Shown here: piece after piece, positions 1-64,000 of the stretch
Layout of the letters: the number at the start of each line of letters is the position of its first letter
Numbering within the stretch: position 1 is the stretch's first letter
Virus record (IMG/VR): IMGVR_UViG_3300044858_003398
Length of the DNA stretch: 64,000 bases
Direction: 5' to 3' (one strand)
From: a virus
Notes under the pieces: model-generated
Told to the model about the DNA's origin: nothing
Database searches by the model: none
What the model saw: only the letters and a program-made list of their open reading frames with translations
Translations under genes and position numbers: made by a program

Positions 1-67
1 ATCCAGAGAGTGTTGGCGAAGCAGCATACGCAATTGGATGCAATGGAAGGGACCATAAGGTTATTTA

Positions 68-1200
68 ATGAACGCTAAACAATTGAGAGAAATTGTTGAT
101 GAATCACATATCTCTTCTCATAAAGCTTTGAAGCAGTCTATTTGTCGAAGACTTGAGACAGCCGCAGTTAATGGGCACTACGCGATCACTTTCGACCCAA
201 AGTCTTTTGACGGCCCTTTTCTTTTACCGGAAACTGCCAGAAAACAGTTCTTGGATGAGTTGACAAAAGAAGGATTTGAGATAGAATGTGAAACACGATG
301 GTGGAAAAGGAAGACAATCAAGATTTCTTGGGAAAATTCATAAGGGGAAGCTATGACTCTATCAGAACTTGTTCAATCATTGGGTGTAGAAAGATTTAAG
401 GCTCAGCTTATTACTGAACTAAAAATCTTAGCCGAACAAAATCCAGACCATCAGTATGTGACTCACGAACAGCTCGCACTGTCACCCAATCTCCGTCCAA
501 GCTGTTCTTATAACTGTGGTCCTAGATATTGGAATATGGGGGAGTATGCTGCATGTCCTAATTCTACTGAGGAGCAGAACAAAGGCTGCATATTTGGTCG
601 TGCTTTGCGAGCTATGGGGGTCGAGTTGGGCGAACAGCATTCGAATATTGAATATATCCTAAATACTGCCAATGTTGGGAATAGATTTGCTGCGGCTTGC
701 TTAGAGATTCAGGCAGGGCAGGACACTGGATCGAGGTGGGGAGAACTGGACATCTGTTCATTAGACAGATTTGTAGAAATCCCCTCTTGACAGCTAGCGA
801 AGCTAGCATATGATGAAAGAGAGAAGAGATGATGTCTAGGACATACGTAACAACTATAGAGTTAATGAAGCTGTATTGTAAGGCTGAGTATAAATGGGCA
901 GTCTTCTTCTCCGGACTTAACTCTGGCGAGCCATTCCATTCAGACCCAGAAGGATGGGACGCATACATAAAAGAACGCAAGAAAGCTCTTATCTTTTTAG
1001 ATCCATCAGATGATAGCTATATGCAGGTTTTGATGGATGGCGAGGGCTTTTGTATATTTGACTCAGAAGACGAGATGAGATCTTTCTACGATATGATTGT
1101 TGGAGACGATGGTCCCACCAAATCAAATCCATACAATGGACCAATTCGAGTGTATGCACTAACGTGCGGCCCGAATGGGTTGATGAATGAGAACACCTGA
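68..1200 (+). CDS. Three small hypothetical phage proteins (68-343, 353-790, 829-1200)
   Basis: Tandem same-strand ORFs with plausible starts; no recognisable motifs. Confidence 0.7.
787..814 (+). promoter_or_regulatory. Sigma70-type promoter with palindromic spacer
   Basis: TTGACA (787-792), 16 nt spacer containing GCTAGC-GAA-GCTAGC, then TATGAT (809-814); ATG at 829. Confidence 0.75.
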
Positions 1201-1283
1201 TCTGGATACCTCCACTGTTCCACTAAGAGTTCATACGTGTAGACACGTTGGCTGGAATCAATTAGAATGAGACCACTTATCTT

Positions 1284-1356
1284 GCGATAGTAACTCAGTG
1301 GTTAGAGTTCCATTCTTATAAAGTGGCGGTCGAGAGTTCGAATCTCTCCTATCGCA
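1284..1356 (+). tRNA. tRNA-Ile (anticodon UAU)
   Basis: Acceptor GCGATAG/CTATCGC; D-arm ACTC..GAGT; anticodon stem CCATT/AGTGG with loop CTTATAA; T-arm GAGAG-TTCGAAT-CTCTC. Confidence 0.92.
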
Positions 1357-1445
1357 CTTACCAAAAGTAATAACTCGTATTTGCAGCACTATGTGGCAAA
1401 GCCTGATATCGGGCGTAACCATCGAAAGCACCATAGGAAAACGAT

Positions 1446-2692
1446 ATGACCCCACTAACTGTCACCATCTTATACCTAGTTATAATGATGGCTCTAATCT
1501 TTCTATCAGCTATAGTAGCTTCCTTTCAAGAGAAATGGCGAGACAGAGAAAGTCTAGTATTAATTGGATTGACTCTATCTATTATATGGCCTATAGGCTT
1601 GGTAGTAGCAATAGTCCTAGCAATGGTTCACGTTCTGATAAGTTTCACTCACTATCTGCATAATAGGACCATAGAATGAAGCCTGAAGATCAAGAGTGGT
1701 ACTCAAACGCACTAGAGGTACTATCTCCACTTCGATTCCACTTATTCGTACTTATTCAAGACATTGAAAATAAGCAGAGGTGGTCTAAGGCTGCAGGACT
1801 CCCATTCGGAATAGCTGGCTTAGAGGCGGCTAAATCCGCAGCAGGCGATGCAGAATTATTCTTTACTGGCTCCAGAGGAATTTACGAGGCGAAGCCATGA
1901 ACGAACTCGATGAAGTCCCAATGACTGGAACTCCCGACAACGATTATACCTTTGGCGATTATGTCTGCCGATGCCACAGATGTGGAGCCGACTATTATGG
2001 TCCAGATGGATTATTAGTGTGTCACGAGTGCTTTATAGATGTTATGGGCAAACCTGATAGTAACTGTTCACTATGGGTAATGCTATACCTATTTGGTTTA
2101 GGTTTGGCGGTATGGTCGATTTATCAATTAATATAGGAGAGAACATGACTTCGTCTATCAAGCACCTAATAGGTGCCTTACTCGTAATCTTCGGTATTTG
2201 TTTCGGTCTTTATATCGGAATTTGGTGGGGCTTTGTCGGCGGGATTATAGCTACCGTAGAAGCCTTTAAGGCTCCAGAGATTATTGCGTCTGATGTAGCT
2301 GCGGCCCTTGTCCGCATCTTCTTCTGTCAATTCCTCGGGCTCATTGCTGGACTTATCTTTTATCTGCCCGGATATATGCTGTTAGAAAGCAAATGATGGA
2401 ACTCCCCATAGAGGTAGTATTACATGTTCTCAAGCGGGGACTGACCCCAGAAGAGTCTACCAAACTTCTGGTAGACTACAGCGATATTCGAGCAAAATTG
2501 CTTGACAGGGACAGAAAGATCGCTAGAATAAGGAAAACTGCCGCAGAAGATGTTAAGAAGCTAGAGAGCGAAATCCTCTGCGGTCACGAAGTGACCAAGT
2601 ATCATGGCGATCCTTCTGGCGGATCAGATTCGCATGAAGAATGCCTGATCTGTGGAGAGATCGTTCAAGATAAACCATATAGGCGAAGCTAA
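1446..2692 (+). CDS. Run of small hypothetical or membrane proteins (1446-1679, 1676-1900, 1897-2136, 2145-2396, 2393-2692)
   Basis: Overlapping ATGA junctions; hydrophobic segments in 1446-1679 and 2145-2396; CxxC pairs in 1897-2136. Confidence 0.7.
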
Positions 2693-2910
2693 TGAGTGAC
2701 ATAGATATATCTTCGATTGTTTTGTGTGTATGCCCACTCTGCGGGGCGACAGCCAACATTTATGAAGGGTTTGACATTGATTGCGAGTCTAAGACCGCTA
2801 CGATTGAATGCACCAAGTGCCCTATTATGTTTGGCCCTATGTATCCTGACACAAAGCATGATGTAGTGAGGATGATCGAGAGATGGAATAAGCGGAATGG
2901 TGACAATTAA
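2692..2910 (+). CDS. Lar-like (restriction alleviation) zinc-ribbon protein
   Basis: CPLCG...CTKC...ERWNKR pattern typical of Lar-family proteins. Confidence 0.55.
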   Translation: MSDIDISSIVLCVCPLCGATANIYEGFDIDCESKTATIECTKCPIMFGPMYPDTKHDVVRMIERWNKRNGDN

Positions 2911-3063
2911 AGTTTCTGGGAAGTGGGAAATAGTCTGTAAAATAGAACATTTGGTATGGATAGCTATCATACTGGAAGACTCTCCCTCAGTAACAGAGTT
3001 TGAAGTCTGGCAAGCTGGGTGTAGGCTTGATAAGAATAAGGCTGGCTATTGCGGATTCAGTAA

Positions 3064-3504
3064 GTGGAAACAATGACAACATTAAAGAGTATATATCATC
3101 ACCCGATGTGTCCCCGCTTCTTCTTTAAAAAGTATGATGGCGGCAAAGATTCTGGGGTAGTCGGTCGGTTCTTGGTCGAATGGAAGCCTTTCTTCTCAAT
3201 TGGCTTGCTCCACTTCCGCAACGGAAGCAGAAAAAACTATCACTCTCACGCCTTCAATGCCATAAGCTGGTTCATTTGGGGCAGTGTTACAGAAGAACAC
3301 CTCAAGAGCGACTCCAAAGAGTTCAGGGCTTCGCTCATTCCCAAGATCACAAAAAGAGATTGTTTTCATCGAGTAATCTCACACGGAGACACTTGGTGTG
3401 TTACAATTCGGGGACCTTGGACCCCAACTTGGTGGGAATATAGGCCAGATACGAACACGTTCATAGAACTAACACACGGAAGAAAAGAGGCTAAAGCCCC
3501 TTGA
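3064..3504 (+). CDS. Cupin-fold phage protein
   Basis: HSHAF...GSVTEE...FHRV...TIRGP cupin metal-binding pattern. Confidence 0.6.
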   Translation: METMTTLKSIYHHPMCPRFFFKKYDGGKDSGVVGRFLVEWKPFFSIGLLHFRNGSRKNYHSHAFNAISWFIWGSVTEEHLKSDSKEFRASLIPKITKRDCFHRVISHGDTWCVTIRGPWTPTWWEYRPDTNTFIELTHGRKEAKAP

Positions 3505-3528
3505 CAGACGACAAAGTCGTCATACAAT
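3501..3528 (+). promoter_or_regulatory. Sigma70-type promoter upstream of the RNA ligase, palindromic spacer
   Basis: TTGACA, 16 nt spacer containing GACGAC-AAA-GTCGTC, then TACAAT. Confidence 0.75.
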
Positions 3529-3570
3529 GTGTGAAACAGTCCAAATCCTTGTCGGTGAGCGGAGCGAACC

Positions 3571-4416
3571 ATGTTTGTTGCATACTCTTCAATTGAAAAT
3601 TCCTACAGAGACAAATTTGTGGCATCAATAAGGGAGGCCGGTCTCGACAAAGTTGAGTGGGTCGCACTTGAGAAAGTTCACGGGTGCAACTTTGGGTTTT
3701 GGCCAATCGACGGAGCCGTAAAGCCTAGCCAGAGAACTCAGTTTACTGATGGCAACTTCTACGGGTCTGGTCCAATAGTGGAAGAGCTAACGCCTAGGGT
3801 GCTTGCTTTGGGTAAGACCGTGTATGGGGAATTGTTTGGGCAGGGCATCCAGAAGGGCGTCAATTACGGTAAAAAGAGATTTGCCGCCTTTGATATCTGG
3901 GATAATGGATTCTTGAACTATGACGACTTCGTCACACTATGTGATAAGTTTGACATAGCAAGGTGTGCCGAGATTGCCAGAGGATCATTTGGTGATCTAC
4001 TCTCTATCGATCCTGCCTTTCCCACCAAGATGAGCGACTGTGGAGCTACCGACATAGCTGAAGGTTTCGTAATGAAGCCTGTAGTTGAAGCCTCTACTGA
4101 GTTTGGTCGGGCAATCCTTAAGAAGAAGTCTGCCAAATTCTTGGAGAAAGCGGTAAAAGAGAAGTCTAACAAGCCGACTCTGTCTGACGAGCAGAATGAG
4201 GTTCTCTCTGTATGCCTCTCTTACCTTTGCCCCAATCGGGTGTCTTCAGCCGTTTCAAAACATGGCGAGAAATTCCCAATCATCTTGAAAGAAGTGGTTG
4301 CGGATATCATCAAAGAGGTTACAATTGACGGAGTTGAAGTGGATAAGCTGGTGATGAACGAGCTTAACTCTGCTACAGCTAAGTGTATTAGAGCAGAACT
4401 ATTCCCTAATCAATAA
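3571..4416 (+). CDS. rnl2: RNA ligase, Rnl2 family
   Basis: Motif I EKVHGCNF, III YGELFG, IIIa FAAFDI, IV AEGFVMKP, V ILKKK. Confidence 0.9.
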   Translation: MFVAYSSIENSYRDKFVASIREAGLDKVEWVALEKVHGCNFGFWPIDGAVKPSQRTQFTDGNFYGSGPIVEELTPRVLALGKTVYGELFGQGIQKGVNYGKKRFAAFDIWDNGFLNYDDFVTLCDKFDIARCAEIARGSFGDLLSIDPAFPTKMSDCGATDIAEGFVMKPVVEASTEFGRAILKKKSAKFLEKAVKEKSNKPTLSDEQNEVLSVCLSYLCPNRVSSAVSKHGEKFPIILKEVVADIIKEVTIDGVEVDKLVMNELNSATAKCIRAELFPNQ

Positions 4417-4426
4417 AGGCAAAGCT

Positions 4427-5500
4427 ATGAGTTTTCCTACACTGCACAAGATTGACTCAAAAGGAAAAATCCGGGTATGGTGTGTGACCGTTAGCGGTCC
4501 CACCTACTCAGTATCTCACGGACTCCTGAATGGGGCTCTACAAGAGACTCTAGTGATTTGCGAGCCTAAGAACGTTGGCAGGTCCAATGAGACGACCGGG
4601 GAATCTCAGGCTATTTCAGAGGCCCAAGGCCTCTGGAATAAGCAGAAGGATCGGAAGGGGTACACGGTGGAGATTCCTACAGAAGCTCCCAATCTGCCAA
4701 TGCTCGCCCACAAATACAAAGACCACATGAAAAAGGTGAAGTGGCCCTGTATTGCAGTTCAGAAGATAGATGGTTTGAGATTGATACTCACAATTAAAGA
4801 TGGTAAGGTTACTACCACGAGTAGGACTGGTACTACTTTTACTGGATTAGACCATATCACCAGTGAGTATGCTGGATTTGACGATATCGTCCTAGATGGG
4901 GAACTGTACAGCCGTACACTCACCTTTGAGCAGATTTCCTCAGTAGTTCGTAAGGGTGATGTGAATGATCCTAGGATGGGGAGCATCTTCTTCTATGCCT
5001 TCGATATTATCAATGAGGATACCTACCATCAAAGGGTTATCTATCTGGACACTCTCGTGAGTGGGCTCGCCCATACCGAAGTAGTCCCGTGGTACTTGGT
5101 GAACTCCCATGAGGAGATTGAAACTAAGCATAAGCAGTTCCTAGCTGAAGGCTGGGAAGGCACTATGGTGAGGAATATCGACTCCCTCTATCAGAAGAAT
5201 AAGAGGTCTTACGACCTGTTGAAGCACAAATCCTTCGACGATAAAGAATTCGAGATAATCGGATGCAGGTCTGGCGTTGGCAAATTTGAGAACGTACCAA
5301 TATTTGAATTAAAAACGGACGAAGGGTTTAAGTTTGAGGCTGTCCCAAAAGGAGACGAAGCCAGTAGGTCAGAATATTTAGAGAATGCAGATAGCTATAT
5401 TGGTAAATTTGCGACTGTTAAATTCTTTGGATTTACTAATACAGACAGTCCGGTTCCACGCTTCCCAGTAATAACCAATATAGACAGAGCGGGTACATAG
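4427..5500 (+). CDS. ATP-dependent DNA ligase
   Basis: QKIDGLR adenylation motif, LDGELY, YAFDI, EGTMVR, LLKHK; C-terminal OB fold ending PRFP. Confidence 0.92.
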   Translation: MSFPTLHKIDSKGKIRVWCVTVSGPTYSVSHGLLNGALQETLVICEPKNVGRSNETTGESQAISEAQGLWNKQKDRKGYTVEIPTEAPNLPMLAHKYKDHMKKVKWPCIAVQKIDGLRLILTIKDGKVTTTSRTGTTFTGLDHITSEYAGFDDIVLDGELYSRTLTFEQISSVVRKGDVNDPRMGSIFFYAFDIINEDTYHQRVIYLDTLVSGLAHTEVVPWYLVNSHEEIETKHKQFLAEGWEGTMVRNIDSLYQKNKRSYDLLKHKSFDDKEFEIIGCRSGVGKFENVPIFELKTDEGFKFEAVPKGDEASRSEYLENADSYIGKFATVKFFGFTNTDSPVPRFPVITNIDRAGT

Positions 5501-5501
5501 A

Positions 5502-6236
5502 CTATAGTGGCTGATTAACTGAGTCGAGAAAAGCCTGTATATCTGGAGTAAGTTCAATCCTGTTGCCCTTGGAGAGGTTTTGGTTTGACCACATTGGTTG
5601 TAGGTTACTTAAGCTCCAACAGGCGATAAACGCTGGATGATCATATGAGTCAAATTTGAAGTACGACTGAGGTATCACATGGTCAATATGCCAGCCACCC
5701 TTTCCGTAGTTCTGCCAACTCATGCCGTCTGTAAATTTGGATTCAAGATGATCCATCAGTTCTTTTGGGGTGTAGGGGATTAAGTCTTGCCAGCTATGTC
5801 CGAATTTATTTTTCCTTAATCCTCTCCAAATAGCATATGACATATTCATCTTGATTCTATAGTGCGGACTTGTCGCTCTTAATTCCTTCATATAGTCTCT
5901 AAAATATTTGTTTATTTTATCTTTGTTATTACTTAGATATTTCTTCTTCCACTCATCTGATCTTTCTTTGTTGTTCTCTTTCCAGAGCTTGGCTTTTTTG
6001 ATATAAAATTCTGGATTCTGTCTATACTTCTCTTTGCTGCTTTCGCTTTGTTTCTCTTTATTCTTACTGTAATATCTGTCACGACTTTTTCTGGCCATCT
6101 CAATTCGTTCTGGTCGACTGGCTTCTTCTTTCAGACAAGATTTACATCGCGAGGCTCTTCCTAACTTACCCTGTTTTGCAGCATAAAAATTGTTAATGTC
6201 TTGCTCGATAAGGCATTTTTTACATATTTTATTCAT
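5502..6236 (-). mobile_element. Free-standing HNH homing endonuclease gene
   Basis: N-terminal CKKC/CKSC, basic helical linker, WHIDHVIP...NLQPMW..QNLSKGN; antisense, AT-rich insert. Confidence 0.85.
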
Positions 6237-6252
6237 CTAACCTATCTCCTAA

Positions 6253-6534
6253 TTGATACAGAATAACCCCCGTCACTATATAATACGCGTTAAAGACTTC
6301 ATGGATGATGAATCCGGTAAAGGAAAATTTGAGAATGTGCCGACTTTTCTTTTACGGTGCGATGGTGGCGAGTTTGAAGCTGTTCCAAAAGGCGATCAGA
6401 GTCTCCGAGAGGATTATCTTCGAAATGCAGAATCTTATATTGGATCTCTTGCAACTGTGAGATTCTTCGAGTATACTGCCGATGGTATTCCACGCTTTCC
6501 TGTCCTTATTGACTTCAGATCGGATGGAATATGA
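6253..6534 (+). pseudogene. Orphan second copy of the DNA ligase C-terminal OB domain
   Basis: GKFENVP..FEAVPKGD..R..YL.NA.SYIG..ATV.FF..T...PRFPV aligns with the last ~80 aa of 4427-5500. Confidence 0.85.
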
Positions 6535-6815
6535 GAGTACTCCTGTTAGTCGTACTACTTTGTGGTTGCGAAGAGATTCGTCGTAATGGTAGACCGGGTG
6601 ATACTGGCTATGTCGCTCCTGAATACGTGAAGGTCAAGGTCATTGAGTTTGAGCCAGATTTGGTTATTGAAGTAGCCGGTGAGGCAATTATACGAAATGC
6701 CTATTCCGTGGTTGAGGATGAGAACGGCAGGAGATACCGTGTGGTGGGCAAAATTGGCCCAATCGGCGATACTTTCAAGATGGATGTGTCTTTGATGGAG
6801 GAGATTGGCTCATGA
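6531..6815 (+). CDS. Putative lipoprotein
   Basis: MRVLLLVVLLCGC signal peptide with lipobox-like cysteine. Confidence 0.5.
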   Translation: MRVLLLVVLLCGCEEIRRNGRPGDTGYVAPEYVKVKVIEFEPDLVIEVAGEAIIRNAYSVVEDENGRRYRVVGKIGPIGDTFKMDVSLMEEIGS

Positions 6816-7397
6816 GTACAAGCATTAGTGATCTAGTTCCGGGCCAGTTCTTTGAGTTCAGATCTCCCGGATATTGTTTCCGCAAATGTATGTTTGTGGG
6901 AGTTGACGAGTACGGGGCGGTAAACTTCTTGCATAAGACTGCTGGCGGTGACAGGTTCCTCCTTAATAACCTACCATCTGATTATGACCCTATGGTGGAG
7001 ATTAATCTTCCACAGGATTGGACCTATAGCGGCAACAGTTACTAGTAATCAATCTTTATGGAGCTTTAACTTGGGCTACTACACCAAATATAAACTAGAA
7101 GAGCCAGACGTAGGCAGAGAATTGGGCTGGGAAATTGTCGAACAAATGGAGAGGTATGATACAGACTATGGGAAGCTTTCCAAATTCATCGGGGGATTCG
7201 GAGAATCCATAAAATGGTATGATCACGAAAGTGAGATGAAGGCATTCTCTAAGAGGTTTCCAGATGTAGTATTCACACTTCATGGTGAAGGCGAAGAATC
7301 TGGCGATCTTTGGGTTAAGTACTTCAAAGATGGTAAGATGCATAGGGTAGATGCGGTAATTAGCTACGCTCCATTTGATGAAGGACAACTTAAATGA
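6812..7397 (+). CDS. Two hypothetical proteins (6812-7045; about 7071-7397, TTG start MGYYTKY)
   Basis: Tandem ORFs; GGAG upstream of TTG 7071. Confidence 0.6.
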
Positions 7398-7431
7398 AAG
7401 ATCTAATCGATTTTGAAATAAGGCGAAGCCT

Positions 7432-7905
7432 ATGATCGGGATTTACTCCAAAGACATGACTAGGATTATTGGCTATACTATCAAGCGATATAGGCTCAAT
7501 TTTCCTGATGATATGCTTAGGGAAGATCTTGAGCAGGAAGTAGCCATAGGCCTATTAAAAGTCCCTCATGAGATTACCGCTGGAGACATTATTAGGCACG
7601 TCCTATGGGCAAGAGTACGAATCTGGAAAGACGCTATATCCCGACAACACAACCCGACTGAAGGAAAAGGCTTTTTGCCGTCAGAAGAGTCCATTTACGC
7701 CAAAGAGTCGGTAAAAAAGATAGTGGCAATTGAGAAGCTCACAGAACAAGAAAAAAACTTCCTGAAATGTAGGGCCGAAGGCCTTGACTCTCGGGAGATT
7801 ATGGATAAAATAGGCCTGAAGACGCGACAAAGACTTGAACAGATCAAGAGGGTCGCCTTCAACAAAGTTCGAGAACACTGTGCTGACGCAAAATACTGGA
7901 GTTGA
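7432..7905 (+). CDS. Sigma-70/ECF-like sigma factor or region-4 HTH protein
   Basis: Region-2-like EDLEQEVAIGLLK; region-4-like LTEQEK...GLDSREIMDKIGL.TRQRLEQIKRVAFNKVR. Confidence 0.65.
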   Translation: MIGIYSKDMTRIIGYTIKRYRLNFPDDMLREDLEQEVAIGLLKVPHEITAGDIIRHVLWARVRIWKDAISRQHNPTEGKGFLPSEESIYAKESVKKIVAIEKLTEQEKNFLKCRAEGLDSREIMDKIGLKTRQRLEQIKRVAFNKVREHCADAKYWS

Positions 7906-8544
7906 ATATGACAGCCGCTACATATTTCCTTGGTTCGTGTATCTTGATTCACGCAATTCTTAACTTCATTCGAAGTTACATGTGGTACGTAAAATGAGCA
8001 AACCATTTCTCGAACAGCTTGAGTCTTGGATCGATCTGGAAGACTTTGTCGAACTAGAACGATGCGAGTTCAAAGTAGCAGAGATGCTCAAGAATTATGG
8101 TCGTGTAGTTGCCGAAATGGAAGAGGATAAATCCTCCTTTTTGTGGCAAGACTCGATGGCCTTAGCTGTTCACAAAGAGCTTAAAAGGCTCAAAGCCTTG
8201 GTTAAGCGTGTTGATATCCTCTACAAGAAGAAAGCAAAACATGATTCCGCAAAATTACGAGATCAGAACCCAGAAGAGAGCAGACATTGAGGGAGACGAG
8301 TATGAGCACTTCAATGTGTACTGTGATGGAGAATATGTTTTTTCTGCTTTCTCTCGTAAGCAGGCAGAGAATCTCATCAGTAAAAGAGAAGATGCCCTAC
8401 AGCAGGCCAAAAATGAGTTTGCTGCCGCCGCATTCTTATATCTTCATAAGGACTCTTCCTATCTGAAGTATCCTATGACGAGTGCGAGATCTGGGATGGG
8501 CCGAAAGGGCTAAACTCTTCCGTTACAACAGCATGGAGCGAATT

Positions 8545-8736
8545 ATGGCGGCAGTCTTTCGTGAATATTCCAGAGTAGAGTTCATTCAGGTGCTCCGGTC
8601 TAACGGGTATGAGTCATCCAGACATGGGAAGCATGAGATCTTCTCTAATGGGGAAAAGCATGTCCCTATTCCTCATGACCGGAGGCTTAGTAAGATGTTG
8701 ACTAAGCGGATTATCAAGGAGCTTGGCCTGAACTGA
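8545..8736 (+). CDS. HicA-like mRNA interferase
   Basis: EFIQVLRSNGY..RHGKHEIF....VPIPH......KRIIKELGL, the HicA dsRBD-like pattern with catalytic His; GGAG before ATG 8545. Confidence 0.75.
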   Translation: MAAVFREYSRVEFIQVLRSNGYESSRHGKHEIFSNGEKHVPIPHDRRLSKMLTKRIIKELGLN

Positions 8737-8779
8737 AGACCTTGGGCCGATCACCCCATCTCTTTTACCGGAACCAATC

Positions 8780-9145
8780 ATGACCAGAATCAATGTCGGC
8801 ATTCTGCCGGGAGAACTACCGGACAAGTTGCTCATAGCTGAGCATAGGGAAATCAAAAGAATCCCCAATGTTGTAAAATCTGGCAGATTCTCTCTTGCAA
8901 ATCAGCCAAAATCGTTTACACTTGGGACGGGGCATGTAAAGTTTTTTTATTCCCGGCTGCTTTTTCTTAAAGAGCGATATAAAGAACTTCATGACGAGTG
9001 TCTCTTCAGAGGCTTCAATGTACAGAACTACATTTCTGCATGGGACGATGTTCCGCATGAATATCTGGGGGATTACATTCCCACTCAACGTGATCGTAGT
9101 TTAATCCTTGAAAGAATAACTTCAAAGGGTCATCATCTTGTTTAA
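8780..9145 (+). CDS. denV: Pyrimidine dimer DNA glycosylase (endonuclease V)
   Basis: MTRIN...L.DK.L.AEHREIKRI...FTLGTGHVKFFY...RY..L..EC..RGF matches T4 DenV. Confidence 0.92.
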   Translation: MTRINVGILPGELPDKLLIAEHREIKRIPNVVKSGRFSLANQPKSFTLGTGHVKFFYSRLLFLKERYKELHDECLFRGFNVQNYISAWDDVPHEYLGDYIPTQRDRSLILERITSKGHHLV

Positions 9146-10846
9146 TTTCGGAGCATATGGTATGTCTATGAGTGTTGATGAACTTCGTGAACTTGGTTGC
9201 TGGGTCTACATTCATCATAACCGAGTTCGCAAGAACAAATGGGTTAATACTTCCCCAACGACTAAGGTTCTAAAAGAACTGGTATGGCCTAAAGGCGGAT
9301 CTACATCAGTAGATATCGTCCTGCCTAATGGAGAAGAGTACGTAGGAATTGCTAATTGTCTATCTACAGACAGCTATAACAAGAAGCTAGGAGTTGCTTA
9401 TGCTCTTGATAGAGCAATTAGTGCCATGCTCAAACGTAACATTTTTGAAAAATCCAAGGGGGTGAACCATGCTAATTCAGCAAATTAAGGAGACTGAGGC
9501 CTCTATAACCTCTGCGAAAGAGGCTCTTAAGGCCCTAGAATCTGCCATTGGTCCGATTATGGCTGCTCCCAAGGACTCAGTTTATCCCAAGGGGGAGCCT
9601 CTCCCTGAGGGTAGTTCTGAGGCTACTAAACTCATGAAAGAGCTTGACTATTCCATTTTTCTTCTGAGGCTCGACATTGAGTCTCTCACTTCAAGGATTC
9701 AACTATGAAGTCTATCGCTGTTGCATTGGTGTCTTTGGCTTGCGTCTATCATCTGATTACCGTAGGTAATCTTGAAAAAGAGTCTACTTTGCTTAAACAT
9801 GAAATGGCTCTCCATAAGGCCGAGGCAGATATCTTGCGTGATCAGATGACAGATATGACTTTTCAGTGGTCTTCTAAGAAGACCTATGAGGAAGGCGTTA
9901 TGGATGGAATCCATAACTCTAAGAGTCATGAATACATGGCGGGATATCATTTTGCCGTAGGTCAGCTCTTTGCTGTTCCAGAGGACTCAGTTACCAGTAC
10001 TGAAGCAAAACCATGAAATACCGCTGCATCAAAGAATCCCCAGACTATGCCGAGGATGGGGAAGTCGATATGTGTCGATGCGTTGAGGGCTACATCTATG
10101 ATGTTAGCGAGATCATCGACACAAAATTTGGCAAAATGCTTGTAATCTCGGGCGAGTGGCACCTAGCAGAATGCTTTGAGCAAATATGAACGATAACGAT
10201 CCATACTGTCCCGAATGCCATGGGAGACACAGGGGTAGCTGTGGTAGGTTGATCGCACAGCAGGTACGTATTAGTCCACAAGATTCGATTGAGTCTGTGA
10301 TCAAGAAGCTATCTGCTATACGACCGCATTCTGTTGTAATCTCATCATATGAAAACGATGAGACTAGAGGCGTAATAATCAACTTTGAGAACAAAACTTT
10401 TGGGTGCTATTAATGACGAAAGACGAGAAGTTTGAGATCCTTGATATGATTGAGGAAGTTCTCACAAGATGTGAGGAGTCTATTTACAAACCAGAGTCGG
10501 AGACTTATCATTCAGTTGTTAATCCTGAAAAGGCTCGGCAGGCAATTCGGGCTATAAAGGACAACCTTAACCTAAGTGGAGAACCATGAAATTGCTTGCA
10601 GCATTGATGGCTTTTGCCATCTGCGTCTCAGGTGAGGCTGGCGAAACCAGCATCACCACAAAATTTGGAAATGGGACCTTGACACGTCGTTCTGATGGTG
10701 ATAGAATCATCACACAGCCCTTCGGACGAGGAACCTTATCTCGGGAAACTTTTAAGAATGGCCGCAAGGCCGTTCACATTTCTCAGCCATTTGGGCGGGG
10801 AACCATCACGAGATCCTACGGATCTCTGAGAATTAGCCCTAAATAA
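9138..10846 (+). CDS. Run of small hypothetical proteins (9138-9488, 9469-9708, 9705-10016, about 10013-10189, 10186-10413, 10413-10589, 10586-10846)
   Basis: Overlapping tandem ORFs; the last has a signal peptide and three FG.GT..R repeats. Confidence 0.65.
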
Positions 10847-11030
10847 TAAGCCTAACGGCAAAGAATGGGCGTATAAGATCTTAGCGGATCTTTTACAACC
10901 TATAATAAGGGGGCTTTGCCCCACCAGATCTAAGGCTTGTGTCGAGTGCGAGAGGAATTCCTAACAGGGCATTGTGTCCCACTGGACTAATCTTGGTAGA
11001 CATAAGGGTAAGCTAGGTCTGGCTTTATAT

Positions 11031-11108
11031 TCCGGAGGTAGATAGAATTGGCCACCTATCGAGTCGTCACAGACGACTCTAGCTCAATTGGCCGTAAAGA
11101 GTACCGGA
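11031..11108 (+). ncRNA. Circularly permuted tRNA-like RNA module
   Basis: Closing stem TCCGG/CCGGA; T-like arm GATAG/CTATC; loop-closed acceptor GAGTCGTC-ACA-GACGACTC; TA linker; D-arm GCTC-AATTGGCCGTAAA-GAGT. Confidence 0.65.
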
Positions 11109-11115
11109 TCTGAAA

Positions 11116-11260
11116 CGATCGGCGGCGTTGACAGCGAAACGCACACGAGGCGAAGTACAAGCTGAGTGAATACCACAAGACTTACCGGGCTGGAAAACGA
11201 TGGCAGTCCCTGACGGAGCAATCCGCCAATAAGATACAGGTGCAATTCCTGTCCGATCGA
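11116..11260 (+). ncRNA. tRNA-like RNA with the anticodon arm replaced by a ~90 nt insert
   Basis: Acceptor CGATCGG/CCGATCG-A; D-like arm GCGT..ACGC; T-arm ACAGG-TGCAATT-CCTGT. Confidence 0.6.
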
Positions 11261-11502
11261 TCTGATTTGGGACGAATGCTAGTATAGTCTACAATTTTTA
11301 ACTGTCCCGACTATACAACTTTTTGTCGTCCCATTAATATGCCGATGGCTTTATAGCATCGGAACGATGCAGGCAGGTTCAATTCCTGCTCGTTGACCGA
11401 GATCTGGTGAAAGAGGTGGCTCGAAGCCATCACTGGTGAAAACCTTAGGGAGTGCCCCGCCTTGACGGGGAGGTCCGAGTGATGGCCGTTAGCCATCTAT
11501 AT

Positions 11503-11574
11503 CGTTACTGGGAGGTAAGTATCTTGGACGGGCTCATAACCCGTTTTAAATCGGGGCGGTTCCGATAGTAACCA
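11503..11574 (+). tRNA. Divergent initiator-type tRNA-Met (CAU)
   Basis: Anticodon stem ACGGG/CCCGT (three G-C pairs) with loop CTCATAA; acceptor GTTACT/AGTAAC with unpaired position 1; non-canonical T-loop GGCGGTT. Confidence 0.7.
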
Positions 11575-11907
11575 CTTGGCTTCGCAAGAAGCCTAGAACA
11601 CTAGGCGTTAGCTGCATACTCCTATGGGGGGTGTTATTCCGAACAAGTATGGATTAGCTGTCCAGAAAAACTAGGAATGGCCACAAAGGGCAAATAGGTA
11701 GGGCTCTGAGGCTTGCTGGACGAAACGACCTGTTCCTAGTGTTCTTTTTTCGAAACTGCTTCGTAAGAAGCGCAGGTAACGTATAAGGGGGCCAAAGACC
11801 GTGGTTCTCGTGAAATAAACACCCAGAGGGAAACCTAGGCTGGGTGATAAAAACACGACGTAGCTTTTGGATGGCTTACGCCATCTCTGTACTTCTTGCG
11901 AAGCCTT

Positions 11908-11979
11908 TGACCAATAGCATAATCGGCAGTGTAACTGACTTTGACTCAGTTGGCGGTAGTTCGAATCTACCTTGGTCAA
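11908..11979 (+). tRNA. tRNA-Gln (UUG)
   Basis: Acceptor TGACCAA/TTGGTCA; ACTGA-CTTTGAC-TCAGT; T-arm GGTAG-TTCGAAT-CTACC. Confidence 0.9.
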
Positions 11980-12201
11980 TGTCAAGCAAGCGTAAGCTTG
12001 CGTACTCTGTGGGGCGAAGGTACGTCGCCCATTACTAGTATAAACCAAGTATGTCTTGAGACAAACTAGTAATCGTACACAGAGGCCCCTCGGGGCATTA
12101 GATCGTTGGTTCCACAGGTAGGTGAGTCATTGGAACATCTTGTCCGGCACTTCGTGGAGTCTCTCTGGCCGGAGAATAAATAGAGACCTAGGCCTACCAT
12201 C

Positions 12202-12273
12202 GGTTCTATAGTGTATCGGTTCGCACGACAGCCTGTCATGCTGTTAGGATGAGTTCAACTCTCATTGGAATCG
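12202..12273 (+). tRNA. tRNA-Asp (GUC)
   Basis: Acceptor GGTTCTA/TGGAATC-G; ACAGC-CTGTCAT-GCTGT; T-arm ATGAG-TTCAACT-CTCAT. Confidence 0.88.
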
Positions 12274-12464
12274 CTTAATAAGGCAAAGTCCATGAAAATC
12301 TATTTCGTAGTAACCCGTGACACTTCTTTTACTGGTCCAGACTCCGTCATCTGCGTAACCGCCGACAAGACAAAAGCCCTTGAGTACATGCTCCCTTGTC
12401 GATATATCAAAGAGTTCGATGTAGAAACTGACCAATTTGCCGACAAATCGAACGATTTGAGGCC

Positions 12465-12492
12465 TTGACTTCCCAAAAACGCCTGATAAAAT
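12465..12492 (+). promoter_or_regulatory. Sigma70-type promoter upstream of ORF 12517 and the tmRNA
   Basis: TTGACT, 16 nt spacer, TAAAAT. Confidence 0.6.
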
Positions 12493-12757
12493 GCGATCTG
12501 ACGATCCAAAACACAAATGACAAGGGGCGAAGTCATGAGCAGAGAAGATTTCGAGGATACAATCCTCTTTGATAAAATGGGTGAGTACATTGTGAATGAG
12601 ACTCTCGTCTCAGTCCAGTACTTCAGGGATGATCTGAAGGTCGGCTACTACAATGCAATCTCGGGGAATTCGGAAACCTATTCTGGGGTTGAGGTGGCCG
12701 ATCATATCCTAAGGAATCTCACCTTCAGTGAGACTCCTTATTAGGGCGAAGCCAAAC

Positions 12758-13030
12758 GGGCCGTAATTGATTTGAATGGCAATTAAGGCAATAACTGCGG
12801 GTAGGAGTTGGTCAACGGCTCCTTAAAAATTGACCGAACAATAACTGCAAAAACCTTTGCTGTAGCTGCATAAGCTGGAGGGTCTCATGCCCCTCCTTAC
12901 AAAAGCATGAGAGCAACGATACGCAACGTCAGCTTGGCTGACCACACGAACCGGGGGCTTTAGCCCCATACACCCGTAGACGTTATTGATGAGATTGTTC
13001 CATGACGGCATGTCGAAGTGCCACGGTCCA
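12758..13030 (+). ncRNA. ssrA: tmRNA; tag reading frame AKTFAVAA*
   Basis: Acceptor GGGCCGT/ACGGTCC-A with G3-U70; pk1-like GGAGTTGGTCAACGGCTCC..TTGACC; ATAACT then resume codon GCA AAA ACC TTT GCT GTA GCT GCA TAA (12847-12873). Confidence 0.92.
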
Positions 13031-13220
13031 TGAGCCCAATAGGGCTCTGATTTTCAGGCGTGACAGAATAGGCGAGCAAAACCCTTAGACAAGGTGTCGC
13101 AGACTTATTCCGGTGGGGTGTTTTCTTTAGCAGATTCTTGGGACCACGGGCGTTCACTCAAAAGAATCGCCGGTCTGAGTAATCCTACGTCTAATAGGAG
13201 AGCTATCACAGACCGTATCC

Positions 13221-13305
13221 TCCGGATTTTCCCATCGCTAAACTGTAAATTTAGTGCCATTAATATGATGGGTGGCGGCAAGTAGTTCGATTCTTCAATC
13301 CGGAA
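13221..13305 (+). ncRNA. Aberrant tRNA-Tyr-like RNA (GUA loop) lacking a D-arm
   Basis: Terminal stem TCCGGATT/AATCCGGA; GCTAAA-CTGTAAA-TTTAGT; long variable arm; TTCGATT loop on a weak T-stem. Confidence 0.5.
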
Positions 13306-13352
13306 TTTGGTGCCTTCGGCACCATAGACTCTCTTAAAATACCGAAGATATC

Positions 13353-13592
13353 ATGATCCAAACAACTCCAGCCAGAAACCTAGATGGAACCACCAAGGTG
13401 GATGGGACCGTAGTCATCTGTCTCAAGGATGGTCGGGTCGAAGAGGTAGTCTCAGACCTACAGCTTGATGTACAGGTGTTCAGTGTGGATTACGACTATG
13501 ATGGAGGGCGAGGATATGAGGGAAGACCGTCCCGGCCCCTCTGGGAATTTTTGAGGAAACTCATACATCTCCACTCGACAAACGAGAGATGA
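13353..13592 (+). CDS. Hypothetical protein
   Basis: ORF track; isolated ORF within the RNA island. Confidence 0.5.
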   Translation: MIQTTPARNLDGTTKVDGTVVICLKDGRVEEVVSDLQLDVQVFSVDYDYDGGRGYEGRPSRPLWEFLRKLIHLHSTNER

Positions 13593-13881
13593 TCAAGTAA
13601 ACTTGATAGACCACTAACAAATCCTGTGTCCCTGCGTGTGAAGGACTCCTCATTTTCACACAGAAGCTCGGATAAGTTCAGCAGAGACTAAGGATAAGAA
13701 ACTTGTTAGTGGCCTTTTAGATCTGGCAAACGCTTATGAAATAATAAGAGAATCGATTTGGGTCAAGCTTTCCTTCGGGGATTCTCCAGATGCCTAGGCT
13801 TCCCTTCTAGGTCTTTCAAAAGAATAAATCTTATAGCCACTACGGACACTTTCCGAGATTAAAGTGTCTAAGATCTTTTAT

Positions 13882-13954
13882 GGCTCCGTATCCCAATGCA
13901 GAGGAACTCGGCCTAGACCCGAGTAACGTGTCGGCTCGTTCCCGACCGGAGCTA
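13882..13954 (+). tRNA. tRNA with UAG anticodon (Leu-type), short variable region, C33
   Basis: Acceptor GGCTCCG/CGGAGCT-A; CTCGG-CCTAGAC-CCGAG; T-arm GTCGG-CTCGTTC-CCGAC. Confidence 0.75.
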
Positions 13955-14178
13955 CTTCACTACAGAAGCCGATAGGCCTATGCGTGAAGCCCTGATATAC
14001 GGCGATGTTGCAACATCTGTATATCCTTTTACTAGGTTGTGTCAATCTAGTCGGTCTTGCCTAACCGTGCTAGGCACTCAGATTACTTGAGTATGCAGTA
14101 GTCCGCTAAATTCGCCAGCGGTAGTTGGCAAAGGCAGGCTGAACAAGGCTGTCCGGTTGGCTGCAAGGCCAACACTTT

Positions 14179-14250
14179 GGCCGATTAGTTTATTTGGTAA
14201 AACATCTCCCTTGTAACGAGAAAAGCTCAGATCGTAGCTGAGATTGGCCT
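14179..14250 (+). tRNA. tRNA-Thr (UGU), divergent
   Basis: Acceptor GGCCGAT/ATTGGCC; TCTCC-CTTGTAA-CGAGA with a C:C mismatch; T-arm CTCAG-ATCGTAG-CTGAG. Confidence 0.75.
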
Positions 14251-14286
14251 ATCATTCCGGACAAAACTGCTAAGTAGGAACTTCAA

Positions 14287-14721
14287 ATGGGTGTTAATTA
14301 CGACCAGAAGTGCATGGTGGGAATAGAAGTTGATCTCTCAGATATCACCTATGTGGTCTCTGAAGCTGTCTATGAGGACCAAAACCGTTACGACCCACGT
14401 ACTGGCAAGATTCTCAAAACTGAGAAAGTGCTTGTAAAAGCAGCAGAACTTGAATATGTGTTCATGGGAAAAGAGAGCGACGACTGGTATTGTATGATTG
14501 AGAACATCGCTGAAGAGCTTGGTCTTGATTGTTACGTACCGAGAAGTGATGACGAGCAATACTTCTACATCGGCACGTTCGTCGGAGAGGAACAAGACAT
14601 GGGCAATGTCGATATGCTCACCGGCTCTGTCGAGATAAGCTATCTCGTAAAGCTTGCAGAAGAACTCAAGAGTAAACTCTCAGGAAATATCTCCCTTCAC
14701 TTTTTAAGTAGTGCAGGTTGA
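14287..14721 (+). CDS. Acidic hypothetical protein
   Basis: ORF with AGGA upstream. Confidence 0.65.
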   Translation: MGVNYDQKCMVGIEVDLSDITYVVSEAVYEDQNRYDPRTGKILKTEKVLVKAAELEYVFMGKESDDWYCMIENIAEELGLDCYVPRSDDEQYFYIGTFVGEEQDMGNVDMLTGSVEISYLVKLAEELKSKLSGNISLHFLSSAG

Positions 14722-14878
14722 TGCAGATCACATCCATAGTGACATTGAAACCTTCTATAAGGAGCGTAGCTCTGGATAAAGATCAGAAATTCTGGCTCCT
14801 CTTCTGGACCATCGTGGTCGTGTACTTCCTAGGAAGTAATGCCCTTCACATCCTGTCGAAATATCTTGAAATTCACAG

Positions 14879-14907
14879 TTGACAAACAGGCTGAAGCCTG
14901 TTATGAT
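14879..14907 (+). promoter_or_regulatory. Sigma70-type promoter with palindromic spacer
   Basis: TTGACA, 17 nt spacer (AACAGGC-TGAA-GCCTGTT), TATGAT. Confidence 0.75.
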
Positions 14908-14944
14908 GTAGAAAACGAGGCAAGTTGCTTTCAGAGAGTCGGAG

Positions 14945-15628
14945 ATGGACGAAATCAAAATTTTGATAGACTGTACATTTGGGCAAAACTATGGGAAAAA
15001 TCCCATAAAAACCTCAAGGGCGGTCTATCGAATCTTATGTCTGCCAAATCATAAAGTTTATGTTGGCTCTACAAACAACGCTATAGTTAGATTTCGCACC
15101 CACAAGGCGAGATTATCTAATGGTGAATTCCATTCTGTAGCGATGCAGTCTGATTTCAATTTCTATGGGAAAGAAAACTTTTCATTTGGAATCATAGAAG
15201 ATGATATCTTGATAGGAGTCGATAACATATATGCTAGGGAGGCATATTACATACGGCTTTATGATTCAACTAATCCAGATTGCGGATACAATCTTGCCCA
15301 CGTTAACGAATCCGGATCGTGCAAGTTCTCTGAAGATACAAAAAAGAAAATGAGTAAATCTGCCGAGGGCAGGATAAACTCAAGCGAGACTAGGGCAAAG
15401 ATCAAACTAGCTAACACTGGTAGAACTCCAGCCAAGCATAGCATAGAAGCCGCAGTAATCTCAAGATCAAAAAGGCATACCTTCGTTTCCCCAGATGGGG
15501 AAGTGGTGGAGATCTTCAATATTAGTAAGTTTTGTAGAGAGCACAACTTACAACAATCGTGCATGTCAGAAGTATCAAACGGTAATAGGAATTTTCACAA
15601 AGGTTGGAGGAACTATAATGGGCGTTAA
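14945..15628 (+). mobile_element. GIY-YIG homing endonuclease with NUMOD3 repeats
   Basis: AVYRI....HKVYVGST....RF..H; E..YI..Y.S....GYN; NUMOD3-like SEDTKKKMS and SSETRAKIK. Confidence 0.88.
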
Positions 15629-16358
15629 GTTGAATCAGATCATTGCTATTGCAAACGGAAAGAAAGCAGCAGCCACTGCCGCCATCACGGAAATTTACAA
15701 GGTCTTGCAGAAACCGGACCTGTTCGGGGGTTTCACTCGGGTTTACCAGCCCAATGACGACGAGGGCGAGAAGCTCCCCTCGGAATCTAAGATTGTTCAG
15801 CAGACGGTCGCTGCAAACCTACGAGCCGCCCAAGAGCAACTGGTTGAACTCTTCGACACTATTGCTACTCAAGAGGTGGCAAACTGTGAGGCTAAAGCCG
15901 ATATCGTGGTCGGTGGGACGACCTTGGCCACCCAAGTTCCCGTCTCGCTCATGCTTTTCCTTGAGAAGCAAGTAGACAACATGAAAGCACTGATTTCCAA
16001 GCTGCCCGTGCTCAGCACGGACACTAACTGGAAGGTTTCTGAGAGCGATCCAAACATCCACGTTACGGATACAGTGACGACCACACGAACCAAGAAGGTG
16101 CCCAAGGCGTTTGTCAAGGCAGCAGCCACTGACAAGCATCCTGCCCAAGTTGATGTCTTTACTGAAGACATTATCGTAGGAAACTGGAACAAGGTGGAAA
16201 TGTCTTCAGCGGTGCGAATCTCAACACGAGACGCGATGCTCAAAAAGGTCGACTCTCTCCGAGAGGCGATCAAGATGGCTCGCGAAGAAGCGAACTCCAT
16301 CGAAGTAAAGAAAATTGAGATTGGTAAGAAGATTACCGATTTCGTGTTTGGCGGCTAA
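15618..16358 (+). CDS. Uncharacterised helical/coiled-coil protein (MGVKLNQIIAI...) linked to a downstream ncRNA
   Basis: GGAGG at 15606-15610 before ATG 15618; 246 aa; long amphipathic helices at both ends around a beta-rich middle. Confidence 0.85.
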   Translation: MGVKLNQIIAIANGKKAAATAAITEIYKVLQKPDLFGGFTRVYQPNDDEGEKLPSESKIVQQTVAANLRAAQEQLVELFDTIATQEVANCEAKADIVVGGTTLATQVPVSLMLFLEKQVDNMKALISKLPVLSTDTNWKVSESDPNIHVTDTVTTTRTKKVPKAFVKAAATDKHPAQVDVFTEDIIVGNWNKVEMSSAVRISTRDAMLKKVDSLREAIKMAREEANSIEVKKIEIGKKITDFVFGG

Positions 16359-16369
16359 TCGCCCCAAAC

Positions 16370-16800
16370 GAACCATATTGAGGACCTCTGGTCCCTCTGG
16401 AAAGTAGAGTAGCCTTAGTATAAGATTCAGTTTCATTCGTATTGATGGCAAAGTGTTGGTTCAAATCCAACCCCCTGCATTTTCAACCACGCAGGGGTAG
16501 CCCAACGGTAGAGGCACCATCAACGAAGTAAGCTTTAGCTTATCTCTACAGGCTAAGTACCGATAGTAGAGTTGTAAATCCAGTTCTTATCGACAAACAT
16601 TTGTTTATACGGGTTCAACTCCCGTGGTCGAAGCCATGTTCAGATGCGTCTGAGCTAGGCTTCGACCTAGCATAACGGTTAATGCAGCAGACATAAGAAT
16701 GATCGATAGGATTAAACGAAGATAGTTACAACAATACTAGTAATCCGAAAGGATATAACACTACCGCCCCGGTCTATGTGCTATTAGGCCGGGGCATTTT
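16370..16800 (+). ncRNA. Large structured RNA with two permuted tRNA-like (YrlA-like) modules
   Basis: Module 1 at 16442-16523 and module 2 at about 16583-16700; each has a T-arm (TTCAAAT or TTCAACT loop), a closed acceptor stem and a D-arm (AACGGT loop) on a long imperfect stem. Confidence 0.8.
16766..16800 (+). terminator. Intrinsic terminator
   Basis: GCCCCGGTCTA...TAGGCCGGGGC followed by ATTTT. Confidence 0.8.
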
Positions 16801-16830
16801 GTTGGCTACGCCAACCTTTAAGGAGAAACC

Positions 16831-17109
16831 ATGAAAGTTGTTGTAAATAGATGCTGGGGTAGGTTCAGCCTATCTCAAGAAGCTTGCGAGGCCCTCGGGC
16901 TTAAATGGAATGGATATGATTACTCCCACAGATATAATGATAAACACAGGACCGACCCAAAGCTTGTCGAAGTAGTCGAAAAACTTGGAGATCGAGCCAA
17001 TGGTAGCTGTGCCGAACTTCGAGTTATCGAGATCCCTAATGGGATTGATTGGTATATTGATGATCATGACGGGATGGAGACCGTGAGAGAGAAACATAGA
17101 TCGTGGTGA
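16831..17109 (+). CDS. Hypothetical phage protein
   Basis: AAGGAG ribosome binding site; RTDPKLVEVVEKLG...DGMETV. Confidence 0.75.
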   Translation: MKVVVNRCWGRFSLSQEACEALGLKWNGYDYSHRYNDKHRTDPKLVEVVEKLGDRANGSCAELRVIEIPNGIDWYIDDHDGMETVREKHRSW

Positions 17110-17123
17110 TCTAAAGATCTTTT

Positions 17124-17195
17124 GGGGCTATAGTGTAGGGAATAACACGACAATCTTCTAAATTGTAAAGCTAAGTTTGAGTCTTAGTAGCCCTA
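17124..17195 (+). tRNA. tRNA-Arg (UCU)
   Basis: Acceptor GGGGCTA/TAGCCCT-A; ACAAT-CTTCTAA-ATTGT; T-arm CTAAG-TTTGAGT-CTTAG. Confidence 0.85.
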
Positions 17196-17230
17196 TTTTG
17201 AGACGAAGTCTCCAGTAAAGAGAAAGACCT

Positions 17231-18294
17231 ATGGTCATCTACATACCACCAATAGTCCTATGGCTCTCTGCCATTCCAATAATATTCTTGGTGTGGTTCA
17301 TAGCATTCTTTATCCTTGGTCTGGTAATTAACTGTGGGTGGTTCGGTCGCCTATGCGGCGATAGCTGGAAAGTTAGACAATTTGTTGAAGCCGCAGTAAT
17401 AGCCTTCTTAATACTTCTTCCGGCCTTCACAGCAACCTTGCTGGGATTAGCATACCACAAACTCGGACTATTTTAAAGGACCTTAATTATGCCAACCGGA
17501 TATACAGCAGGCGTTGCAGACGGAACTATCACTGACTTCAAGGAATACGCACTGCAATGTGCCAGAGCCTTCGGGGCGTGCGTAATGCTACGCGACGATC
17601 CTCTTAGTGGCGAAATCCCAGAGTTCGAGCCTAGCGATTATTATGCTAAACAACTATCTGAGCTAGAAACAGAGCTTGGTATATTCATTAATATGGGTCC
17701 AGTCGAAAGGCGATCTCTCTACGAAACTGAACAGATCAAGAGAATGAAGGAAAAAGAGCTTGGGCTCGCCAGTAAAAGAGAAGAAAGGGCCAGATATGAA
17801 TCTATGCTAGCTAAAGCTAAAGCATTCAAGTCCCCATCTCCTGACCATGATAGTTATGCCAAATTTATTGTGGAACAACTAGAGCAGTCGATTGATTTTG
17901 ACTGTGATACTTCATACTATGACGACCAAACAATACCTTCTTTTGATAAATGGCAAGACGAAAGATTGCAAGAATTAATCTCTGGTATTAAAAGAGCTAG
18001 AAGTAGTGTGAAAGAGGAGCAGGAACAAACCGATAGCCGCAACAAATGGGTCAAACAACTAAAGGAGACACTGGGATGCCAACAGTAAAAGAGAAGGTCT
18101 ATGATGACCAGATCTTTCCTTTAATGTCACAGATCCTAAAAATCTGCAAAGACAACAAAATAGATATGGTATTTGACGCATACTTAGGATATGATGATCA
18201 GGCCGGAGAAGATCTACATTGCACCTCTGCTCTTCTAAAATCGTCGTCGCCAGAGCACATGCACAGAGCTTTTAAGATACTGAAACCTAATTAG
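17231..18294 (+). CDS. Membrane protein (17231-17476), MPTGYT protein (17489-18088) and a small protein (about 18076-18294)
   Basis: Tandem ORFs; two hydrophobic helices in the first. Confidence 0.7.
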
Positions 18295-18304
18295 GGCAAA
18301 GCCT

Positions 18305-18814
18305 ATGACCTTCCTAGACCTATTTGATTCTCCCTATTCCCCAGCTAACGACGACAAAGTCACTCGTCTAGCTCGTGAGCTTCCCAAGCTGCCAAAGTCC
18401 ATTATCATTGTGGACGTTAGTGGTAGCATGGAATTGCCTAACGGCAATTATTCAAGGTTGCAAATTGCGGCAGCTTTAGCTGCCGAGATCAAGTTGCGGG
18501 CTGACGCACCCCTATATGCCAGTTCAGGCCTTGACTCTGACCAATCCCACATCACCGAGCAACTCAACTATGATGGGTTTAATCTATGGTTGGCCCTAAG
18601 AAGAGCCTGTTATGATTTTGGTGGTGGTGGGATCTTCCTAGAAAAAGCTGTTAAGCATGTCAGCCACTACCATGTCAAGCCTGAAAGGCTTTACATCCTT
18701 ACAGATGAGCAGAACTCCTACCTGCCAACTTTCGGCAAAAGCGTCTTCAATGTTGATGTCGGTTGTCAGTCCTTCGAAGAAACTCGCAGAATGCTAGATT
18801 TGGAGGTCGCATGA
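18305..18814 (+). CDS. Stand-alone VWA domain resembling the C-terminal domain of TROVE/Ro60-like proteins
   Basis: MIDAS motif IIIVDVSGSM, AAALAA helix, GGGIF and LYILTDEQ; no TROVE HEAT-repeat region. Confidence 0.7.
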   Translation: MTFLDLFDSPYSPANDDKVTRLARELPKLPKSIIIVDVSGSMELPNGNYSRLQIAAALAAEIKLRADAPLYASSGLDSDQSHITEQLNYDGFNLWLALRRACYDFGGGGIFLEKAVKHVSHYHVKPERLYILTDEQNSYLPTFGKSVFNVDVGCQSFEETRRMLDLEVA

Positions 18815-19266
18815 CCCTATCCTTTAAGAATGGTTGCCTAATAGAAGCGGCCAAGAATAAAGAGATCGACTACTTGATTCATTGTGCGAATTGCTTCTCC
18901 ACGATGGGTTCAGGAGTGGCCAAACTTATCAAGGAAGAATTCCCAAAAGCCTTCTTAGTAGATCAGGCCGATTATAGATCCCCGATTGAGAGGATCGGCT
19001 CATATTCTTCAGTCTTCCTGAGTGGGTTGACTATTATTAATCTATATGCTCAATATGACTATGGGACATCCTGTCGTAAGTTTGAGTATGGAGCCTTCAA
19101 GAGAGCCTTGGACGAAATCTGTAGAGACTTCTCTTTTACTGGGAAGACTATAGGTCTTCCAGAAATCGGGTGTGGTTTGGGGGGAGCCGACAAAAGTCTG
19201 GTCCACGATATCCTCGAAGATTATGCTACCGAAGGTAGCTGGACAATTTACACGCTAGGGAAATAA
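18811..19266 (+). CDS. Macrodomain (ADP-ribose processing) protein
   Basis: IHCANCFSTMGSGVAK.IK..FP; IINLYAQY; LPEIGCGLGG. Confidence 0.9.
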   Translation: MTLSFKNGCLIEAAKNKEIDYLIHCANCFSTMGSGVAKLIKEEFPKAFLVDQADYRSPIERIGSYSSVFLSGLTIINLYAQYDYGTSCRKFEYGAFKRALDEICRDFSFTGKTIGLPEIGCGLGGADKSLVHDILEDYATEGSWTIYTLGK

Positions 19267-19538
19267 TGGCCAAAAAAGCACAGAAGAGTCCAAGAATTGA
19301 TTTTCCAGTCGAGATCCATACCACAATTCAAATTGGTGATAATCTAGGCCTAGTCAGACGATGGGCTGAGGATCATGCCTGCGACAGGTTTACAATAAGA
19401 GAAGTGGACAAGGACAAGTTTCGTGTAAATTTGTACACCGAGTCTGGCGACACGATCCGAATCAGCCACCTTTCCCGAAGTTTTTATCTCGTCGTGGCTG
19501 ATGGAGTAATCGAGGATAAAACAATAAAAGGCTCTTGA
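19266..19538 (+). CDS. Hypothetical protein
   Basis: TAATG-coupled ORF. Confidence 0.65.
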   Translation: MAKKAQKSPRIDFPVEIHTTIQIGDNLGLVRRWAEDHACDRFTIREVDKDKFRVNLYTESGDTIRISHLSRSFYLVVADGVIEDKTIKGS

Positions 19539-19562
19539 CAGGGCGATTTCGCCCGGTATGAT
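19535..19562 (+). promoter_or_regulatory. Sigma70-type promoter for rIIA, palindromic spacer
   Basis: TTGACA, 16 nt spacer (GGGCGA-TT-TCGCCC), TATGAT. Confidence 0.75.
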
Positions 19563-19607
19563 ACGTGAAGAACGAGTGGCCGAAAAACACAAGCGAAGGA
19601 CGTAATC

Positions 19608-21380
19608 ATGATCATCGAAGGCGTAAAGAAAAGTACTCAAACCTCAGGCTCGTTTCAGACCTCAGGATTCCGTATTGAGGCTAGTGCAAAAGCATTTAAG
19701 CTTCTGTCGTCGAATCCTTATAAGTACAAGGTCCGAGCCGTTATCCGAGAGCTTACATGCAATGCTCTTGACGCAAACACCGATGCTGAAGTCTCAGCAG
19801 TCCCACGAGTCCATCTCCCCACCAAGCTCGAACCTTGGTTCTCTGTAGCGGATAACGGCAAGGGCCTATCTCCAGATGATGTACGGGATGTCTATACCGT
19901 TTATTTCTGCTCCACTAAGACTAATAGCAATAAACTTATCGGAGCTTTAGGCATAGGGGCCAAAAGCCCATACTGCTTAGTAGATAGCTTTATTGTTAAG
20001 TCAGTTAATGATGGAGTTAAATATACCTACTCTGCATATAAAGACGAGGACGATCTCCCTCAGATGGCCTTGCTAACCTCTGAGCCTACCAACGAACCAT
20101 CTGGCGTTGAAGTCATTGTCAACGTAATGGGCCGGGATGATGAATTCCAGAGGGAAGCTGTTGAAGTATTTAGGTACTTCGATGCAATCCCCGACATTAA
20201 CATCTCCTCAGTAAAAGAGAAGATCGTAGCTGCCCGTGAATTTAAAGTTAAAGGTGACGGGTTCGCTTTCAATACTGGCTATGGTCAATGTAAAGCTGTC
20301 ATGGGGAATGTTGCTTACGACATCCCACATGGGTATGGGCTCGATATTGATGGGTACATCCGATTCGAGATTGGGGATTTGGACTTCGACCTTGGGCGTG
20401 AGTCACTCTCGTTAGACAACAAGACCATCGCTAATCTAAAAGCAAGAGTCAATCAAGTTAAAGACGGTATGGCGGATCATATCATCGGCCTAATTGAAGC
20501 TGAAGATACCGAATTCAAACGTGCAAAGATGTTTGATAAGGTGAACTGTGGAGTTTTGGGCAATATCATCGAATGTAATAAGAAGAAGTTCGATTATGTG
20601 CTTCCGCACACCTCTACGGAGATGTCTGTTTATTCTAAGACATATAAGTCTGTGAATATCAGCCATATGAAAGCCTTGCCACTTTCTGCCGATTACTACC
20701 GATTCAAGCCAAAGTTTACGGCTCGAATCAAGAGTTATCTGAAAGATCATGGTGGGAAGATCGTGGTCCTGACGGACCAACAAATCACTGAATGTAAGAT
20801 TGACCTTGATGTGATCAAGGATCTTGACACGCTGCCGAAGATTGTATATGCTCGTGGACCCAAGTCGAAGAGTATTAAGGTTAGATCCTGCGTTAATGGC
20901 TGTTGGAACGAGGCCCAGCTAGATACTTCTGAGCATTACGTGTATATTGAGACTATGCATGGGAAACCATCTGCATATTCTGGGTATCACGCAGTGAATA
21001 GCTTGGTCTCTGCTGCTAAGAAGTTGGGTGCTGACATTGATGTGATCTATGGGTTATCCCCCTCTGTAAAGAACAAGGGGCAGGGAGTTGAGCTTCGCGA
21101 ATTCCTGAAAGAGAACCTTGTCCTGCCGGAAAAGGCGATCTTAGACAATCCTACCAATCAGGCGATCTTGTCGAAAGTTGACAAGAGATTCGCCAAAAAG
21201 GATCTTGACAGCGATATCATCTCGTTGTACAATTTGTTCAATGTGGCCCACGATGACACACTTGATAAACTTTCTGAGAGATACTCAACAGAGTTCCCCC
21301 TTTTGAAATTTATCTCGTACCACTATTACTCAAAACCGACCGACGCAGAACTTCTCACCTACCTCAAGGAGCTGAAATGA
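19608..21380 (+). CDS. rIIA: RIIA-like protein with GHKL ATPase N-terminus
   Basis: AVIRELTCNALDA, DNGKGLS, STKTNSN..IGALGIGAKSP; immediately upstream of an rIIB-like gene. Confidence 0.88.
   Translation: MIIEGVKKSTQTSGSFQTSGFRIEASAKAFKLLSSNPYKYKVRAVIRELTCNALDANTDAEVSAVPRVHLPTKLEPWFSVADNGKGLSPDDVRDVYTVYFCSTKTNSNKLIGALGIGAKSPYCLVDSFIVKSVNDGVKYTYSAYKDEDDLPQMALLTSEPTNEPSGVEVIVNVMGRDDEFQREAVEVFRYFDAIPDINISSVKEKIVAAREFKVKGDGFAFNTGYGQCKAVMGNVAYDIPHGYGLDIDGYIRFEIGDLDFDLGRESLSLDNKTIANLKARVNQVKDGMADHIIGLIEAEDTEFKRAKMFDKVNCGVLGNIIECNKKKFDYVLPHTSTEMSVYSKTYKSVNISHMKALPLSADYYRFKPKFTARIKSYLKDHGGKIVVLTDQQITECKIDLDVIKDLDTLPKIVYARGPKSKSIKVRSCVNGCWNEAQLDTSEHYVYIETMHGKPSAYSGYHAVNSLVSAAKKLGADIDVIYGLSPSVKNKGQGVELREFLKENLVLPEKAILDNPTNQAILSKVDKRFAKKDLDSDIISLYNLFNVAHDDTLDKLSERYSTEFPLLKFISYHYYSKPTDAELLTYLKELK
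21205..21233 (+). promoter_or_regulatory. Internal sigma70-type promoter for rIIB
   Basis: TTGACA, 17 nt spacer, TACAAT in the 3' end of rIIA. Confidence 0.55.
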
Positions 21381-22291
21381 ACTACATTAAAGATCACAAT
21401 GGTTGCTGGACAGTTGTATGTGCTGGCGAAGTGCATACTTTCGATAAAAATCATACCAACTATGAGGGCCTCATTGAGGCGATCAAAGTGGGTGATGAAC
21501 AGGTGTTCAGTAGCCTGATCAGTGTTGGCAAGGCAGTACAAGAGTGGTCAAAACTTGGCTTCACTTTTACTGGTGGAATTCTCTACTATGGTAGGGAAGA
21601 AGTGGCTACTCAGATCACTGCGATTATTCTCGATATGATCGATGGTGGGTTCAGTGAGACTCCTATCCTGAACTTCATGAAACGATTGTTCGACAATCCT
21701 TCCCACAGGGCTGTTAAAGAACTCTACTCTTGGTTGGCCCATAAGAGCTTGGCAATTTGTGAGGATGGGACTTTTCTGGCGTACAAGTCTGTGCTCGTCT
21801 ATGATGGTCCTAATTTTGTTGACTGCTATGGTCGCGAGGTTAAGACTGGTGACTATGTCGATAAGTATACGGGAAGAATCCGTAATAATATCGGGGACAT
21901 TAATGAAATGCCGCGTCGTCAAGTTGATGACAATTTTGAAGTTGGCTGTTCATATGGTTTTCATGTTGGCAGTTTGAAGTACGTAACAGAGGTTTACTCT
22001 TCAAATAAGCAGATCATTTGTAAGGTTGACCCTGCCGATGTTGTGAGTGTACCACTCGATTGTGACTGTCAAAAGATTCGTTGTTGTAGCTACGAAGTTG
22101 TCTCCGAGTTCAAGAATCTAAAGATTGTTGAGCGAAAAGTAGAGGACTACGTTTGCGACGAAGACGAAGACCGCGATGAGGACGATATCTGTGAAGATTG
22201 CGGGTTCGAGTGCGATAATGGAGTCTGCGACTGTTATGACGATGACGATGACGATGACGATGAGAACATCGATATCTACTTTGGTCAATAG
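21377..22291 (+). CDS. rIIB: RIIB-like protein with Cys/Asp-rich tail
   Basis: NPSHRAVKELY.WL, DG.FLAYK, MPR..VDDN....CS.GFHVG, KVDPADVVSVP.D....KIRCC.YEVV. Confidence 0.9.
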   Translation: MNYIKDHNGCWTVVCAGEVHTFDKNHTNYEGLIEAIKVGDEQVFSSLISVGKAVQEWSKLGFTFTGGILYYGREEVATQITAIILDMIDGGFSETPILNFMKRLFDNPSHRAVKELYSWLAHKSLAICEDGTFLAYKSVLVYDGPNFVDCYGREVKTGDYVDKYTGRIRNNIGDINEMPRRQVDDNFEVGCSYGFHVGSLKYVTEVYSSNKQIICKVDPADVVSVPLDCDCQKIRCCSYEVVSEFKNLKIVERKVEDYVCDEDEDRDEDDICEDCGFECDNGVCDCYDDDDDDDDENIDIYFGQ

Positions 22292-22313
22292 GCCTTAGTC
22301 GCTGCATCATACC

Positions 22314-22340
22314 GAGGGGCCGAAAGGCCCCTCTCTTATT
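22314..22340 (+). terminator. Probable terminator hairpin
   Basis: GAGGGGCC-GAAA-GGCCCCTC followed by TCTTATT. Confidence 0.65.
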
Positions 22341-22360
22341 AGAAAGCTCGGAGAGATTCC

Positions 22361-23635
22361 TTGAAGACACGAAAAGAGTATGTTCTCTGCGAGAACGAAA
22401 AGGGACGCATCTGGCGGATCTCTAAGCGTCTTTGCCGCATCAAACATGGAGCCGGATTCAGGTTTGTCTCCAAGGTACTACACCTCCACATAGCCGAGAA
22501 TCGCTTCTGGTTCAAGTGGTCGAACATTGGGGCCACTACATCCGTAAAAGAAATCATTTCATTTTCTATTAAGAATGGAAAGATATCAATCACTACACGG
22601 AATAATGCACATCTGCCTGTGCGTGGTGGTTACAATTGCTCATACTCTCAATTATCCAGATTCAAGACTCTAAAGAGGGGAGTTAACGCCAAGATTAATC
22701 GTGTCCTAAACAAAGAGTTTGGTCTTAAATTCAAGATCGGCCAACCTTTCTATGTGAACCTGCTCAATCAGAGATATCCACTATACAACTCTCTATACAA
22801 AGACCCAACCTTCAGTATGGTTAAGGTCTTTAAGAAACCATCAGTAAAAGAGAGTATCAGGTCATATTGCGGATTTGCTGGCAAGAAGTTCTTGGCCAAA
22901 TTATTTCAACTGAGTGAGCCTAGACAATTAGAGGTCTTGGACACTATACGGATGTTCAGGCGGCACTTGACCTTCGGGGAAATTTATACAACAATTCACC
23001 CGGTGACGGGGTTCAAGACCAAGCTAAAACCCCTGATCGGTATCAATCCCTCCTTCTTCAAGAATATCTTCATAGGGAAAGATACGGGCAACGAGGCAGA
23101 GAGAACTAACTTTGCTCTAAGCTTTTCTCCTTGGCGGATCGAAGATACGCTCAAGATGTACACAGAGATTGCCATCACTGTTGACATAGAGTCTACCCCA
23201 TTGGCCCTTTCTAAAGCTAAAAAGCTCAATGAGTATCATGACCAATTGGCCAATTACCACAAGAAACTGAAGTATCAGAATGTGGCATTCAAACCATTAG
23301 AGTTTGATGGGGCTGAACTGGGCGACTTTACAATCCGTACATGTAAGGACTGCCACGAACTAATAGAGTGGTCAACCTATATGGGCAATTGTGTAAGCTC
23401 ATACAGGAGCGAAATCATCGCTGGCAGGGTTGTTATGTGTGGGCTATTCAAAGGCGAGACCCTCGTCTATAATCTATCCCTGACTCCAGTTGGCAAAAAG
23501 TTCCGAATACAACAGCTCAACTGTCGCTATAATAAGGGTTACACATCAGAGGACTACTCTCTGGTTGAATCTTTCTTAGGAGACAGAAATGTTTTATCTG
23601 GACAAAAAAAGACAGTTGGTATTGGATGCGAGTAA
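22361..23635 (+). CDS. PcfJ-like domain protein
   Basis: C-terminal HDQL...EL..WS.YMGNCVSSY...I.Q....YN pattern. Confidence 0.65.
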   Translation: MKTRKEYVLCENEKGRIWRISKRLCRIKHGAGFRFVSKVLHLHIAENRFWFKWSNIGATTSVKEIISFSIKNGKISITTRNNAHLPVRGGYNCSYSQLSRFKTLKRGVNAKINRVLNKEFGLKFKIGQPFYVNLLNQRYPLYNSLYKDPTFSMVKVFKKPSVKESIRSYCGFAGKKFLAKLFQLSEPRQLEVLDTIRMFRRHLTFGEIYTTIHPVTGFKTKLKPLIGINPSFFKNIFIGKDTGNEAERTNFALSFSPWRIEDTLKMYTEIAITVDIESTPLALSKAKKLNEYHDQLANYHKKLKYQNVAFKPLEFDGAELGDFTIRTCKDCHELIEWSTYMGNCVSSYRSEIIAGRVVMCGLFKGETLVYNLSLTPVGKKFRIQQLNCRYNKGYTSEDYSLVESFLGDRNVLSGQKKTVGIGCE

Positions 23636-23776
23636 GGAGGTCGTGGGAGTTATCCGCGACGGGAAATTCAGCCAAGACTCGCCTATGGTCTTCAGTTATT
23701 ATCGGGGTGGCTTAACGGCCACTCAGCTTGAGCAGGTATCTGAGGCCATCCAAAGAGTCACTATTGCGAGAGCCCG

Positions 23777-24277
23777 ATGATTGAGATGAAGATCTCGGAT
23801 ATCGACATGATGAATGCAAAGTCCCGCAGTGACTTGATGGGAGTCCTCGCCAGTTCCCGGACCCAAGGGAAAGGGAATTTGGCAGGATTTGTCGGAGAAG
23901 CCTTGACAGAAAGGCACACCTCTGGTAAGCTTGTGGAAAGCTACGACTACGACATAGAGATTTGTGATCTGAAGATTGATGTCAAGACAAAGTCTTGCTC
24001 CTCAGAGCCGAAGGCTCACTATCTATGTTCGGTCATGAGCTACCAACTCAAGAACGAATGTGACGGGTATATCTTTGCTAGAGTTAACCTAGCATCTGGA
24101 GTCGGCTGGCTCTTGGGGTATATTAGCAAAGTTGACTTGTTAGACAGGGGGTTCTTCGCCAAGAAGGGTTCCCCGGACGGCAGATTTACTTTTACTGAAG
24201 ATTGTTGGAACGTCCAAATTTCAAATTTGGATAACATACCTTTAAGCGAGCAAAGCCATGATTCCACTGATCAATAG
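23777..24277 (+). CDS. PD-(D/E)XK nuclease-like protein
   Basis: G.VGE...YDYDI.....IDVKTK...YIFARV.....WLLGYI. Confidence 0.55.
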   Translation: MIEMKISDIDMMNAKSRSDLMGVLASSRTQGKGNLAGFVGEALTERHTSGKLVESYDYDIEICDLKIDVKTKSCSSEPKAHYLCSVMSYQLKNECDGYIFARVNLASGVGWLLGYISKVDLLDRGFFAKKGSPDGRFTFTEDCWNVQISNLDNIPLSEQSHDSTDQ

Positions 24278-25229
24278 AACCCATTACAGCATCCACCGAG
24301 CCTTCTCAAAGCCTAAGGAAATAGCACAGAAGGCCAAAGCTTTAGGTTATGAGGCCGTAGGCCTCTGTGACTTTGGTAATGTCTCTGCCGCCCTCGAATT
24401 CATTGAGGAGTGTAAGTCAGCCAAGATCAAGCCTATTATCGGGTGTGACTTTGGCGAGACTTACGCCTTCTGCAAGAACCTCCAAGGGTGGAAGGATTTA
24501 TTGTCTGTTGTGAACGAATTCTCTATTCATGCCCGCCTCAATCGGGACACCTTAGCTAATTCACCCCACCTTATTTCTTTTACCGGAAAGCTCCCAGACT
24601 GCCGTTATGTCGAAAAAGAGGATGAAGAGTTCTACCGCATTCTGCGGTGCTTAGGACTTAAGATCAAACTGTCCGAACTAACCGAGATAACCTCTGGTTA
24701 CCATATGGTTTCGCCAAGTGAGATCCCCGAGAATCCAATCTATGAGGCCTTCGACCTCGTAGAGGTCTTCGAAATTGCTGCTCCCCCAAAACTCCCCAAA
24801 TTCTCCGATGGGGAAGTTGAGCTACTCTGGACTAAGGTGCGAGCAGGGCTCACTCAACATACAGAGAACTTCGATCCTATCAAGAAGGCCGAGTATGACG
24901 CTCGTGTACGCTACGAGATGAAGGTTATTGAGTTGGCCAATCTATCTGGCTATTTCCTTATTGTATCAGACTTTGTCAATAAGGGTAGAAGTGATGGACA
25001 ATTATGTAGCATAGGAAGAGGAAGTAGTGCTGGCTGCTTAGTTTCTGACCTTATAGGTATTAATCTAGTTGATCCTATGCCTTATGGGCTCTTGTTCAGT
25101 CGCTTCTTTAACGCAGCGCGAGCTTACCCTAAACACTTAAGTTTTGATGAGTATCCCTTTATTGATGAATTCAGAGACTTCGAAGCTATCTACCTGAAAG
25201 AGTTGGAGACTATTCATGCCAAAGTTTGA
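24258..25229 (+). CDS. dnaE: DNA polymerase III alpha, N-terminal part (degenerate PHP plus start of palm)
   Basis: THYS..., CDFGN, IKPIIG, R.RYEM.VI....YFLIVSDFV, GRGSSAG.LV..LIGI..VDP..YGLLFSRFFN; stops before the PDID motif. Confidence 0.9.
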   Translation: MIPLINRTHYSIHRAFSKPKEIAQKAKALGYEAVGLCDFGNVSAALEFIEECKSAKIKPIIGCDFGETYAFCKNLQGWKDLLSVVNEFSIHARLNRDTLANSPHLISFTGKLPDCRYVEKEDEEFYRILRCLGLKIKLSELTEITSGYHMVSPSEIPENPIYEAFDLVEVFEIAAPPKLPKFSDGEVELLWTKVRAGLTQHTENFDPIKKAEYDARVRYEMKVIELANLSGYFLIVSDFVNKGRSDGQLCSIGRGSSAGCLVSDLIGINLVDPMPYGLLFSRFFNAARAYPKHLSFDEYPFIDEFRDFEAIYLKELETIHAKV

Positions 25230-27061
25230 AGTATGGATGGAAGGATACCTCGCTACTGGTATGGAGGGAGTCCCAAGTGTCCCCGATAGGATTGCAATTG
25301 TTGAAGCTGATTCTTTCCAAGCTGCTTGCGATATCGTTGGAGCTAGAAAGAAATGGTCTTCACTCTATGACAAAGAGACGCGATCAATGTGGGGATGCAG
25401 ACTCTACCCAACACTAGAAGAGGCCATCGATCTCTTTAAGGACTACAAATACCGACATCCTCCTACGTATAGTGAGTAATATGATGAATCTTGTGAAACA
25501 GCCAACTAGCACGACCTGTGGTCAGTGTTGTATAGCTATGCTACTAGACGTAAGCCTAGAAGAAGCTATCAAAATGGTAGGGCATGATGGCATATCATCA
25601 GATGAAGATATGCTTAAGCAGATTTTCGAGAGATACACGAAATACCATCATTACCTTTTCAAGGTGGGCCAGCCTCCAGATGATATTGTTGCTTTAGTTA
25701 AGCATAGAGAGCCAAATGGGGTTCGCGAACACTGGACAATCTCCTATTATGGGCAGATTTTAGATCCGGCTTGTAAGAAGAAACTATGGCCAGTTTTAAA
25801 GTGGGTGAAAGCGAGATAATGAAAATCATCACACATCCAGATAATGAGAAGCATTTTGAGCAAATTCGCGAGGATTTTACTAAGAGGGCTGATGCTTGTG
25901 GAATCAGGGCAGCAAAAATAACCGGATTCGACATCATCTTGAACTAACTAATTCCCCCAGAAAAACCCAGTAAAACAGACATGAATTTCGTAGAAGATAG
26001 TATCGAACAAATAACTAGGTTATATTATCAAACATCAGAGATGCTCCTAAAAAAGCTAGGATGCAACATGGATAATATCCATGAATTCGAAATCAAACAG
26101 AAGATAGGATTCAACGAACCGAGAGAATTCTGGAAGAATGGACGGAAGGCCGGAGAAGTCTCTGTCAAAACTAACATAAGTGATTCAGGCATTACTTTTA
26201 CCGTGACGGCAGAAATAGTCTCTTAGGGGTCGAATATGAACAAGATTAGATTTCCAATCGGTGACTGGTCAGATGACGGTCATGGAAAATGTGATTATTT
26301 CTTTGTCACTACGCCTCTATCGGCTCAGGATGTAAGAGAGGCACACTTTGCCGCACCATCAGTAATAGGCTTTGACATAGGCTGTCTATATGCGAAGTAT
26401 AGAGAAGGATCTCTATCCCAAGAAATTGAAAATAAGATTTCAGAAATATTGCCAGATACTTCTGGGCTCAAATATGACTGGCGAGAGGAAGATTTGTCTC
26501 CACCAGAAAGTCTTTTCTTCCTCTGGATCTCTCTGCTTAACGAGATCAATCCAGCACTAGAGCTTACACCAATGGTGTCCGACTATGAGGACATCAACTT
26601 CTATGGGTTTGATGATAAGGGCAGACATCTAAAAACTCCCGGATATGGATTATTTGAATGAGTCTTTCACAAACTGAAATGCGTAACTTACATGACGAGA
26701 GTCACAAAGTCTATTACCATCCAAAAATTGGCCTATACACTGTCCACTGGATCGAGACTGGGAACAATGATATTCCAGTGATCTGCCCGATCTATCTCAG
26801 AGATATTGATAGGCATTTGGGAGCTAGGGAATAAACAAAATGGCTAGTTGGAGAACATCACTAATTTTGGCCGATCTTCTTAAGATAGTTGAGCGGGTCG
26901 ATACTGTAGATGGCAGGCACACTGTTATTTGTAAGCCCGGAGACTATGAAGAAATTGTAGCCTCTCTGGAAGAATTGAATAGATGGAAGGATAATGCGGC
27001 GACCTACTCGCCCCCAGTGTCCATTGCTGGAGTATTCTTTAAGCCTTCGGAGCGACAATGA
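25216..27061 (+). CDS. Small ORFs, including a peptidase C39-like protein (25472-25819)
   Basis: Q....TCGQCCIAM...HW....G.ILDP in 25472-25819; 25216-25479, 25981-26226, 26236-26661 and 26840-27061 are unassigned. Confidence 0.6.
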
Positions 27062-27522
27062 GTAATTACCTCTTTCTTGATGTGGACGGCGTCCTTAATA
27101 ACTTCCTCTCCGAGGACGACTACTTCAACGAGTTCAACATGAGCTGTCTGCGACAGCTCTGTGAGACAATAGATTTTAAAATTGTGCTCAGTTCGGACTG
27201 GAGAAGGCTCCCAAAGAATAAGGCTAGAGTTCGTTCCGAACTCAGGCACGCAGGGCTTGAGTTATACAGTTGTACACCGACCCACACCTTCGGCGGCAAC
27301 CGTAAAGATGAAATCAAAGATTGGCTAAAAGAAGATCCAGAGGTTTGGAATAGTTTTTCTGGTCTAATACTGGATGATATGGGTCCAGACGAGTGCGATC
27401 CGAAATTACCCAACCTTCTCTTTTACCGAACCGATTACAAGCTTGGCCTAACCGAACAGGACGTTGACATTATCTTGGAGAAATTAAATGGGGCTTCGCC
27501 TAGAGGATCATATGACTCCTAA
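27058..27522 (+). CDS. HAD-superfamily phosphatase (RNA-repair-associated type)
   Basis: FLDVDGVLN, IVLSSDWR, R..EI..WL, ILDD, GLT. Confidence 0.85.
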   Translation: MSNYLFLDVDGVLNNFLSEDDYFNEFNMSCLRQLCETIDFKIVLSSDWRRLPKNKARVRSELRHAGLELYSCTPTHTFGGNRKDEIKDWLKEDPEVWNSFSGLILDDMGPDECDPKLPNLLFYRTDYKLGLTEQDVDIILEKLNGASPRGSYDS

Positions 27523-28123
27523 AACATCACTTGAGTACATTGAAAAGACGGCCAACGACCTTGGCGTAGCCCACATTGCCAATGAAGTTATTGGCGATGG
27601 TAGGTTTTACCTATGGTCTGGCTCCTCACGTAGGGAGCAGCATCACTATGGAAAGCATGGACTGGTTAGACATACCGCCGAAGTAATTCAGCTATGCCTA
27701 GCGAATGATGCAATACTTGGTTGCGGCATGAGTCAGAGAGAGTTATTCTTGGCTGCATTGTTCCATGACTGTGGAAAAATGTGGGACTATGGGCCTAGCG
27801 GCCCTGAGAGCAGTCCTAATTATGATACATGGATTTCTATGCCTCACAAGCGAAGCATTCATCATATCAGCCGTTCTGCAATTCAATGGAACCTTGCCGC
27901 CGAAAAATGGGGCTTGGCTAAGCCAGCCACTATAGAGGATTTTGTTAAGTCAATTGATGTGGATGAAATCACACATGCTATTCTGGCCCATCATGGGCAG
28001 CGAGCTTGGGGAAGCCCAGTTGCTCCTAAGAGTGGATTAGCTTGGATGTTGCACCTATGTGATGGGATATCGGCAAGAATGGATGACTGTGATAGTTGGG
28101 ACCCATACTCTGGAGCGAAATAG
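27512..28123 (+). CDS. HD-domain phosphohydrolase (YhaM-like HD domain)
   Basis: HHYG..GLVRHT.EV, ALFHDCGK..DY, HAILAHHG...WGSPV.P, LH.CD.ISA. Confidence 0.85.
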   Translation: MTPKTSLEYIEKTANDLGVAHIANEVIGDGRFYLWSGSSRREQHHYGKHGLVRHTAEVIQLCLANDAILGCGMSQRELFLAALFHDCGKMWDYGPSGPESSPNYDTWISMPHKRSIHHISRSAIQWNLAAEKWGLAKPATIEDFVKSIDVDEITHAILAHHGQRAWGSPVAPKSGLAWMLHLCDGISARMDDCDSWDPYSGAK

Positions 28124-28353
28124 AGTGGCATTTGCCACTCCTGAAAGAACAAAATGATCAACTTAGTCTTGACGTGTCTTGCAATTGTGCTACCATACAT
28201 CACGTATCTTGGAGTCAAAGCCGCCTACCAAAACGGTGTGACGGACGGGTATGGTTACTCGAAAGAACCAAATAACCCCGGATATCAAGAAGCCGGACGT
28301 TACTTGCGTAGCACAATGTACCACAGGTGGTCTGAATTGCGAAAGGATAAGTC

Positions 28354-29199
28354 GTGTACATCATCGGATCTAGAGCCCTAAACTGCTACGCTTCACGAAG
28401 CGTCGAAGGAAAAGATTGGGACTTCGTCCTAGAGGGCGAAGCCCTCAAACAGTCTCAAGACTGCGATTTAGCTCCGCAGGAGCTTTGTACGCTGGAGGTT
28501 TGTCGAGCCTTCGGTACTGGACTCACCACAGATACACCATATGGGGAAGCTAAGCTTCCTAGCTTAACAGCCCTAATGCTGATTAAGCGGAGCCACCTTC
28601 ATAGACCCCTCGGTTTCGAAAAGAACATCCGAGACTATCATGAGATGAAATCAATCGGCATCTCATATGACAGGCTGAACCATATTGAACGGGCTAAATA
28701 CGACGAACTTCTTAAGAAGCTCACCAAGCAGACTAAGGACCTCTACGGAGATAGGGTCCCATCTCTAAAAAAATCCAAGTCGGAATTCTTCGATGATTAT
28801 GTCACTAAGGTCTTCGACCATGATGAGATTCACGCGGCGACATGCTACGGCGACCATCCCATCTTCGAAAGGCTGAAGCCTTCGGGGGATGAGTCGGTCT
28901 GGTGTTCTAAGTCTTTGTGGGATGGCCTAAGCCACCAAGACAAGATCAGATGTGTAAGAGAAGAAGCGTTCGTAATTGCTCTCGAACGCTTCATAATTCC
29001 GCAGATTATAATTGACAAACCACACAGAAGTGCTAAGATGAGCTTCGGTTTGGCAGTAAGTAAAATTTGTACGACTCTCTGTTCGGGCTGGTTCAGAGAT
29101 TTCGCTATTGAAAACTGGCCTCAGGTTATGGAATACGAATTAGACTTTTTGGAGAAATTTCATGAGCACTTTGATAAACGACTTGCGAAAAGCAATTAA
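28354..29199 (+). CDS. Nucleotidyltransferase-like phage protein
   Basis: IIGSRA....DWDFV (GS plus DxD, Pol-beta superfamily); FDHDEIH and EEAFVIALER. Confidence 0.6.
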   Translation: MYIIGSRALNCYASRSVEGKDWDFVLEGEALKQSQDCDLAPQELCTLEVCRAFGTGLTTDTPYGEAKLPSLTALMLIKRSHLHRPLGFEKNIRDYHEMKSIGISYDRLNHIERAKYDELLKKLTKQTKDLYGDRVPSLKKSKSEFFDDYVTKVFDHDEIHAATCYGDHPIFERLKPSGDESVWCSKSLWDGLSHQDKIRCVREEAFVIALERFIIPQIIIDKPHRSAKMSFGLAVSKICTTLCSGWFRDFAIENWPQVMEYELDFLEKFHEHFDKRLAKSN

Positions 29200-32100
29200 A
29201 TCCTCTGGTGAGGATTGGAGAGATCCAGCAAATGAAATGTTCAGTGGGGATACTCCATCTGCCAAATATTACCCAATCATCAAAGAGCTAAATGATCTAG
29301 GATTCGAGTTCCGTGCGGAAGATCACTACGGTGGCGAAGGGCAGGGAGAAGAGTATTGGTCGGTCGTGAAAGTTTCTAGGAACGACGAAACCGCCTTTAT
29401 CAAGTTCACCGGCTGGTATGCTTCCTTTGCGGGTTCTGAAATGTCTCATGGTGTCGAAGAGTTCACCGAGGTCAAGAAAGTTCCGGTTGAATCTTACGAG
29501 TGGGAAGAACAATGATCGGCAACGCATACCAGCTTGGCTATCTCTCCATCCTAGTTATCAATAGGATTAGGGATATCTACATAGTTGCCCTTCAAAAGAG
29601 CGTAGTTGGTACGATTGCCCAGTTCCCCTTTGTGCCAATCCATAAGTCAGTCATGGAAGAGTTCGTGGAGTCCGCAAGACTCATTGGGACAGGGGTTCCA
29701 TCCCCTATCGAGGAAAGCTTCAAATTGTGGGAGAGATACGGGAGTGCCTACTTCACCATACCTCCAGAGGAAATATGGAGTATTGGGATATCCCTCCTTA
29801 GCGAGGGAAAGGATCTGCAGGATTTTAATAAGGGTGAATATTTCCTATTCCCACCAGTCTTCCCGGCCACTAGGGACGTCCTGCCTGATTTTGAAGGGGT
29901 GGCGGGTATTGTGGATCATAAGATTGGCGAAAAATCCAGCGTAGTCAGTAATTAGGGGGCGAAGCCATGAAGTTTCAGATCAGTAAAAGAGAATTGTTCG
30001 AAGTAATCCCGTCTCCTGAACTCTGCCAATTTTGGGAGAAGGGGCCTAGGGGTGAGACGTGGTGGAAGGCAGAGAACCAATTCTTTAGCTCTGAAGCAAT
30101 AGGTGGATCTCTTGAAGATGCTATCCTACACCTTATGCTAGAGATTCAGAGCATTGCTGGTATCACTATCTATGTGGGCCTAGTGGCCCGAGAGGATGGT
30201 TGGTATAAGGCCGGAACCGAAGCCCTCGAATATGAAGGCATGAGAAGAATTACCTTGTCGGAATATCTAGAAGCTCTTAAGAGTGACACCTTACTTCTTC
30301 GTGGAACTAGGATTAAGGAGAACGAATCTGAGTCTAAGAGTGTCAAAATTGGCGAAGTCTATTTCGACGGGGAACAATGTTCTATAGATGAATTCGATAT
30401 CTATTTTACTACAGAGCCCATATACCTAGAGGCGAAGCCATGTACTACATAACCGTATACCATATCGACAACGATGGAAAAATCACCAAGTATGATGGTG
30501 GTACTGATTCATATAACAAGAATAGTAACAGCTATGTAGACCCAGCAAATGCTCTCTCCACCTTTTGGAAGTATGAGCATTTTTCGGAATGTGATGGATG
30601 GGATTGGGCAATGACCCCAGAAGAATTCAATGCGAAATTCGCAGAGGGGATTAGAATCCTCTATATGGATTTCATACCACAGTATGGGTTCAGGGGTACA
30701 TCTTTGGTAGAAGTCCAGCTAGATAGGGTTGGTCATGAGGAATGACTGGGAAAAATCCCCGAACGACCGAAAAGAGGAGGCATTTCATGCCTCGGATGAG
30801 ACTAGAGCTAGGGCTAAACCAAAGAAGGTTGATAAGCCTTTTCTTGTAGAAACACGATACACGCAAGTCAAGTATGTGCCGCTATTCTTCCTAACGGAAT
30901 GGCATGGCAACAGAAGGTATGAGACTCTTGAAGCTGCTCAAGTGTATGCCAAGAAGCTAAGCCGAGAGGTCATGTCTGATCGAAGAGAAGTCAGAATTAT
31001 CGATTTACGCGAGGGAACCGAGTATGCTGTGGATTAAAGACCCACAAAAGTGGGACAAGCTGTCGCTCGTAGAACGATTGGAGGCCTTGAGGCTCCACTA
31101 TTGCACTGGTCCATGTGGCCAGTCTATGAGTGTCATGATGACACGCTCGGCTACAAATATAGCCCTTAAAGAAGCAATTATGTCAATTAACCTATGGGAG
31201 CCACTTGATGACACTAAATGAGCTATTCGCACAATGCAAAGAACTAGTCGAAGCCGGTCTTGGTGATTGTAAAGTCATCAAGGCTACCGATGATGAGGGT
31301 AACTCTTTCATCCCAGCAGAAGGTATTCAAGAAGACTTAGCGACTGGTGGCCCATACTATTTCGAGGTGAAGGCAGAAGAGGACTATGACGAATATGAAG
31401 AAGACGAACTCCAAAGAATCATTACCGTCTGGTGATTACACACTCACCATCAATAAAGAGCAGGCTCGCATTATATGTGAAGCCCTAGAGGCTTACTCAC
31501 GCCTAAAACATGGGCAGATTGACGAACTACGCAATCTCTTTCGTGACCGCTGGTGCAAGCCTAACGGCTCATTCAATTGGAATTCAGAGTACCTATTTGA
31601 CGCTCTTAAGAGCGTCATCTTTCCGGAGTTGGAGAAGAATGCCTCTTATGGGGTTGGCAATAAGATATATCCGGAAAGCACTGTAGCTTGGGATATAATG
31701 CAGGTGCTTCGCCATAGGCTGGCGTGGGACCGATTGAGGGCTGAAGGCCGAGATCAGCCAGAATACTGGGGGGTCCAATATAATGTACCAATGAGGTTCG
31801 GAAGTGAGCCATTAGCTCAAATCGAGGCGAAGCCATGAAAGATGAATCAGTAATCCCAGAGGGGCCATACTGCTACACTAGAGTTGATGGTAAGCGAGTC
31901 AACTGTCCTTTCTGGGGGAGAGACCCATCTCGACCCCAGCAAGAGTCTGGGTTTTGTACGTTCCTAGATCTAAAAGACTGGGAGGACACCTGTGGTGTCC
32001 CACTACTCTGGGATCAGGTAAAAACTTGCGGTATAAATAATGATTGGGAGGCGTAGCTATGGGTATGTTTACGGGCTTAAGAGCCCATGTTGAAGTTCAT

Positions 32101-32798
32101 CCAAAATTTAGGGGGCTAATCGCCTCTCTCCACTCAGACGATGAATCAATGCGTTGGGAAAAGTCTATCGAGACTAACCAGCATAATTTCCCCGACGAGG
32201 CAGACTCGCTAAAGAAATGGTGCAGGTTTGATCGGTGTGGTTTTATTCCTTTCGGAATGCTAGCCTATATGCCAGACGATTTTGGCGATAGGGTAGAAAA
32301 CCCAGATGGTGGCAGTCGTTACGATAAAGAAACTGGTTTTTGGGAGTTCGCTTGCTCTCTTAAGAATTACGAGGGGGAAATTGAATTCTTCGTCGAGAAT
32401 GTCTTGAAAAAGATATCTACTCTACACTATTGCGAGAGTCTCTATGAGGAATTCCCCTATCCAGACATGCCCCATCTGTTTGATAATAGGCCCACTCCAT
32501 GCCTAAGCCGTGATGAGTATGCCCATTGGAAACAATTTGTTACGGACTGGACCAAATGAACGAAGCAGCGAGAAAATTGATCAAAGAGTGGGATGAGGCC
32601 AACGGAGAAGGTTGGTCTGATTGTTCTGAGAGCATAGCTCAGATCATGAGGGACTTTGCCAAGGCCCAAATAGTCAAACTCCTAAAAGATCTGAAAGATC
32701 TAAGACGACACGAAATGGAATTTCGTTGGACTTCTATGTATTATATAAATCCTGACGAGCTAGATGCTTTGGTACAAAGCTGGGAGGAGAAGCTTTGA
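29162..32798 (+). CDS. Run of about 11 small hypothetical proteins
   Basis: Tightly overlapping ORFs: 29162-29515, 29512-29955, 29967-30452, 30440-30745, 30735-31037, 31024-31221, 31205-31435, 31386-31838, 31835-32056, 32059-32559, 32556-32798. Confidence 0.65.
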
Positions 32799-33205
32799 CT
32801 CTATACGAACTCATCAAAGATGGACTTGATAGGAATATAGTAGTCTTCGACCAAGAATCTAATATCCTCTCAAAACGCCTCCTATGTCTAATGATCCAGT
32901 CGGCTAGGAAAGCTGGGATAGAGCCAACTACCTTCTATATTGATGATATTGCTACTGCTGATCTTATGAGTGAACTTGCTGGGATCGAAGCATGGCCAGA
33001 TAAAAATCAACAGACTATCTACGGCCTCAATATCTTCTTCGTAGAGGGGCTAGATACAGCCCATGAAGTACATGAATTCCAATCCTTCTATAAAAAAATG
33101 GGTGGCACATTCCCTTCTCCATTTCAGACTCCGTGGTTACGAAAGACTAAAGATAGTCTGATAGTACTGGCCAGTAAAGATAAAGCCATTCTTGGATGCT
33201 ACTAA
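32795..33205 (+). CDS. Possible truncated paralogue of a major capsid protein
   Basis: GLDRNIVVFD, SKRLL.LM, YGLN, EFQSFY and a terminal ILGCY recall a large-phage capsid family; recognised from memory, unverified. Confidence 0.35.
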   Translation: MTLYELIKDGLDRNIVVFDQESNILSKRLLCLMIQSARKAGIEPTTFYIDDIATADLMSELAGIEAWPDKNQQTIYGLNIFFVEGLDTAHEVHEFQSFYKKMGGTFPSPFQTPWLRKTKDSLIVLASKDKAILGCY

Positions 33206-33223
33206 TAGAAAGGCGAAGCCCTC

Positions 33224-35432
33224 ATGGTATACGATACTGGCAGGACCAATCCTATCCCGACAAATACGGCTCGTCCAGCCGGAGAGTTCGGCTGCATAGG
33301 TGAACGAACCTGCAATTCCTGCGGGGCAGTAGTTGGAGATTCAATATGCATGTGTATGGGAATCTTTACGTGTCCTAGGTGTGGCGAAGAAAATAACCAA
33401 TCCTTTTTGGGAAGTTATACCGTGATATCTGATGAAGCATTGGATAACATCTACATCGGATTGGGTATATCAAATCCTCCGCCTACACCGCCGAACAACT
33501 CTGCTATAGCTGAAGACTTCCCAGAAGAGATTGGTGACATCATTGCTAAGCTTAGCAAGGAAGAAGCCACTAAGCTACTCTCCTATATAAGGACTAAGCC
33601 TTGAACCAACTAACCGCCATCTATCTCGCCGAAAAGGCAAAACAAAGCCTAGCCAAAATCGGCATGTATATTCCCGAGGTTACGGTCTACAATTCCGGTC
33701 TCGACATGATGCAAGGTATTTGGCCCACTGAGTGGGAAGAGATGCTCAAGTACTACAAGGAGTATACCTCTGATAAGAAGTACGTAGCAGCATATTCAGA
33801 CGAGGATGGCGAGCTTCTCTATCACAAGCAGGTATATCGTCAGCCATCCCTGAACAACCAGATGTGCCTACTTGGTCTTGCGACCAACCCGGTATCAGTA
33901 ACTCATGAGGGATGCGGGATGAAAGACTTCACTTTTACCGTGTTCCACGAAATCGCCCACGTTCTTTACGAAACTCGCGACGAAGTCACTTGCAATAGCT
34001 TCGCCCTATTGTATAATAACTTGCTGTGGGCTACGCCTGCAACGAAAGAACAACGATGCCTCATGTAAGCCCATGCTTCAATTGTAAGCAACCGAGCACA
34101 AAAACTGTGCTAAAAGATCAGATTTGGAAGTGCAAATCTGGTGGGATTGTACATAGAGTTGTGGTGCCGGAACTCATAGTCAACATGTGTCTCGCCTGCG
34201 GCGAGCATACTATTGGTGGTGATGGTGACGAACAAATTACTGTGGCTCTCGAAGCCCATACCTCTCAACCATGTGGATGCTAAGAGGCTACGCCTCACAG
34301 TAAAAGAGAAGGGGTGGCGGGGCTAAACTCTGCCGTTACGACCATGAATGATCAGTGGATTAGTTTTGGAACATCGCTACCAAATGTCGGAGACAGCATC
34401 AGAATCAAATTTGATGATGGGACAGAGTTCCCAAAAGAATATGGAGTAATTACATCTATCCGCCATATCAAAGATCTTGGAGGAAATGATTGTATCTACA
34501 TGCCTGTATATTCTGAGAATGCTTGGACTTTAGATAGCGACAAATACATCGGAAGTATAGTCAAAGATACATATTTCTGGAGACTGACATGAGTGAAAAT
34601 CCGCACATGTGGGAATACTGGAAAGACAAGCGTGGATCTCCCTCTGAAGCATTGGAGGCGGATTACCCGAACCATCTAAAATCAAGTATACGGCTTCAGG
34701 TCGCACTTGCTCAAGTTAAAAATGGGCAAGATATGATAGATCAATTGATGAAAGAAGAAGAACAAGCAATAAGAGATGCCTACTCTTATGATGATCTTAG
34801 TGGGATTCTAGGAAAGCCTTTCGGGAGTTGCGGTGGATGATCTACAAAATGTGTGATAGAACAGACGGAGTAGCCGGTCACGTCTGTATCGCTAGATCCA
34901 AGGATGGAAAATATTGGGAGTTCTGGAACAGAGGAAGGTGGCTGGCTGTGTGCGATAGGGATAAACAAATAGATTACATCTATGATGTATTTGATAATCT
35001 GATGGATCTAAACCAGTATCATGCCATCAATCTCTTGATGAAGTACATACTAATCGCAGAAGATCCAATCGATATCAATTTGGCCGTTCTGGTGATAACC
35101 TTGCCCATCAAATACAACGCTACTATCATTGAAATTCGGCAAAAATTCCTTGATCGAGTGTCGTATCACGACCGAGATCTGATTGTGGGGCTAGAATGAC
35201 ACTATTTGATATGATCAAAGACTGGCGTAGGGTCTCCATAAACAAAAGGCCAGATAATGAAGTCATACCATTCCATCGTGACATAGTTGAGAGAATGAGA
35301 GAAAAGTTTGGGCCTGACGCAGTCATACTTTCCTTCTCTGGTGCTGAAGGTGGCTTATTTGGTGTCGGAATCATAATTGCCTTAAATCAATCTGGTGATA
35401 TAATCGCCACTGAACAAACTTTTATTTCATAA
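33224..35432 (+). CDS. Small ORFs: Zn-ribbon (33224-33604), HExxH protein (33601-34068), MqsA/YgiT-type Zn-ribbon (about 34056-34283) and four hypotheticals
   Basis: CNSC/CPRC; VFHEIAHVLY; CFNC...VP......CLACGE. Confidence 0.6.
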
Positions 35433-35442
35433 GGCGAAGCCA

Positions 35443-38169
35443 ATGACCGGACTCTCCCCAGAACAAATTACCTCCCTAGAACGCCACCTAGAAATAGAAG
35501 ATGGTGGAGCCATTTCCTTTTTACTGGAAGAAGAGTCGCTTCGCGACTCGCTACCTGACGGTAAGGCCTATTATGAGCACATCATAAGTTCTGTAGAGTT
35601 AGACCGCTCCAATCCTAAGAACTCCTACATCATGTACATAGCAGGCAAGGTTGATAGAATAGACATGTCAAAGCCATGCCTATTCACGAAGGCATCAACC
35701 GCCCTGCCTGATATTGACGTAGACTTTCCTACGGATTATCGTGAGAAAGCTATCGACTACGTCAGGACTAAGTATGGGGCAGACAAAGTCTGCCAGATTA
35801 CGACCTTCGGTCGGCTATCGGGACGCTCAGCAGTTAAGGCTGTCATGCGAGTCGAGGGCGGATACGACTTTGAGACGATGAATATCGTTACTGAAGGAAT
35901 CCCCGATGAAGCCGCCATCTCCGATCAATTAGAGGAGACTGGCGAAGACAGTATCCTCTCATGGATGCTCCATAATGATGGGGATAAGATTGCCGATTAT
36001 TGTCGTCTTGAGGATGGTATCTTAGTCGGCGACTACGCCGACATCTTCCGTAAGGCTATCGCTCTAGAGGGAACCTTCCAGAATCAGGGCAAACACGCAG
36101 CAGGCGTTATCATTTCCTCTGAGGAAGTGGCCAAAGTTAGCCCAATGTGCCTCGCCAAAGATGGCTCGGCGATAGCCGCCTTTGACATGGCATGGCTGGA
36201 GAAGGCCGGTCTTGTTAAGTTCGACTTTCTCGGGGTAGATATTCTCAATAAGATTCAGGAGGCATGGGGTCCCGACATAGTAAATGTCCCTTTTACTGAT
36301 GAAGAAGCATGGGACGTTATCTGTGGTGGGAATACTAAGGGGTGTTTCCAGATTGAGAACCATCTAGGGAGAGACTGGTCTAAGGAAATCCGCCCACGCA
36401 ATATCGAAGAGCTTTCTGCTGTAATTTCCGTGATCCGCCCCGGCAGCTTGATGGCTCGGGATGAGTCTGGCAGATCCATGACTAAAGTTTATGCCGACAG
36501 GAAGAACGGGTTGGAGCCCGTTGAGGATAACCCAATCAATCGAGTAATTGATACTTATGGTGTCCTCGTATATCAGGAGACACTACAGATCATAGCAAAG
36601 ATCTTGGCTGGATTCAATTGTGCAGATGGTATCAAGCTGATGAAATCGGTCGGTAAAAAAGATGCCAAACTTCTCTTTTCTCTTGAAGATAAGTTCCTGT
36701 CGGGATGTCTTAAGACTGGTACTATACCTAAAGATGATGCAGTTAAATTATTCACTAACATTAAATCTAGTGCCCGCTACCTTTTTAATAAATCTATTTC
36801 TAGTGAATCAATAACTAAATGTCGCGATGGATCTACAAAGACCATAGCACAAATTCAGGCTGGCGACGAGGTGATGACCCCAACAGGCTTCGCGAAAGTA
36901 ATAGCTAAATACGATCATGGGGTTATGGATACTTATTCAGCCACATTCTCAAATGGATCGAATGTTCGGTGTAGTATTAATCACAAGTTCTTATGTGAGA
37001 ATGGTGATATCCTACCCCTTGGACAAATACTTTATGAAGGAAGGCGAGTAATTGCTGAATCAGAAACAGTAGAAATAATATACTTGGACTATGTGGGGAA
37101 AGAGAATCTTTGGGACATAGAGATAGATTCTGAGGATCATATTTACTTCGCCAACGGAGTTGCCACAAGTAACTCCCATGGAGTTTCGTACTCATACCCA
37201 TGCTACTGGTCGGCATATATCAAGGCCCACAAACCACTAAAGTTCTATGAGGTATGGTTAAAATATTCGTCTCATAAGTTAGATCCTCATGCTGAGGTTC
37301 GTAACCTAGTACTTTCGGCGAAGCTTGACAACATTGAGATCCTCCCGCCCTCGTGTGAATACCTAACCGAGGGTTTCTTCATTAAAGACAACTCCGTTGT
37401 CTTCGGATTGTCACATATCAAAGGTGTAGCTAATCGCGAATTAGAGAAGCTATTCGCATTAATGAGGACGCACGGAGTCCGTGCGTCTCTCGTTACTTAC
37501 TTGACTGAGATTCTCCCCCATATCAACAAGAGAACCTGTGAAGCACTGATTAACTGTGGCTGCTTCCATTATCTCGGAGTATCCCGTGCAGCTTTGCTGC
37601 ACTATTACGAGTGCTTCTCAGACCTCTCCGACAAGGAGCTGGTCTTCTTTCAGGACAAGTCCTTCAAGACGCCAGCAGAAGCCTTGGAAGCGGCTTGTCT
37701 GCTTAAGAAGGAAGGCGGGGCTTGTGCCACCAAAGGAAGAGTTGAAAAGCTCAAAATAATACTTGAACGTCTGACAAATCCGGGTAGAATCTTACATGAC
37801 CTGCCGGGGAAGATCGCTGCGTCCGAAGAGGCTGCAATTGGTACGACTTTGTCGTGCAGCTATATGGATGCTTGCTTAGCGGCAGGCGTAGCAGATACTA
37901 CATGTAAAGAAATCATGAGGGGCAAGCCGGGCAAGAGGACTATCGTTGTCAGAATCACAGAAGTTAAGGAACACATAATCAAGTCGTCAGACAAGAAGAT
38001 GGCATTTCTGACCGTATCTGATGACACGGCAGAGATCGATAATGTGGTCTGCTTTGCTGACCAGTATGAGCAGTTTGGCAGATTTATGTTCGATGGGGCG
38101 ATGGTCGCCATCTATGGGGAACTCGGTAAAAAGAAAAGTTTCGTAATTGATCGCTGCACAGAATTATAA
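35443..38169 (+). CDS. dnaE: DNA polymerase III alpha, C-terminal part (catalytic palm, fingers, HhH, OB), intein-containing
   Basis: LPDIDVDF, YG.DKVCQI.TFG, GKHAAGVII, GLVKFDFLG, G.FQIE, RPG, YGVLVYQE, FNK|SH, FGLSHIKGV, KKMAFLTVSD. Confidence 0.93.
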   Translation: MTGLSPEQITSLERHLEIEDGGAISFLLEEESLRDSLPDGKAYYEHIISSVELDRSNPKNSYIMYIAGKVDRIDMSKPCLFTKASTALPDIDVDFPTDYREKAIDYVRTKYGADKVCQITTFGRLSGRSAVKAVMRVEGGYDFETMNIVTEGIPDEAAISDQLEETGEDSILSWMLHNDGDKIADYCRLEDGILVGDYADIFRKAIALEGTFQNQGKHAAGVIISSEEVAKVSPMCLAKDGSAIAAFDMAWLEKAGLVKFDFLGVDILNKIQEAWGPDIVNVPFTDEEAWDVICGGNTKGCFQIENHLGRDWSKEIRPRNIEELSAVISVIRPGSLMARDESGRSMTKVYADRKNGLEPVEDNPINRVIDTYGVLVYQETLQIIAKILAGFNCADGIKLMKSVGKKDAKLLFSLEDKFLSGCLKTGTIPKDDAVKLFTNIKSSARYLFNKSISSESITKCRDGSTKTIAQIQAGDEVMTPTGFAKVIAKYDHGVMDTYSATFSNGSNVRCSINHKFLCENGDILPLGQILYEGRRVIAESETVEIIYLDYVGKENLWDIEIDSEDHIYFANGVATSNSHGVSYSYPCYWSAYIKAHKPLKFYEVWLKYSSHKLDPHAEVRNLVLSAKLDNIEILPPSCEYLTEGFFIKDNSVVFGLSHIKGVANRELEKLFALMRTHGVRASLVTYLTEILPHINKRTCEALINCGCFHYLGVSRAALLHYYECFSDLSDKELVFFQDKSFKTPAEALEAACLLKKEGGACATKGRVEKLKIILERLTNPGRILHDLPGKIAASEEAAIGTTLSCSYMDACLAAGVADTTCKEIMRGKPGKRTIVVRITEVKEHIIKSSDKKMAFLTVSDDTAEIDNVVCFADQYEQFGRFMFDGAMVAIYGELGKKKSFVIDRCTEL
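36793..37173 (+). mobile_element. Mini-intein (127 aa, no endonuclease domain) in DnaE
   Basis: Interrupts the conserved YLFNK|SHGVSY; starts SISSES; block B CSINHKF; block F WDIEID..HIYFANG; ends ATSN with +1 Ser. Confidence 0.88.
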
Positions 38170-38358
38170 AGGAGCTTTAGTCATGACAATCTCTAAGATC
38201 TTAATCATCATTGGGGTTCTAGGCGAATGCTGGGTCTGGCTCGCCTTCTTCAAGACGCGAGTCCCCCAACGCTTCCTCTCGAAGGTCTCCTTCGTGTCTG
38301 GTTCTGCTGTTTTATTCGGTCTCGTCGGCTATTTAGCTGACCTTTACTAGGCTTCGCC

Positions 38359-39249
38359 ATGAAATTCACATTCCGAGTAGAGCCCAAAAAGCTCGATAAC
38401 TGGATGATAAATAAATTGAACGGTATCAAAAACTCAAATGGGCTCTTCCGCCTATTGGAGGCTGGATACTCTTGGCATTTACCTATCTATATTTCCCCAG
38501 ACGATGTAGCAAATAACATCTGCTGCATCTGGTCGAAGTATGTGTTCCTTAATGCTGAGAAGCTCCGTAGCTTCTTTGTCCAACACGACGGTAAAAAGAA
38601 ATTGACATACTATTCTGGCGGGAACTACCACCCAGATAGAATGCCTGAGTTTATGGATGGCCTGACGCGGCTAATCAGTGCTGATCAGGCCAAAGACAAC
38701 CTGTCATGGATGGACTACTCTTCTACTGTTAGTATGCCTACTGACAAATTGATCAGGACAGTGGCTAAGTTAGCTTCTCAGAAGGCCTACTACGAGTATA
38801 GCTGCGTGCTATGCTGTGGATTCTCGCAGGTTGAACTGGGCGGCACCTTAGAGGACTGGGAGCGTCTCTGGAAGCTAGTAGAAGACATGCCAACTCCGGA
38901 CGACTTCCTGACCATCTGGCGGGCGAAACTCCTACAGACGATCACTGGGATTCTCTCGGGAGAGGAAGACTTCTGGCAGAGATGTCTGACAGCAGAAAGA
39001 TATGGCAGTGGCGGTCAGACCAAAAGAACTGGCTGGATTCTGAATTTCAACCCGATCAACGACAAGGGAGAAATTCTAGCCCTGATCGAGGATAAGGATA
39101 TCCTCGATCTAACTGTTGACTTTGATCTTAGCGTCGATGATAATGGGAACGTGTTCGATCTTAATATCTCAGCCGGTCCTACTCGTGTTGGTGCTGGCGA
39201 TTACCTAGCTGTCCAAAACACTTTTCAGGTAAAGCAAATAAATGTCTGA
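38359..39249 (+). CDS. DUF4419-like protein
   Basis: H.P.YISPDD, NAEKLRSFFVQHDGKKKL, YY.Y....CG...V.L.GT.EDW..L, TGWI. Confidence 0.7.
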   Translation: MKFTFRVEPKKLDNWMINKLNGIKNSNGLFRLLEAGYSWHLPIYISPDDVANNICCIWSKYVFLNAEKLRSFFVQHDGKKKLTYYSGGNYHPDRMPEFMDGLTRLISADQAKDNLSWMDYSSTVSMPTDKLIRTVAKLASQKAYYEYSCVLCCGFSQVELGGTLEDWERLWKLVEDMPTPDDFLTIWRAKLLQTITGILSGEEDFWQRCLTAERYGSGGQTKRTGWILNFNPINDKGEILALIEDKDILDLTVDFDLSVDDNGNVFDLNISAGPTRVGAGDYLAVQNTFQVKQINV

Positions 39250-39483
39250 AGAAATTAGAATCAGGGCCGATATTTGGGATTTATGTAATCGAAAACATGC
39301 TTGTGAAGTATCCTCAGCCCCTGATACAGGCGTAGCTACTCAAATCGAGCTTGCTAGACTCATGGGTGAAGCATTTCGGGTGCTATCGCGACACCTAGTC
39401 GCCCCACCAGATGACCATCTTATTTTACAGATTTTTGCTAGTGCTGCTATAGACTCAGACCTCGTCTTTGACGAGGAGACCGA

Positions 39484-39864
39484 CTAAAACGGCGGCAATT
39501 CGTCCGGTGGACCGATCACTACGTCCTTTGGGACGTAGATATCCTTATCAATCATAGAGAAAAGGACCCTATTTGGGTCGGCTGAAGCCGGAGACAAAAT
39601 CTTCGGCTTTTTCTTTTTGGTCTTTGACTTTTTAGGCTTAGTTTTCGGGGACGCGGCCCAGTCGGCGAACTTGTTGACAAGTTCAGTGACGGCCTTAGCC
39701 GTCCCATATCTGCTATAAAGTACTGCAAAGCACTCCCCATGGAGTTCCTCATTATTGAGCCCCTCAGGTCGGTAAGCCCACAGGAGGCCTGCCAAGATAT
39801 TGTCTGACAGGTTATCAATAGCTTTGCCCTTGTGTTTACCACACGGTATGCGATAGGAGGTCAT
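39484..39864 (-). CDS. Small basic protein with a PxGKHKG module and PPDELPPF tail
   Basis: IPCGKHKGKAIDNL; Lys-rich linker; probable start at ATG 39864 through an ATGA overlap. Confidence 0.6.
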   Translation of the reverse strand: MTSYRIPCGKHKGKAIDNLSDNILAGLLWAYRPEGLNNEELHGECFAVLYSRYGTAKAVTELVNKFADWAASPKTKPKKSKTKKKKPKILSPASADPNRVLFSMIDKDIYVPKDVVIGPPDELPPF

Positions 39865-40292
39865 AATCTCGCTCTGTTTCTCATATTCGTAGATGACTCT
39901 ACTTTTGGCAAATCTAGAAAGACCTGATCGATCCCCAACTCCTGACACACCAATGACTCATTAGAATTCTGGTTGGCTGGATTTCTATCTCCACTATTGA
40001 AAAAAATGATCTGGTTGCCGCCAGACCTAGAGTGGATGAGCCGGAGGCTCTCACAAACACTTGAATCAGTATCAATGGACAATACTACTTCATCGATCCA
40101 CCTAATTGATTCTGCAATTTCTACTCTAGCTAATTCTCCCAATATGGGGACATTACCCTTCAGACGAACCTGAGCATCGTTGTTTACTATAAAAATGAGC
40201 CTATCACATAACCAAGATGCAGCTTTAACATACTGACAATGACCATGATGAATCGGATTTAGATGGCCTGAGGCCACTCCGTATCTAAACAT
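39861..40292 (-). CDS. Cytidylyl/adenylyltransferase (HIGH family)
   Basis: SGHLNPIHHGH, VNND, GDR, KVESST. Confidence 0.85.
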   Translation of the reverse strand: MFRYGVASGHLNPIHHGHCQYVKAASWLCDRLIFIVNNDAQVRLKGNVPILGELARVEIAESIRWIDEVVLSIDTDSSVCESLRLIHSRSGGNQIIFFNSGDRNPANQNSNESLVCQELGIDQVFLDLPKVESSTNMRNRARL

Positions 40293-40641
40293 GAATACCT
40301 ACCAGCCCTGTATTGCGGACTAGATTGACGGCTATCGCCGTCTGAAGCCCGCTCGGTTTGATATCATTGATCAATACTCTTGGCCCCACAGGAAGCCCCA
40401 TAACGAGTTGATCCCAGAATAGGCCATAAGACGCCAATTGATCCTCTGTAACTCTCCTACAGCCCTCTGGGCGAGCCGTGGTGAGGATGATGTAATAGTC
40501 CTTGGCTCTCCACTCGCAGAACTTCTCTTGAACACCCGGTAAAAGAGATGGGCGTTCTGTCATCATGTGGGGCAGATCAATCAAATGCTCCCATAAGACG
40601 CCATCGATATCTGAGAATATAGTGTGTCTTAATTCCCTCAT
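40285..40641 (-). CDS. HAD-like phosphatase
   Basis: SDIDGVL, LTTARP, RVLINDIKP. Confidence 0.75.
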   Translation of the reverse strand: MRELRHTIFSDIDGVLWEHLIDLPHMMTERPSLLPGVQEKFCEWRAKDYYIILTTARPEGCRRVTEDQLASYGLFWDQLVMGLPVGPRVLINDIKPSGLQTAIAVNLVRNTGLVGIHV

Positions 40642-41585
40642 AGTATTTCTGTCCCCACTTTTGAAATCCCCACATCCACAAATCTGGCCTTGTATTTCTC
40701 TTTGATTCGATCCTTAGTGTCCTCTTCCATGATACCAAAGATGAAGCCAGATCCACCAGCACCTAGAAGCTTTCCGCCGATCATACCATCACTTCTGAGA
40801 TCGTCATATATCCTATCGACTTCTGGGCTGGTAATTAGAGGAGATATTTCCTTTTTAGATCTCCAAGAATCATGTAGTAACATAGCTACGAGATCGAGGT
40901 CCTGATCGCAAAAAGCCCTCAAAGCCAGTTTTGCAGTAGAGTGGATCATGCTCTTATCTTTACCGTCATGTGATTTGGCTATCTCGTATGATTTACGAGA
41001 CTTCCCAGTGTAGATGAGAATACTCCTATCCATCATCTTTGACACGAATTCTTCGCTGACAGGGAGCGGGCGAACCTCAAAATCTCCGTGCTTAAATATA
41101 TGAATTGAATTCAGTCCACCATACGCGGCAGCTATAGCATCTTGACAACCTCCTGCCTCCTTTAAGAGAATTCTTTCGATATAGGTGGCCTCATTAGCTA
41201 ACTCTTTCTTGCTCCTAACATCGCCCCTCATCTGATGAATTGCGTTTAGTAGTCCAACAGTAAAAGAGGAAGACGATCCTATACCTGTCTGAGCGGGTAG
41301 ATCGCACATATACGAAATTTCCATTCCGTACTTTATTCCTAAGAACTCCAAGACTCCTCTTACTGCATTATTCTGTATCTGTGAATTGTCCTGTACTGTC
41401 TCAGTTATTGAGTAGGAAACTTTAGTCTCATAGTCCAATATTTCTGGAGTCCTTCTGACGGCAGAATAAGCGTACTTGTCGAGGCCAAAATAAATAAGGA
41501 GGGCTCCATGATCCTTGTAGTATGACAAGTAATCAGTGGACCCTCCGAACAGAGACACTCTAAAGTTGGTTTTAGAGATAATCAT
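40638..41585 (-). CDS. GHMP sugar kinase (HddA-like heptose-7-phosphate kinase)
   Basis: FRVSLFGGSTD, DLPAQTGIGSSSSF, G.QD..AAAYGG, GGKLLGAGGSGF. Confidence 0.88.
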   Translation of the reverse strand: MIISKTNFRVSLFGGSTDYLSYYKDHGALLIYFGLDKYAYSAVRRTPEILDYETKVSYSITETVQDNSQIQNNAVRGVLEFLGIKYGMEISYMCDLPAQTGIGSSSSFTVGLLNAIHQMRGDVRSKKELANEATYIERILLKEAGGCQDAIAAAYGGLNSIHIFKHGDFEVRPLPVSEEFVSKMMDRSILIYTGKSRKSYEIAKSHDGKDKSMIHSTAKLALRAFCDQDLDLVAMLLHDSWRSKKEISPLITSPEVDRIYDDLRSDGMIGGKLLGAGGSGFIFGIMEEDTKDRIKEKYKARFVDVGISKVGTEIL

Positions 41586-42508
41586 CAGTAATTTTTACAA
41601 AGTGGCCGATCTTCTTCACTAAGCGTCTTATAGAGATCCATCATCTCTTTGATACCATATTCTAAAGATCGTGTACACCTGTACCCTAGATTGTATAATT
41701 TTTGACTACTGACCTCGTAATCTCTTTTATCTGGGTCAGTCCTGTCATCTACTATAGACCAAGTAGCCCCAGTCACTGCACATATCTTTTTTACCAGTTC
41801 TTCCTTGGTCATATTGATTGAATCATTGCCGAGGTTGTAAATTTCGCCAGCCATATCTCCAATGCGAGACAGCGGCATCTCAAGAGCTGAAACAATATCA
41901 TCAATATGAATGTAGTTTCTACGGAAATGCCCATCAAATACTTCAATATGAGATTTCCCAGCCAAATTATTGACCAGTAAATCTAATCTAGGCCTCAAAG
42001 ACGCCCCGAATACGGTGGCCAATCTGAAACAAACAGATCTGCGATAGGAGTGAATGTGGGCTTCGCCTTCCATCTTGGTCTTGGCATAAAGAGATAGAGG
42101 GTTCATGGGAGTTTCTTCAGTACAAACCCCCGGATTGCTCCCATATGCAGAATTTGAATTACAGTAAACCACTATCTGATTGGTTAGGTGATTAACCAGA
42201 TGGTTCTGCCATTCTGAGTTTAGAAGTCGCGTAATGTCGGGGTCCTGATCGCACAAAGGAGCACCAACTAAAGCGGCTAATGGGTAGACCGCGTCGGCCC
42301 TGTCAATACAATCCTTGAGGTTGCTTGACCAAAAGAGGACATCTTCATTGAAGAAGTGGCACTTCGGGTGCTTGAACAACTGGCTGACGAATTTCTCTTG
42401 CTTGAAGAAGAAATTATCAAAGCAGTATAGCTCATGCCCATAGTTGAGCAATCGTTCTGTCAATTTTGAGCCAATATAGCCTGCGGCTCCAGTAACAACA
42501 ATCTTCAT
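41585..42508 (-). CDS. NAD-dependent epimerase/dehydratase
   Basis: VTGAAGYIGS, YAKTK, RLATVFG.S.R.R.DLLVN. Confidence 0.92.
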   Translation of the reverse strand: MKIVVTGAAGYIGSKLTERLLNYGHELYCFDNFFFKQEKFVSQLFKHPKCHFFNEDVLFWSSNLKDCIDRADAVYPLAALVGAPLCDQDPDITRLLNSEWQNHLVNHLTNQIVVYCNSNSAYGSNPGVCTEETPMNPLSLYAKTKMEGEAHIHSYRRSVCFRLATVFGASLRPRLDLLVNNLAGKSHIEVFDGHFRRNYIHIDDIVSALEMPLSRIGDMAGEIYNLGNDSINMTKEELVKKICAVTGATWSIVDDRTDPDKRDYEVSSQKLYNLGYRCTRSLEYGIKEMMDLYKTLSEEDRPLCKNY

Positions 42509-42509
42509 G

Positions 42510-42896
42510 CTAATCGCCCTTCACAATTCTGTATGAGTCCGAGTCTTCATGATGCGTTGAAAATTCAATGAAAGCACATGGGTTCCAATTCGACCCAGAC
42601 GTAAATCTATGAGCCATCCTAAGCCCTAGATCGAAAGACTGACCGCAATTGAGATTCACTGTCTGTTTGAGCTTCTCGAACAAGGATGGATCAGCCTTGA
42701 TCTCGTCTAGATGCATCGCCGAAGCATACTCCAGCTTAAGCACCCCATACGTTACGTAAAATGTCTCTTCCTTCAATTCATGATAGTGCATTGAGCAGTA
42801 CTTGGATGGTAATACTGTCAACTGCTTCCCGCAATATTTCTCGTGGTTCACGATCCACAACTCATGACCCCACCCCTTGGAGACGACATTAATCAT
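42510..42896 (-). CDS. Cupin (sugar isomerase-like)
   Basis: VSKGWGHELWIVN...SMHYH..KEETFYV...HRF...EFST; probable start at 42896. Confidence 0.8.
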   Translation of the reverse strand: MINVVSKGWGHELWIVNHEKYCGKQLTVLPSKYCSMHYHELKEETFYVTYGVLKLEYASAMHLDEIKADPSLFEKLKQTVNLNCGQSFDLGLRMAHRFTSGSNWNPCAFIEFSTHHEDSDSYRIVKGD

Positions 42897-44028
42897 TAAA
42901 GAACCCCCATAGAACCATTTTGATTCTGACCAAATCTTCCTCAGTAATGAATCTATGACATCCGATATGGATACCATTGTCGCCACACCAATCAGCATTA
43001 GGGAAATACCGATCGTCTCCAAAGCCCTTCATAGCAGGATGATGTCCGCAGAAGCCAAAGTTTCTCTTCCAGTGGATCTGGTTTTCATCGAAGGCATCTT
43101 TGAGTCTGTGAATACGTAATTTCGATTTCTCTTCACCCTTCAAGGTGATACTAAACCCATGCGGCATAGTCTCTACCCCTTCAGGCTCCGAGCTGAACCA
43201 TGCTAGATCTTTCCAGATCTCGGTGTATTCAACTAGCTCTCTCCAGATCTTCTTTCTGGCGGCAATGTTCTCATGAAACTGCTCCGCACCCTCCAGTCCT
43301 ACCGAGGCACAAAGATCAGTCATTTTGAAATTGCTGCCAAATCTGATATGGTCAAAGTAGGCAGAATTATTTGGCCTACCATGAGATCTGATGCTGACAA
43401 TCAGATCTCTAAGGTCTTCATCGTCGGTATACAGGAGCGACCCCTCGCCCGCCACGACCATATGGGCGGTAAAAAGAGAGCTACAACCTCCAATTGCCCT
43501 CTTATGGGAAAACTCCCCATTTATTTTACTGCCGTAGTTCTCACACGCATCCTCGAATAAGATCAGATCATGCTTGTCGGCAATAGCCTTTAGCTTATCC
43601 ATATTAGCGGGAAGCCCCATAGTTCCAATGGCATAAATTGCAACTACATCATCATCAATCGCTTCCTCTACTAGGTCCTCATTGATATTCAAAGTCTCTG
43701 GGCGAATATCGACCCACTTAGGAAGCAATCCACCAGAAACGATTGCAGAGCTGTTTGCAATGAATCCAAGTGCTGGGCAGATCACTTTACTTTTACCGCG
43801 TCTCACGGTTCTAGGAGCTATCTCCGGCAACGCAAGAGTCATAGCCGTCAGAGCTGCAGTCCCACTCGATAGGGCAACAGCATACTTAGTGCCCATAAGC
43901 TTGGCGAATTCCTGCTCAAGCAAGGCCACCTTAGGACCCATACTGATCCAATTCGTGTCCAAGCAATCCTGAATGTGTCTACGTGCCGTAGCCCCAATTT
44001 CGAGATGGCCAAATTCAATCTTTTTCAT
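42889..44028 (-). CDS. DegT/DnrJ-family PLP enzyme with His at the catalytic Lys position (ColD/E1 dehydratase type)
   Basis: SSGTAAL, FEDACENYG, SLFTAHMVVAGEG, RSHG, G.NFKMTDL. Confidence 0.88.
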   Translation of the reverse strand: MKKIEFGHLEIGATARRHIQDCLDTNWISMGPKVALLEQEFAKLMGTKYAVALSSGTAALTAMTLALPEIAPRTVRRGKSKVICPALGFIANSSAIVSGGLLPKWVDIRPETLNINEDLVEEAIDDDVVAIYAIGTMGLPANMDKLKAIADKHDLILFEDACENYGSKINGEFSHKRAIGGCSSLFTAHMVVAGEGSLLYTDDEDLRDLIVSIRSHGRPNNSAYFDHIRFGSNFKMTDLCASVGLEGAEQFHENIAARKKIWRELVEYTEIWKDLAWFSSEPEGVETMPHGFSITLKGEEKSKLRIHRLKDAFDENQIHWKRNFGFCGHHPAMKGFGDDRYFPNADWCGDNGIHIGCHRFITEEDLVRIKMVLWGFFND

Positions 44029-44914
44029 AATATGTCCTGATAAAGCTGCAAATTTCTTGTGCGTTTGGCGGGAGATTGTCTTTAGACTTGGAGAATCCAG
44101 CAGTTCTGTCGTCTAGACCCATACTATAGACTATGGAACCAGACGCTGCCGACAATTTATGAGCTATGGTTGAGGCTACTCCATCGGAGTAATCATCGTC
44201 CAAAACTAAGCCAGAATTGCATATCAGTGAGTCAATCCAGCGATCTTCGATCACATACGGTTTTAGATTCACTTGATGATATACGGCGACCTTGCATCCT
44301 TCCAGAAGCATCATTCTAGAAGCTTCCATAGCTGCGAAACGGGTGATGGAAATAGGGAAGAGGACAAAGTCTGGATCGTCGAAATGAATATCGTTCAGGT
44401 CTTCAGTTTGGCCATAGGACCCCCTATGCTCCGAGATATAGGTTGGGTCTCCCGACCTCATGAAGTCGGAGTATACTTTTCGATACTCAGACGGACTCAT
44501 AGGAGATACAATCTTGATCCCCGGCATCCTGTGACAGAGAGAGTGATGCGAACTCCCAGCCACAGGCCCTATTGATCCCTCCATGGCGATAGCCCTGATC
44601 ATAATGGGACATTTCATATCCCAAATTTCTTTGGCCTTACAAGCGTAATTAAGGATATGCACTAGGTTGTACCAGCCGAACCCCTGATAGCGGATAGTGT
44701 AGCAAACTCTCTTGCCGCCAATGGCTAGGCCGGTAACCACACCACCATTACTGAGATCCGAAGTTGGGAGTTCCAATATGCCGACATCATCAGGAGTTTC
44801 CGGGATAGTTCCACCAATTCGACCAACTGCCAATATGTTCTGAGCGGCTATAATTCCACCACGCTCTACGAAATCGAAAAGGCATGAATTGATTACATCT
44901 TTTACTGTTTCCAT
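44015..44914 (-). CDS. ThDP enzyme, E1-beta/transketolase C-terminal-like subunit
   Basis: AQNI..VG, ELP, PIMIR, GPVAGSSH, PGIKIVSP, DP.YISEHR. Confidence 0.8.
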   Translation of the reverse strand: METVKDVINSCLFDFVERGGIIAAQNILAVGRIGGTIPETPDDVGILELPTSDLSNGGVVTGLAIGGKRVCYTIRYQGFGWYNLVHILNYACKAKEIWDMKCPIMIRAIAMEGSIGPVAGSSHHSLCHRMPGIKIVSPMSPSEYRKVYSDFMRSGDPTYISEHRGSYGQTEDLNDIHFDDPDFVLFPISITRFAAMEASRMMLLEGCKVAVYHQVNLKPYVIEDRWIDSLICNSGLVLDDDYSDGVASTIAHKLSAASGSIVYSMGLDDRTAGFSKSKDNLPPNAQEICSFIRTYYEKD

Positions 44915-45717
44915 AGGTCAGCTACCTCCTGCTCAATTCTAGTCTGCTCAGACTTCGGTAAAAAGAGAAGCATGTCCTTCAGTGTGTCCCACAAGGGAGG
45001 CCCGTCCGTTCCCGCTCCTGCGTGCCATAGGTGTCTGCAGCACTCTATATCTAGGAGGCATGGCCTATCTGAATCTAAGAACTCACATAGGATTCCAGAT
45101 AAGCTTTCGAACCTGTCTGATACTGATTCATTCTTAAGGCCGAATCCTTTGGCGACATCCCACGTAGACCAGCTTCTTCTTACGCTAGTCTCTGTAAGGA
45201 TTGATAGCCCGTTATTCTCGACCAAGAACATGATGTTAAGTTTGTGGGTGGCAGCATAGCCTAAAGCTGCTAGGACGTCATCCTCTTCACAAGCAGCATC
45301 TCCTAAGATACAAATCACCTTCTTGCCGGTCGCCTGAGCATATCCGCAAGCGATAGAAGCCTGAGAGCCTAGGTGGCCATTATGGCCAATCATTTTGTTC
45401 TTGATATGTAGACTTGCCGAGCCCCACATACCCTTACCGCAGCCAGTGTCTAGGCCGCACAATTCATCTCTCAGAGACGCCATCGCGGCTTCCTTATCCT
45501 CGCTGAAGGTCAAAAAGTATGAGTGACATCTATGTTGCGGGAAAACGACATAATCCTTAACTCCTGCTTCATACAGACTGTTCTTGAGTACTACAGGAAT
45601 ATGCTCTGTTCCAACTGATAGATAGATTGGAGGCCTAGCCAAACCAGACCTGAGTGCTTTAGCTACTTCTAGTTCAAAGCATCTATTCTCATAAGCCTCA
45701 TGAACGATTTTTCTCAT
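44902..45717 (-). CDS. ThDP enzyme, E1-alpha-like subunit
   Basis: YLSVGTE, HRCH, G.GKG..GS, GDAACEE...ENN ThDP-binding motif. Confidence 0.85.
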   Translation of the reverse strand: MRKIVHEAYENRCFELEVAKALRSGLARPPIYLSVGTEHIPVVLKNSLYEAGVKDYVVFPQHRCHSYFLTFSEDKEAAMASLRDELCGLDTGCGKGMWGSASLHIKNKMIGHNGHLGSQASIACGYAQATGKKVICILGDAACEEDDVLAALGYAATHKLNIMFLVENNGLSILTETSVRRSWSTWDVAKGFGLKNESVSDRFESLSGILCEFLDSDRPCLLDIECCRHLWHAGAGTDGPPLWDTLKDMLLFLPKSEQTRIEQEVADLWKQ

Positions 45718-46315
45718 TAACAACATAAATTGCCTCAGTTTCAAGGGTCTCGAACTTCGTAGAGAGCATAGCGAAAGTGTCTCCTGATACTATGTCTCCG
45801 GGAGCACAAACTAGCGAGCCACCACTTCTAATGCCGCCAGTTAGAATCAAATAATTGCCCTTTCTTATCTGCGATCCCATATTCACCTTTTCAATCTTTA
45901 CATCGCAATAATAGCCCTTGTTGTCCTCCCAAGGACATTTGATATCGACTAAATAGTCGTCCTCATCAGTATACACAGTTCCACGGTCATACTTATCATC
46001 AATCCTAACTAGGTCAGATTTATCTACCGGGGACTCAATCTCATAAAGGTGAAGAGTACTAGATGTCATATTCATAGTGCGATGAAATACTCCCTCTCTA
46101 ATCATAACCTTCTCCCCAGCAAACAACTTCTCCCCGCCAGATAAGAAGCATACTTTCGCCCCTCCCTGAAGGACGATTAGGCCAGTTTTTTTGTTGGGGT
46201 GGCAATGCAGAGAAGTCTCGGCCCATGGGTCTATAAGAAGATGCCAGATAGCTACATTGTCATTTTCGTAGGCTAGGAATTCACATCCCCAAGGTTTTCT
46301 CTTAGCGATTTTCAC
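45698..46315 (-). CDS. Cupin (mannose-6-phosphate isomerase-like)
   Basis: KPWG.E, TSLHCHPNK.T, FH, EIE...DLVR..DKY.R. Confidence 0.75.
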   Translation of the reverse strand: MKIAKRKPWGCEFLAYENDNVAIWHLLIDPWAETSLHCHPNKKTGLIVLQGGAKVCFLSGGEKLFAGEKVMIREGVFHRTMNMTSSTLHLYEIESPVDKSDLVRIDDKYDRGTVYTDEDDYLVDIKCPWEDNKGYYCDVKIEKVNMGSQIRKGNYLILTGGIRSGGSLVCAPGDIVSGDTFAMLSTKFETLETEAIYVVNEKNRS

Positions 46316-46857
46316 GTCTTATCCCCGTGGGCTGCGGCCATCTTCAGTCCCTCTCTCATCCATTCACCCATAAAGTCATAGTGGGGGCACGAAACTAGGT
46401 TGCCGTCAATCACTACAGGAGAGCGACTATAGGTGGCACCAGCGTTCTGAATGTCTGGTTCAATTGAGTAATATCCAGAACAGGTCCTGCCTCGAATGAC
46501 ATCGGCGGTAATAAGAAGCTGAGCCCCGTTACAAATAGACATAGTGGGCTTATTTCTATCGAACCAAGCCCTCACAAAACCTACTGCATTCTTCTCAAGT
46601 CTCAGTTTTTCCAGAGCCTTAACTCCTCCGGGTATAACCAATAAATCAAAGTCTTCAGTCCTATATCCACGGTGCGGCAGTAAAAGATCATCAACATGGA
46701 TATCTGAAACTAAGTGAACCCCTAAGCTACCAAATACTCTCTCCTCTCGCTTATTAGCTGCAAGCGTGACCGAATAACCAGCTTGTTGTAGGGCGTAATA
46801 AGGAAACACGGTCTCGTGGTCCTGAAATTTTTCCCAAGTAAGAATGAGTGCCTTCAT
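46312..46857 (-). CDS. DJ-1/PfpI family protein
   Basis: FQDHE, VIPGG...EKLR, SICNGAQLL, VVIDGNLVS. Confidence 0.88.
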   Translation of the reverse strand: MKALILTWEKFQDHETVFPYYALQQAGYSVTLAANKREERVFGSLGVHLVSDIHVDDLLLPHRGYRTEDFDLLVIPGGVKALEKLRLEKNAVGFVRAWFDRNKPTMSICNGAQLLITADVIRGRTCSGYYSIEPDIQNAGATYSRSPVVIDGNLVSCPHYDFMGEWMREGLKMAAAHGDKT

Positions 46858-46858
46858 T

Positions 46859-48343
46859 TTAATCCTTTAGTAGCTTACGCTTCAACTTAATCTTTGTCAT
46901 TTCTTTGATATTGCTCACAGCTACTTCGCCATAAGCCTCGCCCATTCTCTTTAGTACTGATTCATTCGTGAAATACCGATGGAAGAAATCATCCCTGAAC
47001 CTAAGAACATCTGATGCGGACAGGTACTTAGTGCAATCCGGCACATGATTATAGCTCAGGAAGCCAAATTCAGAGTACTCTTCTGGAACTCTTCTGCCCT
47101 CATTCTTAGCCTGAAGATATAGCGGACTCCCCGGAAGTGCGGTAGCACAGTAAATGTTCATATTGGCGAGAGGTAGATCTACTGCAAGTTGATATGACTC
47201 CTCCATTGAATCGAAATCGTCGGTTGGAAGACCAACTATGAAATTTCCGCCAACCCCAATCCCGTGATCATCTATGCTCTTCACGATATCTCTGATATTA
47301 ACTTCCTTAAATCTCCCCTTATCAATCTCCTGCCTTACCGTCTGCGAAGCAGACTCAATTCCTAGAGCTAGATGATTAACACCAGCCTTCTTCAAAGTCT
47401 CAAGGTATTGAGGCTTCGCCGTATCTACTCGACTATAGGCCCAGATATTAAACTTTAAACCTCTCTCTATGATTAACTCACATAGAGTCATGAAATGCTT
47501 GGGGCGGTATACAAACATTTCGTCAGCAATTTTGAGATTGGTCACACCTTGGCTAGACAAATATTCTAGCTGCTTTATTGTGTATTCTGGGGACCAGTAG
47601 CGAAAAATATTGAATGAGTCTGCCGTCTTAGTAAAATCTATTGATGTTCTATTAATAGAATTAATCATGCAGAAACTACACTTGCTATAACAACCTAAGC
47701 TAGTATAAATACTAGCGAATGGGCTTGTGTTACCTTTAAAGTTGGTGTGCCAAGTACTTGTTCTATAATTATCTAGAGATGGCATCAGATCATACGCCAC
47801 TCCGGGCATATCAAATTCCATCAGGTTCTGAGGAACGATCCCCTCAGCCATATTCATCTTGATGGCGTCGTCGCGATACACAATTCCTTTTACAGAACTA
47901 AGAGCCTCAATAGAAGTACCACGCTCAACTATATTCCTGAGGGCATAAACCCCCTCATTCATAAAGGTGATATCTATAAAATCATGCTTCTGCAATACTT
48001 CGATAGGAAGAGCGTTGACGTGCGGACCAATGAATGCTATCTTACAAAGTCCCCTAATACACTCTGCCGCTTTGGTCGCCCCATGCATCGCAGAGGAGGA
48101 AGCATTTGGATTGCTACCAGTAGCCACGAAGAGGACCAAGTCTGGCGAGATACTTTCAACATCAGAGTAAAATTCAGCAGCAGTAGGTCTATTAACTTCC
48201 ATATCGTATATGGATACATCGCATTTACTCCTAACAGAATTAGCTAAAAGACCGGCCCATAGATTAGGCTCTTTAGCGGAGAGGTCCTTGCTTAAATCCT
48301 GATACAAATCAGCAGAACTAGGAGCGACAATTAATAGCTTCAT
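46859..48343 (-). CDS. Cobalamin-binding (class B) radical SAM enzyme
   Basis: N-terminal B12-binding domain (IGPH, NEG); SLGCYSKCSFC (CxxxCxxC); DEMF, LGIES, FIVGLP.D, LPGSPLY. Confidence 0.9.
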   Translation of the reverse strand: MKLLIVAPSSADLYQDLSKDLSAKEPNLWAGLLANSVRSKCDVSIYDMEVNRPTAAEFYSDVESISPDLVLFVATGSNPNASSSAMHGATKAAECIRGLCKIAFIGPHVNALPIEVLQKHDFIDITFMNEGVYALRNIVERGTSIEALSSVKGIVYRDDAIKMNMAEGIVPQNLMEFDMPGVAYDLMPSLDNYRTSTWHTNFKGNTSPFASIYTSLGCYSKCSFCMINSINRTSIDFTKTADSFNIFRYWSPEYTIKQLEYLSSQGVTNLKIADEMFVYRPKHFMTLCELIIERGLKFNIWAYSRVDTAKPQYLETLKKAGVNHLALGIESASQTVRQEIDKGRFKEVNIRDIVKSIDDHGIGVGGNFIVGLPTDDFDSMEESYQLAVDLPLANMNIYCATALPGSPLYLQAKNEGRRVPEEYSEFGFLSYNHVPDCTKYLSASDVLRFRDDFFHRYFTNESVLKRMGEAYGEVAVSNIKEMTKIKLKRKLLKD

Positions 48344-48995
48344 TTATTTTCTCAATATCTCTTTTGAGTTGTTGATCTGAATAGATATTATAGTGGGCGT
48401 GGTTCTCTTTAATCTCGCAAACTGAATCATAGATCTCAACTGGAATGTCCACTAATCTGTTTTCGCAAGCGGAAGCAAAGATCCTAGCGAACATAATATC
48501 TGCTCCGGGTCCAGATATCTGCGGAGGCATAAAATACCCAAGAGTGTCAAAAACTTCTCTAGTTAAAATGGGATAGCAGGCATATTTGTATTTGAGCGAC
48601 TCTTCCCAAGGCTCCTTTACATTCGGCCAAGGCCAAACCTCTTGTCCTCTCCCGTAGGCAATCCTATCTGGTTTATCATTCAAAAAGGACTCTATTGTGT
48701 TACTAATGACATCGTCAAAATTCGGAGTCCTAATTTCTGCGTCATCATTTAGCCCCATGATGTAGTCGCCACATGTTTTATACGCTATAGGATTCAGTAA
48801 AGAAGAATGCCTATTTACATTCCTCTCACGTCCGAAAGTGAAGCACCCCAATTCTTCTGCTACAGACTTGGTCTCTTGATCATCAAGATCATACCCCACC
48901 CATAGCTCTACTTTACTGGAATTTTTCTGAACACTTTCAATAGCGTTCCTGAGCAATGTAGGTCGGTTTCGACTCACAATTATAACTGAAAGCAT
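48318..48995 (-). CDS. Glycosyltransferase, GT2-like
   Basis: SVIIVSRNRP.LL, GDYIMGLNDD. Confidence 0.8.
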   Translation of the reverse strand: MLSVIIVSRNRPTLLRNAIESVQKNSSKVELWVGYDLDDQETKSVAEELGCFTFGRERNVNRHSSLLNPIAYKTCGDYIMGLNDDAEIRTPNFDDVISNTIESFLNDKPDRIAYGRGQEVWPWPNVKEPWEESLKYKYACYPILTREVFDTLGYFMPPQISGPGADIMFARIFASACENRLVDIPVEIYDSVCEIKENHAHYNIYSDQQLKRDIEKINEAINCRS

Positions 48996-49461
48996 CTTTA
49001 AATTTTCTAGAGACTTCGTCTCTTTCTGAAAGGATAGCCGGTATAGGAGCCCAGTTAGCCCCAATCGTCTCGTCGTTATAGCGGACAGAATACTGACTAC
49101 TTAAATCATATGGAGCGTCCCATTTGTAATGCAAGACACACTCGCTAGATAAGCACTGATGGGCGTTCAGATGCCTAGGAGGAATGAGAATGGAAATATG
49201 TTCCTCTCTATTAGCTGACAGCAAAAACTCTTCTTTAATCCCATTGTCAATATCATAAACAACCAACTTAAAGGTGCCCCATAAACAACTTATTAACTTC
49301 CATGTATGATCATCTCCGTGGAACCCCCTTATTACTCCCAACTTGGACACTGATACTTTATCCAAGATAAAATTATTAGAATGGTAGCTACAATCAAAAA
49401 TCGTGTAGAGGCTACCTCTCTCGTCAGAGAACTTAGAGTATTTCGACACTGACGCGGTCAT
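48937..49461 (-). CDS. dTDP-4-dehydrorhamnose 3,5-epimerase-like cupin (RmlC family)
   Basis: FSDERG, S..GVIRGFH, KLISC..G, ILSERD. Confidence 0.85.
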   Translation of the reverse strand: MTASVSKYSKFSDERGSLYTIFDCSYHSNNFILDKVSVSKLGVIRGFHGDDHTWKLISCLWGTFKLVVYDIDNGIKEEFLLSANREEHISILIPPRHLNAHQCLSSECVLHYKWDAPYDLSSQYSVRYNDETIGANWAPIPAILSERDEVSRKFKDAFSYNCESKPTYIAQERY

Positions 49462-50341
49462 AGTCTAGTTCCTCTCTATTGGAGAAGTAATAACGACGGA
49501 TCATCTCTGCAAGATCTTCTGGGAATTTAGCCTTTCCGTTAAGGTAGGCCTCTTTACTATGAGGCATGATCTTCCCACATTCTTCATAGCCTAAGCCAGC
49601 CGCTATTGCTTTTGGGTCATTAATGAAGACCCTAGCGTCTCTTCCATAGAGCAAATTATTCCACGGGTTCCTATGGACTGGCGACCAATGAGGCTGCGAC
49701 GAAGAAGGCCCATCCACCGCCTTATTGTGATGGGCTTGAATATCCTTCACTATGACCCAGTCCATTCCAACTGCTGCATTCAGAAAGGGGAAGGTGCTCT
49801 CGGTGCAATATGCCGCGAATACATCAGGAATCACAAGCCCAAATTTATCGAAGATAGACCTATGGAAAAGTTGAGCGTGGAGATTAATAGCCATCCCCAG
49901 AGGGAGCTTAAAATCCTGACCTTTTAATTGTACGTTATAACTATTCTGTTTGCCGCCAAATACCTCATACCCAGTATCGGTATCTGTTTGTAGAGATACC
50001 ATGGAAGACTCACCGAGTCGCTCAGACATCTGCGATAGCGAAGTTTTGTCCTTAAGCTTAACTCCAGAATCAACAAAGAACTGAGCAATATGCCCATTGT
50101 CAAAGACTCTGACAGTCTTATTAAAAGTAACATTAACGATATATCTGTCCTCGAATCGACAGATCTTCACAACATCTCCATAACGACTCTTCAGAGACGC
50201 TATACAGTCGTCAGAATTCAGACAGGAAGAAACTACAACCTGCTGAGGGTAGTCCTGCTCAAGTAGTGTATCTATACACTCACTATACCAGTCTGTCTTG
50301 TCGCCGTTAATGCCACAGGTATTATAAACGGTCAAAATCAT
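49433..50341 (-). CDS. GT-A fold glycosyltransferase-like protein
   Basis: ECIDTLLEQDY, VNVTFNK, FVDSG; operon context. Confidence 0.6.
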   Translation of the reverse strand: MILTVYNTCGINGDKTDWYSECIDTLLEQDYPQQVVVSSCLNSDDCIASLKSRYGDVVKICRFEDRYIVNVTFNKTVRVFDNGHIAQFFVDSGVKLKDKTSLSQMSERLGESSMVSLQTDTDTGYEVFGGKQNSYNVQLKGQDFKLPLGMAINLHAQLFHRSIFDKFGLVIPDVFAAYCTESTFPFLNAAVGMDWVIVKDIQAHHNKAVDGPSSSQPHWSPVHRNPWNNLLYGRDARVFINDPKAIAAGLGYEECGKIMPHSKEAYLNGKAKFPEDLAEMIRRYYFSNREELDYDRVSVEIL

Positions 50342-50952
50342 GACTTTGTCTTTCTAAGGGCTGAAAAATAAACACCTTCATGGAATCCATCACCGGCTGG
50401 AAAGTAATACTCAGACAGGATCTCTACTTTTAGATCTTCTAGTGAGTCTTTCACCGCCCTAACTACCTCCGGGGATTTGACTTCATCATAGTCATCTACG
50501 ATATAAATGAAATCATCGGCCATAGCTGAATAGAATTTTACCAAAGCATCATACTGATCCTGATATCCGTGTGGACCATCAAAAAAGTAAGCATCAAATG
50601 GCCCAGAAACCATGACATCCCAACAACTGTTTTCTCTAATTTCTACTGTGTTATTACCTCTGACCGAGTTCATGCGGTTGTAAAACTCATCTCTCGAACT
50701 ATTCGGTCCCCAATTCTGAGACCAGTCATCGACCCCGAGAGCGAAAACACAATTACCATAAAGAGCAGCCTCGAAAGTACCGCCCCTGTATAAGCCAATT
50801 TCGAGATACGAAGTGACATCAGAACAGATAGTGTTCAGAATGTTCCTGACATATCGTCCAGTCAAATCTAGTCCAGAAGGCCTACCACCATCTGGAAGCT
50901 GAGACCAGTTCTTCTTTTTTACCGCATTATCCAAAATATTTTGAATTCTCAT
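50338..50952 (-). CDS. Class I SAM-dependent methyltransferase
   Basis: YLEIGLYRGGT, GVDDWS, FFDGPH.Y, IVDDY. Confidence 0.85.
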   Translation of the reverse strand: MRIQNILDNAVKKKNWSQLPDGGRPSGLDLTGRYVRNILNTICSDVTSYLEIGLYRGGTFEAALYGNCVFALGVDDWSQNWGPNSSRDEFYNRMNSVRGNNTVEIRENSCWDVMVSGPFDAYFFDGPHGYQDQYDALVKFYSAMADDFIYIVDDYDEVKSPEVVRAVKDSLEDLKVEILSEYYFPAGDGFHEGVYFSALRKTKS

Positions 50953-51847
50953 TCAACTGCTCCATAAAATATTGAGTTGGTCTTCTAAAATACTCTCTCA
51001 CGTACTCATTGAAGAATCTAACTGAATTCTTCCCGTAATAGTCGATTTCTGCAATACTCATCTTAGAAACATCGGCCAGCCCGTCTTCCATATCACTTGG
51101 GTCAATCTGAATATAGAATGGAAGATGATACTCATAACCAAATGGGATGTTGTCTCCGATAATGATAGGAAACCTACCGAGAAAACACGATTCAAGATAC
51201 CTAGCCGAGTCTACTCCTGTTCCTCTCGGGCACAAACTAAACGTAGCAGCCTCCATGCATCCTAGCATGTAACTGTGATCCTCAGAAGAGTCAGAAGCTC
51301 CCTTCCACTTATCGGTTAGATGGCCATAGTGCGAAAGCCCTAAGTGCTTTACGGTAGCAATCATACTCTTTCGGATACCAAGCGGATCTGGAAAGCCGGT
51401 AAAAGAGAAGGCCCTATTATAAATCGGGATATAGGATGCCTTCTTCTTTACCAGCGACATCAGAAGCTTTGAAAAGGTAGGTCGAACAATAATGTTCTTG
51501 AGAAATGGTCGGTAGTCTTTCTTAACTCCATTAATACAAAGGATGTACTTCTTGAGCCAATCGTGTGGCACATTACGTCCAAGCCAATCTCCCTCTATAT
51601 CGGCAACATGGTTAAAGACGCCATTGTAGTACTCCGGATTGATATGCAATGAGTCAGTATCATTAAACTGGCCCATATAGAAGTATGAAGCCCTATCTGG
51701 GTCATTAGTGATTGACAAATCTGAATAATGCAAATTCGACCTACAGAACGGAACGCAGCCTCTGTAAACTAGATCGTCATCATGGACTGGATTTCTCGCC
51801 CAAGGATATATGTATAGCTGGTTCTTAATCCATACCGGCTCTCTCAT
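50927..51847 (-). CDS. Exostosin/GT47-like glycosyltransferase
   Basis: ATFSLCPRGTG..S.RYLES..LG..PIII.D. Confidence 0.8.
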   Translation of the reverse strand: MREPVWIKNQLYIYPWARNPVHDDDLVYRGCVPFCRSNLHYSDLSITNDPDRASYFYMGQFNDTDSLHINPEYYNGVFNHVADIEGDWLGRNVPHDWLKKYILCINGVKKDYRPFLKNIIVRPTFSKLLMSLVKKKASYIPIYNRAFSFTGFPDPLGIRKSMIATVKHLGLSHYGHLTDKWKGASDSSEDHSYMLGCMEAATFSLCPRGTGVDSARYLESCFLGRFPIIIGDNIPFGYEYHLPFYIQIDPSDMEDGLADVSKMSIAEIDYYGKNSVRFFNEYVREYFRRPTQYFMEQLNENSKYFG

Positions 51848-52530
51848 ATTACCCCCTTTAGCTTAACAATATCGTTTTCGATCATACTCTTCGCCATCTG
51901 ATAAATGGCCGCATTATCGGTGGCCCTTCTCCTCATGTGACCCTCTCTGGCGGTATCATCAAAGTCAGACTTACTAAAAGTCCAATGCATATGCTCGACC
52001 AGAACATTATCAAGATAAACTGCCCTACCAACTCCATTAGCTACATCCATAATGTAGTTATCTGAATAGTCAACGCTAAATATAGGAGGGCACAGATATC
52101 CTAATGTCTCATACCATTTGCGATGAAAGAACCCATGAGTTCCTAGGGCTTCTCCATGATGTCCATCATTTGGATAGACATAAGCTATTTTGTCTGGTAT
52201 ACTATCGAACGCTGCCAGAACCACCTTGTCCCATCCATGGGTCCTAAAAACTATATCATCGGCAGCACCCATAAGTACATCAAACTCGGCATGACTAGCA
52301 CAAATATTATGGAGATCGCCATATATAGTTCCGTTTGGGATTTCGACGACCTTAATCGAGACCCCGGACCCGTCTACAAGGACTGAAGCATAATCAAGCG
52401 TCTCGCTATCGCCCTGATCAACGGCTACAACGAACTCAAGAGAAGTATTCGATGTCGTCAGAGCGGAACTGATCATCTTATAGAGGCCGAGCCTCCTTTT
52501 CCTCGTCGGGCAGAGAATGCTTATAGACAT
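51844..52530 (-). CDS. Glycosyltransferase, GT2-like
   Basis: ISILCPTRKR, MGAADDIVF.T.GWD, YSDN, EHMH. Confidence 0.82.
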   Translation of the reverse strand: MSISILCPTRKRRLGLYKMISSALTTSNTSLEFVVAVDQGDSETLDYASVLVDGSGVSIKVVEIPNGTIYGDLHNICASHAEFDVLMGAADDIVFRTHGWDKVVLAAFDSIPDKIAYVYPNDGHHGEALGTHGFFHRKWYETLGYLCPPIFSVDYSDNYIMDVANGVGRAVYLDNVLVEHMHWTFSKSDFDDTAREGHMRRRATDNAAIYQMAKSMIENDIVKLKGVI

Positions 52531-53357
52531 TCGACCTTCTCCCAAAAAGTTGAAGCGGCGTTATAGCAAGCTTCTGCGAACCCATCTGGGTCCTCATCGT
52601 ACATATGCCGAGCCCCTATTATCCCGTTTGTTAACATCTCGGGAACCCCACATACCATGGCTTCTCCCGCAGATCGGCAAAAGGGCTCATAAATCGGCGG
52701 CATATGATACCAACCACGAACTGAGTTGTAAAGATCAACCATTTGGAAATGATCGACTTGCCCAAGAAAGCTCACGTTTTTAAGCTTCACCCTCTCTTCA
52801 AAACCCGGCCCCCATCCAGCCACTAAGAACCGCTTATCTGGATTCCGCTCTACTACATCGAAGAACTCATGAGTGCCCTTTAGGGGGTGCATGAATCCAG
52901 AGTAAAGAATACAGTCTTCTCTTTTGCCGAACCGATTGCAAAATGACCGATCAATAGGGTCAGGAACAAACTCTACATTAACAAAATAATCCCCGTAGTG
53001 CTTCCTGAAACACTCATAATGGAACCTTGTTAGGAAGAAAGACGCCTTACAGTTCCTCCAAAGGAGAAATCTCTTGTCATTAGACAAGTACCTATTCATA
53101 TCATGTTCAAGTCTTATATGGTTGGGTTGACCATCAAGCCAGTCTACCACATTACCGATTATCTGAGAAATTGCCTCAAGATTTGATGATATGACCCAAT
53201 CATATTCCTTTTGAAAAAGAGAGATATCCCCATCATAATGGAAGACAGAGATCTCATGACCTCTCTTGATACCCTCATCAACTATTAGCTGATTACTTCT
53301 CTGAGCCCCGCCAACTGTATGATGCAGGCCGAAATCAGAAATTAGCAATATCTTCAT
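52521..53357 (-). CDS. Glycosyltransferase, GT4-like
   Basis: GGAQ, G..HPLKG, FLG.V, EPFCR...EA..CG. Confidence 0.82.
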   Translation of the reverse strand: MKILLISDFGLHHTVGGAQRSNQLIVDEGIKRGHEISVFHYDGDISLFQKEYDWVISSNLEAISQIIGNVVDWLDGQPNHIRLEHDMNRYLSNDKRFLLWRNCKASFFLTRFHYECFRKHYGDYFVNVEFVPDPIDRSFCNRFGKREDCILYSGFMHPLKGTHEFFDVVERNPDKRFLVAGWGPGFEERVKLKNVSFLGQVDHFQMVDLYNSVRGWYHMPPIYEPFCRSAGEAMVCGVPEMLTNGIIGARHMYDEDPDGFAEACYNAASTFWEKVECL

Positions 53358-53365
53358 TTAGCCAC

Positions 53366-53686
53366 CTAAAATTTAATCTTACCACGAACTATATCAAATA
53401 ACATACACCAATCTGCCGCTTTGGCCCAAATGGGTCGCTTAAAAGCCGCAGGCGTATTCTTTTCAAAGAAGAAATGGCCAGACCAAGCAAACGGATAAAC
53501 CACGAATGGAGTCAATGGTAGTAGTAACCAAAACCACCCACCATTAGCTGTTATCATTGATAAAAACGCTATCGTCATCAATTGGCCTAGAACATGTAAT
53601 CTTCGACATGTTTTATTTTGATGCAAGGTAAGATAGTACCGATAATACTCACTAAATGTCATTTTACTCACCTGTTCTGTATCCAT
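53366..53686 (-). CDS. DUF962/Mpo1-like membrane protein
   Basis: YL.LHQN..CRRLH..G, Y.FAW.GHFFFEKN.PA.F. Confidence 0.85.
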   Translation of the reverse strand: MDTEQVSKMTFSEYYRYYLTLHQNKTCRRLHVLGQLMTIAFLSMITANGGWFWLLLPLTPFVVYPFAWSGHFFFEKNTPAAFKRPIWAKAADWCMLFDIVRGKIKF

Positions 53687-53689
53687 ATC

Positions 53690-54097
53690 TCTCCCCAGTT
53701 GGTACGCACCGCCCCCTAATCCTCTTCACCTGAGAGGAATTCTCTAGTGCTTTGTGTCTCCTCCGGTCTGTGGTTATCTCATGGTGGTTTCAGGTCCCGA
53801 TTGGAGGAAAGGTGCGGAATTCTACGCTACCTCTGTGCCCTTTAGAGCACCCTGAACAGACTCCTTGGATGTGCCTCCCTGCGGTATTGGGACAGCACCT
53901 CTTCAACACTCAGTCAGTGAACTTGCCTCGGCTAACATTCAACCGGACGCCTTGACACGGTCGCCTGCTGGATTTGCACAGACAGGCGTTTTATTACACG
54001 ACGCTCCATTCCTAAACTCATTCACTGTTTTGCCACTGTGCCCGATTGCTGTTTGAGCCTTCGAAGTTGGGCGACCACCACTCAGAAGCTTTCGCTT
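53690..54097 (-). ncRNA. Candidate ~400 nt structured RNA or 5' leader of the glycan operon
   Basis: No credible ORF; at least five hairpins; sits directly downstream of a minus-strand promoter. Confidence 0.55.
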
Positions 54098-54103
54098 AAC
54101 CGT

Positions 54104-54168
54104 AGTATAGCAATTTTGAGATGAGTGGTCAAGGTTTCATTGACTTCTTGGCCGATCGAAGCTAAAAT
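54104..54168. promoter_or_regulatory. Back-to-back divergent sigma70-type promoters
   Basis: Minus strand TTGACC-17-TATACT (54132-54104); plus strand TTGACT-17-TAAAAT (54140-54168). Confidence 0.78.
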
Positions 54169-54204
54169 AAGTTGGAATTTTCATTTTTTCTTACGAGGTG
54201 CGAC

Positions 54205-54561
54205 ATGAAGGGTAATCAGATCATTATTCACGGGAACGTAGTTAAAGAAGCAAAAGTCTTCGCGGACAAAAAGTTTGCGATAATTCGGCTAGCCTCAAAC
54301 TATAGTGATAAGAAGGATGGCCAAAAGACCATGTACTTCGATGTTAAGATCTTTGGGGATCGATTGGGGGACATTGAGTATTTTGAGCCGGTTGTCGGAG
54401 ACAGACTTTGCGTTACTGGACAATTGGCCCTAGACGAGTACGAAAAGGACGGAATGCTGCGTAGCAGCATGGTGATTTACTGTGACCACCTTGAAAAGAT
54501 TTGGAGGAGACCTAAGTCCTCCTCTGACGTAGTAAGCAAAGAATCAAAGGCAGACTTTTGA
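54205..54561 (+). CDS. ssb: Single-stranded DNA-binding protein
   Basis: NQIIIHGNV, RLA.N, T.YFDV..FG, GD...V.G.L....YEKDG; GAGG before ATG 54205. Confidence 0.85.
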   Translation: MKGNQIIIHGNVVKEAKVFADKKFAIIRLASNYSDKKDGQKTMYFDVKIFGDRLGDIEYFEPVVGDRLCVTGQLALDEYEKDGMLRSSMVIYCDHLEKIWRRPKSSSDVVSKESKADF

Positions 54562-55600
54562 AAAAGATACTGGTTATCCTAAATAACGGCGTACAAATAT
54601 CCTCGGTGATGGAGAATGAAATTGCTAATCAGGCGATTGATCAATTTTATAATCTCTGCTCTAACAATTTAGATGATCGCTGTTTTGAGTTGTCGGTAAG
54701 AAATGAACTAGACAAACTTGAACATACACTAATACCACTAAGGAGCATTCTATATGTCTCATGTAGAGACCATACCTGACTGGACAACAGTATATGCAGC
54801 AACCCAGATTTTACCGTGGGACTCTTTGCATACTACGAATGGGTCAAAAGTATCAAAAGAAGAGACTGGATCGGCAGGGTATATTCCCTTTTACCGAACA
54901 CGCGAAGAAGTGATTAAACTATTTGGCAATGTAGAAATTCTGGAGTTTAAACGTGTCAAAGAAGAAGAGACAAGAAAAGAAGATGATAGCGAGAAAAGCT
55001 GTCGTCAAGGAGAAGCTGTTCCGCAAAAGAGAAAAGGCTGCTGCGGAGGCAAAGCTTGCAAAGCTACTCGCCCAACTCCGAAAGGAAATGAGCAATGACG
55101 AGCCGCGAAGTGCTGATACTTCAACAGAGGGTGATTTCCTTGGAGGCAGCTATAGTCCGACTGAAAACAGGACCGATGTGTAGTAGAAGTCATGAAGGAC
55201 TGATTGAGTTTGCCGAATTCTTAATCAGTGTCGGTAAAGAAGAAGATTCCCACTTACACGAGGCCGCTGGCTTAGCTCTTAAGAGTACGGCCAATAGATT
55301 AAAGGTATATATGGAATGACTTGGATTCTTGAAGCATACGCATACTACAAATGTGAAGGTGAAGATACCCTATATATAGATCATGGCAATTTTGATCATA
55401 TCAAGGCAAAATTTGAAGGTATCTCAAAGAGTTTACCGGGTTTTGATGATAGCCCAATGACGGGCGATCTGTACAAATTTGAAGTTAAACTTTCTGGAAT
55501 GTACCTATCTGGCGACTCTAGGGGCATCAGAATGTATGAACTAGAACCTAGTGATCTAGCCTCTATAAAAGAATTTATGGGATTTGATTATGAATCTTAA
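54558..55600 (+). CDS. Small hypothetical proteins (54558-54779, 54754-55098, 55095-55319, 55316-55600)
   Basis: Overlapping tandem ORFs. Confidence 0.6.
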
Positions 55601-56630
55601 TTTCACGTTCGGCTACAACACTACCAGTTATGGGTATCACGGATCTTATACGCTGAAGCATTTGCTAAAGCTAGGATGGGACGTTCGCCATATTCCGATT
55701 GGTCGTAATGACATAGACCCCCGAATGCCCCAGCCAAAATACCCATTTCATCTAAAGGCCCCTTCTCTTCGGTTATGGCATCCGAACGATATGGCTGGAT
55801 TCACTGGTGAGCCAAAGATAGCTTTCACAGTCTTCGAGCTAGAAGACCTATCGGATGAGGAGGTCCACAATCTATCCTATCCAGACAAGGTGGTCGTTCC
55901 GACCCAATGGGCCGCTGATGTGTGCGATAGGCAGGGGATTAAGGCCTCCGTAGTCCCTTTGGGGTACGACCCATCTATCTTTTTACCGAGTCCTCCTGAA
56001 CCGGGCACCCACACGATCTTTGGCAATTTCGGCAAATGGGAGATCAGAAAGGGCCATGATGTCCTGATCAAGGCCTTTAATGCCGCATTTGAGAAGGATG
56101 ATGAAGTCACCCTAGTCATGATGCCGACCAATGGTTTCCTCAATCCAGAACAGACCAGAGCTTGGCAACGTATGTACCTAGAATCAAAGCTTGGGGACAA
56201 GATTCAGATAGTACCCCGCGTGAATACCCATCAAGACGTATTTAATATTATGAAGCAGGTCGATTGTGCCGTTTTCCCAGCAAGAGCAGAAGGCTGGAAT
56301 ATGGAGGCTCTCGAAATGATGGGGTGTGGCAAGGAAGTCATCATCACTAATTGTACCGGACACACTGGGTTTGTCAATGAGTCTTGTAAGCTTGTTGAAA
56401 TGAAAAATGAGTTTGAAGTAGCCTATGACGGTGTCTTTTTCGGCGGATTCTCAAAATGGAGAAAATTCACACAAGATAGTTTCGATCAACTAGTTGAGCA
56501 TATGCGAAATGTCCATAGGGGCCGATCAGACCTAAAACTAAACCAGTCTGCGGTGGATCAGGCCAATAAATTTTCTTGGGAGCTTTCCACCAATGTTTTG
56601 GCAAAAGAAATCGAAAAAGCCTGTAGATAA
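55584..56630 (+). CDS. Glycosyltransferase, GT4 family
   Basis: VVPLG.D, GKWEIRKGHDVLI.AF, FPARAEGWNM.ALE.M.CGK.VI.T. Confidence 0.9.
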   Translation: MIMNLNFTFGYNTTSYGYHGSYTLKHLLKLGWDVRHIPIGRNDIDPRMPQPKYPFHLKAPSLRLWHPNDMAGFTGEPKIAFTVFELEDLSDEEVHNLSYPDKVVVPTQWAADVCDRQGIKASVVPLGYDPSIFLPSPPEPGTHTIFGNFGKWEIRKGHDVLIKAFNAAFEKDDEVTLVMMPTNGFLNPEQTRAWQRMYLESKLGDKIQIVPRVNTHQDVFNIMKQVDCAVFPARAEGWNMEALEMMGCGKEVIITNCTGHTGFVNESCKLVEMKNEFEVAYDGVFFGGFSKWRKFTQDSFDQLVEHMRNVHRGRSDLKLNQSAVDQANKFSWELSTNVLAKEIEKACR

Positions 56631-57413
56631 GGCTGACTATCTAACATTCTATATCGAGGATGGTGCTCTTCAGATAGAGTTCGGCTTTGATAATATTGAG
56701 AATTTGGCTAGAATATCCGACTCAGTACTCAATGGTAAGGTCAGAAACTCATGTATAGAAGTCATTGAATCTAAAACTAGAGAAGGTGGATTAAGTTTCG
56801 AAGCTGACTATTTTCTGAAATCCGTCAACAAAACAATCAAACCAAGCGAGTACACAGCATGAAAGAGCGAAAAATAGCGTGGGAAAGATGGGTTGATGAA
56901 GTTTTAGAAGATAACCTCGACATGGATATTGATGAATCCGATGAGGATATGCCAAATCTGCAAATGCTCGAACTTCCAATGCAGGTTAGGACTCCACTAG
57001 GAGTCTATGGGCCACTTGAGACTATGTCGCCCAATAACATGTTCGACTGCTGGTTCTGCCATACTAACTTCGATCTAACAGAGGCCGATAAAGCCGCCCT
57101 AGACCTAGTTGATGGCATAGAAGCACTCAAAATTGTCAGTAGATATCGATTTTTCATCGGAATTGGCAAGATGTTTAGTCTGACCGATGTTCGGCCTAGA
57201 GTAGAAATTGCCCTAAATATCAACCAGCATAGCATTATTGCCCAAATAATCTGCGAAATTTCCGGTAAAAAGAAGTGGGCCATTGGCGTCTACGAAGATG
57301 GGTCATATAGGTCGATCACATCAGATTCAGAGAAAGATGAGTCATATGACACAAAACTTGAAGATCTCAGAACTTCTGGGGTGGTCAATATATTGACCTC
57401 AGATGAGGTCTAA
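56593..57413 (+). CDS. Two hypothetical proteins (56593-56862, 56859-57413)
   Basis: Overlapping ORFs. Confidence 0.7.
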
Positions 57414-57485
57414 GCGTATTTATCCTTAGGAAGACAGGACTTTTCTTTTACTGGACCCTTGGGATGGATATTGTGGAGATCTATT

Positions 57486-58115
57486 ATGGCACTTTTGCCA
57501 ACTGGTTATGTTGTTAGCTGTAGAGGAACGGGCGTAGCTCCTCTGGAGCAAATTGGTGGTGTGGCGATGGGGATCACAGATGCCACTACTGTCACAACTG
57601 GAAGTCCTTTAACTCAGACTCTGTCTATTAAGGACGCTATTACAAGCAGCACTATGTCTACAAGACGTAATCGTGTTGCTGAAGCAAGCGGAACCTACCA
57701 TACGTATAGTGCCCAAAAAGCATTGTCCGCTGGTACTTTCGCTTATGAGCCTAATGCTTTCCTTATTCAGGGGTATAGCACTACAGTCAATGGTATCGCG
57801 AATAACGCCCTGTTATTCACTGACGGCGACCCATACCGCAAAAGAACCGCTCTCATCCAGAAGTCTTGGGGCTACAAGTACTCTACCGCAATTCGGGCCG
57901 GGTACTTCAGCTTTACGAAGATTGCTGGTAAGAGAACTAACTGGACGACTGCACCTTCTGCTCTGAACGATACGTTCCGGTCTACAACCAACAACGCTGT
58001 CGCTTCTTCTGACGAGGCTCAGTTCGTTACGTTCCGTTCTGTTCCGGGCGAGTTGACCTACATGGATGGATCTCGACACCCAATCACTGACGAATATCCA
58101 GCAATTACTGGCTAA
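57486..58115 (+). CDS. Thr/Ser/Gly-rich protein, possibly virion-associated
   Basis: Amino acid composition; GGAG before ATG 57486; followed by a hairpin. Confidence 0.55.
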   Translation: MALLPTGYVVSCRGTGVAPLEQIGGVAMGITDATTVTTGSPLTQTLSIKDAITSSTMSTRRNRVAEASGTYHTYSAQKALSAGTFAYEPNAFLIQGYSTTVNGIANNALLFTDGDPYRKRTALIQKSWGYKYSTAIRAGYFSFTKIAGKRTNWTTAPSALNDTFRSTTNNAVASSDEAQFVTFRSVPGELTYMDGSRHPITDEYPAITG

Positions 58116-58127
58116 TCAAAACTGACT

Positions 58128-58152
58128 AGGGGGGCGAAAGCCCCCTGTCTTA
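58128..58152 (+). terminator. Probable terminator hairpin
   Basis: GGGGC-GAAA-GCCCC followed by CTGTCTT. Confidence 0.55.
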
Positions 58153-58175
58153 ACTCTTCTATAAAGGCTTAAGCC

Positions 58176-59114
58176 ATGAATTTTCTGTCTAAACTAAAAG
58201 ATGCAATGTTCGGCAAGTCAGAACCATCCGTGACTCCTGTCGGTAAGGTTGATGCTGTTGACCTAGCCAAGGTAACACGCACAGCTATCCTGATGGGATT
58301 GGCTACTGCTGTTACGTCCCTTTTGGCCAATGTTAAGCCAGAAATGTTTGGCGAGCACTCGGGAATTGCAGCCATAGTACTAACTGTAGTAAGTGAACTG
58401 TCACTAAGATTTTTGAAGGACAACAAGTAATGCAAGCCATCATTGATTTTCTTATCGCTAACAAAATGCCAGTTGGTGGTGTTCTTATCGCCATTGTCGC
58501 GTTTTGGGATAAGATCAAAGCAGCTTTTGCTGCTGTAAAAGAGAAGGTCAAAATCCCTTCCTTCGGTGGGTCAGTGATTGTGGATGACGAAGAAGCAGAT
58601 CAGGATGCCCTGCGACATCTTAGAAATAGAGCTGTTGCTATTGGGAATGTTGAGCTTCTTGCCCTAATCAAAGAGATCGATACTCGATTCTATGACATCC
58701 ACACGGGGATCAAAAATGCGAAATAGACTAGCTACGCTCGTCATTATTATTTTGATGAGCTGTTCGGCAATTGCTGCCGACAAGGAGTCAGTAGCAAAAG
58801 CGGTAAAAGAAGATGGTATGTCTGTTCAGGACTGCCGAAAGTGGTACACCGTTTACAAGGGTGCGTACATTTATGTCAAAGAACTGGATGCTGCTGGTTC
58901 TAAAGACTTTGGTGATGTTTTTGTCAGGTTCCGCTCAGTCAGAGATAAGGTTATGCCGACAAAAGGCAATGAGGCCTTTAAAAAGGCCACCGATCTGTCC
59001 AAATTCGCAGATCCAGTGACTAATACTTATGCCGACTTTACAGCAGAAAACAAAACAGATCTGGCCGAAGAATTGTTCCAAATTTGCGAAGGTCTTAAAG
59101 CCGGGATTAAATAA
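58176..59114 (+). CDS. Membrane/exported protein trio (holin-like 58176-58430; 58430-58726; about 58716-59114 with a signal peptide)
   Basis: Two TM helices in the first, one in the second, signal sequence in the third. Confidence 0.55.
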
Positions 59115-60007
59115 TGTATACATACAACATGGCCGGGTGGGTGGACCTACCCGACGCAGTAGACGCTGTAGAATCCCAAGTCGGTGTGTTTGGATCTGCA
59201 GCGTCTTTTCTTACAGATACTGGCAAGGGAAAAATAGTCTGCCTTCATGATAACTACAAGAGAGCTGGCTCCAGCTTTTACTATGTCAATCAAGGCGACG
59301 TTGGTAGCTGTGTGTCTGCTGCTGCCTCTCTAATTACTAATACCCTTATGAGCACAGAAATAGCCTATGGGGAAAGAGAAGAGCTAAGAGGATGGATAGC
59401 GATTGAGCCACTCTATTATGGTGCCCGAGTTGTCATAGGTAAGAATCAAATAAGGGGCGATGGAGCGGTCGTTGCACATCAGATTAAGTATATGGCCGAA
59501 TATGGCACCCTACTTAAGCAGAAGTATGGGGCTATCGACCTAACAGAATATTCAGTTGAGCGATGCCGAAAATGGGGCACTGGATCTGGTTTCCCAAAAA
59601 CCCTTGAAACTATCTCCAAAGATCACACTATATCTGTTTACTCACGAGTTAAGAGCTACGATGAAGTCAGAGATAGTATCGCCAACGGATATCCAGTAGA
59701 AGTTGGATCTTCTTATGGATTCGCTAGCGAGACTGATAATGAAGGATTCTGCTCCCAAAACACAACTTGGCAGCACGCCCTATCGATCATCGCTGTAGAT
59801 GACAACAGTAAAAGAAAAGGTTGCATGATCTCTAATACTTGGCCTCTTAACTGGCTAAAGATCCGCAAACGTAAGCTTAATCAACCAGACGGATGCTTCT
59901 GGGTTGATGCTGAGATCATCAATAAGATGGTTTCGAGGGGCGATGCGTGGTCAATTGGCGGATTCAATGGATACAAGGCAAAGGTAGATACTAGCCTTAG
60001 CTGGTAG
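59114..60007 (+). CDS. Papain-like (C1-type) cysteine peptidase
   Basis: NQGDVGSCVS (oxyanion Gln and catalytic Cys), WQHAL (His), ISNTW (Asn), G.FW. Confidence 0.82.
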   Translation: MYTYNMAGWVDLPDAVDAVESQVGVFGSAASFLTDTGKGKIVCLHDNYKRAGSSFYYVNQGDVGSCVSAAASLITNTLMSTEIAYGEREELRGWIAIEPLYYGARVVIGKNQIRGDGAVVAHQIKYMAEYGTLLKQKYGAIDLTEYSVERCRKWGTGSGFPKTLETISKDHTISVYSRVKSYDEVRDSIANGYPVEVGSSYGFASETDNEGFCSQNTTWQHALSIIAVDDNSKRKGCMISNTWPLNWLKIRKRKLNQPDGCFWVDAEIINKMVSRGDAWSIGGFNGYKAKVDTSLSW

Positions 60008-60016
60008 GAGATAGAG

Positions 60017-60646
60017 ATGAAGAAAACACTGATTCTAGCAATCATACTATTCATGATGTTTATGCCAACTGAGAGTACGCCAGCAGTACTCGATTTTTCG
60101 GCTGAAGATCTTGATGCTTATGGTATTGCTGGTGCGATGATGATGGTAGCACCTATCGGTGCTGATGATCTGGTTCCTATCCCTAAGCCAGAACCGCCAA
60201 AGCCAGTCACTGAATGTAAATGTAAAAATGGCAAAGTCTCATACGATGGTGGGACCTCTCTGACAGACTGCCCATGCAAGGACTCCGATAAAGATTGCGG
60301 CTGCAAGAAGTCGGTAAAAGAGATATTACCAGACACTTTTCCTAGAATCGTGCTAATTACTCAACCATCTGTGTGCCCACCGTGTGTGACTACAGACAAA
60401 AACGTTGTTGCCAAACTCAGGGATGATATTCATAAAAAGGCCGGTTGGGATGTGGGACCAGAAGCCTTCAATGATCTTCAGGTGTTAGATTTAGATGATG
60501 AAGCATCTTATGATGAGATTGACAGATTGAAACTAAAATACACATCAATTCCCTCTTTCTTTTATTTGGAGAAGAGCGGAGTCACTAAAATTTACACTGG
60601 TGCTATATCTTACGACACTTATATTAAGTGGTCTAAAAAAAACTGA
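60017..60646 (+). CDS. Exported thioredoxin-like protein, probably extended by frameshift to 60843
   Basis: Signal peptide, Pro linker, Cys-rich segment, CPPC and cis-Pro-like SIPSF. Confidence 0.7.
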   Translation: MKKTLILAIILFMMFMPTESTPAVLDFSAEDLDAYGIAGAMMMVAPIGADDLVPIPKPEPPKPVTECKCKNGKVSYDGGTSLTDCPCKDSDKDCGCKKSVKEILPDTFPRIVLITQPSVCPPCVTTDKNVVAKLRDDIHKKAGWDVGPEAFNDLQVLDLDDEASYDEIDRLKLKYTSIPSFFYLEKSGVTKIYTGAISYDTYIKWSKKN

Positions 60647-60820
60647 GTACTACGTATTCTCGTATTAGTTATCGTAGATGGCAACTTAATGGATCGTCTT
60701 TTCCTAGCCGAGATCAACTAGTACAACACCTACAATCACAACATGGAATATCTAGCTTAGACGATTTGTCATATGAAGAACTATTAGCAATTCACGACGA
60801 TGATCACAATGGAGTATACA

Positions 60821-61884
60821 ATGAAGCTAATAGATCTTTTTGAGGAATTAATCAAGAATAAGACTGTCGAAGTATCTGATGGCGTAAATATAAAATGTAG
60901 TGATGAGATCAATCTAACGATTTCATCACATAATGACGAAGTCGTAATCAAATTTGGATCACCAGCAGTTCAGGTATTTATTACCAAGATGGGGCCGATG
61001 CGGCTCTTGAATGCAGTTCGGCCCACTATTCAGTCAATTACCATAACAGACAAATCGTTCAAAATCAGTGTAGACAATGCTCCCGATATGGAGGTGGCTC
61101 GTGAACTGGTATGAAGAATACTGCAAAGAGTTCGGCTATTCTGCAAAACCGGGCAGAAGAGGCGAGCGAGACGCCGACAGAATGAAGAGACGAGTAGAGA
61201 AGGCCGCTACCTTGTCTAAGGAGGACCTTTCTTCTTTTACCGATAGGGTTTCAGCAGAAGCCCATTTGGAGGATAAAGCCGTAGGCATGTATGGATCTTT
61301 TGGATTCATGCTATTTCAAGCTTTGATATCTTGGGTGATTCGAAGAATTTTAGACAGCTATTTTGGGTCAAAGAATGACAATAACAGTATCGGCTAGTTC
61401 TTTAGTAAAAACATCCTTCAATTTCACAGAGACTCAGTCTGGCACTATCAGATCTGAGAATGAGTCTATTACAGCCAATCGGGCCTACACCTACGGTACT
61501 GGCAATTTTGAGATTGATGCCGCAGTAAAGAACACTGGGGTGATCCCCTCAGGTGGGTCTGTAGTGCTCGACCTTAACGCAATGACTAATGAGTCATTTG
61601 GAATTACTTCCACCATTGCATTTTCTGGGATTAAGACTGTAACGGTCTATAATACGTCCACAGTCCAAAATAGAGATATCAATATCAGAGCTACTGGATC
61701 GAATGCTTTCACGAATTTGTTCAATGGTGGGTCTGGAAACCTCCTTATTAAGCCCTACTCTAGTTTTACCTACAATGACCCATATAAGCTTACGGTAAGC
61801 TCAACCCAGAAGAACATCAGTTTGTTTGACGTGAGTGGCTCTGGGGCCACCTACGAGATCTGTGTGTTAGGAAATCTGAGCTGA
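60821..61884 (+). CDS. Three hypothetical proteins (about 60821-61114, 61077-61397, 61375-61884; the last is beta-rich and possibly structural)
   Basis: Tandem ORFs. Confidence 0.6.
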
Positions 61885-61897
61885 GTCTGAAAGACTC

Positions 61898-61940
61898 CTT
61901 GACATTTTGACCTCCGAAGATTATAATCCTCGGAGGTCTT
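61898..61940 (+). promoter_or_regulatory. Consensus sigma70 promoter whose -10 box lies inside an inverted repeat
   Basis: TTGACA-17-TATAAT; GACCTCCGA...TCGGAGGTC flanks the -10. Confidence 0.78.
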
Positions 61941-61975
61941 TTCGTTGACTCACATACGTTCGTCGGAGCACAGCC

Positions 61976-62662
61976 TTGAATCACGTTGATGGTATTGTGG
62001 CCTTCATGCAGAAGGCCGGTCAGGCAACCCCAGAGAAGTTGACGGTTCCTTCGGAACAGGACCGAATCCTTCGGGCCAAGCTCATCCTTGAAGAGGCCTT
62101 TGAGCTTATTAACGATGGGCTCGGGATCGGCGTAGCTAACTTTGGCCATTTTTTAAAGCCAGCGGATTTCAATTATGTGATTACTGGAGAGGCTGATGCA
62201 GTAGACGCCCTTGATGGAGCCGCCGACTTGTTTTGGACAGGTGTGGGCGGTGTAGCCATCATCTTTGGAGCTGATCTAGAACCAGTCCTAGATGAAGTTG
62301 ACCGAAGTAACCAGTCTAAGTTCATAGATGGATATAGGGGTCAAGACGGAAAATGGCAAAAAGGTCCCTCGTACAGTCAGGCTAATATTGAGTGTGCTCT
62401 TCGGGATCGTGTTCGTCCTATCGGCGAAGACTATTACGCTTTCCAGCATGATTGTAACGATAATGCTTGGTGGGTAGTTCTACAGGACTACTGGCACTAT
62501 AATCATTGCGTTGATGATTGCCAATTAGGGATCGATATTCCCGGATTCATAGAGTCCATGGAGTCGTGTTTCTATCCAGTAGACGACCGTGTAAACTCAA
62601 TCGAAGCTGAAAACATGCTGAAAGCTTTGGGCTTTACTATTTTGGATGATGAAGATGCTTAG
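61976..62662 (+). CDS. MazG-like NTP pyrophosphohydrolase with an additional C-terminal domain
   Basis: LRAKLILEEAFEL, DALDGAADL, DEVDRSNQSK, DGKWQKGPSY. Confidence 0.82.
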   Translation: MNHVDGIVAFMQKAGQATPEKLTVPSEQDRILRAKLILEEAFELINDGLGIGVANFGHFLKPADFNYVITGEADAVDALDGAADLFWTGVGGVAIIFGADLEPVLDEVDRSNQSKFIDGYRGQDGKWQKGPSYSQANIECALRDRVRPIGEDYYAFQHDCNDNAWWVVLQDYWHYNHCVDDCQLGIDIPGFIESMESCFYPVDDRVNSIEAENMLKALGFTILDDEDA

Positions 62663-63317
62663 GATAATCGGGGATGTCCATGGGAAGTTCAGCAACTATC
62701 TGCAAATAGCAGAAGTGGCAGAGCATAGCCTCCAGATTGGGGACTTCGGCTTAAGTAGTAGCTGGAACAATCTAACATATTCCGGCCTACATCCGGACAA
62801 TCATAAAGTGCTTGCCGGGAATCATGAGGATTATGACTTCGCTCCGAAATCCCCTTTCTACCTTGGTGATTTCGGCGAAGCCACCATCGGTGGCGTAGCC
62901 ATCTTTTTCATGAGAGGTGGTATTTCCATAGATCGAACCTACCGAGAAGCTGAACGTATCAATAGGGGACCTAGGAGTTGGTGGTCCCAAGAGGAACTGA
63001 GCTTCGCTCAAATGATCGAATGTATGAAGGCCTATCGTAGGGCGAAGCCCTCCATTGTTGTATCACATGTGCCTGCGGCAAGTTTCGCTTCGGTTATGTC
63101 CCCAGACGATAAAATCTTAGTAGATTTTGGCTTCCATAAAGGCTTCAAAGAAGCCACCCAGCTACTCGGGGATGAACTGCTTAAAATTCATCGACCAAAG
63201 GTTTGGCTGTCCGCTCACTTTCATAAGTCCTTTCAGGACGAAATTGGCGGTACAAGGTTTGTAGGCCTTGCTGAGTTAGAGTATGTAGACATTGATTCGA
63301 ACGGAGAAATAGTATGA
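62646..63317 (+). CDS. Calcineurin-like metallophosphoesterase
   Basis: IGDVHG, QIGDFG, GNHE, VSH.P, AHFH. Confidence 0.9.
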   Translation: MMKMLRIIGDVHGKFSNYLQIAEVAEHSLQIGDFGLSSSWNNLTYSGLHPDNHKVLAGNHEDYDFAPKSPFYLGDFGEATIGGVAIFFMRGGISIDRTYREAERINRGPRSWWSQEELSFAQMIECMKAYRRAKPSIVVSHVPAASFASVMSPDDKILVDFGFHKGFKEATQLLGDELLKIHRPKVWLSAHFHKSFQDEIGGTRFVGLAELEYVDIDSNGEIV

Positions 63318-63628
63318 AATCTGCAAAAAAGAAGTATATTGAGAGTGTGGTTCCCACACTGGCTCGTGAAGGAAAAACTCTTGACGAGGCAGTAGCTCAT
63401 GCATCAGAGCTTTGGGAGAAAAGTATTGCTCTCGAATCTGAACAGGCTCTTGAGGTTTGCTATGAAAGTAGCCTAGAATTTACAGCCGAAGTAACAAGTA
63501 CTGGATTTAAAACAGTAGTTCAGGAAGGAGATGTTATTGAGGAGATGACTTTTGCTCAAGCGTTCGCGGCATTCAAATGTGAGCCCGGTAAAAGATATGA
63601 GATTGAGATCTGCGTAGAGGAAGCGTAA
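63314..63628 (+). CDS. Hypothetical protein
   Basis: ORF track; a further partial ORF starts at 63628 and runs off the window. Confidence 0.6.
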   Translation: MKSAKKKYIESVVPTLAREGKTLDEAVAHASELWEKSIALESEQALEVCYESSLEFTAEVTSTGFKTVVQEGDVIEEMTFAQAFAAFKCEPGKRYEIEICVEEA

Positions 63629-64000
63629 TGTTCAGACAACATGTTCCAAACTATGTATACACAAACTTTAAAAGAGTAGACGATGCTAATACTCTAGAAA
63701 AAGTTCTAGATATTAACTGGGTCAAAAAATGGACTGAGTCTACCGAACATATCTTCTATATGTGGACCTGTGATGGTAGATCTCTCGTAGCCTTATACGA
63801 TAAGGGAGAGTATTGGTGGTTGGTAGGTTTTGCTGATTTTGATCTAGATTTGCCAAAATTTAGAGATCACAGAATCGAAAGACGGAGAGATCCAAATATA
63901 GTCGAAGATGGAATCCATGTAAAATCTGATGGCAGAGCGTGGTATGTGCTCAAGGCAAACGACGCGAAGACTGGATATCTCGGGTATAGGGTGGATGTTG

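Follow-up and report, generated by a model that had tools for sequence, protein, structure and literature searches.

A nine-base, hairpin-capable word, GGCGAAGCC, is set directly against the ATG of many early genes in an uncultivated large phage and its closest relatives. We see about an even chance that it is an mRNA-level start-associated sequence, of the kind known as SAS in cluster K mycobacteriophages. In the window, the whole 64,000-nt stretch analyzed, we found 15 exact copies, whereas dinucleotide shuffles averaged 0.26 and never exceeded 2; the sites and enrichment proposed in the initial annotation were thus confirmed, and five further copies, all gene internal, were added (28435, 42059, 47412, 62874, and 63041). 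The complete 123.6-kb record (G0) has 18 copies, the related phage record G1 has 19, and 25 kb of the related record G2 have 12; together they make up the three-genome set of 49. The exact word far outnumbers any other GGC-loop-GCC or N3-GAA-N3' hairpin, and the structural gene block holds only one copy. The word is restricted to one narrow clade of uncultivated large lake phages, in which roughly one-fifth of the small early and replication genes use it.

Placement of the word at start codons

Relative to local gene direction, the word is in the sense orientation in 13/15 copies in the window, 16/18 in the G0 genome, and 44/49 in the three genomes (binomial P of ∼8e-9), and the bias holds for copies in minus-strand operons too. 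Across the three genomes, 19 of 49 copies lie 0 to 3 nt before an ORF-opening ATG, against a background of 2.1% (P of ∼2e-19), with 13 touching it, 5 separated from it by 1 nt, and the remaining one by 3 nt. All 19 starts are ATG, compared with 71% of gene calls overall, the calls being crude. The copies and variants at or near protein gene starts in the window, along with the sites of variant GGCTACGCC, are as follows.

1888..1896, + strand: GGCGAAGCC, abuts ATG 1897 (79-aa ORF); lies within the 3' end of ORF 1676-1900, giving that ORF its EAKP end
2682..2690, + strand: variant GGCGAAGCT, 1 nt before ATG 2692 (Lar-like restriction alleviation protein)
4418..4426, + strand: variant GGCAAAGCT, abuts ATG 4427 (ATP-dependent DNA ligase)
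7422..7430, + strand: GGCGAAGCC, 1 nt before ATG 7432 (157-aa protein with a weak sigma-factor region-4-like match); the G1 orthologue has GGCGAAGCT
16804, 34029, and 34286: variant GGCTACGCC
18295..18303, + strand: variant GGCAAAGCC, right after stop TAG, 1 nt before ATG 18305
27492..27500, - strand: antisense copy in or near the start region of gene 27488/27512-28123, just past ATG 27488, with ATG 27512 following after 11 nt; G2 differs (GGCTACCGCC)
29958..29966, + strand: GGCGAAGCC, abuts ATG 29967, 2 nt past the stop of the upstream gene; kept in G1 (1-nt spacing) and G2
30431..30439, + strand: GGCGAAGCC, abuts ATG 30440, within the upstream gene; kept in G1 and G2, with G2 homology ending at the ATG
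31826..31834, + strand: GGCGAAGCC, abuts ATG 31835, at the end of upstream ORF 31395-31838; G1 homology breaks within the word
33212..33220, + strand: GGCGAAGCC, 3 nt before ATG 33224
35433..35441, + strand: GGCGAAGCC, right after stop TAA, with 1 nt separating it from the ATG of the large DnaE fragment; also found in G2, unrelated start region in G1
38350..38358, - strand: antisense copy (+ strand, GGCTTCGCC), abuts ATG 38359 (DUF4419 protein); in the G2 orthologue, a C-GTA-G hairpin on the sense strand (GGAG-CGTAG-CTC) takes its place
58166..58175, + strand: variant GGCTTAAGCC, abuts ATG 58176

Every variant that had been listed initially was recovered (4418, 18295, 16804, 34029, 34286, 58166, and 17200, described below), as were the shared protein ends: ORFs 1676-1900 and 31395-31838 finish in EAKP-stop, and the gene upstream of 30440 finishes in EAKPCTT-stop. 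The emphasis on both orientations, from which a DNA-level signal had been argued, was overstated. Antisense copies exist, and the start-abutting one at 38350 counts against a start-associated sequence, but that argument fails, given that the coding strand carries 44 of the 49 copies and that 19 copies lie within 0 to 3 nt of an ATG; strand bias and ATG abutment are the signature of an mRNA- or translation-level signal. Distances to start codons, a check suggested initially, show a strong bias, alongside an excess of gene-internal copies.

The base preceding the word is A in 16/19 start-abutting copies, and the preceding purine plus the first GG (GAGG or AAGG) provides normal Shine-Dalgarno (SD) pairing at the usual distance. 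Predicted SD:anti-SD pairing averages -5.5 kcal/mol at motif starts, -4.1 at other called starts, and -2.2 for random 17-mers, scored against an anti-SD that may differ from the host's. The last seven bases (CGAAGCC) do not pair with the anti-SD but never vary, and the general start context of the phage does not include GCC at -3 to -1; the initial view that this is not a plain ribosome-binding site therefore stands. One-mismatch variants adjoin starts in 14% of cases, compared with 40% for the exact word and a background of ∼5%. Start-abutting forms include the stem-compensating variants GACGAAGTC, GCCGAAGGC, AGCGAAGCT, and GACGTAGTC, and mini-hairpins whose 3' arm ends exactly at a start number 21, versus ∼5 per neighboring offset.

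Orthologous genes exchange the word for ordinary start regions. A small membrane-protein gene has AAGGAG...ATG in G0, GGCGAAGCC-ATG in G1, and GACGAAGCC-ATG in G2, and the gene for the DnaE N-part has GAGCAAAGCC in G0, GGCAAAACC in G1, and GGCGAAGCC in L158.

Copies at RNA genes and within genes

The word and its relatives also occur beside genes for stable RNAs.

11897..11905, + strand: 8/9 copy TGCGAAGCC, ends 1 nt before the 5' end of tRNA-Gln (11907)
12745..12753, + strand: GGCGAAGCC, immediately follows the stop codon of ORF 12517-12744 and precedes the tmRNA-like gene by 4 nt
12758-13033, + strand: tmRNA-like gene, matching Rfam RF00023 across the full model, below threshold (38.6 bits versus a gathering score of 47; E value of 5.5e-13, or 7.6e-14 on a shorter stretch)
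17200..17212, + strand: GAGACGAAGTCTC (GAGAC-GAA-GTCTC), a C-GAA-G hairpin with another 5-bp stem, 3 nt after tRNA-Arg

ARAGORN did not call the tmRNA-like gene at 12758-13033; as read from the RF00023 alignment, its tag frame would be AKTFAVAA-stop. G0, G1, and G2 share the word at 12745 and the sequence downstream of it, whereas the preceding 12 nt vary. Neither the tmRNA-like gene nor tRNA-Gln is translated from there, which speaks against a start-associated sequence. Other tRNAs are also flanked by hairpins with GAA or GTA loops.

Five window copies lie inside genes, all in the sense orientation.

28435..28443, + strand: Gly-Glu-Ala frame of gene 28354-29199; kept in G2; flanks lengthen the stem to 6 bp (GAGGGC-GAA-GCCCTC)
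42059..42067, - strand: Gly-Glu-Ala frame of a minus-strand epimerase gene
47412..47420, - strand: Ala-Lys-Pro frame of a minus-strand radical SAM gene
62874..62882, + strand: Gly-Glu-Ala frame of a metallophosphatase gene; G3 has synonymous GGAGAAGCC
63041..63049, + strand: Ala-Lys-Pro frame of the metallophosphatase gene; kept in G3; 5-bp stem

By synonymous-codon shuffling, gene-internal copies exceed expectation five- to sixfold (7 versus ∼1.2 in G0, with ∼1.0 expected in G1); a codon-pair model predicts 0.7 to 1.35 copies in the Gly-Glu-Ala frame alone, where 5 to 6 are found. No start codon follows any of the gene-internal copies in this set, and their excess is a further point against a start-associated sequence.

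Mini-hairpin excess in the phage family

With GGCGAAGCC left out of the count, 14.2% of C-GNA-G cores in G0 and G1 have two further complementary flanking pairs, versus 6.8% in unrelated viral contigs totaling 1.09 Mb; for C-GNNA-G cores, the values are 11.9% and 7.3%. The forms gGNAc, aGNAt, and cTTCGg are not raised. Inside genes, 115 sense and 99 antisense hairpins compare with 57 and 47 after synonymous shuffling that leaves core counts unchanged, and the excess reaches relatives with DnaE at 60 to 70% identity (16.6%). In this phage family, C-GNA-G and C-GNNA-G mini-hairpins with varied stems are about twofold overrepresented whichever way they are oriented, an excess that unrelated viral contigs lack.

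GNA or GNNA loops closed by a C-G pair follow the rules of stable DNA mini-hairpins (PMC13037366, PMC3201870). The RNA counterparts are reportedly much less stable (PMC13037366), a point against a start-associated sequence acting in mRNA. As had been pointed out initially, GGCGAAGCC contains the extra-stable core GCGAAGC (PMC13037366). Only 1/108 non-GGC C-GAA-G hairpins is start adjacent, and 43% of interior hairpins are identical between G0 and G1, compared with 37% of nonhairpin cores.

Possible roles of the word

GGCGAAGCC most resembles the SAS of cluster K mycobacteriophages, 5'-GGGATAGGAGCCC (Pope et al. 2011, PMC3203893; survey PMC12699233). Both are short asymmetric words that number 11 to 19 per genome, nearly always point the same way, lie within a few bases of the start codon that follows, strongly prefer ATG, and are confined to nonstructural genes of unrelated families, with rare copies in ORFs or reversed; both join an SD-like core to conserved bases unable to pair with 16S rRNA, and the outer bases are self-complementary (GGG...CCC in SAS, GGC...GCC here). 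Sequence, phage lineage, and host are unrelated, however, ours being a lake phage with split DnaE and rIIA/B. GGCGAAGCC has 9 nt rather than 13, touches the ATG (0 to 1 nt) rather than lying 3 to 7 nt away, and either sits in a minimal gap or overlaps the preceding ORF, which then has to end in EAKP, whereas the gaps before SAS genes exceed 50 bp; no inverted repeats like those of extended SAS were seen with it. Unlike SAS, it also precedes tmRNA and tRNA, is overrepresented inside genes, and is embedded in a genome-wide C-GNA-G mini-hairpin excess.

We infer that the word acts in RNA and has a reader there. It would form an oriented cassette that fills most or all of the interval from a stop codon to the following ATG or, alternatively, is encoded in the last codons of the upstream gene. 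The purine and first GG would pair with the 16S anti-SD at the usual distance, and the CGAAGCC remainder would close a three-pair hairpin with a GAA loop placed against the AUG. Because the bases unable to pair with rRNA are invariant, we propose a second reader, a phage or host RNA-binding factor or the local fold itself, that may set the timing or strength of translation. Against this, nearest-neighbor folding predicts just -1.3 kcal/mol for the RNA hairpin and, for start regions, no more stability than in shuffled sequences (z near 0), and no homologue of the candidate readers RegA, RegB, CsrA, and bS21 was found.

The family-wide excess, obeying as it does the closing-pair and loop rules of DNA mini-hairpins in both orientations within genes while gGNAc, aGNAt, and cTTCGg stay flat, lends indirect support to a DNA-level signal. 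A d(GCGAAGC) hairpin would be extruded on single-stranded DNA and recognized there by a primase, polymerase, or SSB-excluding factor, with GGCGAAGCC the commonest member of a dispersed family of hairpin sites. The phage encodes DnaB and a DnaE-type polymerase, and natural d(GCGNAGC)/d(GCGNNAGC) sites occur at G4-type primase origins, RSF1010 ssiA, and N4 virion RNA polymerase promoters (PMC13037366). Those are single origins or a few promoters with 5- to 8-bp stems, read on single-stranded DNA; here, dozens of copies with 3-bp stems are strand locked to transcription and joined directly to ATG. A word that is 90% on the coding strand and 0 to 1 nt from ATG is not what a replication or nucleoid signal would lead one to expect, non-GGC C-GAA-G hairpins scarcely ever adjoin starts, and interior hairpins are barely better conserved than nonhairpin cores; because GC skew switches wherever gene direction does, the polarity of replication is inseparable from that of transcription. 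We consider this reading unlikely. The parallel drawn initially with N4 promoters is not supported: the stems are mostly 3 bp rather than 5 to 7, a hairpin touching the ATG leaves no space for N4 promoter geometry, and a domain search of the record found no T7-like or N4-like RNA polymerase, although control genomes gave no match either. Quite unlikely, in our estimate, is a signal for RNA 5' ends, either an endoribonuclease recognition hairpin cut just 3' or a minimal promoter element, with the downstream mRNA, tmRNA, or tRNA beginning at or near the word and the mRNAs leaderless or nearly so. Strand bias suits an RNA signal, the word lies 0 to 4 nt before protein starts, the tmRNA-like gene, and tRNA-Gln alike, with GAA- or GTA-loop hairpins beside other tRNAs, and leaderless translation requires ATG, found at all 19 start-abutting copies. 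But a preceding purine and SD-strength pairing are needless on leaderless RNA, many copies lie within the preceding ORF where genes are tightly coupled, interior copies would lead to cleavage of the mRNAs that carry them, and RNase P normally makes tRNA and tmRNA 5' ends. No candidate nuclease was identified, nine bases are very short for a promoter, and the sequences upstream of the copies have nothing in common; a weakly predicted sigma-70-like promoter ∼30 nt 5' of the DnaE copy would place that copy in a leader, not at a 5' end.

It is very unlikely that the word has no dedicated function and reflects a mutational bias of the lineage, such as template switching that perfects quasi-palindromes around C-GNA-G nuclei, with a word making an acceptable SD plus spacer spread by junction replacement. 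The excess is family specific, orientation independent, and stem diverse, individual sites turn over almost neutrally, the word is gained and lost quickly at orthologous starts, and synonymous changes remove interior copies. Such a bias acts on both strands, however, whereas the word is 44:5 sense and far commoner than comparable hairpins, and the copy before the tmRNA-like gene is conserved while its upstream flank drifts. Highly improbable is a primary role as a recombination linker, offering microhomology for exchange of small modules between coinfecting relatives. Homology among G0, G1, and G2 does start or stop within a few bases of the word at many sites (among them 7422, 31826, 35433, and 38350 in G0 and 95295, 104721, and 116202 in G1), the same 30-nt cassette, with GGCGAAGCC at its end, lies upstream of two adjacent G1 genes, and the phage encodes a UvsX-like recombinase. 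The expectation that gene gain and loss breakpoints map to the word was borne out in that they often fall exactly there, but not in frequency: breakpoints ≤15 nt from the start occur at 6/12 motif junctions versus 47/133 others (odds ratio, 1.8; Fisher P of 0.36), gene boundaries in general being breakpoints. Nine bases are very short homology, and strand bias, the ATG-only rule, and SD context are left unaccounted for. For a start-associated sequence present at many junctions, movement or replacement with whole junctions in module swaps follows, and we take that travel to be a consequence, not a purpose.

Two other phage elements invite comparison. The stoperators of cluster A mycobacteriophages, sites for L5 gp71 (mentioned in PMC3203893), are likewise short, asymmetric, numerous, in one orientation relative to transcription, and at gene junctions overlapping start or stop codons. 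They are repressor-bound DNA sites of temperate phages at no fixed distance from starts, whereas GGCGAAGCC is fixed at 0 to 1 nt and its phage looks lytic. PeSL (promoter-early stem-loop) cassettes of T4-type phages, reportedly described by Arbiol et al. in 2010, are said to combine an early promoter with a terminator-like stem-loop in real intergenic gaps. Like them, GGCGAAGCC is a short element repeated between small early genes at module-shuffling boundaries; unlike them, it lacks a promoter consensus, its stem is 3 bp, and many copies are located within the upstream ORF. The family-wide mini-hairpin excess is a new finding, and GGCGAAGCC sits on top of it.

The nine-base word at gene starts

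The nine-base word GGCGAAGCC, which can form a GGC-GAA-GCC mini-hairpin, occurs 15 times in the window versus 0.26 times expected from dinucleotide shuffles (maximum, 2). There are 18 copies in the whole record (G0) and 19 and 12, respectively, in two related phage records, G1 (139.9 kb) and G2 (25.4 kb, early region). Across these three genomes, 44 of the 49 copies, those in the minus-strand operons included, are in the sense orientation relative to local genes and 5 are antisense. An ATG that opens an ORF of ≥55 codons lies within 0 to 3 nt downstream of 19/49 copies (0 nt, n = 13; 1 nt, n = 5; 3 nt, n = 1), with a P of ∼2e-19 against a 2.1% background for the same criterion; ∼20 copies are inside genes, and two precede stable-RNA genes. 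The recurrence at gene junctions that the initial annotation had described is borne out. Its coordinates, the variants it listed, and the EAKP protein ends it noted are all correct; five interior copies had been missed.

The window covers bases 2382 to 66381 of a linear, 123,595-bp IMG/VR record estimated to be 79% complete. Our own simple codon-score method called 179 to 181 genes, with approximate start positions, on 90% of the record. The gene content is of the lytic, large-phage type (rIIA, rIIB, a DnaB-like helicase, a UvsX-like recombinase, and ribonucleotide reductase [RNR]), with a sugar-modification operon on the minus strand and five tRNAs; the structural proteins had no PHROG matches. 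In the phage collection, no cultured relatives were found by DNA and only distant DnaE matches by protein, and a search of bacterial genomes with the DegT-like gene returned nothing from which to infer a host. Related IMG/VR records were found by searching with DnaE and with the major capsid protein; the many metagenomic relatives from a further protein search keep the order rIIA-rIIB, the two DnaE parts separated by small genes, and then the glycan operon. Two genes encode the DnaE-type polymerase, one for the PHP/N-terminal part and one for the rest (window 24258-25229 and 35443-38169, +), and some 20 small genes fill the ∼10 kb between them. The split is kept in relatives down to ∼60% identity, and a 49%-identity relative has an unsplit protein of 1132 aa; in some relatives, intein or homing-endonuclease domains are found within the DnaE gene.

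The start codon after the word is ATG in 19/19 cases, compared to 71% among our gene calls. The preceding base is A in 16 of these 19 copies, so that the 5′ edge reads GAGG or AAGG; this R-GG is a Shine-Dalgarno (SD)-like core, and the invariant CGAAGCC that follows has no rRNA pairing. Predicted pairing to a generic anti-SD, which may not be the host’s, averages −5.5 kcal/mol at word-containing start regions, −4.1 at other starts, and −2.2 for random 17-mers. Over 374 called starts, the position matrix has G at −11 to −8 (a purine-rich SD) and A at −5/−4 but no GCC at −3 to −1. The word is therefore not the general ribosome binding site consensus of this phage, as the initial annotation had held. 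In many cases, the stop codon of the upstream gene directly adjoins the word (TAA-GGCG, TAG-GGCG); in the rest, the word makes up part of the final codons of that gene, hence the EAKP ends.

Orthologous genes differ in whether they carry the word. A small membrane-protein gene starts with AAGGAG...ATG in G0, GGCGAAGCC-ATG in G1, and GACGAAGCC-ATG in G2; GAGCAAAGCC, GGCAAAACC, or GGCGAAGCC precedes the DnaE N-part gene; and the large DnaE gene follows the word in G0 and G2 but in G1 has a start region unrelated to it. These orthologues show that the word and ordinary start regions can replace one another.

Start-abutting copies are also present in two records whose capsid protein is 84 to 88% identical (G3 and G4), and a record with an 86%-identical DnaE (L158) has three copies in 22.7 kb, one before the ATG that opens the DnaE N-part gene and another before a TTG. 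Where DnaE is ≤70% or the capsid protein ∼50% identical, start-abutting copies are absent and no substitute word stood out. Because these distant relatives have stray interior copies only, the start-abutting use is young and confined to about one genus-level clade. In a scan of viral contigs for GAGGCGAAGCCATG, the matches listed were mostly single chance hits in GC-rich contigs, and our literature search found no report of GGCGAAGCC as a phage repeat.

The structural block holds a single copy (L139:4182-4190, −; record 110563-110571), located after the putative major capsid gene, preceded by AGGAGG, and kept at 98.5% in G1 and another related record, G5. An ORF open in frame from an ATC/ATA 1 nt past this copy continues into a gene whose TTG start was called 35 nt further downstream; the ATC/ATA may be a noncanonical start.

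An extended box, (c)TTCTCTTTTAC[C/T]G (reverse complement, C[A/G]GTAAAAGAGAA; e.g., at window 221, 8762, 34298, and 57445), has 73 core matches in 123.6 kb, about equally on both strands and mostly inside genes; intergenic sites lie 10 to 20 nt before starts. It is present in G1 to G4 and absent from two other compared records, G6 and G7. In G1, an identical 30-nt cassette lies upstream of each of two neighboring small genes, of 72 and 67 aa (79031-79072 and 79303-79344, window orientation); there, the 13-bp box in the sense orientation is followed by 11 nt and GGCGAAGCC-ATG.

Structure, sequence, and copies outside start regions

Whether the word acts by its structure or its sequence has mixed evidence. 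In favor of structure, there are 21 mini-hairpins (3 bp, ≥2 G-C pairs, loop of 3 to 4) with a 3′ arm that reaches exactly to the start codon, versus ∼5 at neighboring offsets, and 10 of the 21 are not the exact word. Stem-compensated variants abut starts (GACGAAGTC, GCCGAAGGC, AGCGAAGCT, and GACGTAGTC), and at the inverted start-abutting copy at 38350, G2 has a sense-strand GAGC-GTA-GCTC hairpin instead. Against structure, uncompensated variants, such as GACGAAGCC and GGAGAAGCC, are found at starts too. GGAGAAGCC, GGCGAAGCT, and GGCAAAGCC each occur ≤5 times per strand, and the exact word is several times commoner; a generic hairpin family was rejected, since other GGC-NNN-GCC loops and N3-GAA-N3′ stems likewise reach ≤5 per strand versus 13 for the word. 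The start-abutting class is sequence specific because these other forms are so few.

The folding predictions likewise speak against structure. As RNA, the hairpin of the word has only −1.3 kcal/mol by nearest-neighbor rules; start regions fold no better than shuffles, with no significant local RNA structure. As DNA, it has −0.6 kcal/mol with nearest-neighbor parameters that omit the special loop bonus. Mini-hairpins are described as far less stable in RNA than in DNA (PMC13037366), which also weighs against structure. The GCGAAGC core present in every copy follows the d(GCGNAGC) rule, with a C-G closing pair and a GNA loop (PMC13037366). As for wobble asymmetry (RNA versus DNA), G-T-type and A-C-type single variants adjoin starts about equally often, favoring neither.

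Some copies and variants are associated with stable-RNA genes, among them the following:

12758-13033, +, tmRNA-like gene (Rfam RF00023, full model, 38.6 bits; gathering score, 47)

The tmRNA that the initial annotation placed at 12745 is plausible: the match covers the full-length model (E = 5.5e-13; 7.6e-14 when a shorter stretch was searched), although its score is below the gathering score and ARAGORN made no call of this gene. The alignment can be read as a tag frame, AKTFAVAA-stop, a terminator-like hairpin follows the gene, and the gene is kept in G1 and G2. The word 4 nt before it is conserved in all three genomes, and the preceding 12 nt drift. TGCGAAGCC ends 1 nt before tRNA-Gln, and a GAGAC-GAA-GTCTC hairpin is located after tRNA-Arg. 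In both G1 and G2, tRNA-Arg is preceded at 8 nt by an inverted copy whose stem is 5 bp, and G2 has a 5-bp-stem copy 9 nt after tRNA-Gly. The tRNA island holds several structured elements, including a hairpin, GTTGGC...GCCAAC (window ∼14150-14175), a few nucleotides before tRNA-Thr in G0; its counterpart before tRNA-Trp in G1 and G2, GTTGGT...ACCAAC, has a compensated change of a C-G to a T-A pair.

Within genes, there are 7 sense copies each in G0 and G1 versus ∼1.2 and ∼1.0 expected from synonymous-codon shuffling, and 0/300 shuffles reached 7. Most are GGC-GAA-GCC encoding Gly-Glu-Ala; in this frame only, a codon-pair model expects 1.35 and 0.7 copies, compared to 5 and 6 found in G0 and G1. 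Some interior copies are conserved, and others were lost through synonymous change. The tmRNA, tRNA, and interior copies do not fit a pure translation signal.

Family-wide mini-hairpin excess

Beyond the word itself, G0, G1, and the related records L158 to L163 have an excess of mini-hairpins with a stem of ≥3 bp and any sequence. C-GNA-G triloop cores have further complementary flanks in 18.9% (GAA), 16.5% (GTA), 13.5% (GGA), and 12.0% (GCA) of cases, compared to 7.2% overall, and all four rank near the top among triloop cores with a complementary closing pair. With GGCGAAGCC excluded, the percentage for C-GNA-G is 14.2% in G0 plus G1 versus 6.8% in 1.09 Mb of unrelated viral contigs; C-GNNA-G is elevated as well (11.9% versus 7.3%), unlike gGNAc, aGNAt, and cTTCGg in the same comparison. 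A C-G closing pair with a GNA or GNNA loop follows the rules of extra-stable DNA mini-hairpins (PMC13037366, PMC3201870). Relatives with DnaE identity of 60 to 70% show 16.6%, though they lack the start-abutting word.

Inside genes, hairpins in the two orientations number 115 and 99 versus 57 and 47 after synonymous shuffling (z ∼7 to 8), a twofold excess both ways. Shuffling leaves the number of cores unchanged, and the in-gene excess arises from the choice among synonymous codons. Over G0 as a whole, the early region has the densest excess. Single hairpins are hardly more conserved than nonhairpin cores, and the sites turn over almost neutrally. These observations suggest one of two things: a DNA signal that is independent of position, or a mutational bias by which the family’s replication machinery perfects palindromes. 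As far as we searched the literature, a twofold, family-specific excess of DNA-type mini-hairpins has not been described.

Known systems and competing readings

Start-associated sequences (SAS) have been known since 2011, with no function or reader shown for any (PMC3203893, PMC12699233). In cluster K mycobacteriophages, the SAS consensus, GGGATAGGAGCCC, is located 3 to 7 bp from starts, after gaps of >50 bp, often with extended-SAS inverted repeats (PMC3203893). The word resembles SAS in being short and asymmetric and in its copy number (∼10 to 20 copies per genome, far above chance), orientation, position before starts (for 19/49 copies), ATG bias, restriction to nonstructural genes, SD core joined to unexplained conserved bases, and self-complementary ends. 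It differs in sequence and length, in its direct contact with ATG (0 to 1 nt), in its placement in minimal gaps or within the upstream ORF, in the lack of extended-SAS or shared upstream repeats, in its occurrence before stable-RNA genes, and in its mini-hairpin background. The word is thus an element of the SAS kind, but, because word, spacing, gaps, and upstream repeats all differ, it does not belong to the SAS family by descent.

For N4 hairpin promoters, stoperators, PeSL cassettes, and terminators, the word lacks one or more of the defining features that were tested. The N4 virion RNA polymerase promoter, to which the initial annotation had likened the motif, has a 5- to 7-bp stem and a 3-nt GNA loop, and transcription starts downstream of the hairpin; the stem of the word is 3 bp in most copies, only a few extend to 4 to 6 bp, and the hairpin touches ATG, so the likeness is not supported. 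The T7/N4-type RNA polymerase family PF00940 had no match in the 79%-complete record or in the control genomes. Proteins of 1964 and 1261 aa had no Pfam match; relatives encode sigma-factor domains instead. A stoperator is an immunity repressor site of temperate phages at variable distances to starts, whereas the word is fixed at 0 to 1 nt, and the gene content seen is of the lytic type (rIIA/B, RNR, DnaB, UvsX). The word is not an intrinsic terminator, as no T run follows and the next bases are usually ATG; an association with sigma-70 promoters or terminators is unsupported, and promoter-like sites are not enriched in the 24- to 40-kb region.

The best explanation, in which we have moderate confidence, is that GGCGAAGCC is an mRNA-level start-associated cassette with a putative reader. 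Among candidate readers, RegA (PF01818), RegB (PF10715), bS21 (PF01165), and CsrA (PF02599) had no matches in the record. Weak matches were seen for two genes that follow the word or a variant, 18305-18814 (+; 169 aa) to a PHROG “RNA-binding protein” (E = 9e-6) and 7432-7905 (+) to region 4 of an “RNA polymerase sigma factor” (E = 3e-6); at the matching places, relatives have clear Sigma70_r4 or r2 proteins.

Because the tmRNA, tRNA, and interior copies do not fit a pure translation signal, readings in which the word defines RNA 5′ ends, or acts or arises at the DNA level, keep some weight. The initial annotation argued for a DNA-level signal from occurrence in both orientations. The C-GNA-G/C-GNNA-G excess, seen in both orientations across the family, lends this idea indirect support for the hairpin class; the oriented, start-abutting word gains none from it and, with 44/49 copies sense, does not show the pattern of a signal read equally on both strands, so that the argument fails for the word, and we consider a DNA mini-hairpin signal unlikely. 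That the word marks RNA ends, as its positions 4 nt before the tmRNA-like gene and, as TGCGAAGCC, 1 nt before tRNA-Gln might suggest, is quite unlikely. We think it improbable that the word is a mutational by-product, for which the excess of interior copies and the near-equal conservation of individual hairpins and nonhairpin cores speak.

Least probable of these, in our judgment, is a recombination linker. At many junctions, homology among the three genomes starts or stops only a few bases from the word, as the initial annotation had anticipated, and the identical cassette upstream of the two neighboring G1 genes ends in the word. However, breakpoints in these mosaic genomes fall at gene boundaries of all kinds: a breakpoint lies ≤15 nt from the start at 6/12 informative motif junctions versus 47/133 others, a difference that is not significant in this small sample (odds ratio, 1.8; P = 0.36), and a recombination hotspot is unsupported. 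A small remainder of our confidence goes to explanations outside this list. A wider scheme, which we regard as speculative and rather unlikely, would have the family use C-GNA-G/C-GNNA-G DNA mini-hairpins as a dispersed, position-free signal (∼1 per kb, densest early), e.g., as SSB-excluding priming or loading sites for a DnaB and split-DnaE replisome, with GGCGAAGCC co-opted in one subclade as a strand-specific start-codon cassette and the same structure acting in DNA and mRNA. Overall, the observation made in the initial annotation is confirmed, and its interpretation is partly supported.

Read as a start-associated cassette, the word would be an independent, much shorter, ATG-fused SAS-like example in an unrelated phage lineage and thus a simple test system, which comes with natural controls: orthologues with and without the word, compensated and uncompensated stem variants, and one inverted copy. 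The word is also a case of a nucleotide signal that takes precedence over protein coding, as it forces EAKP C termini on unrelated proteins. If selected, the mini-hairpin excess would represent a dispersed genomic signal of a new kind; if mutational, it is a visible footprint of the phage’s replication machinery.

Follow-up and report, generated by a model that had tools for sequence, protein, structure and literature searches.

Covariation supports a new structured RNA family in a tRNA- and tmRNA-containing RNA gene island of an uncultured phage

RNA C (species 1) and RNA D (species 2), two stable RNAs from the tRNA cluster of phage T4, were discovered about fifty years ago. The roles of their genes, rnaC and rnaD, remain unknown (PMC3014915). 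The T4 cluster also contains a GIY-YIG homing endonuclease gene, and its 120–140-nt stable RNAs lie a few nucleotides from tRNAs. Phage tRNAs counter tRNA-targeting defences (PMC10264068, PMC11464382), tmRNA is known from about 2% of sequenced phages (PMC9004378), and intergenic regions of IMG/VR have yielded bulk predictions of structured RNA candidates (PMC10690425). The window analyzed here is a stretch of 64,000 nucleotides from IMG/VR record IMGVR_UViG_3300044858_003398 and forms part of a 124-kb, 79%-complete phage contig. The phage is uncultured, with a genome of roughly 150 kb, and has no close cultured relative; no phage record reaches 30% identity to its DnaE-like polymerase. The T4 cluster with RNA C and RNA D is the best analogue of the island at positions 10847–14286. 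Both loci combine a tRNA array with further RNAs, stable species in T4 and putatively so here, spaced a few nucleotides from the tRNAs, and a homing endonuclease gene lies within the cluster in T4 and beside it here (14945–15628). In contrast to T4, the island is larger and adds a tmRNA, atypical tRNAs and families that are not tRNA-like, such as the RNA at 11758–11904 (unit D). Neither blastn against the phage collection nor a covariance model detected similarity to T4 rnaC or rnaD, and no homology to either was found for unit D. As in the IMG/VR candidates, many of which are tRNA-like, covariation is seen in uncultured phage contigs. The RNA features and the two real protein genes described below are on the + strand.

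Approximately 82% of 10847–14286 is non-coding. The island holds three credible ORFs, all small (12292–12468, 12535–12744 and 13353–13592), which bears out the scarcity of reading frames that the original prediction had reported. Two of them have a clear coding signature dominated by third-position substitutions (21–23 of 28–32 and 9–18 of 14–31) and are considered real genes. The first, at 12535–12744, encodes a 69-amino acid protein, shows substitutions by codon position of 6/3/23, 5/2/21 and 6/4/21 against three relatives, and is associated with a promoter-like site at 12465–12492 found by promoter scan. The second, at 13353–13592, encodes a 79-amino acid protein with 74–91% tblastn identity in three contigs, third-position substitutions being the largest class. 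A sigma-70-like promoter candidate with an extended -10 element, matching the consensus at 11 of 12 positions, is found at 10679–10707 on the + strand, 5' of the first RNA block. Relatives of a flanking 144-amino acid protein were not found in viral contigs.

The original prediction described an island of many unassigned structured RNAs and listed seven units (here termed A to G), each closed by a terminal helix. All of the quoted helices are present, and a + strand RNA gene island is supported. Judged by folding energy and long helices alone, the island is hardly distinct from coding DNA, with a mean z of -0.99 in the island compared with -0.64 elsewhere in an unbiased 120-nt scan of the first 32.7 kb of the window (Mann-Whitney p = 0.036), and with four perfect helices of at least 9 bp spanning 60–170 nt in the island compared with 1.0 ± 1.1 in shuffles and 0–3 in other 3.4-kb segments. 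From the sequence by itself, folding of the units beyond chance is weakly borne out. With the originally predicted boundaries, z is -6.0 for unit D, -4.6 for unit F (-4.5 for its - strand) and -4.3 for unit B, where both strands agree; unit A gives -2.1 and unit G, taken as 13959–14102, gives -1.2, and units C (-1.8) and E (-0.7) fold no better than shuffles. The verdict on the units rests on about 17 related contigs (individually numbered L003, L120 and so on) and not on fold energy. Conservation in these contigs is strong for unit D, extends to unit A and to an element overlapping unit G, is confined to the 3' hairpin of unit B, and was not found for units C, E and F. A permissive Rfam search (E ≤ 10) of the listed units returned no match, the island giving a weak match to YrlB.

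Unit D is the most clearly defined of these RNAs. Besides a closing helix and a distal helix, its 147-nt multi-helix architecture includes a hairpin whose 7-nt loop is conserved, a 5-bp helix that does not vary, a symmetric 7 × 7 internal loop that is A-rich and likewise invariant, and a 3' hairpin that is variable. A covariance model (R1) recovers 17 loci with scores of 79–164 bits, and the homologues in related contigs fall into seven sequence types. An alignment fitted to the model, with about seven sequence types, shows two-sided changes in 27 of 47 pairs, a count equalled by none of 500 shuffles. In it 90% of cells pair, the figure being 76% for shuffles and about 40% for slid controls. 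Unit D has no match in Rfam 15 at E ≤ 10 with permissive filters. No reading frame is open in all homologues, five of nine having a stop in every frame, no hammerhead or twister core was seen by eye, and a search for the pattern in 185,579 bacterial and archaeal species genomes gave one partial chance match of 16 bits. Comparative sequence analysis thus strongly supports unit D as a new RNA family that is absent from Rfam 15. The expectation that several units represent new classes is upheld for at least this one, and "many" is an overcount. Two further ideas about unit D were considered and rejected. An 8-nt complementarity between its loop and the 3' end of the tmRNA exists in the window; neither L120 nor L124 shows covariation for it, and by our own estimate, not computed with a tool, chance alone would give about 0.6 matches of this kind. 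A role of the closing strand as a riboswitch platform hiding a Shine-Dalgarno sequence would fit L120 and L130, where an ATG follows, and does not fit the window, L003, L122 or L123.

That the inverted repeats work as DNA, for instance at a site of replication or packaging, or by forming the terminal repeats of small mobile elements, is very improbable. Units B, D and F do fold about equally well on both strands and the units act as insertable cassettes, as such a role would predict. Against it, the closing helix of unit D has at least three unrelated sequences of similar length, unlike repeats recognized by a transposase, and the units share the orientation of the tRNAs. Furthermore, the helices of unit D contain many G-U pairs on the + strand only, whose complements would be A-C mismatches, and this points to a + strand RNA.

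Unit D lies 0.3–0.9 kb 5' of a tmRNA in all eight contigs where both were found. In the window this one-piece tmRNA occupies 12758–13033, with a tag ORF at 12847–12873 and no encoded CCA. It scores 38.6 bits (E = 4e-13) against RF00023, below the 47-bit gathering cut-off, with its homologues in relatives scoring 47.1–77.4 bits, and ARAGORN does not call it with default or relaxed settings. In common with RF00023 members it has a tRNA-like domain with G3:U70, a tag frame ending in AA and a stop, and a covarying PK1. The G3:U70 pair of the tRNA-Ala-like acceptor stem was read from both ends of the match and is also present in L124. The tag, whose C-terminus is hydrophobic, reads AKTFAVAA here and AKSFAVAA in relatives; the third-position changes are synonymous, the stop changes from TAA to TAG, and the frame is thus conserved as coding sequence. 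Both PK1 helices, which lie upstream of the tag, change in a compensatory manner between the window and L003, and the T-stem covaries as well. Unlike typical tmRNAs it is short (about 273 nt), carries an 8-residue tag, scores under the Rfam cut-off and occurs in a contig without SmpB, where no PF01668 match was found in the 79%-complete sequence. Given this absence, host SmpB would be needed.

Three canonical tRNAs are present in the island, namely tRNA-Gln (UUG) at 11907–11980, tRNA-Asp (GUC) at 12202–12274 and tRNA-Thr (UGU) at 14179–14250. Three further tRNA-type RNAs gave no call with default ARAGORN and no Rfam match at E ≤ 10; all have a cloverleaf-type fold, a 7-nt anticodon loop, homology to tRNAs and covarying stems. 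The atypical tRNA with a CAU anticodon (11503–11575) and the tRNA-Leu-like RNA with UAG (13882–13955) are called by ARAGORN once its thresholds are relaxed, and both have a cloverleaf as their minimum free energy fold. The CAU form is homologous to a tRNA-Met called in L135, the acceptor showing an A-U to G-C change, and the UAG form is similar to the L003 tRNA-Leu (UAA), where the T-stem shows a compensatory change. The third, a tRNA-Tyr-like RNA with GUA at 13221–13304, is without a D-arm; its acceptor and anticodon stems covary with the copy in L123, and a canonical tRNA-Tyr occupies its position in L003, L130 and L122. The space described as unassigned in the original prediction is therefore in part accounted for by the tmRNA, the three atypical tRNAs and the two real protein genes. 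The homology of the atypical tRNAs to canonical tRNAs of relatives could mean that the island is largely debris, made up of decaying tRNA genes and scars of recombination driven by homing-endonuclease exchange and kept by linkage. The adjoining homing endonuclease gene, the insertions specific to the window and the orphan units are in line with this reading, which we nevertheless regard as quite unlikely, since the compensatory changes in the stems of the atypical tRNAs, and likewise in unit D, the unit A family, unit H and the 13989–14175 element, point to selection for structure.

In addition, modeled folds indicate that two RNAs are tRNA-shaped, with acceptor and T-arm kept and other hairpins in place of the anticodon arm. 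In the RNA at 11116–11260 a 7-bp acceptor, a D-like arm and a T-arm are predicted, with extra hairpins replacing the anticodon arm, and the same architecture is found in an RNA of L120 and L123. The RNA at 11259–11404 (z = -4.0) is predicted to form a four-way junction with a long hairpin (11268–11332), a second hairpin and a T-arm minihelix (11363–11394). This minihelix had been listed as an isolated element; it is present as described and is supported by comparison with relatives. L003 retains the hairpin with 86% conservation and one pair flipped. Over the 3' 43 nt, Pseudomonas phage Touem01 shows 91% identity, including a compensatory A-U to G-C change, so that the T-arm module is common to the island and an unrelated phage. 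Both RNAs have an acceptor-like stem and a T-arm, lack an anticodon arm and lie in a phage tRNA cluster, and their predicted folds resemble that of T4 RNA C with its closing stem, long hairpins and T-arm. The long hairpin next to a T-arm module is also reminiscent of YrlA and YrlB (RF02553 and RF02565), and the 5' strand of its basal stem contains GNCGAAN0-1G (11270–11277), the Y RNA motif as defined in PMC4201824. In contrast to these RNAs, the topology is different and the score is far under the cut-off, with a weak YrlB match of 28.6 bits (E = 0.008, cut-off 97) and no YrlA match at E ≤ 10. The Ro60/Rsr gene is also absent, no match to PF05731 (TROVE) being found in the contig; ORF 18305–18814 has no Pfam match. 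The two-hairpin module at 11031–11112, in which D-arm-like loops flank a variable central hairpin, is 79% identical to L130 and 70% identical to L120/L126, with compensatory differences in the flanking stem and the central hairpin.

Besides unit D, conserved RNAs that are not tRNA-like include unit A (10924–11022), a member of a conserved family termed X with homologues in L003, L120, L135, L122 and L130. It is closed by a helix of 9–10 bp in which positions 6–7 vary on both sides (U-A, C-G, U-G). Unit H (13056–13215) is a conserved 160-nt non-coding RNA of three hairpins, 98% identical to L003 and 80% to L123, with compensatory substitutions clustered in one helix, stops in all + strand frames and no codon pattern. 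The boundaries proposed for unit G were off, and the conserved element is instead a five-hairpin RNA at 13989–14175, directly 5' of a tRNA, which is 81% identical to L003; a comparison of three sequences shows two-sided changes in 9 of its 50 predicted pairs. Conservation with compensatory changes is thus supported by sequence comparison for the A/X family and the 13989–14175 element, bringing the putative non-tRNA structured RNA families of the island to at least four (A/X, D, H and the 13989–14175 element). The tmRNA, the CAU, UAG and GUA tRNAs, unit H and the two protein genes had all been overlooked in the original prediction.

The remaining units are less well substantiated. Unit B (11414–11498) consists of two copies of a similar hairpin that are able to cross-pair, and its conservation is limited to the 3' hairpin (11471–11502) in L120, L121 and L126, giving weak comparative support. 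The conserved hairpin is followed by a terminator-like T-run in L120, and a terminator-like hairpin (13032–13047) lies 3' of the tmRNA. These features would suit units that are tRNA-precursor spacers and have no role of their own after excision; they might serve, for example, as attenuators or terminators, as protective hairpins or as entry sites for nucleases. The weak overall z-score enrichment and the short hairpin motifs that repeat in the island, one of 14 nt in three copies, are in keeping with such a role. Spacers of this kind would not be expected to retain the invariant loops and 147-nt architecture of unit D in seven sequence types, even where no tRNA is nearby, or single-stranded sequence conserved besides the helices, as in units A/X and H, and this explanation is considered unlikely. 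Three of the seven units, namely C, E and F, have a predicted fold as their sole support, and homologues of them were not found among the about 17 related contigs. Unit C (11595–11745) is an orphan with an 11-bp closing helix, unit E (12117–12198) is not supported, and unit F (13611–13712) is an orphan hairpin-rich candidate located within a 370-nt insertion (13620–13989) that L003 does not have. Units C and D may form one 328-nt composite domain (11578–11905), enclosed by a perfect 14-bp helix that is present in the minimum free energy and centroid folds (z = -6.6) and is specific to the window. The previously unlisted RNA at 12005–12096, a predicted three-way junction with a GC hairpin, has z = -4.9, with none of 200 shuffles folding as well; no homologue was found. 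A boundary motif ending in CTGG was rejected as a common unit border, with 92 matches compared with 76 ± 8.5. In a scan with a 14-nt pattern, the matches listed were mostly due to chance.

Taken as a whole, the island is probably a + strand RNA gene array whose products are processed from precursors and contribute to translation upkeep. One or two promoters would drive long precursor transcripts, which host RNase P and 3' processing enzymes would cut at tRNA and tRNA-like modules, releasing the neighbouring structured RNAs as stable species, as happens in the T4 cluster with RNA C and RNA D. Several units end 2–4 nt from tRNA 5' ends, as expected for RNase P release. For unit D, the proposed release by tRNA-punctuated processing is not general: it adjoins a tRNA in this window only, and in L142 the nearest tRNA is more than 8.8 kb away. 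The shared theme would be translation upkeep in infected cells, to which decoding, the rescue of ribosomes with tagging, and tRNA-shaped molecules would contribute. We conjecture that the tRNA-shaped RNAs are variants or decoys able to withstand host defences that cleave tRNAs. For unit D the likeliest role, again a conjecture, is that of an RNA acting in trans, with the invariant A-rich internal loop as the part that contacts a protein or a second RNA. A bolder reading, in which unit D is a new functional class with the internal loop as active or binding site, working with rescue RNAs and tRNA-shaped decoys in an RNA-only counter-defence arsenal, seems doubtful.

The locus offers a richer example of the puzzle posed by stable RNAs in the T4 tRNA cluster, and unit D gives it a cleanly defined family with a covariance model and seven sequence types. 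Four RNA genes in the island are missed by default tRNA and tmRNA finders, and the RNA content of uncultured phages is thus probably underestimated. The RNA modules are cassette-like, with subsets and order differing among close relatives, and this turnover between near-identical phages suggests rapid selection, which would fit an arms race over the translation machinery, the function being conjecture. Other genes of the phage code for an Rnl2-like RNA ligase, a macro domain and an HD protein.

Every helix quoted in the original prediction for the RNA-rich island at window positions 10847-14286 is present at its position, and the predicted scarcity of coding sequence holds, with just three small credible ORFs between the end of the upstream ORF (10846) and the start of the next gene (14287). 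The ORFs at 12535-12744 and 13353-13592 are real genes, as indicated by substitutions mainly at third codon positions in comparisons with three or four relatives, and the protein of the latter gives matches of 74-91%. Because so few ORFs are credible, approximately 82% of the island is non-coding. With the hand-picked boundaries, about half of the seven predicted units (A to G) have z values, which express fold stability against shuffled sequence, of -4 to -6, and the rest of -0.7 to -2.1. An unbiased 120-nt scan over the window's first 32.7 kb gave a mean z of -0.99 in the island vs -0.64 elsewhere (p = 0.036), with many coding windows likewise below -4. Long perfect helices are about as frequent in the island as in the busiest coding segments, and its genuine tRNAs reach z values of only -0.8 to -2.3. 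Since the scan, the helix counts, and the tRNA values all separate poorly, folding energy is unable to decide whether there is more structure than expected by chance, and this is decided by the relatives. About 17 related contigs were recovered by protein and pattern scans, comprising close (L003/L014, L120, L121, L122, L123, L126, L128, L130, L135, and L137) and distant relatives (L124/L125/L132, L136, and L142/L147).

Sequence comparison argues strongly, if not finally, that unit D (11758-11904) is a robust new RNA family and the best supported of the predicted units. A covariance model of nine sequences recovered 17 copies at 79-164 bits. Run against 0.5 Mb of unrelated viral DNA, it scored no more than 14 bits anywhere but in L063 (128 bits), which comes from the same relative contig as L121. 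No Rfam family matched unit D, T4 RNA C and RNA D did not match its model, and the one hit of a pattern search across 185,579 prokaryote species is ascribed to chance. In the model-fitted alignment 90% of cells are paired, compared with 76% for column shuffles and approximately 40% for slid partners, and both-sided change occurs in 27 of 47 pairs, a count equalled by none of 500 shuffles; the covariation is strong but not final because a fitted alignment leans toward the structure. The closing helix has 13 bp both in the window and in the L120/L122 types, compared with 9 bp in the L003/L135 type and 5 bp in the distant types; the window, L120, and L124 types build it from sequences unrelated to one another. 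Three elements are invariant: a helix of 5 bp, a hairpin loop of 7 nt, and a symmetric 7x7 internal loop in which AAAUAAA faces AUAAAAA. The many G-U pairs of unit D are compatible only with an RNA from the + strand, and no frame is open in all homologues, five of nine having all frames interrupted by stops. In eight contigs, among them the distant L124, unit D is followed by a tmRNA at a distance of 0.3-0.9 kb; no tRNA was called within the 8.8-kb L142 locus that holds unit D. A perfect 14-bp helix (11578-11591 with 11892-11905), not seen in relatives, can close units C and D into one 328-nt domain (z = -6.6) in competition with the closing helix of unit D itself. A 14-nt hairpin motif occurs here in three copies, two direct and one inverted (11579-11592, 11758-11771, and 11891-11904), and further copies flank unit D in L135.

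The other predicted units fared unevenly. Unit A (10924-11022) belongs, as a diverged member, to the A/X family found in L003, L120, L122, L130, and L135, and has a covarying closing helix and a conserved internal motif. A conserved structured element does exist at unit G, but the proposed boundaries (about 13959-14102) were wrong, the conserved part being 13989-14175, which forms five hairpins with both-sided change in 9 of 50 pairs (three sequences). Unit B (11414-11498) consists of two copies of a similar hairpin, of which the 3' copy is conserved, resembling a terminator in L120, and the 5' copy is not. Units C (11595-11745), E (12117-12198), and F (13611-13712) have no homologue in the relatives; C and E also fold indistinguishably from shuffled sequence, and F sits in a 370-nt insertion absent from L003. 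The island is real and unusually rich in structured RNA, although about three of the seven units are unsupported, and of the several new RNA classes proposed one robust family emerges from covariation; the observation is confirmed in part, and its interpretation is supported in part. The isolated T-arm minihelix near 11362-11394 proved to be real, as the 3' arm of a predicted four-way-junction RNA (11259-11404, z = -4.0). The first arm of this RNA, a long hairpin, contains the Y-RNA motif GNCGAAN0-1G and weakly matches YrlB; assignment as a Y RNA fails on score and on the lack of a TROVE gene in the contig. An unannotated RNA region of Pseudomonas phage Touem01 shares 91% identity with the final 43 nt of the four-way-junction RNA, and the T-stem differs by a compensatory change. 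That region (L001 3251-4196; record 13272-14215), non-coding over approximately 950 nt, contains three T-arm modules as well as a tRNA-like RNA of 100 nt whose acceptor has 7 bp.

Several RNA genes on the + strand had been overlooked. A one-piece tmRNA with RF00023-type features lies at 12758-13033, scoring 38.6 bits in Rfam against a cut-off of 47 (E = 4e-13) and not called by ARAGORN. Sub-threshold matches can be false, as a control search also matches archaeal genomes, and the defining features were therefore checked directly. The acceptor carries the G3:U70 pair, the tag reads AKTFAVAA here and AKSFAVAA in relatives, its codons changing synonymously and its stop from TAA to TAG, the two helices of the PK1 pseudoknot show compensatory changes between the window and L003, and homologues in relatives score 47-77 bits. 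No SmpB gene was found in the contig, which is 79% complete. Predicted cloverleafs of atypical CAU (11503-11575) and UAG (13882-13955) tRNAs, detected by relaxed ARAGORN only, align to called tRNAs of relatives, from which they differ by compensatory stem changes. An atypical tRNA with a GUA anticodon loop and without a D-arm (13221-13304) shows covariation of acceptor and anticodon stems with its copy in L123; in other relatives, a canonical tRNA-Tyr occupies the position. Unit H (13056-13215) is a conserved 160-nt three-hairpin RNA with stops in all + strand frames and compensatory substitutions clustered in one helix, and a three-way-junction RNA is predicted at 12005-12084 (z = -4.9). In L124, a stretch of 113 nt (940-1052) fits the Rfam tRNA model at 51 bits, which suggests a tRNA with an insert, and between unit D and the tmRNA lies another tRNA-like gene (3385-3505), whose insert is long.

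The islands of relatives are mosaics: their flanks are 75-90% identical, whereas the RNA modules between them are gained, lost, or shuffled in order in the manner of cassettes. Insertions of 1.4-1.8 kb separate the tmRNA from unit H in L003 (3036-4876) and L123 (4017-5455), and the window lacks them. A tRNA cluster with extra stable RNAs is an already known kind of system: that of T4 comprises eight tRNAs, the segB endonuclease, and RNA C and RNA D, spaced by 1-6 nt, the roles of these two RNAs being unknown (PMC3014915), and the predicted RNA C fold resembles those of the two tRNA-shaped RNAs of the island. Phage tmRNAs are known but uncommon, in approximately 2% of genomes (PMC9004378), and structured RNAs from IMG/VR have been catalogued in bulk (PMC10690425). 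What is new is unit D as a defined family, set against Rfam and T4 RNA C/D, together with the A/X, H, and 13989-14175 elements and the density and cassette-like turnover of tRNA look-alikes. The RNA genes of the island are co-oriented; promoter-like sites occur at 10679-10707 and 12465-12492, the tmRNA is followed by a terminator-like hairpin, and structured units end 2-4 nt ahead of tRNA 5' ends. By analogy with the T4 cluster, which releases its RNAs from long precursors, the island would be transcribed as long precursors from which RNase P and 3' processing may release the units. The tmRNA, the tRNAs, the RNA ligase, and published evasion of tRNA-targeting defences by phage tRNAs (PMC10264068, PMC11464382) point to a possible functional theme of translation sustained under host attack, in which the role of unit D and that of tRNA-shaped RNAs as decoys are conjectural.

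The window corresponds to bases 2382-66381 of a viral contig of 123.6 kb in IMG/VR, and the phage represents an uncultured lineage, since nothing in 50,697 phage records reaches 30% identity with its DnaE-like polymerase. This polymerase is split over two ORFs approximately 10 kb apart: 24258-25229 encodes the PHP domain and the beginning of the Pol III alpha domain, and 35443-38169 the rest of the alpha, finger, HhH, and OB domains. Genes near the island include a DNA ligase and, all within 17 kb, an Rnl2-like RNA ligase (3571-4416), a macro domain protein (18763-19266), and an HD-domain protein (27488-28123), of which these last three may form an RNA-repair or counter-defence context. A homing endonuclease gene (14945-15628; GIY-YIG/HNH PHROG families) adjoins the island, as segB lies within the T4 tRNA cluster, and overlaps the lowest z of the 120-nt scan (-6.3, at 14961-15080). 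A DUF7873 gene (15495-16358) is followed by a non-coding stretch (16404-16800), in which relaxed ARAGORN finds two tRNA-like modules (16404-16479 and 16482-16636) and z values lie at -4.4 to -5.2.

Follow-up and report, generated by a model that had tools for sequence, protein, structure and literature searches.

A conserved tRNA-like element of permuted part order and matching loop motifs from among the tRNA genes of an uncultured freshwater phage

The stretch of DNA analysed here (the window, 64,000 nucleotides from an uncultured freshwater phage) contains a non-coding island of about 3.4 kb (10847-14250), which comprises genes for tRNA-Gln, tRNA-Asp and tRNA-Thr, a tmRNA-like gene and an element of 78 bases (11031-11108, + strand) lying inside this tRNA gene cluster. 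All related loci share the leader of the island with 88-90% identity. The 12-mer GCGTATAAGATC (10869-10880, + strand), which heads the island, is taken as a candidate phage-specific promoter or leader motif; a second copy occurs at 55642-55653 on the minus strand, and the 123.6-kb record of the phage holds two. The tmRNA-like gene (12758-13033) scores 38.6 bits against an Rfam gathering score of 47 bits, and its counterparts in three related contigs (L005, L007 and L020) pass with 55-62 bits. Also within the island is a Y-RNA-like hairpin carrying GACGAAUG (11264-11335, + strand), referred to below as the handle hairpin, which matches the Rfam family YrlB with 28.6 bits (E 0.0067), below the gathering score.

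The element reads as a permuted cloverleaf that is open at the anticodon stem and closed at the acceptor end, and its helices and loops were read from the sequence at 11031-11108 exactly as in a preliminary description of this DNA. All of its parts lie on the + strand. The two ends are held by a closing stem of 5 bp, in which 11031-11035, occupying the position of the 3' strand of the anticodon stem, pairs with 11104-11108. A 5-nt linker (11036-11040) takes the place of the variable loop of a tRNA and resembles the variable region of the Rfam tRNA consensus. The arm in T position (11041-11060) has a 5-bp stem and a 10-nt loop that contains UGGCCA and is not a T loop. It directly abuts a central capped hairpin in acceptor position (11061-11079), with 8 bp and an ACA loop. 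The remaining part (11080-11103) consists of a UA linker, a D-like arm (11082-11102) with a 4-bp stem and a 13-nt loop containing UGGCCG, and a single A. The motif AATTGGCC, which the preliminary description had placed in both loops, is present at 11046 and 11086; the probability that loops of this size (10 and 13 nt) have an 8-mer in common is about 3 in 10,000 (18 placements over 4^8). In the two loops, the hexamers at 11049-11054 (loop 1) and 11089-11094 (loop 2) are proposed to be kissing partners.

Taken alone, the fold could be due to chance. The cloverleaf has a predicted energy of -23.9 kcal/mol and the minimum-energy fold one of -24.3 kcal/mol, the latter differing only in that a nested helix between the loop hexamers replaces both arms. 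Compared with dinucleotide shuffles the z-score is -2.15, and 4 of 200 shuffles fold equally well. A descriptor for a four-way junction of the same size finds 0-2 matches per shuffled genome strand and three in the real 123.6-kb genome, two of which lack tRNA features. The element is judged to be real because of its conservation in relatives, and not because of its fold.

Copies of the element were sought in the contigs of 25 metagenomic relatives of the upstream 86-aa gene and by one exact-pattern scan of the JGI metagenomes. This homology search in related phages, which the preliminary description had named as a check, yielded seven further distinct copies in metagenomic phage contigs (L005/L006, L007, L020, L021, L022, L027 and L034), making eight with that of the window; in L026 the copy is cut short by a run of N that follows the first arm. 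With a covariance model made from six of the copies all eight score 80-106 bits, and everything else in 37 loci, the phage's own record and a 140-kb relative scores 17 bits or less. Exact and degenerate patterns from both arms have no match in IMG/VR or GTDB genomes, and blastn of the island against cultured phages returns only a 43-nt T-arm/acceptor piece in Pseudomonas phage Touem01. The known copies are confined to one lineage of uncultured freshwater phages. The element belongs to none of the families searched: ARAGORN and Rfam at the gathering score have no match on it, Rfam at E values up to 10 assigns no family to 11031-11108, and at E values up to 1 none is assigned to the seven homologous loci.

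Of the 59 columns that lie outside the central hairpin, 51 are invariant in the eight copies, as against 70-89% identity in the neighbouring 86-aa protein and 38-95% in other neighbouring proteins, and the immediate flanks are diverged and in several loci unalignable. Four of the five pairs of the closing stem are invariant, the outer pair being U-A in six homologues, U-G in one and unpaired in one. The 5-nt linker is constant in length and has two variable positions, each changed in a single homologue. The stem in T position is invariant save for its closing G-C, which is G-U in three of the eight; in its loop positions 2 and 3 vary and UGGCCAC is constant. The stretch 11080-11103 is likewise invariant save for the first pair (G-U in three, G-C in five), and all nine pairs of the two arms are preserved in all eight sequences. 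The central hairpin has other sequences among the homologues, with stems of 8, 5, 5, 5, 4, 4, 3 and 5 bp and loops of 3-11 nt; it is paired in all of them and shows the sole compensatory changes seen. The total length of the copies is 70, 72, 78 or 82 nt, a variation that leaves no room for a coding reading or for a fixed spacing between the two 8-mers.

Each of the three non-central helices shows one wobble change, G-C/G-U twice and U-A/U-G once. Since these pairs would become A-C mismatches on the other strand, and the + strand also carries every tRNA and tmRNA gene, the RNA strand is taken to be +; in all loci the element lies on the strand of the tRNA and tmRNA genes. Covariation is weak in these eight closely related sequences, 58 of 500 column shuffles matching the observed score. 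Retention nearly letter for letter in related phages suggests that the element is probably a genuine small RNA mimicking the tRNA core. The homologues being close, the invariance could stem in part from recent lateral spread of the element as a cassette.

The permuted-cloverleaf reading holds, and the junction and the D arm fit the Rfam tRNA consensus. The linkers at the junction have the lengths found in tRNA: the T-position arm abuts the capped hairpin (0 nt), two nucleotides precede the D arm, one follows it and five stand in the variable position. By comparison with the same consensus U8, A9, G10, A14, G18, G19, A21, A26 and the 5-nt variable loop are all present, and in the eight copies these core residues are invariant except for the partner of G10, which is U or C. 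The D stem and variable loop are, we take it, almost those of yeast tRNA-Phe.

The surroundings of the element differ from phage to phage. In L005 and L007 it lies 6-7 nt upstream of the handle hairpin. In the window the two are kept apart by a 152-nt tRNA-like shell that has the 7-nt direct repeat GATCTGA on either side, and in L034 by another module, which in L007 is found upstream of the element. In L021, L022 and L027 a minihelix of T arm and acceptor follows the element and no handle hairpin is nearby. Very close relatives (L011, L016/17, L025 and L035) have the island and lack the element; the 86-aa protein of L021, which carries the element, differs from that of L016/L017, which do not, by three residues. 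The handle hairpin in turn occurs without the element in L010, L011, L014, L016/17 and L025. No protein gene in the loci examined, candidate partners included, tracks the presence of the element. With neighbours that differ between phages and close relatives that lack it, the element forms a unit of its own, an autonomous cassette for which the handle hairpin is not required.

Other units of these islands behave in comparable ways. A structured module of about 95 nt lies upstream of the element in L007 (8000-8066) and downstream of it in L034 (3185-3275), and since it switches sides the small-RNA units of the islands are shuffled as cassettes with short A/U-rich linkers between them. The 152-nt insertion of the window (11107-11265) occurs in this phage only and has a 7-bp acceptor and a T-like arm; no copy of it was found in any locus examined. 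The GATCTGA repeats at its borders (11107-11113 and 11259-11265) resemble a target duplication or a recombination scar. The handle hairpin is commoner than the element, being present in L005 (7789-7850), L007 (8155-8225), L010, L011, L014, L016/17, L025 and L034, and its upper stem shows compensatory changes between L016 and the window. In L010 an HNH endonuclease gene (7413-7868, minus strand) lies antisense in the RNA island between leader and handle hairpin. The minihelix of T arm and acceptor strand in the window (11365-11411) is 90.7% identical to a piece of Pseudomonas phage Touem01 (L004, 3560-4070). The matching region of Touem01, about 900 nt in length, is unannotated and non-coding and contains three T-arm-like motifs; ARAGORN calls no tRNA there.

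Among known RNAs the closest parallel in architecture is offered by the YrlA Y RNAs, whose parts follow in the order V, T, AS, D (Chen et al. 2014, PMC4201824). The T and D stems of YrlA are extremely conserved and its AS, AC and variable parts differ in size (Wang et al. 2018, 10.1101/312249), and its elbow is formed by a canonical T loop that contacts two guanines of the D loop (10.1101/312249). The element has the same succession of variable region, T-position arm, capped acceptor-like hairpin and D arm within a stem that holds the RNA ends. Like the YrlA RNAs of Salmonella, Mycobacterium and mycobacteriophages it has conserved D and T arms and a capped hairpin of varying size, sits among tRNA genes and is phage-borne. 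YrlA also has a long basal stem whose 5' strand carries GNCGAAN0-1G, the region that binds Ro60/Rsr, whereas the closing stem of the element has 5 bp and its flanks neither pair nor are conserved. The only place where GNCGAAN0-1G is found is the hairpin at 11264-11335, which is separate from the element and missing from the neighbourhood of several of its copies; in occurring with or without a neighbouring handle the element again departs from YrlA. The T loop differs as well, being replaced by a 10-nt loop that nearly copies the motif of the D loop, so that the canonical elbow cannot form; the D loop keeps its GG. YrlA is a ligand of Ro60/Rsr with tRNA modifications, and a Ro60/TROVE gene lies on its strand at a distance of no more than a few kb. 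Handle hairpins gave sub-threshold YrlB matches twice (28.6 and 27.3 bits), and no Ro60 gene was found. Searches for TROVE and DUF2828 have no match in the 123.6-kb record, which is 79% complete, nor does TROVE in the 140-kb relative, which is also incomplete. The suggestion of a Y-RNA-like mimic holds for the order of parts and for the combination of fixed arms with a variable capped hairpin, and fails where membership is concerned. The element is not a YrlA member; it lacks the GNCGAA handle stem and a T loop, Rfam has no match for it and the record contains no Ro60 gene.

A second parallel lies in the same phage. Two mimics that follow a DUF7873 gene (16442-16523 and about 16590-16690) share with the element the permuted topology and the succession of UA, D arm and A. 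They differ in having canonical 7-nt T loops and capped stems of 7-10 bp, and the covariance model of the element has no match on them; the DUF7873 gene is missing from the examined loci of relatives that carry the element. To call the element a third module, as had been done at the outset, is thus apt for topology and not for T loop, sequence or distribution. The tRNA cluster of phage T4 encodes two small stable RNAs of unknown function, species 1 and 2 (rnaC/rnaD). These resemble the element in being structured non-tRNA RNAs that are encoded within an operon of phage tRNA genes and presumably released from its common precursor; there is no relationship in sequence or structure, and the T4 RNAs are not permuted cloverleaves.

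The hexamers of the two loops, UGGCCA and UGGCCG, could form 6 bp, one of them U-G, with a duplex energy of -9.7 kcal/mol, and a helix between the loops is topologically compatible with the cloverleaf. Both hexamers are invariant in the eight homologues, and covariation therefore neither supports nor refutes their pairing. In loop 1 the only two variable positions lie just 5' of the hexamer, so conservation there is not of the shared 8-mer as a whole, a pattern that would fit pairing slightly better than double recognition of one motif. A putative kissing contact is compatible with all eight sequences. RNAfold draws the loop pairing as a nested helix in six of the eight homologues, with a fold that is as stable as the cloverleaf or more stable by up to about 3 kcal/mol. 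A search of the RNA island for targets complementary to the loop motif found nothing beyond chance: pairing with the tRNA-Thr gene at 14179 is possible for either loop over the first eight bases of that gene, but by estimate about one such match is expected in the island by chance.

Several other explanations may be considered. If the GGCC helix were nested in the molecule rather than a contact between loops, the element would be a three-tier stem of closing stem, GGCC helix and central hairpin with large internal loops, its arms unformed and no tRNA mimicked. We regard this as unlikely, if the least unlikely of the alternatives. The nested fold is the RNAfold minimum-energy structure of the six homologues mentioned, by 0.4-3.1 kcal/mol, but it would make a coincidence of the tRNA-like linkers of 0, 2, 1 and 5 nt and of the D-arm residues, and against it stand the nine arm pairs kept in eight sequences and the two arm changes that are wobble-compatible. 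Nor is it exclusive, as the same helix can form as a loop-loop contact on the cloverleaf. The palindromic loops might instead act between molecules, in an RNA dimer or by pairing with another RNA. Both GGCC and UGGCCA are self-complementary, and pairing of loop 1 with loop 1' or with loop 2' of a second molecule would be as good as that within one; intramolecular partners, however, have a much higher local concentration, and the island contains no conserved target of the GGCCAA type beyond chance. We hold such a role to be improbable, and yet more improbable that the element is a site at the level of DNA, in which two direct AATTGGCC repeats and the inverted repeats would serve binding, recombination or homing. 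A DNA site would be in keeping with strong conservation of sequence, little covariation and the presence of several palindromic hexamers. It is at odds with a repeat spacing that varies (32, 34, 40 and 44 bp), with a central hairpin that changes length yet stays self-complementary, with G-U pairs that make sense on one strand only and with a motif that is itself variable in repeat 1.

The element could also be a functionless relic derived from tRNA, a passenger cassette spread by recombination among modular RNA islands, which we consider unlikely as well, ranking it behind the nested fold and ahead of pairing between molecules. Its presence in some very close relatives (L021) and absence from others (L016/L017, with a 3-residue protein difference), its differing neighbours and the homing endonuclease genes within these islands are all in line with such an origin. 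A relic should decay evenly, however. In this element 51 of the 59 columns beyond the central hairpin stayed fixed although proteins of these phages have 38-95% identity, and the hairpin itself was rebuilt repeatedly. Least credible of all, and very improbable indeed, is a circularly permuted tRNA gene, whose transcript a ligase such as the phage Rnl2 would join into a circle and which, opened again within the capped loop, would yield a functional tRNA. Genes of this kind occur in Cyanidioschyzon merolae and in some other algae and archaea. They encode complete tRNAs with anticodon loop, T loop and 7-bp acceptor, which are processed via a circular intermediate. As in C. merolae, the 3' half of the element comes ahead of the 5' half and a short intervening sequence links the acceptor strands, but the anticodon loop, T loop and 7-bp acceptor are neither present nor conserved. 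Only this topology and an Rnl2-type ligase gene 6.6 kb upstream speak for the idea, the presence of the gene being the only link; RNA ligase genes are found in relatives both with and without the element. In place of a 7-bp acceptor with discriminator and processable junction there is a capped stem of 3-8 bp in the eight copies. The two flanks that would rebuild an anticodon loop differ between homologues, and the 10-nt loop in T position lacks the U-U-C-R-A pattern. ARAGORN recognises no tRNA in the un-permuted form even with its threshold lowered to 80%, and calls one in the un-permuted control module at 16442-16523. The permuted precursor for Rnl2 put forward in the preliminary description is accordingly given up. 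Circularly permuted tRNA genes are mentioned in PMC4238349.

The reading we prefer, and to which we give about an even chance, is that the element is a self-contained structured RNA derived from tRNA, with an elbow closed by GGCC pairing, and that by analogy it would work like the tRNA-like module of YrlA. The + strand would be transcribed as one unit of a polycistronic tRNA, tmRNA and small-RNA island, and the element would be cut from the island transcript at short A/U-rich linkers. The four-way junction and the class I tRNA core are retained, with D arm, U8-A9, A26 and a 5-nt variable loop. An anticodon loop is absent, the anticodon stem holding the two RNA ends, and in place of the free acceptor end stands a short hairpin, free in length and sequence, that would merely close the junction. 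A T loop is absent as well, its place being taken by the near copy of the D-loop motif, and since the two loops carry this motif Watson-Crick GGCC pairing could replace the contact of D and T loops and hold the molecule in an L-shape. The two arms and their joined loops would then present a fixed, sequence-specific surface that may bind or titrate a protein recognising the tRNA core, much as has been proposed for the effector module of YrlA, though with no Ro60 handle.

Phage tRNA clusters have been known since 2014 to contain permuted tRNA mimics closed at the acceptor end, and the mimicry of tRNA by Y RNAs was recognised in the same year. The element differs from the earlier mimics in a predicted elbow of another kind, in the lack of a handle and in the lack of linkage to a Ro60-like or DUF7873 gene. 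More tentatively, and with doubt prevailing, the element may stand for a new class of tRNA-derived RNA whose elbow is a Watson-Crick kissing complex formed by two copies of one palindromic motif. Such an RNA would move among phage tRNA islands as an autonomous cassette and, lacking a Ro60 handle, might for example act on a factor of host or phage that recognises the tRNA core, either as its decoy or as its scaffold. In the published view the conserved D and T arms of Y RNAs are read at the elbow by some effector. If expressed, the element would be a natural minimal version of such a mimic, usable to find what binds its surface, and would indicate that a tRNA core can be held by a simple loop-loop helix; if unexpressed, it would be only a well-preserved tRNA relic. 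The element also adds to the view that a phage tRNA cluster is a mosaic whose small-RNA cassettes are interchangeable.

Two protein genes elsewhere in the window may be mentioned. The DUF7873 gene and, after it, a permuted tRNA mimic with canonical T loop, capped acceptor and UA plus D arm fall within 15495-16800. The same arrangement is found in two distant phage contigs, L002 (10940-11060) and L003 (10900-11000), with proteins 44% and 28% identical; the DUF7873 neighbours found in IMG/VR are too distant to have the island in common. Comparison of sequences gives DUF7873 no relative of solved structure, its only resemblances in the ESM Atlas are to small helical proteins of unknown function, with TM scores below 0.5, and a search of the literature on DUF7873 and on an anti-defence role of phage Ro60 found nothing usable. 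Further downstream, 18305-18814 encodes a vWA-like protein of 169 aa, preceded by two ORFs that belong to other families or to none. The protein matches positions 283-394 of the 476-position PHROG 850, annotated as an RNA-binding protein, and from this partial match it could be the vWA part of a larger RNA-binding protein.

Follow-up and report, generated by a model that had tools for sequence, protein, structure and literature searches.

The gene for a DUF7873 protein in this viral genome is separated from the next open reading frame (ORF) by a gap of 472 nt, which holds two tRNA-like modules and, around the first of them, tracts of six-nucleotide repeats. Which role do these hexamers play, and does a protein read them? 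The window analysed here is a stretch of 64,000 nt from a 123.6-kb viral record that is related to Gordonia phage GodonK and rich in tRNA genes; five tRNAs were found in the window at Rfam gathering scores. The initial annotation of the window had proposed that the tracts are repeated binding sites for successive subunits of the protein encoded upstream. Its letters and coordinates for the tracts were exact (5' tract, 16411-16434; 3' tract, 16531-16542, followed by TCTCTAC and then by 16550-16561). The locus is composed of the following features.

15618-16358, plus strand: DUF7873 gene (246 aa, P0001; Pfam PF25283, E 6e-89)
16404-16409, plus strand: 5' strand of helix P1, GTAGAG, pairing with 16544-16549 (family consensus GAGCG)
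16411-16434, plus strand: hexamers H1 to H4, AGCCTT AGTATA AGATTC AGTTTC, followed by a conserved A at 16435
16436-16448, plus strand: 5' strands of the closing stems of module 1, TTCGT and GATGG (the latter at tRNA positions 39-43), from the minimum-free-energy fold
16455-16515, plus strand: tRNA-like core of module 1 in permuted order, from an ARAGORN cloverleaf after permutation and from pairing counts
16455-16471, plus strand: T arm of module 1
16472-16478, plus strand: acceptor 3' strand of module 1, CCCCTGC, followed by the discriminator A at 16479 and a closing loop to 16490
16491-16497, plus strand: acceptor 5' strand of module 1, GCAGGGG
16500-16515, plus strand: D arm of module 1
16517-16527, plus strand: 3' strands of the closing stems of module 1, CCATC (tRNA positions 27-31) and ACGAA
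16531-16542, plus strand: hexamers h1' and h2', AGCTTT AGCTTA, inside P1
16543-16549, plus strand: 7-nt insert T-CTCTAC (family consensus T-CGCTC-Y), in which 16544-16549 is the 3' strand of P1
16550-16561, plus strand: hexamers h3' and h4', AGGCTA AGTACC, outside P1
16564-16739, plus strand: tRNA-like module 2 with a long closing helix and a long variable arm
16564-16577 and 16726-16739: closing helix of module 2, TAGTAGAGTTGTAA with TTACAACAATACTA
16577-16581 and 16709-16713: AATCC paired with GGATT in module 2
16584-16590 and 16693-16699: TTCTTAT paired with ATAAGAA in module 2
16609-16625, plus strand: T arm of module 2
16626-16632, plus strand: acceptor strand GGTCGAA of module 2, followed by G-CCA
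16661-16667, plus strand: acceptor 5' strand of module 2, TTCGACC, with the D arm at 16670-16685
16714-16722, plus strand: AAACGAAGA motif of module 2
16766-16803, plus strand: intrinsic terminator of the non-coding RNA, a GC-rich hairpin with a subsequent T run

A longer ORF of 287 aa starting at 15495 is probably an over-extension of the DUF7873 gene. An ORF resembling GIY-YIG/NUMOD3 homing endonucleases (14945-15628) ends about 10 nt past the DUF7873 start codon in another frame. Further downstream, the ORF at 18763-19266 encodes a Macro domain (E 2.5e-5), and the ORF beside it (18305-18814) is without a Pfam match. Between the DUF7873 stop codon and the 5' strand of P1 lies a GC-rich hairpin, GGACC-TCT-GGTCC (16381-16395), which has an equivalent in many loci and may serve to process or protect the RNA at its 5' end.

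In the 5' tract of the window, sequence identity at a lag of six nucleotides is 0.61 and ranges between 0.12 and 0.32 at other lags (shuffle p 0.0008, for a region picked after the fact); the 3' tract of the window, taken alone, shows no significant periodicity (p 0.13). The analysis was extended to 240 DUF7873 loci fetched from viral contigs, metagenomes and species-representative bacterial genomes, the latter from Streptomyces and other Actinomycetota, Planctomycetota, Chloroflexota, cyanobacteria, Myxococcota and others. In the 5' flank of module 1, identities at lags 6, 12 and 18 reached 0.43, 0.36 and 0.34 among 41 distinct homologous loci, against about 0.23 elsewhere. Two position weight matrices of 31 nt were built, one for the 5' block (GAGCRC and four hexamers) and one for the 3' block (two hexamers, T-CGCTC-Y and two hexamers). 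Both surpassed the 99th percentile of shuffled sequences in 114 of the 130 distinct loci, and both blocks occurred in the correct order on the plus strand of 159 of the 240 loci and on the reverse strand of none. The window, itself among the 33 training rows of these models, scored 22.9 and 25.0 bits on the two matrices, compared with 99th percentiles of 1.8 and 2.3 for shuffles, and 120 bits on the covariance model R1. It contains all parts that define the family, namely the 5' block, the tRNA-like core and the 3' block, located 3' of a DUF7873 gene.

The array has a constant order: four hexamers 5' of module 1, two after it, the 7-nt insert and one or two hexamers more. Runs of in-phase A...T. 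repeats numbered four on the 5' side in 51 of 85 loci, which is also the mode, two after module 1 in 76 of 85, and one or two past the insert in all 85; runs of at least three were present in only 1.2% of shuffles. The phase of the hexamers is preserved in phages and in six or more bacterial phyla, the consensus being A-R-R-Y-U-N. In most repeats A1 and U5 reach 86-100% conservation, with more variation in the fourth 5' repeat (A in 72%), and positions 2 to 4 are kept only by class (R, R and Y). The periodicity that the initial annotation had expected 3' of DUF7873 homologues is hence present, with phase and number maintained, and its motif AG-N-N-T-N comes close to the family consensus without being identical to it. 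Near-invariance of A1 and U5 combined with mere class conservation between them is the pattern of a recognized motif and not that of a covarying stem.

The conserved non-coding RNA to which the tracts belong measures about 430 nt and seems to be transcribed together with the DUF7873 gene. Both of its tRNA-like modules are permuted: a T arm is followed by the acceptor 3' strand, a short closing loop, the acceptor 5' strand and the D arm. In place of the anticodon arm, where the mimic is opened, the flanks of each module pair with each other, and the loop closes the acceptor end. A simple structural search located the two modules 70-120 nt and about 250 nt 3' of the gene in 135 loci out of 240; many of those without a hit are incomplete contigs. 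According to RNAalifold and pair counts, the core helices of module 1 are 96-100% paired with many compensatory changes; once 85 sequences are aligned to the covariance model, pairing reaches 99.8-100% for the T, acceptor and D helices, and these three were also the only ones recovered by RNAalifold from a MAFFT alignment. The acceptor stems vary and yet are fully paired, with 65 and 80 distinct strands among 130 loci. The closing 5-bp stem of module 1 was fully paired in 69 of 130 loci, compared with 24 when the partner strand was taken from another locus. Downstream of module 2, many loci share the conserved motif GATTAAACG-N-AGA (16714-16722 in the window), whose GATT pairs with AATC of the 5' flank; the pair is AATCC/GGATT in the window and, by compensatory change, AATCG/CGATT elsewhere.

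Among the 130 loci, the closing loop opens with N-CCA, right after the acceptor 3' strand, in 31% of both modules, against 1.6% expected by chance, and the discriminator is A in 80% of the first modules and U or G in 93% of the second ones. By analogy with YrlA of Mycobacterium smegmatis, this suggests that the closing loop is cut and tRNA-like ends are made. Logan contigs from two RNA-seq runs of one study on one Streptomyces relative cover gene and RNA and are uninformative on ends, strand and level. In a Streptomyces homologue (L212:2075-2286), two RNA-seq contigs run back into their own start, in the manner of circular k-mer paths: the first joins 2218/2225 back to 2075/2082 via a shared AGGCAGA, and the second joins 2187/2191, at the discriminator of module 2, back to 2077/2081 via a shared GCAG. 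These joins could result from template switching of reverse transcriptase on an abundant structured RNA or from circularized fragments.

Among known RNAs, the modules resemble YrlA (RF02553), in which a T arm, a loop-closed acceptor-like stem and a D arm are also present and the RNA ends lie in a stem that replaces the anticodon arm (PMC4201824). Two such RNAs in tandem beside one protein gene are likewise known for YrlA, and YrlA of M. smegmatis shares the 7-bp acceptor stem and the signs of a CCA end, which suggest cleavage by RNase P (PMC4201824). Module 2 of five homologous loci matched the Rfam model of YrlA over its full length with 34-39 bits, to be compared with a gathering score of 69; the window had no match to this model at E ≤ 10, and nothing relevant to the region was found in Rfam at that threshold. 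Bacterial YrlA RNAs are bound by Ro60/Rsr (Chen et al. 2014, PMC4201824). In contrast, the partner gene here is DUF7873, and the hexamer array is absent from YrlA. TROVE/Ro60 (PF05731) was absent from the 123.6-kb record, the complete genome of GodonK and five cassette-bearing bacterial genomes, with control genomes being positive. The motif GNCGAAN0-1G, the Ro-binding strand near the 5' end of YrlA, is not part of the family consensus, in which the 5' block consists of GAGCRC and hexamers; AACGAAG occurs in the window on 3' strands only, at 16522 and 16715.

The order of the modules is also reminiscent of circularly permuted tRNA genes of Cyanidioschyzon merolae and some archaea, which start with the 3' half and have their acceptor ends linked by a short spacer. 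Such a gene was rejected: there is neither a rebuildable anticodon loop nor a bulge-helix-bulge, and the flanks are conserved hexamer blocks. On permuted joins, ARAGORN required an "intron" of 87-386 nt and assigned an anticodon that differed by join, and bacteria and phages are not known to have the splicing endonuclease. A tmRNA was rejected as well, as ARAGORN found none, permuted joins included. The three tRNA-mimic families of a 2026 preprint appear to be different RNAs.

The hexamers next to module 1 are framed by P1 (GAGCG/CGCTC in the family; GTAGAG at 16404-16409 with CTCTAC at 16544-16549 in the window). In the covariance-model alignment of 85 sequences this helix is 84.8% paired, both sides change in five of its five pairs, and comparison with permuted partners gave a z of 7.8; compensatory variants include GAGTG/CACTC, GGACA/TGTCC, GACCG/CGGTC and TAGCG/CGCTA. 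The tracts themselves pair only partly with each other, as the initial annotation had stated and as folding and pair counts concordantly showed. This partial pairing is the basis of the alternative that survives best, which we regard as unlikely while giving it some weight and which requires RNA only. The tracts would then form an irregular helix closing the first mimic, composed of 4-bp mini-helices (positions 2-5 against 5-2) with 2x2 loops in between, in which the invariant A resides. The hexamers are quasi-palindromic and therefore able to pair, and since the 5' strand carries twice the repeats of the enclosed 3' strand, two registers 12 nt apart are possible, H1H2 or H3H4 against h2'h1'; such a helix could act as a structural switch or as a flexible spacer.

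Several observations fit this alternative. The minimum-free-energy fold of the window pairs the two tracts (z -4.2). The best register of the hexamers is indeed the one with positions 2-5 against 5-2, and its outer R-U pairs are compatible in about 82-99% of the sequences; U5 can pair with either purine at position 2, which would explain its invariance. Permutation revealed a weak partner specificity (z of 3.1 for H1/h2', 4.0 for H4/h1' and 2.3-4.1 for H3/h2'), covariation was specific to 8-11 and 20-5/20-11 with no general GC effect, and next to P1 the third position of H1 and the fourth of h2' covary specifically (odds ratio 14, p 1e-4). In view of this complementarity and of the covarying pair, the part of the array beside P1 may be helical, either as a short extension of P1 or in two alternative registers 12 nt apart. 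A register pairing position k with 6-k, a pseudoknot of H2/H3 with h3' and a pairing of H1 with h3' were tried and rejected, with partner-specificity z values of at most 2.8.

Nonetheless, the inner pairs of the hexamers form in only 36-84% of the 85 sequences (and are open in 16-64%), compared with 85-100% for P1, the T arm, the acceptor and the D arm, and all four pairs of a block are complete in only 20-42%. Ensemble folding spreads the hexamer pairing over many registers, none of which exceeds a mean pair probability of 0.2. With incomplete inner pairs and no dominant register, the array is not an ordinary conserved stem. Blocks of 4 bp that are rich in A-U and G-U pairs and lie between 2x2 loops would moreover be marginally stable, the unpaired and invariant A1 is left without explanation, and for h3' and h4', which lie outside P1, no covarying partner was found.

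If pairing does not account for the array, a protein may, and the gene that precedes the RNA is the first one to consider. DUF7873 has more than 1000 homologues, nearly all of 242-250 aa, and its gene occurs in more than 500 genomes. GodonK carries a DUF7873 gene of 45% identity followed by the same two modules, and phages with the RNA also carry the gene. On bacterial chromosomes, the DUF7873 gene stands alone amid housekeeping genes and is followed by a gap of 600-700 nt; no other conserved neighbour of the cassette was found in the bacterial genomes examined. Among 101 genomes of Streptomycetaceae, 63 encode DUF7873. A full-length RNA (covariance model R1, E < 1e-10) was detected in 51 of the 101, all of which carry the gene, and in none of the 38 genomes without it; most of the other 12 gene-bearing genomes have a weaker RNA match beside the gene. 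In every pair with compared coordinates the RNA starts about 30-90 nt past the end of the gene.

The invariance of A1 and U5, the conservation by class only of the positions between them, the fixed copy number and the lack of a maintained Watson-Crick partner point to recognition sites repeated with a step of 6 nt, and the strict co-inheritance with the RNA makes DUF7873 the prime candidate binder. From these sequence patterns we read the tracts, tentatively and with slightly less than even confidence, as a periodic array of constant copy number to which a protein would bind, with DUF7873 as the likeliest candidate. Between P1 and the anticodon-like stem lie four hexamers in the 5' strand and two in the 3' strand, and one or two further hexamers follow past P1. 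Each hexamer would provide one binding register for a protein with a 6-nt step that reads the invariant A1 and U5, and the array would load a fixed number of protomers, most likely of DUF7873, beside the tRNA-like elbow. As the repeats are conserved and always accompany DUF7873, they probably serve as evenly spaced docking sites in a new RNA-protein particle. The linkage of gene and RNA would likewise be expected if the RNA were a cis-acting element of the 3' UTR.

A second alternative, which we consider clearly improbable, keeps the periodic sites and assigns them to another factor, such as a host RNA chaperone, a ribonuclease or a complex of tRNA-handling enzymes recruited beside the mimic, and DUF7873 would act elsewhere on the RNA, for instance on module 2 or on the acceptor ends. 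It accounts for the same conservation pattern, the excess of N-CCA points to processing by host tRNA enzymes, and the cassette works in very different hosts and phages, so that a universal host factor is conceivable; against it, DUF7873 is the sole gene that always travels with the RNA, and it does so in the RNA-bearing phages too. That the tracts lack any role at the RNA level, being remains of tandem duplication or a DNA element such as an operator, is very hard to uphold. Slippage can create repeats, and the tracts lie just 3' of a gene; yet their phase, copy number and invariant positions persist from phages through to Planctomycetota and Actinomycetota, whereas the remaining positions drift. 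An RNA helix supported by compensatory changes frames the tracts, their occurrence is limited to one strand, and contigs from RNA libraries of a Streptomyces span the homologous region.

Periodic sites for a protein, the reading preferred here, have precedents. TRAP on (G/U)AG repeats of the Bacillus trp leader, HutP on UAG and CsrA on GGA bind evenly spaced single-stranded motifs, each contacted by one subunit of an oligomer. In the present RNA, the motif is of the A...U type with a period of six and copy numbers of four, two and one or two, in contrast to 11 in TRAP, and unlike the repeats read by the three proteins, those described here lie on both sides of a tRNA mimic and are interrupted by a helix. 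A TRAP-type array was rejected: in place of (G/U)AG triplets with spacers of 2-3 nt and an MtrB protein, the locus has the motif A-R-R-Y-U-N and a protein that matches DUF7873 only, and no match of DUF7873 to the TRAP (MtrB), HutP or CsrA families was found in Pfam. Of the proposal in the initial annotation, the repeated binding sites are supported insofar as the conservation pattern fits recognition sites better than an ordinary helix, and the likeness to TRAP is a conceptual one without family relation.

A step of 6 nt per protomer is known from the Cas7 backbones of CRISPR complexes and from the nucleoproteins of paramyxoviruses (the "rule of six"), whose promoters contain single conserved bases once per hexamer. 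The register proposed here would share this step of six nucleotides with both; RNA binding by Cas7, however, is not sequence-specific. In Pfam and PADLOC, DUF7873 showed no sequence relation to Cas7/RAMP or to paramyxovirus nucleoproteins, and searches of PDB sequences, PHROGs, PADLOC and weak Pfam matches yielded nothing. The AF2 model of DUF7873 has a pLDDT of 88.6, and with it no relative of known RNA-binding fold was identified by Foldseek, VIA-align, BFVD or the ESM Atlas. The top rows of Foldseek were Cas7 chains, below significance (E 1.6e-3, probability 0.3, TM 0.13), and a RAMP protein ranked second in BFVD (E 0.012); VIA-align listed no Cas7 chain, just generic helical or TolC-like matches with Z ≤ 9. 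The structure and feature searches of BFVD and the ESM Atlas returned the family itself and unnamed or DIP1984-like clusters at TM < 0.5. The nearest unnamed clusters include shorter DIP1984/DUF6847 proteins of 170-200 aa from Bacillota and phages, with TM of 0.44-0.65. A predicted complex of three DUF7873 copies scored 0.48, next to a single control at 0.33, which weighs neither way on self-association.

No description of the RNA/DUF7873 cassette was found in Rfam, in the Pfam annotation or in the literature searched on DUF7873, phage permuted tRNAs, Streptomyces tRNA-like RNAs and, from 2018 on, YrlA. Possible, if somewhat doubtful, is the wider proposal that DUF7873 and its RNA form a widespread, hitherto unknown ribonucleoprotein of bacteria and their phages, a counterpart of Ro-Y RNA particles that does not depend on Ro. 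In it, the fixed hexamer array would recruit a set number of protomers, one per 6 nt, beside a split tRNA mimic cleaved by RNase P and ending in CCA. Until now, Ro60 has been the protein associated with tRNA mimics of the Y-RNA type; the related architecture described here goes instead with the uncharacterized DUF7873, which is spread over Streptomycetaceae, other phyla and large actinophages. The hexamer array provides a sequence signature by which the RNA can be located in genomes. Should the array prove to act as a ruler for periodic protein binding, phase-specific RNA recognition would have a new example, and the question would arise of what a phage gains from carrying such a particle among its tRNA genes.
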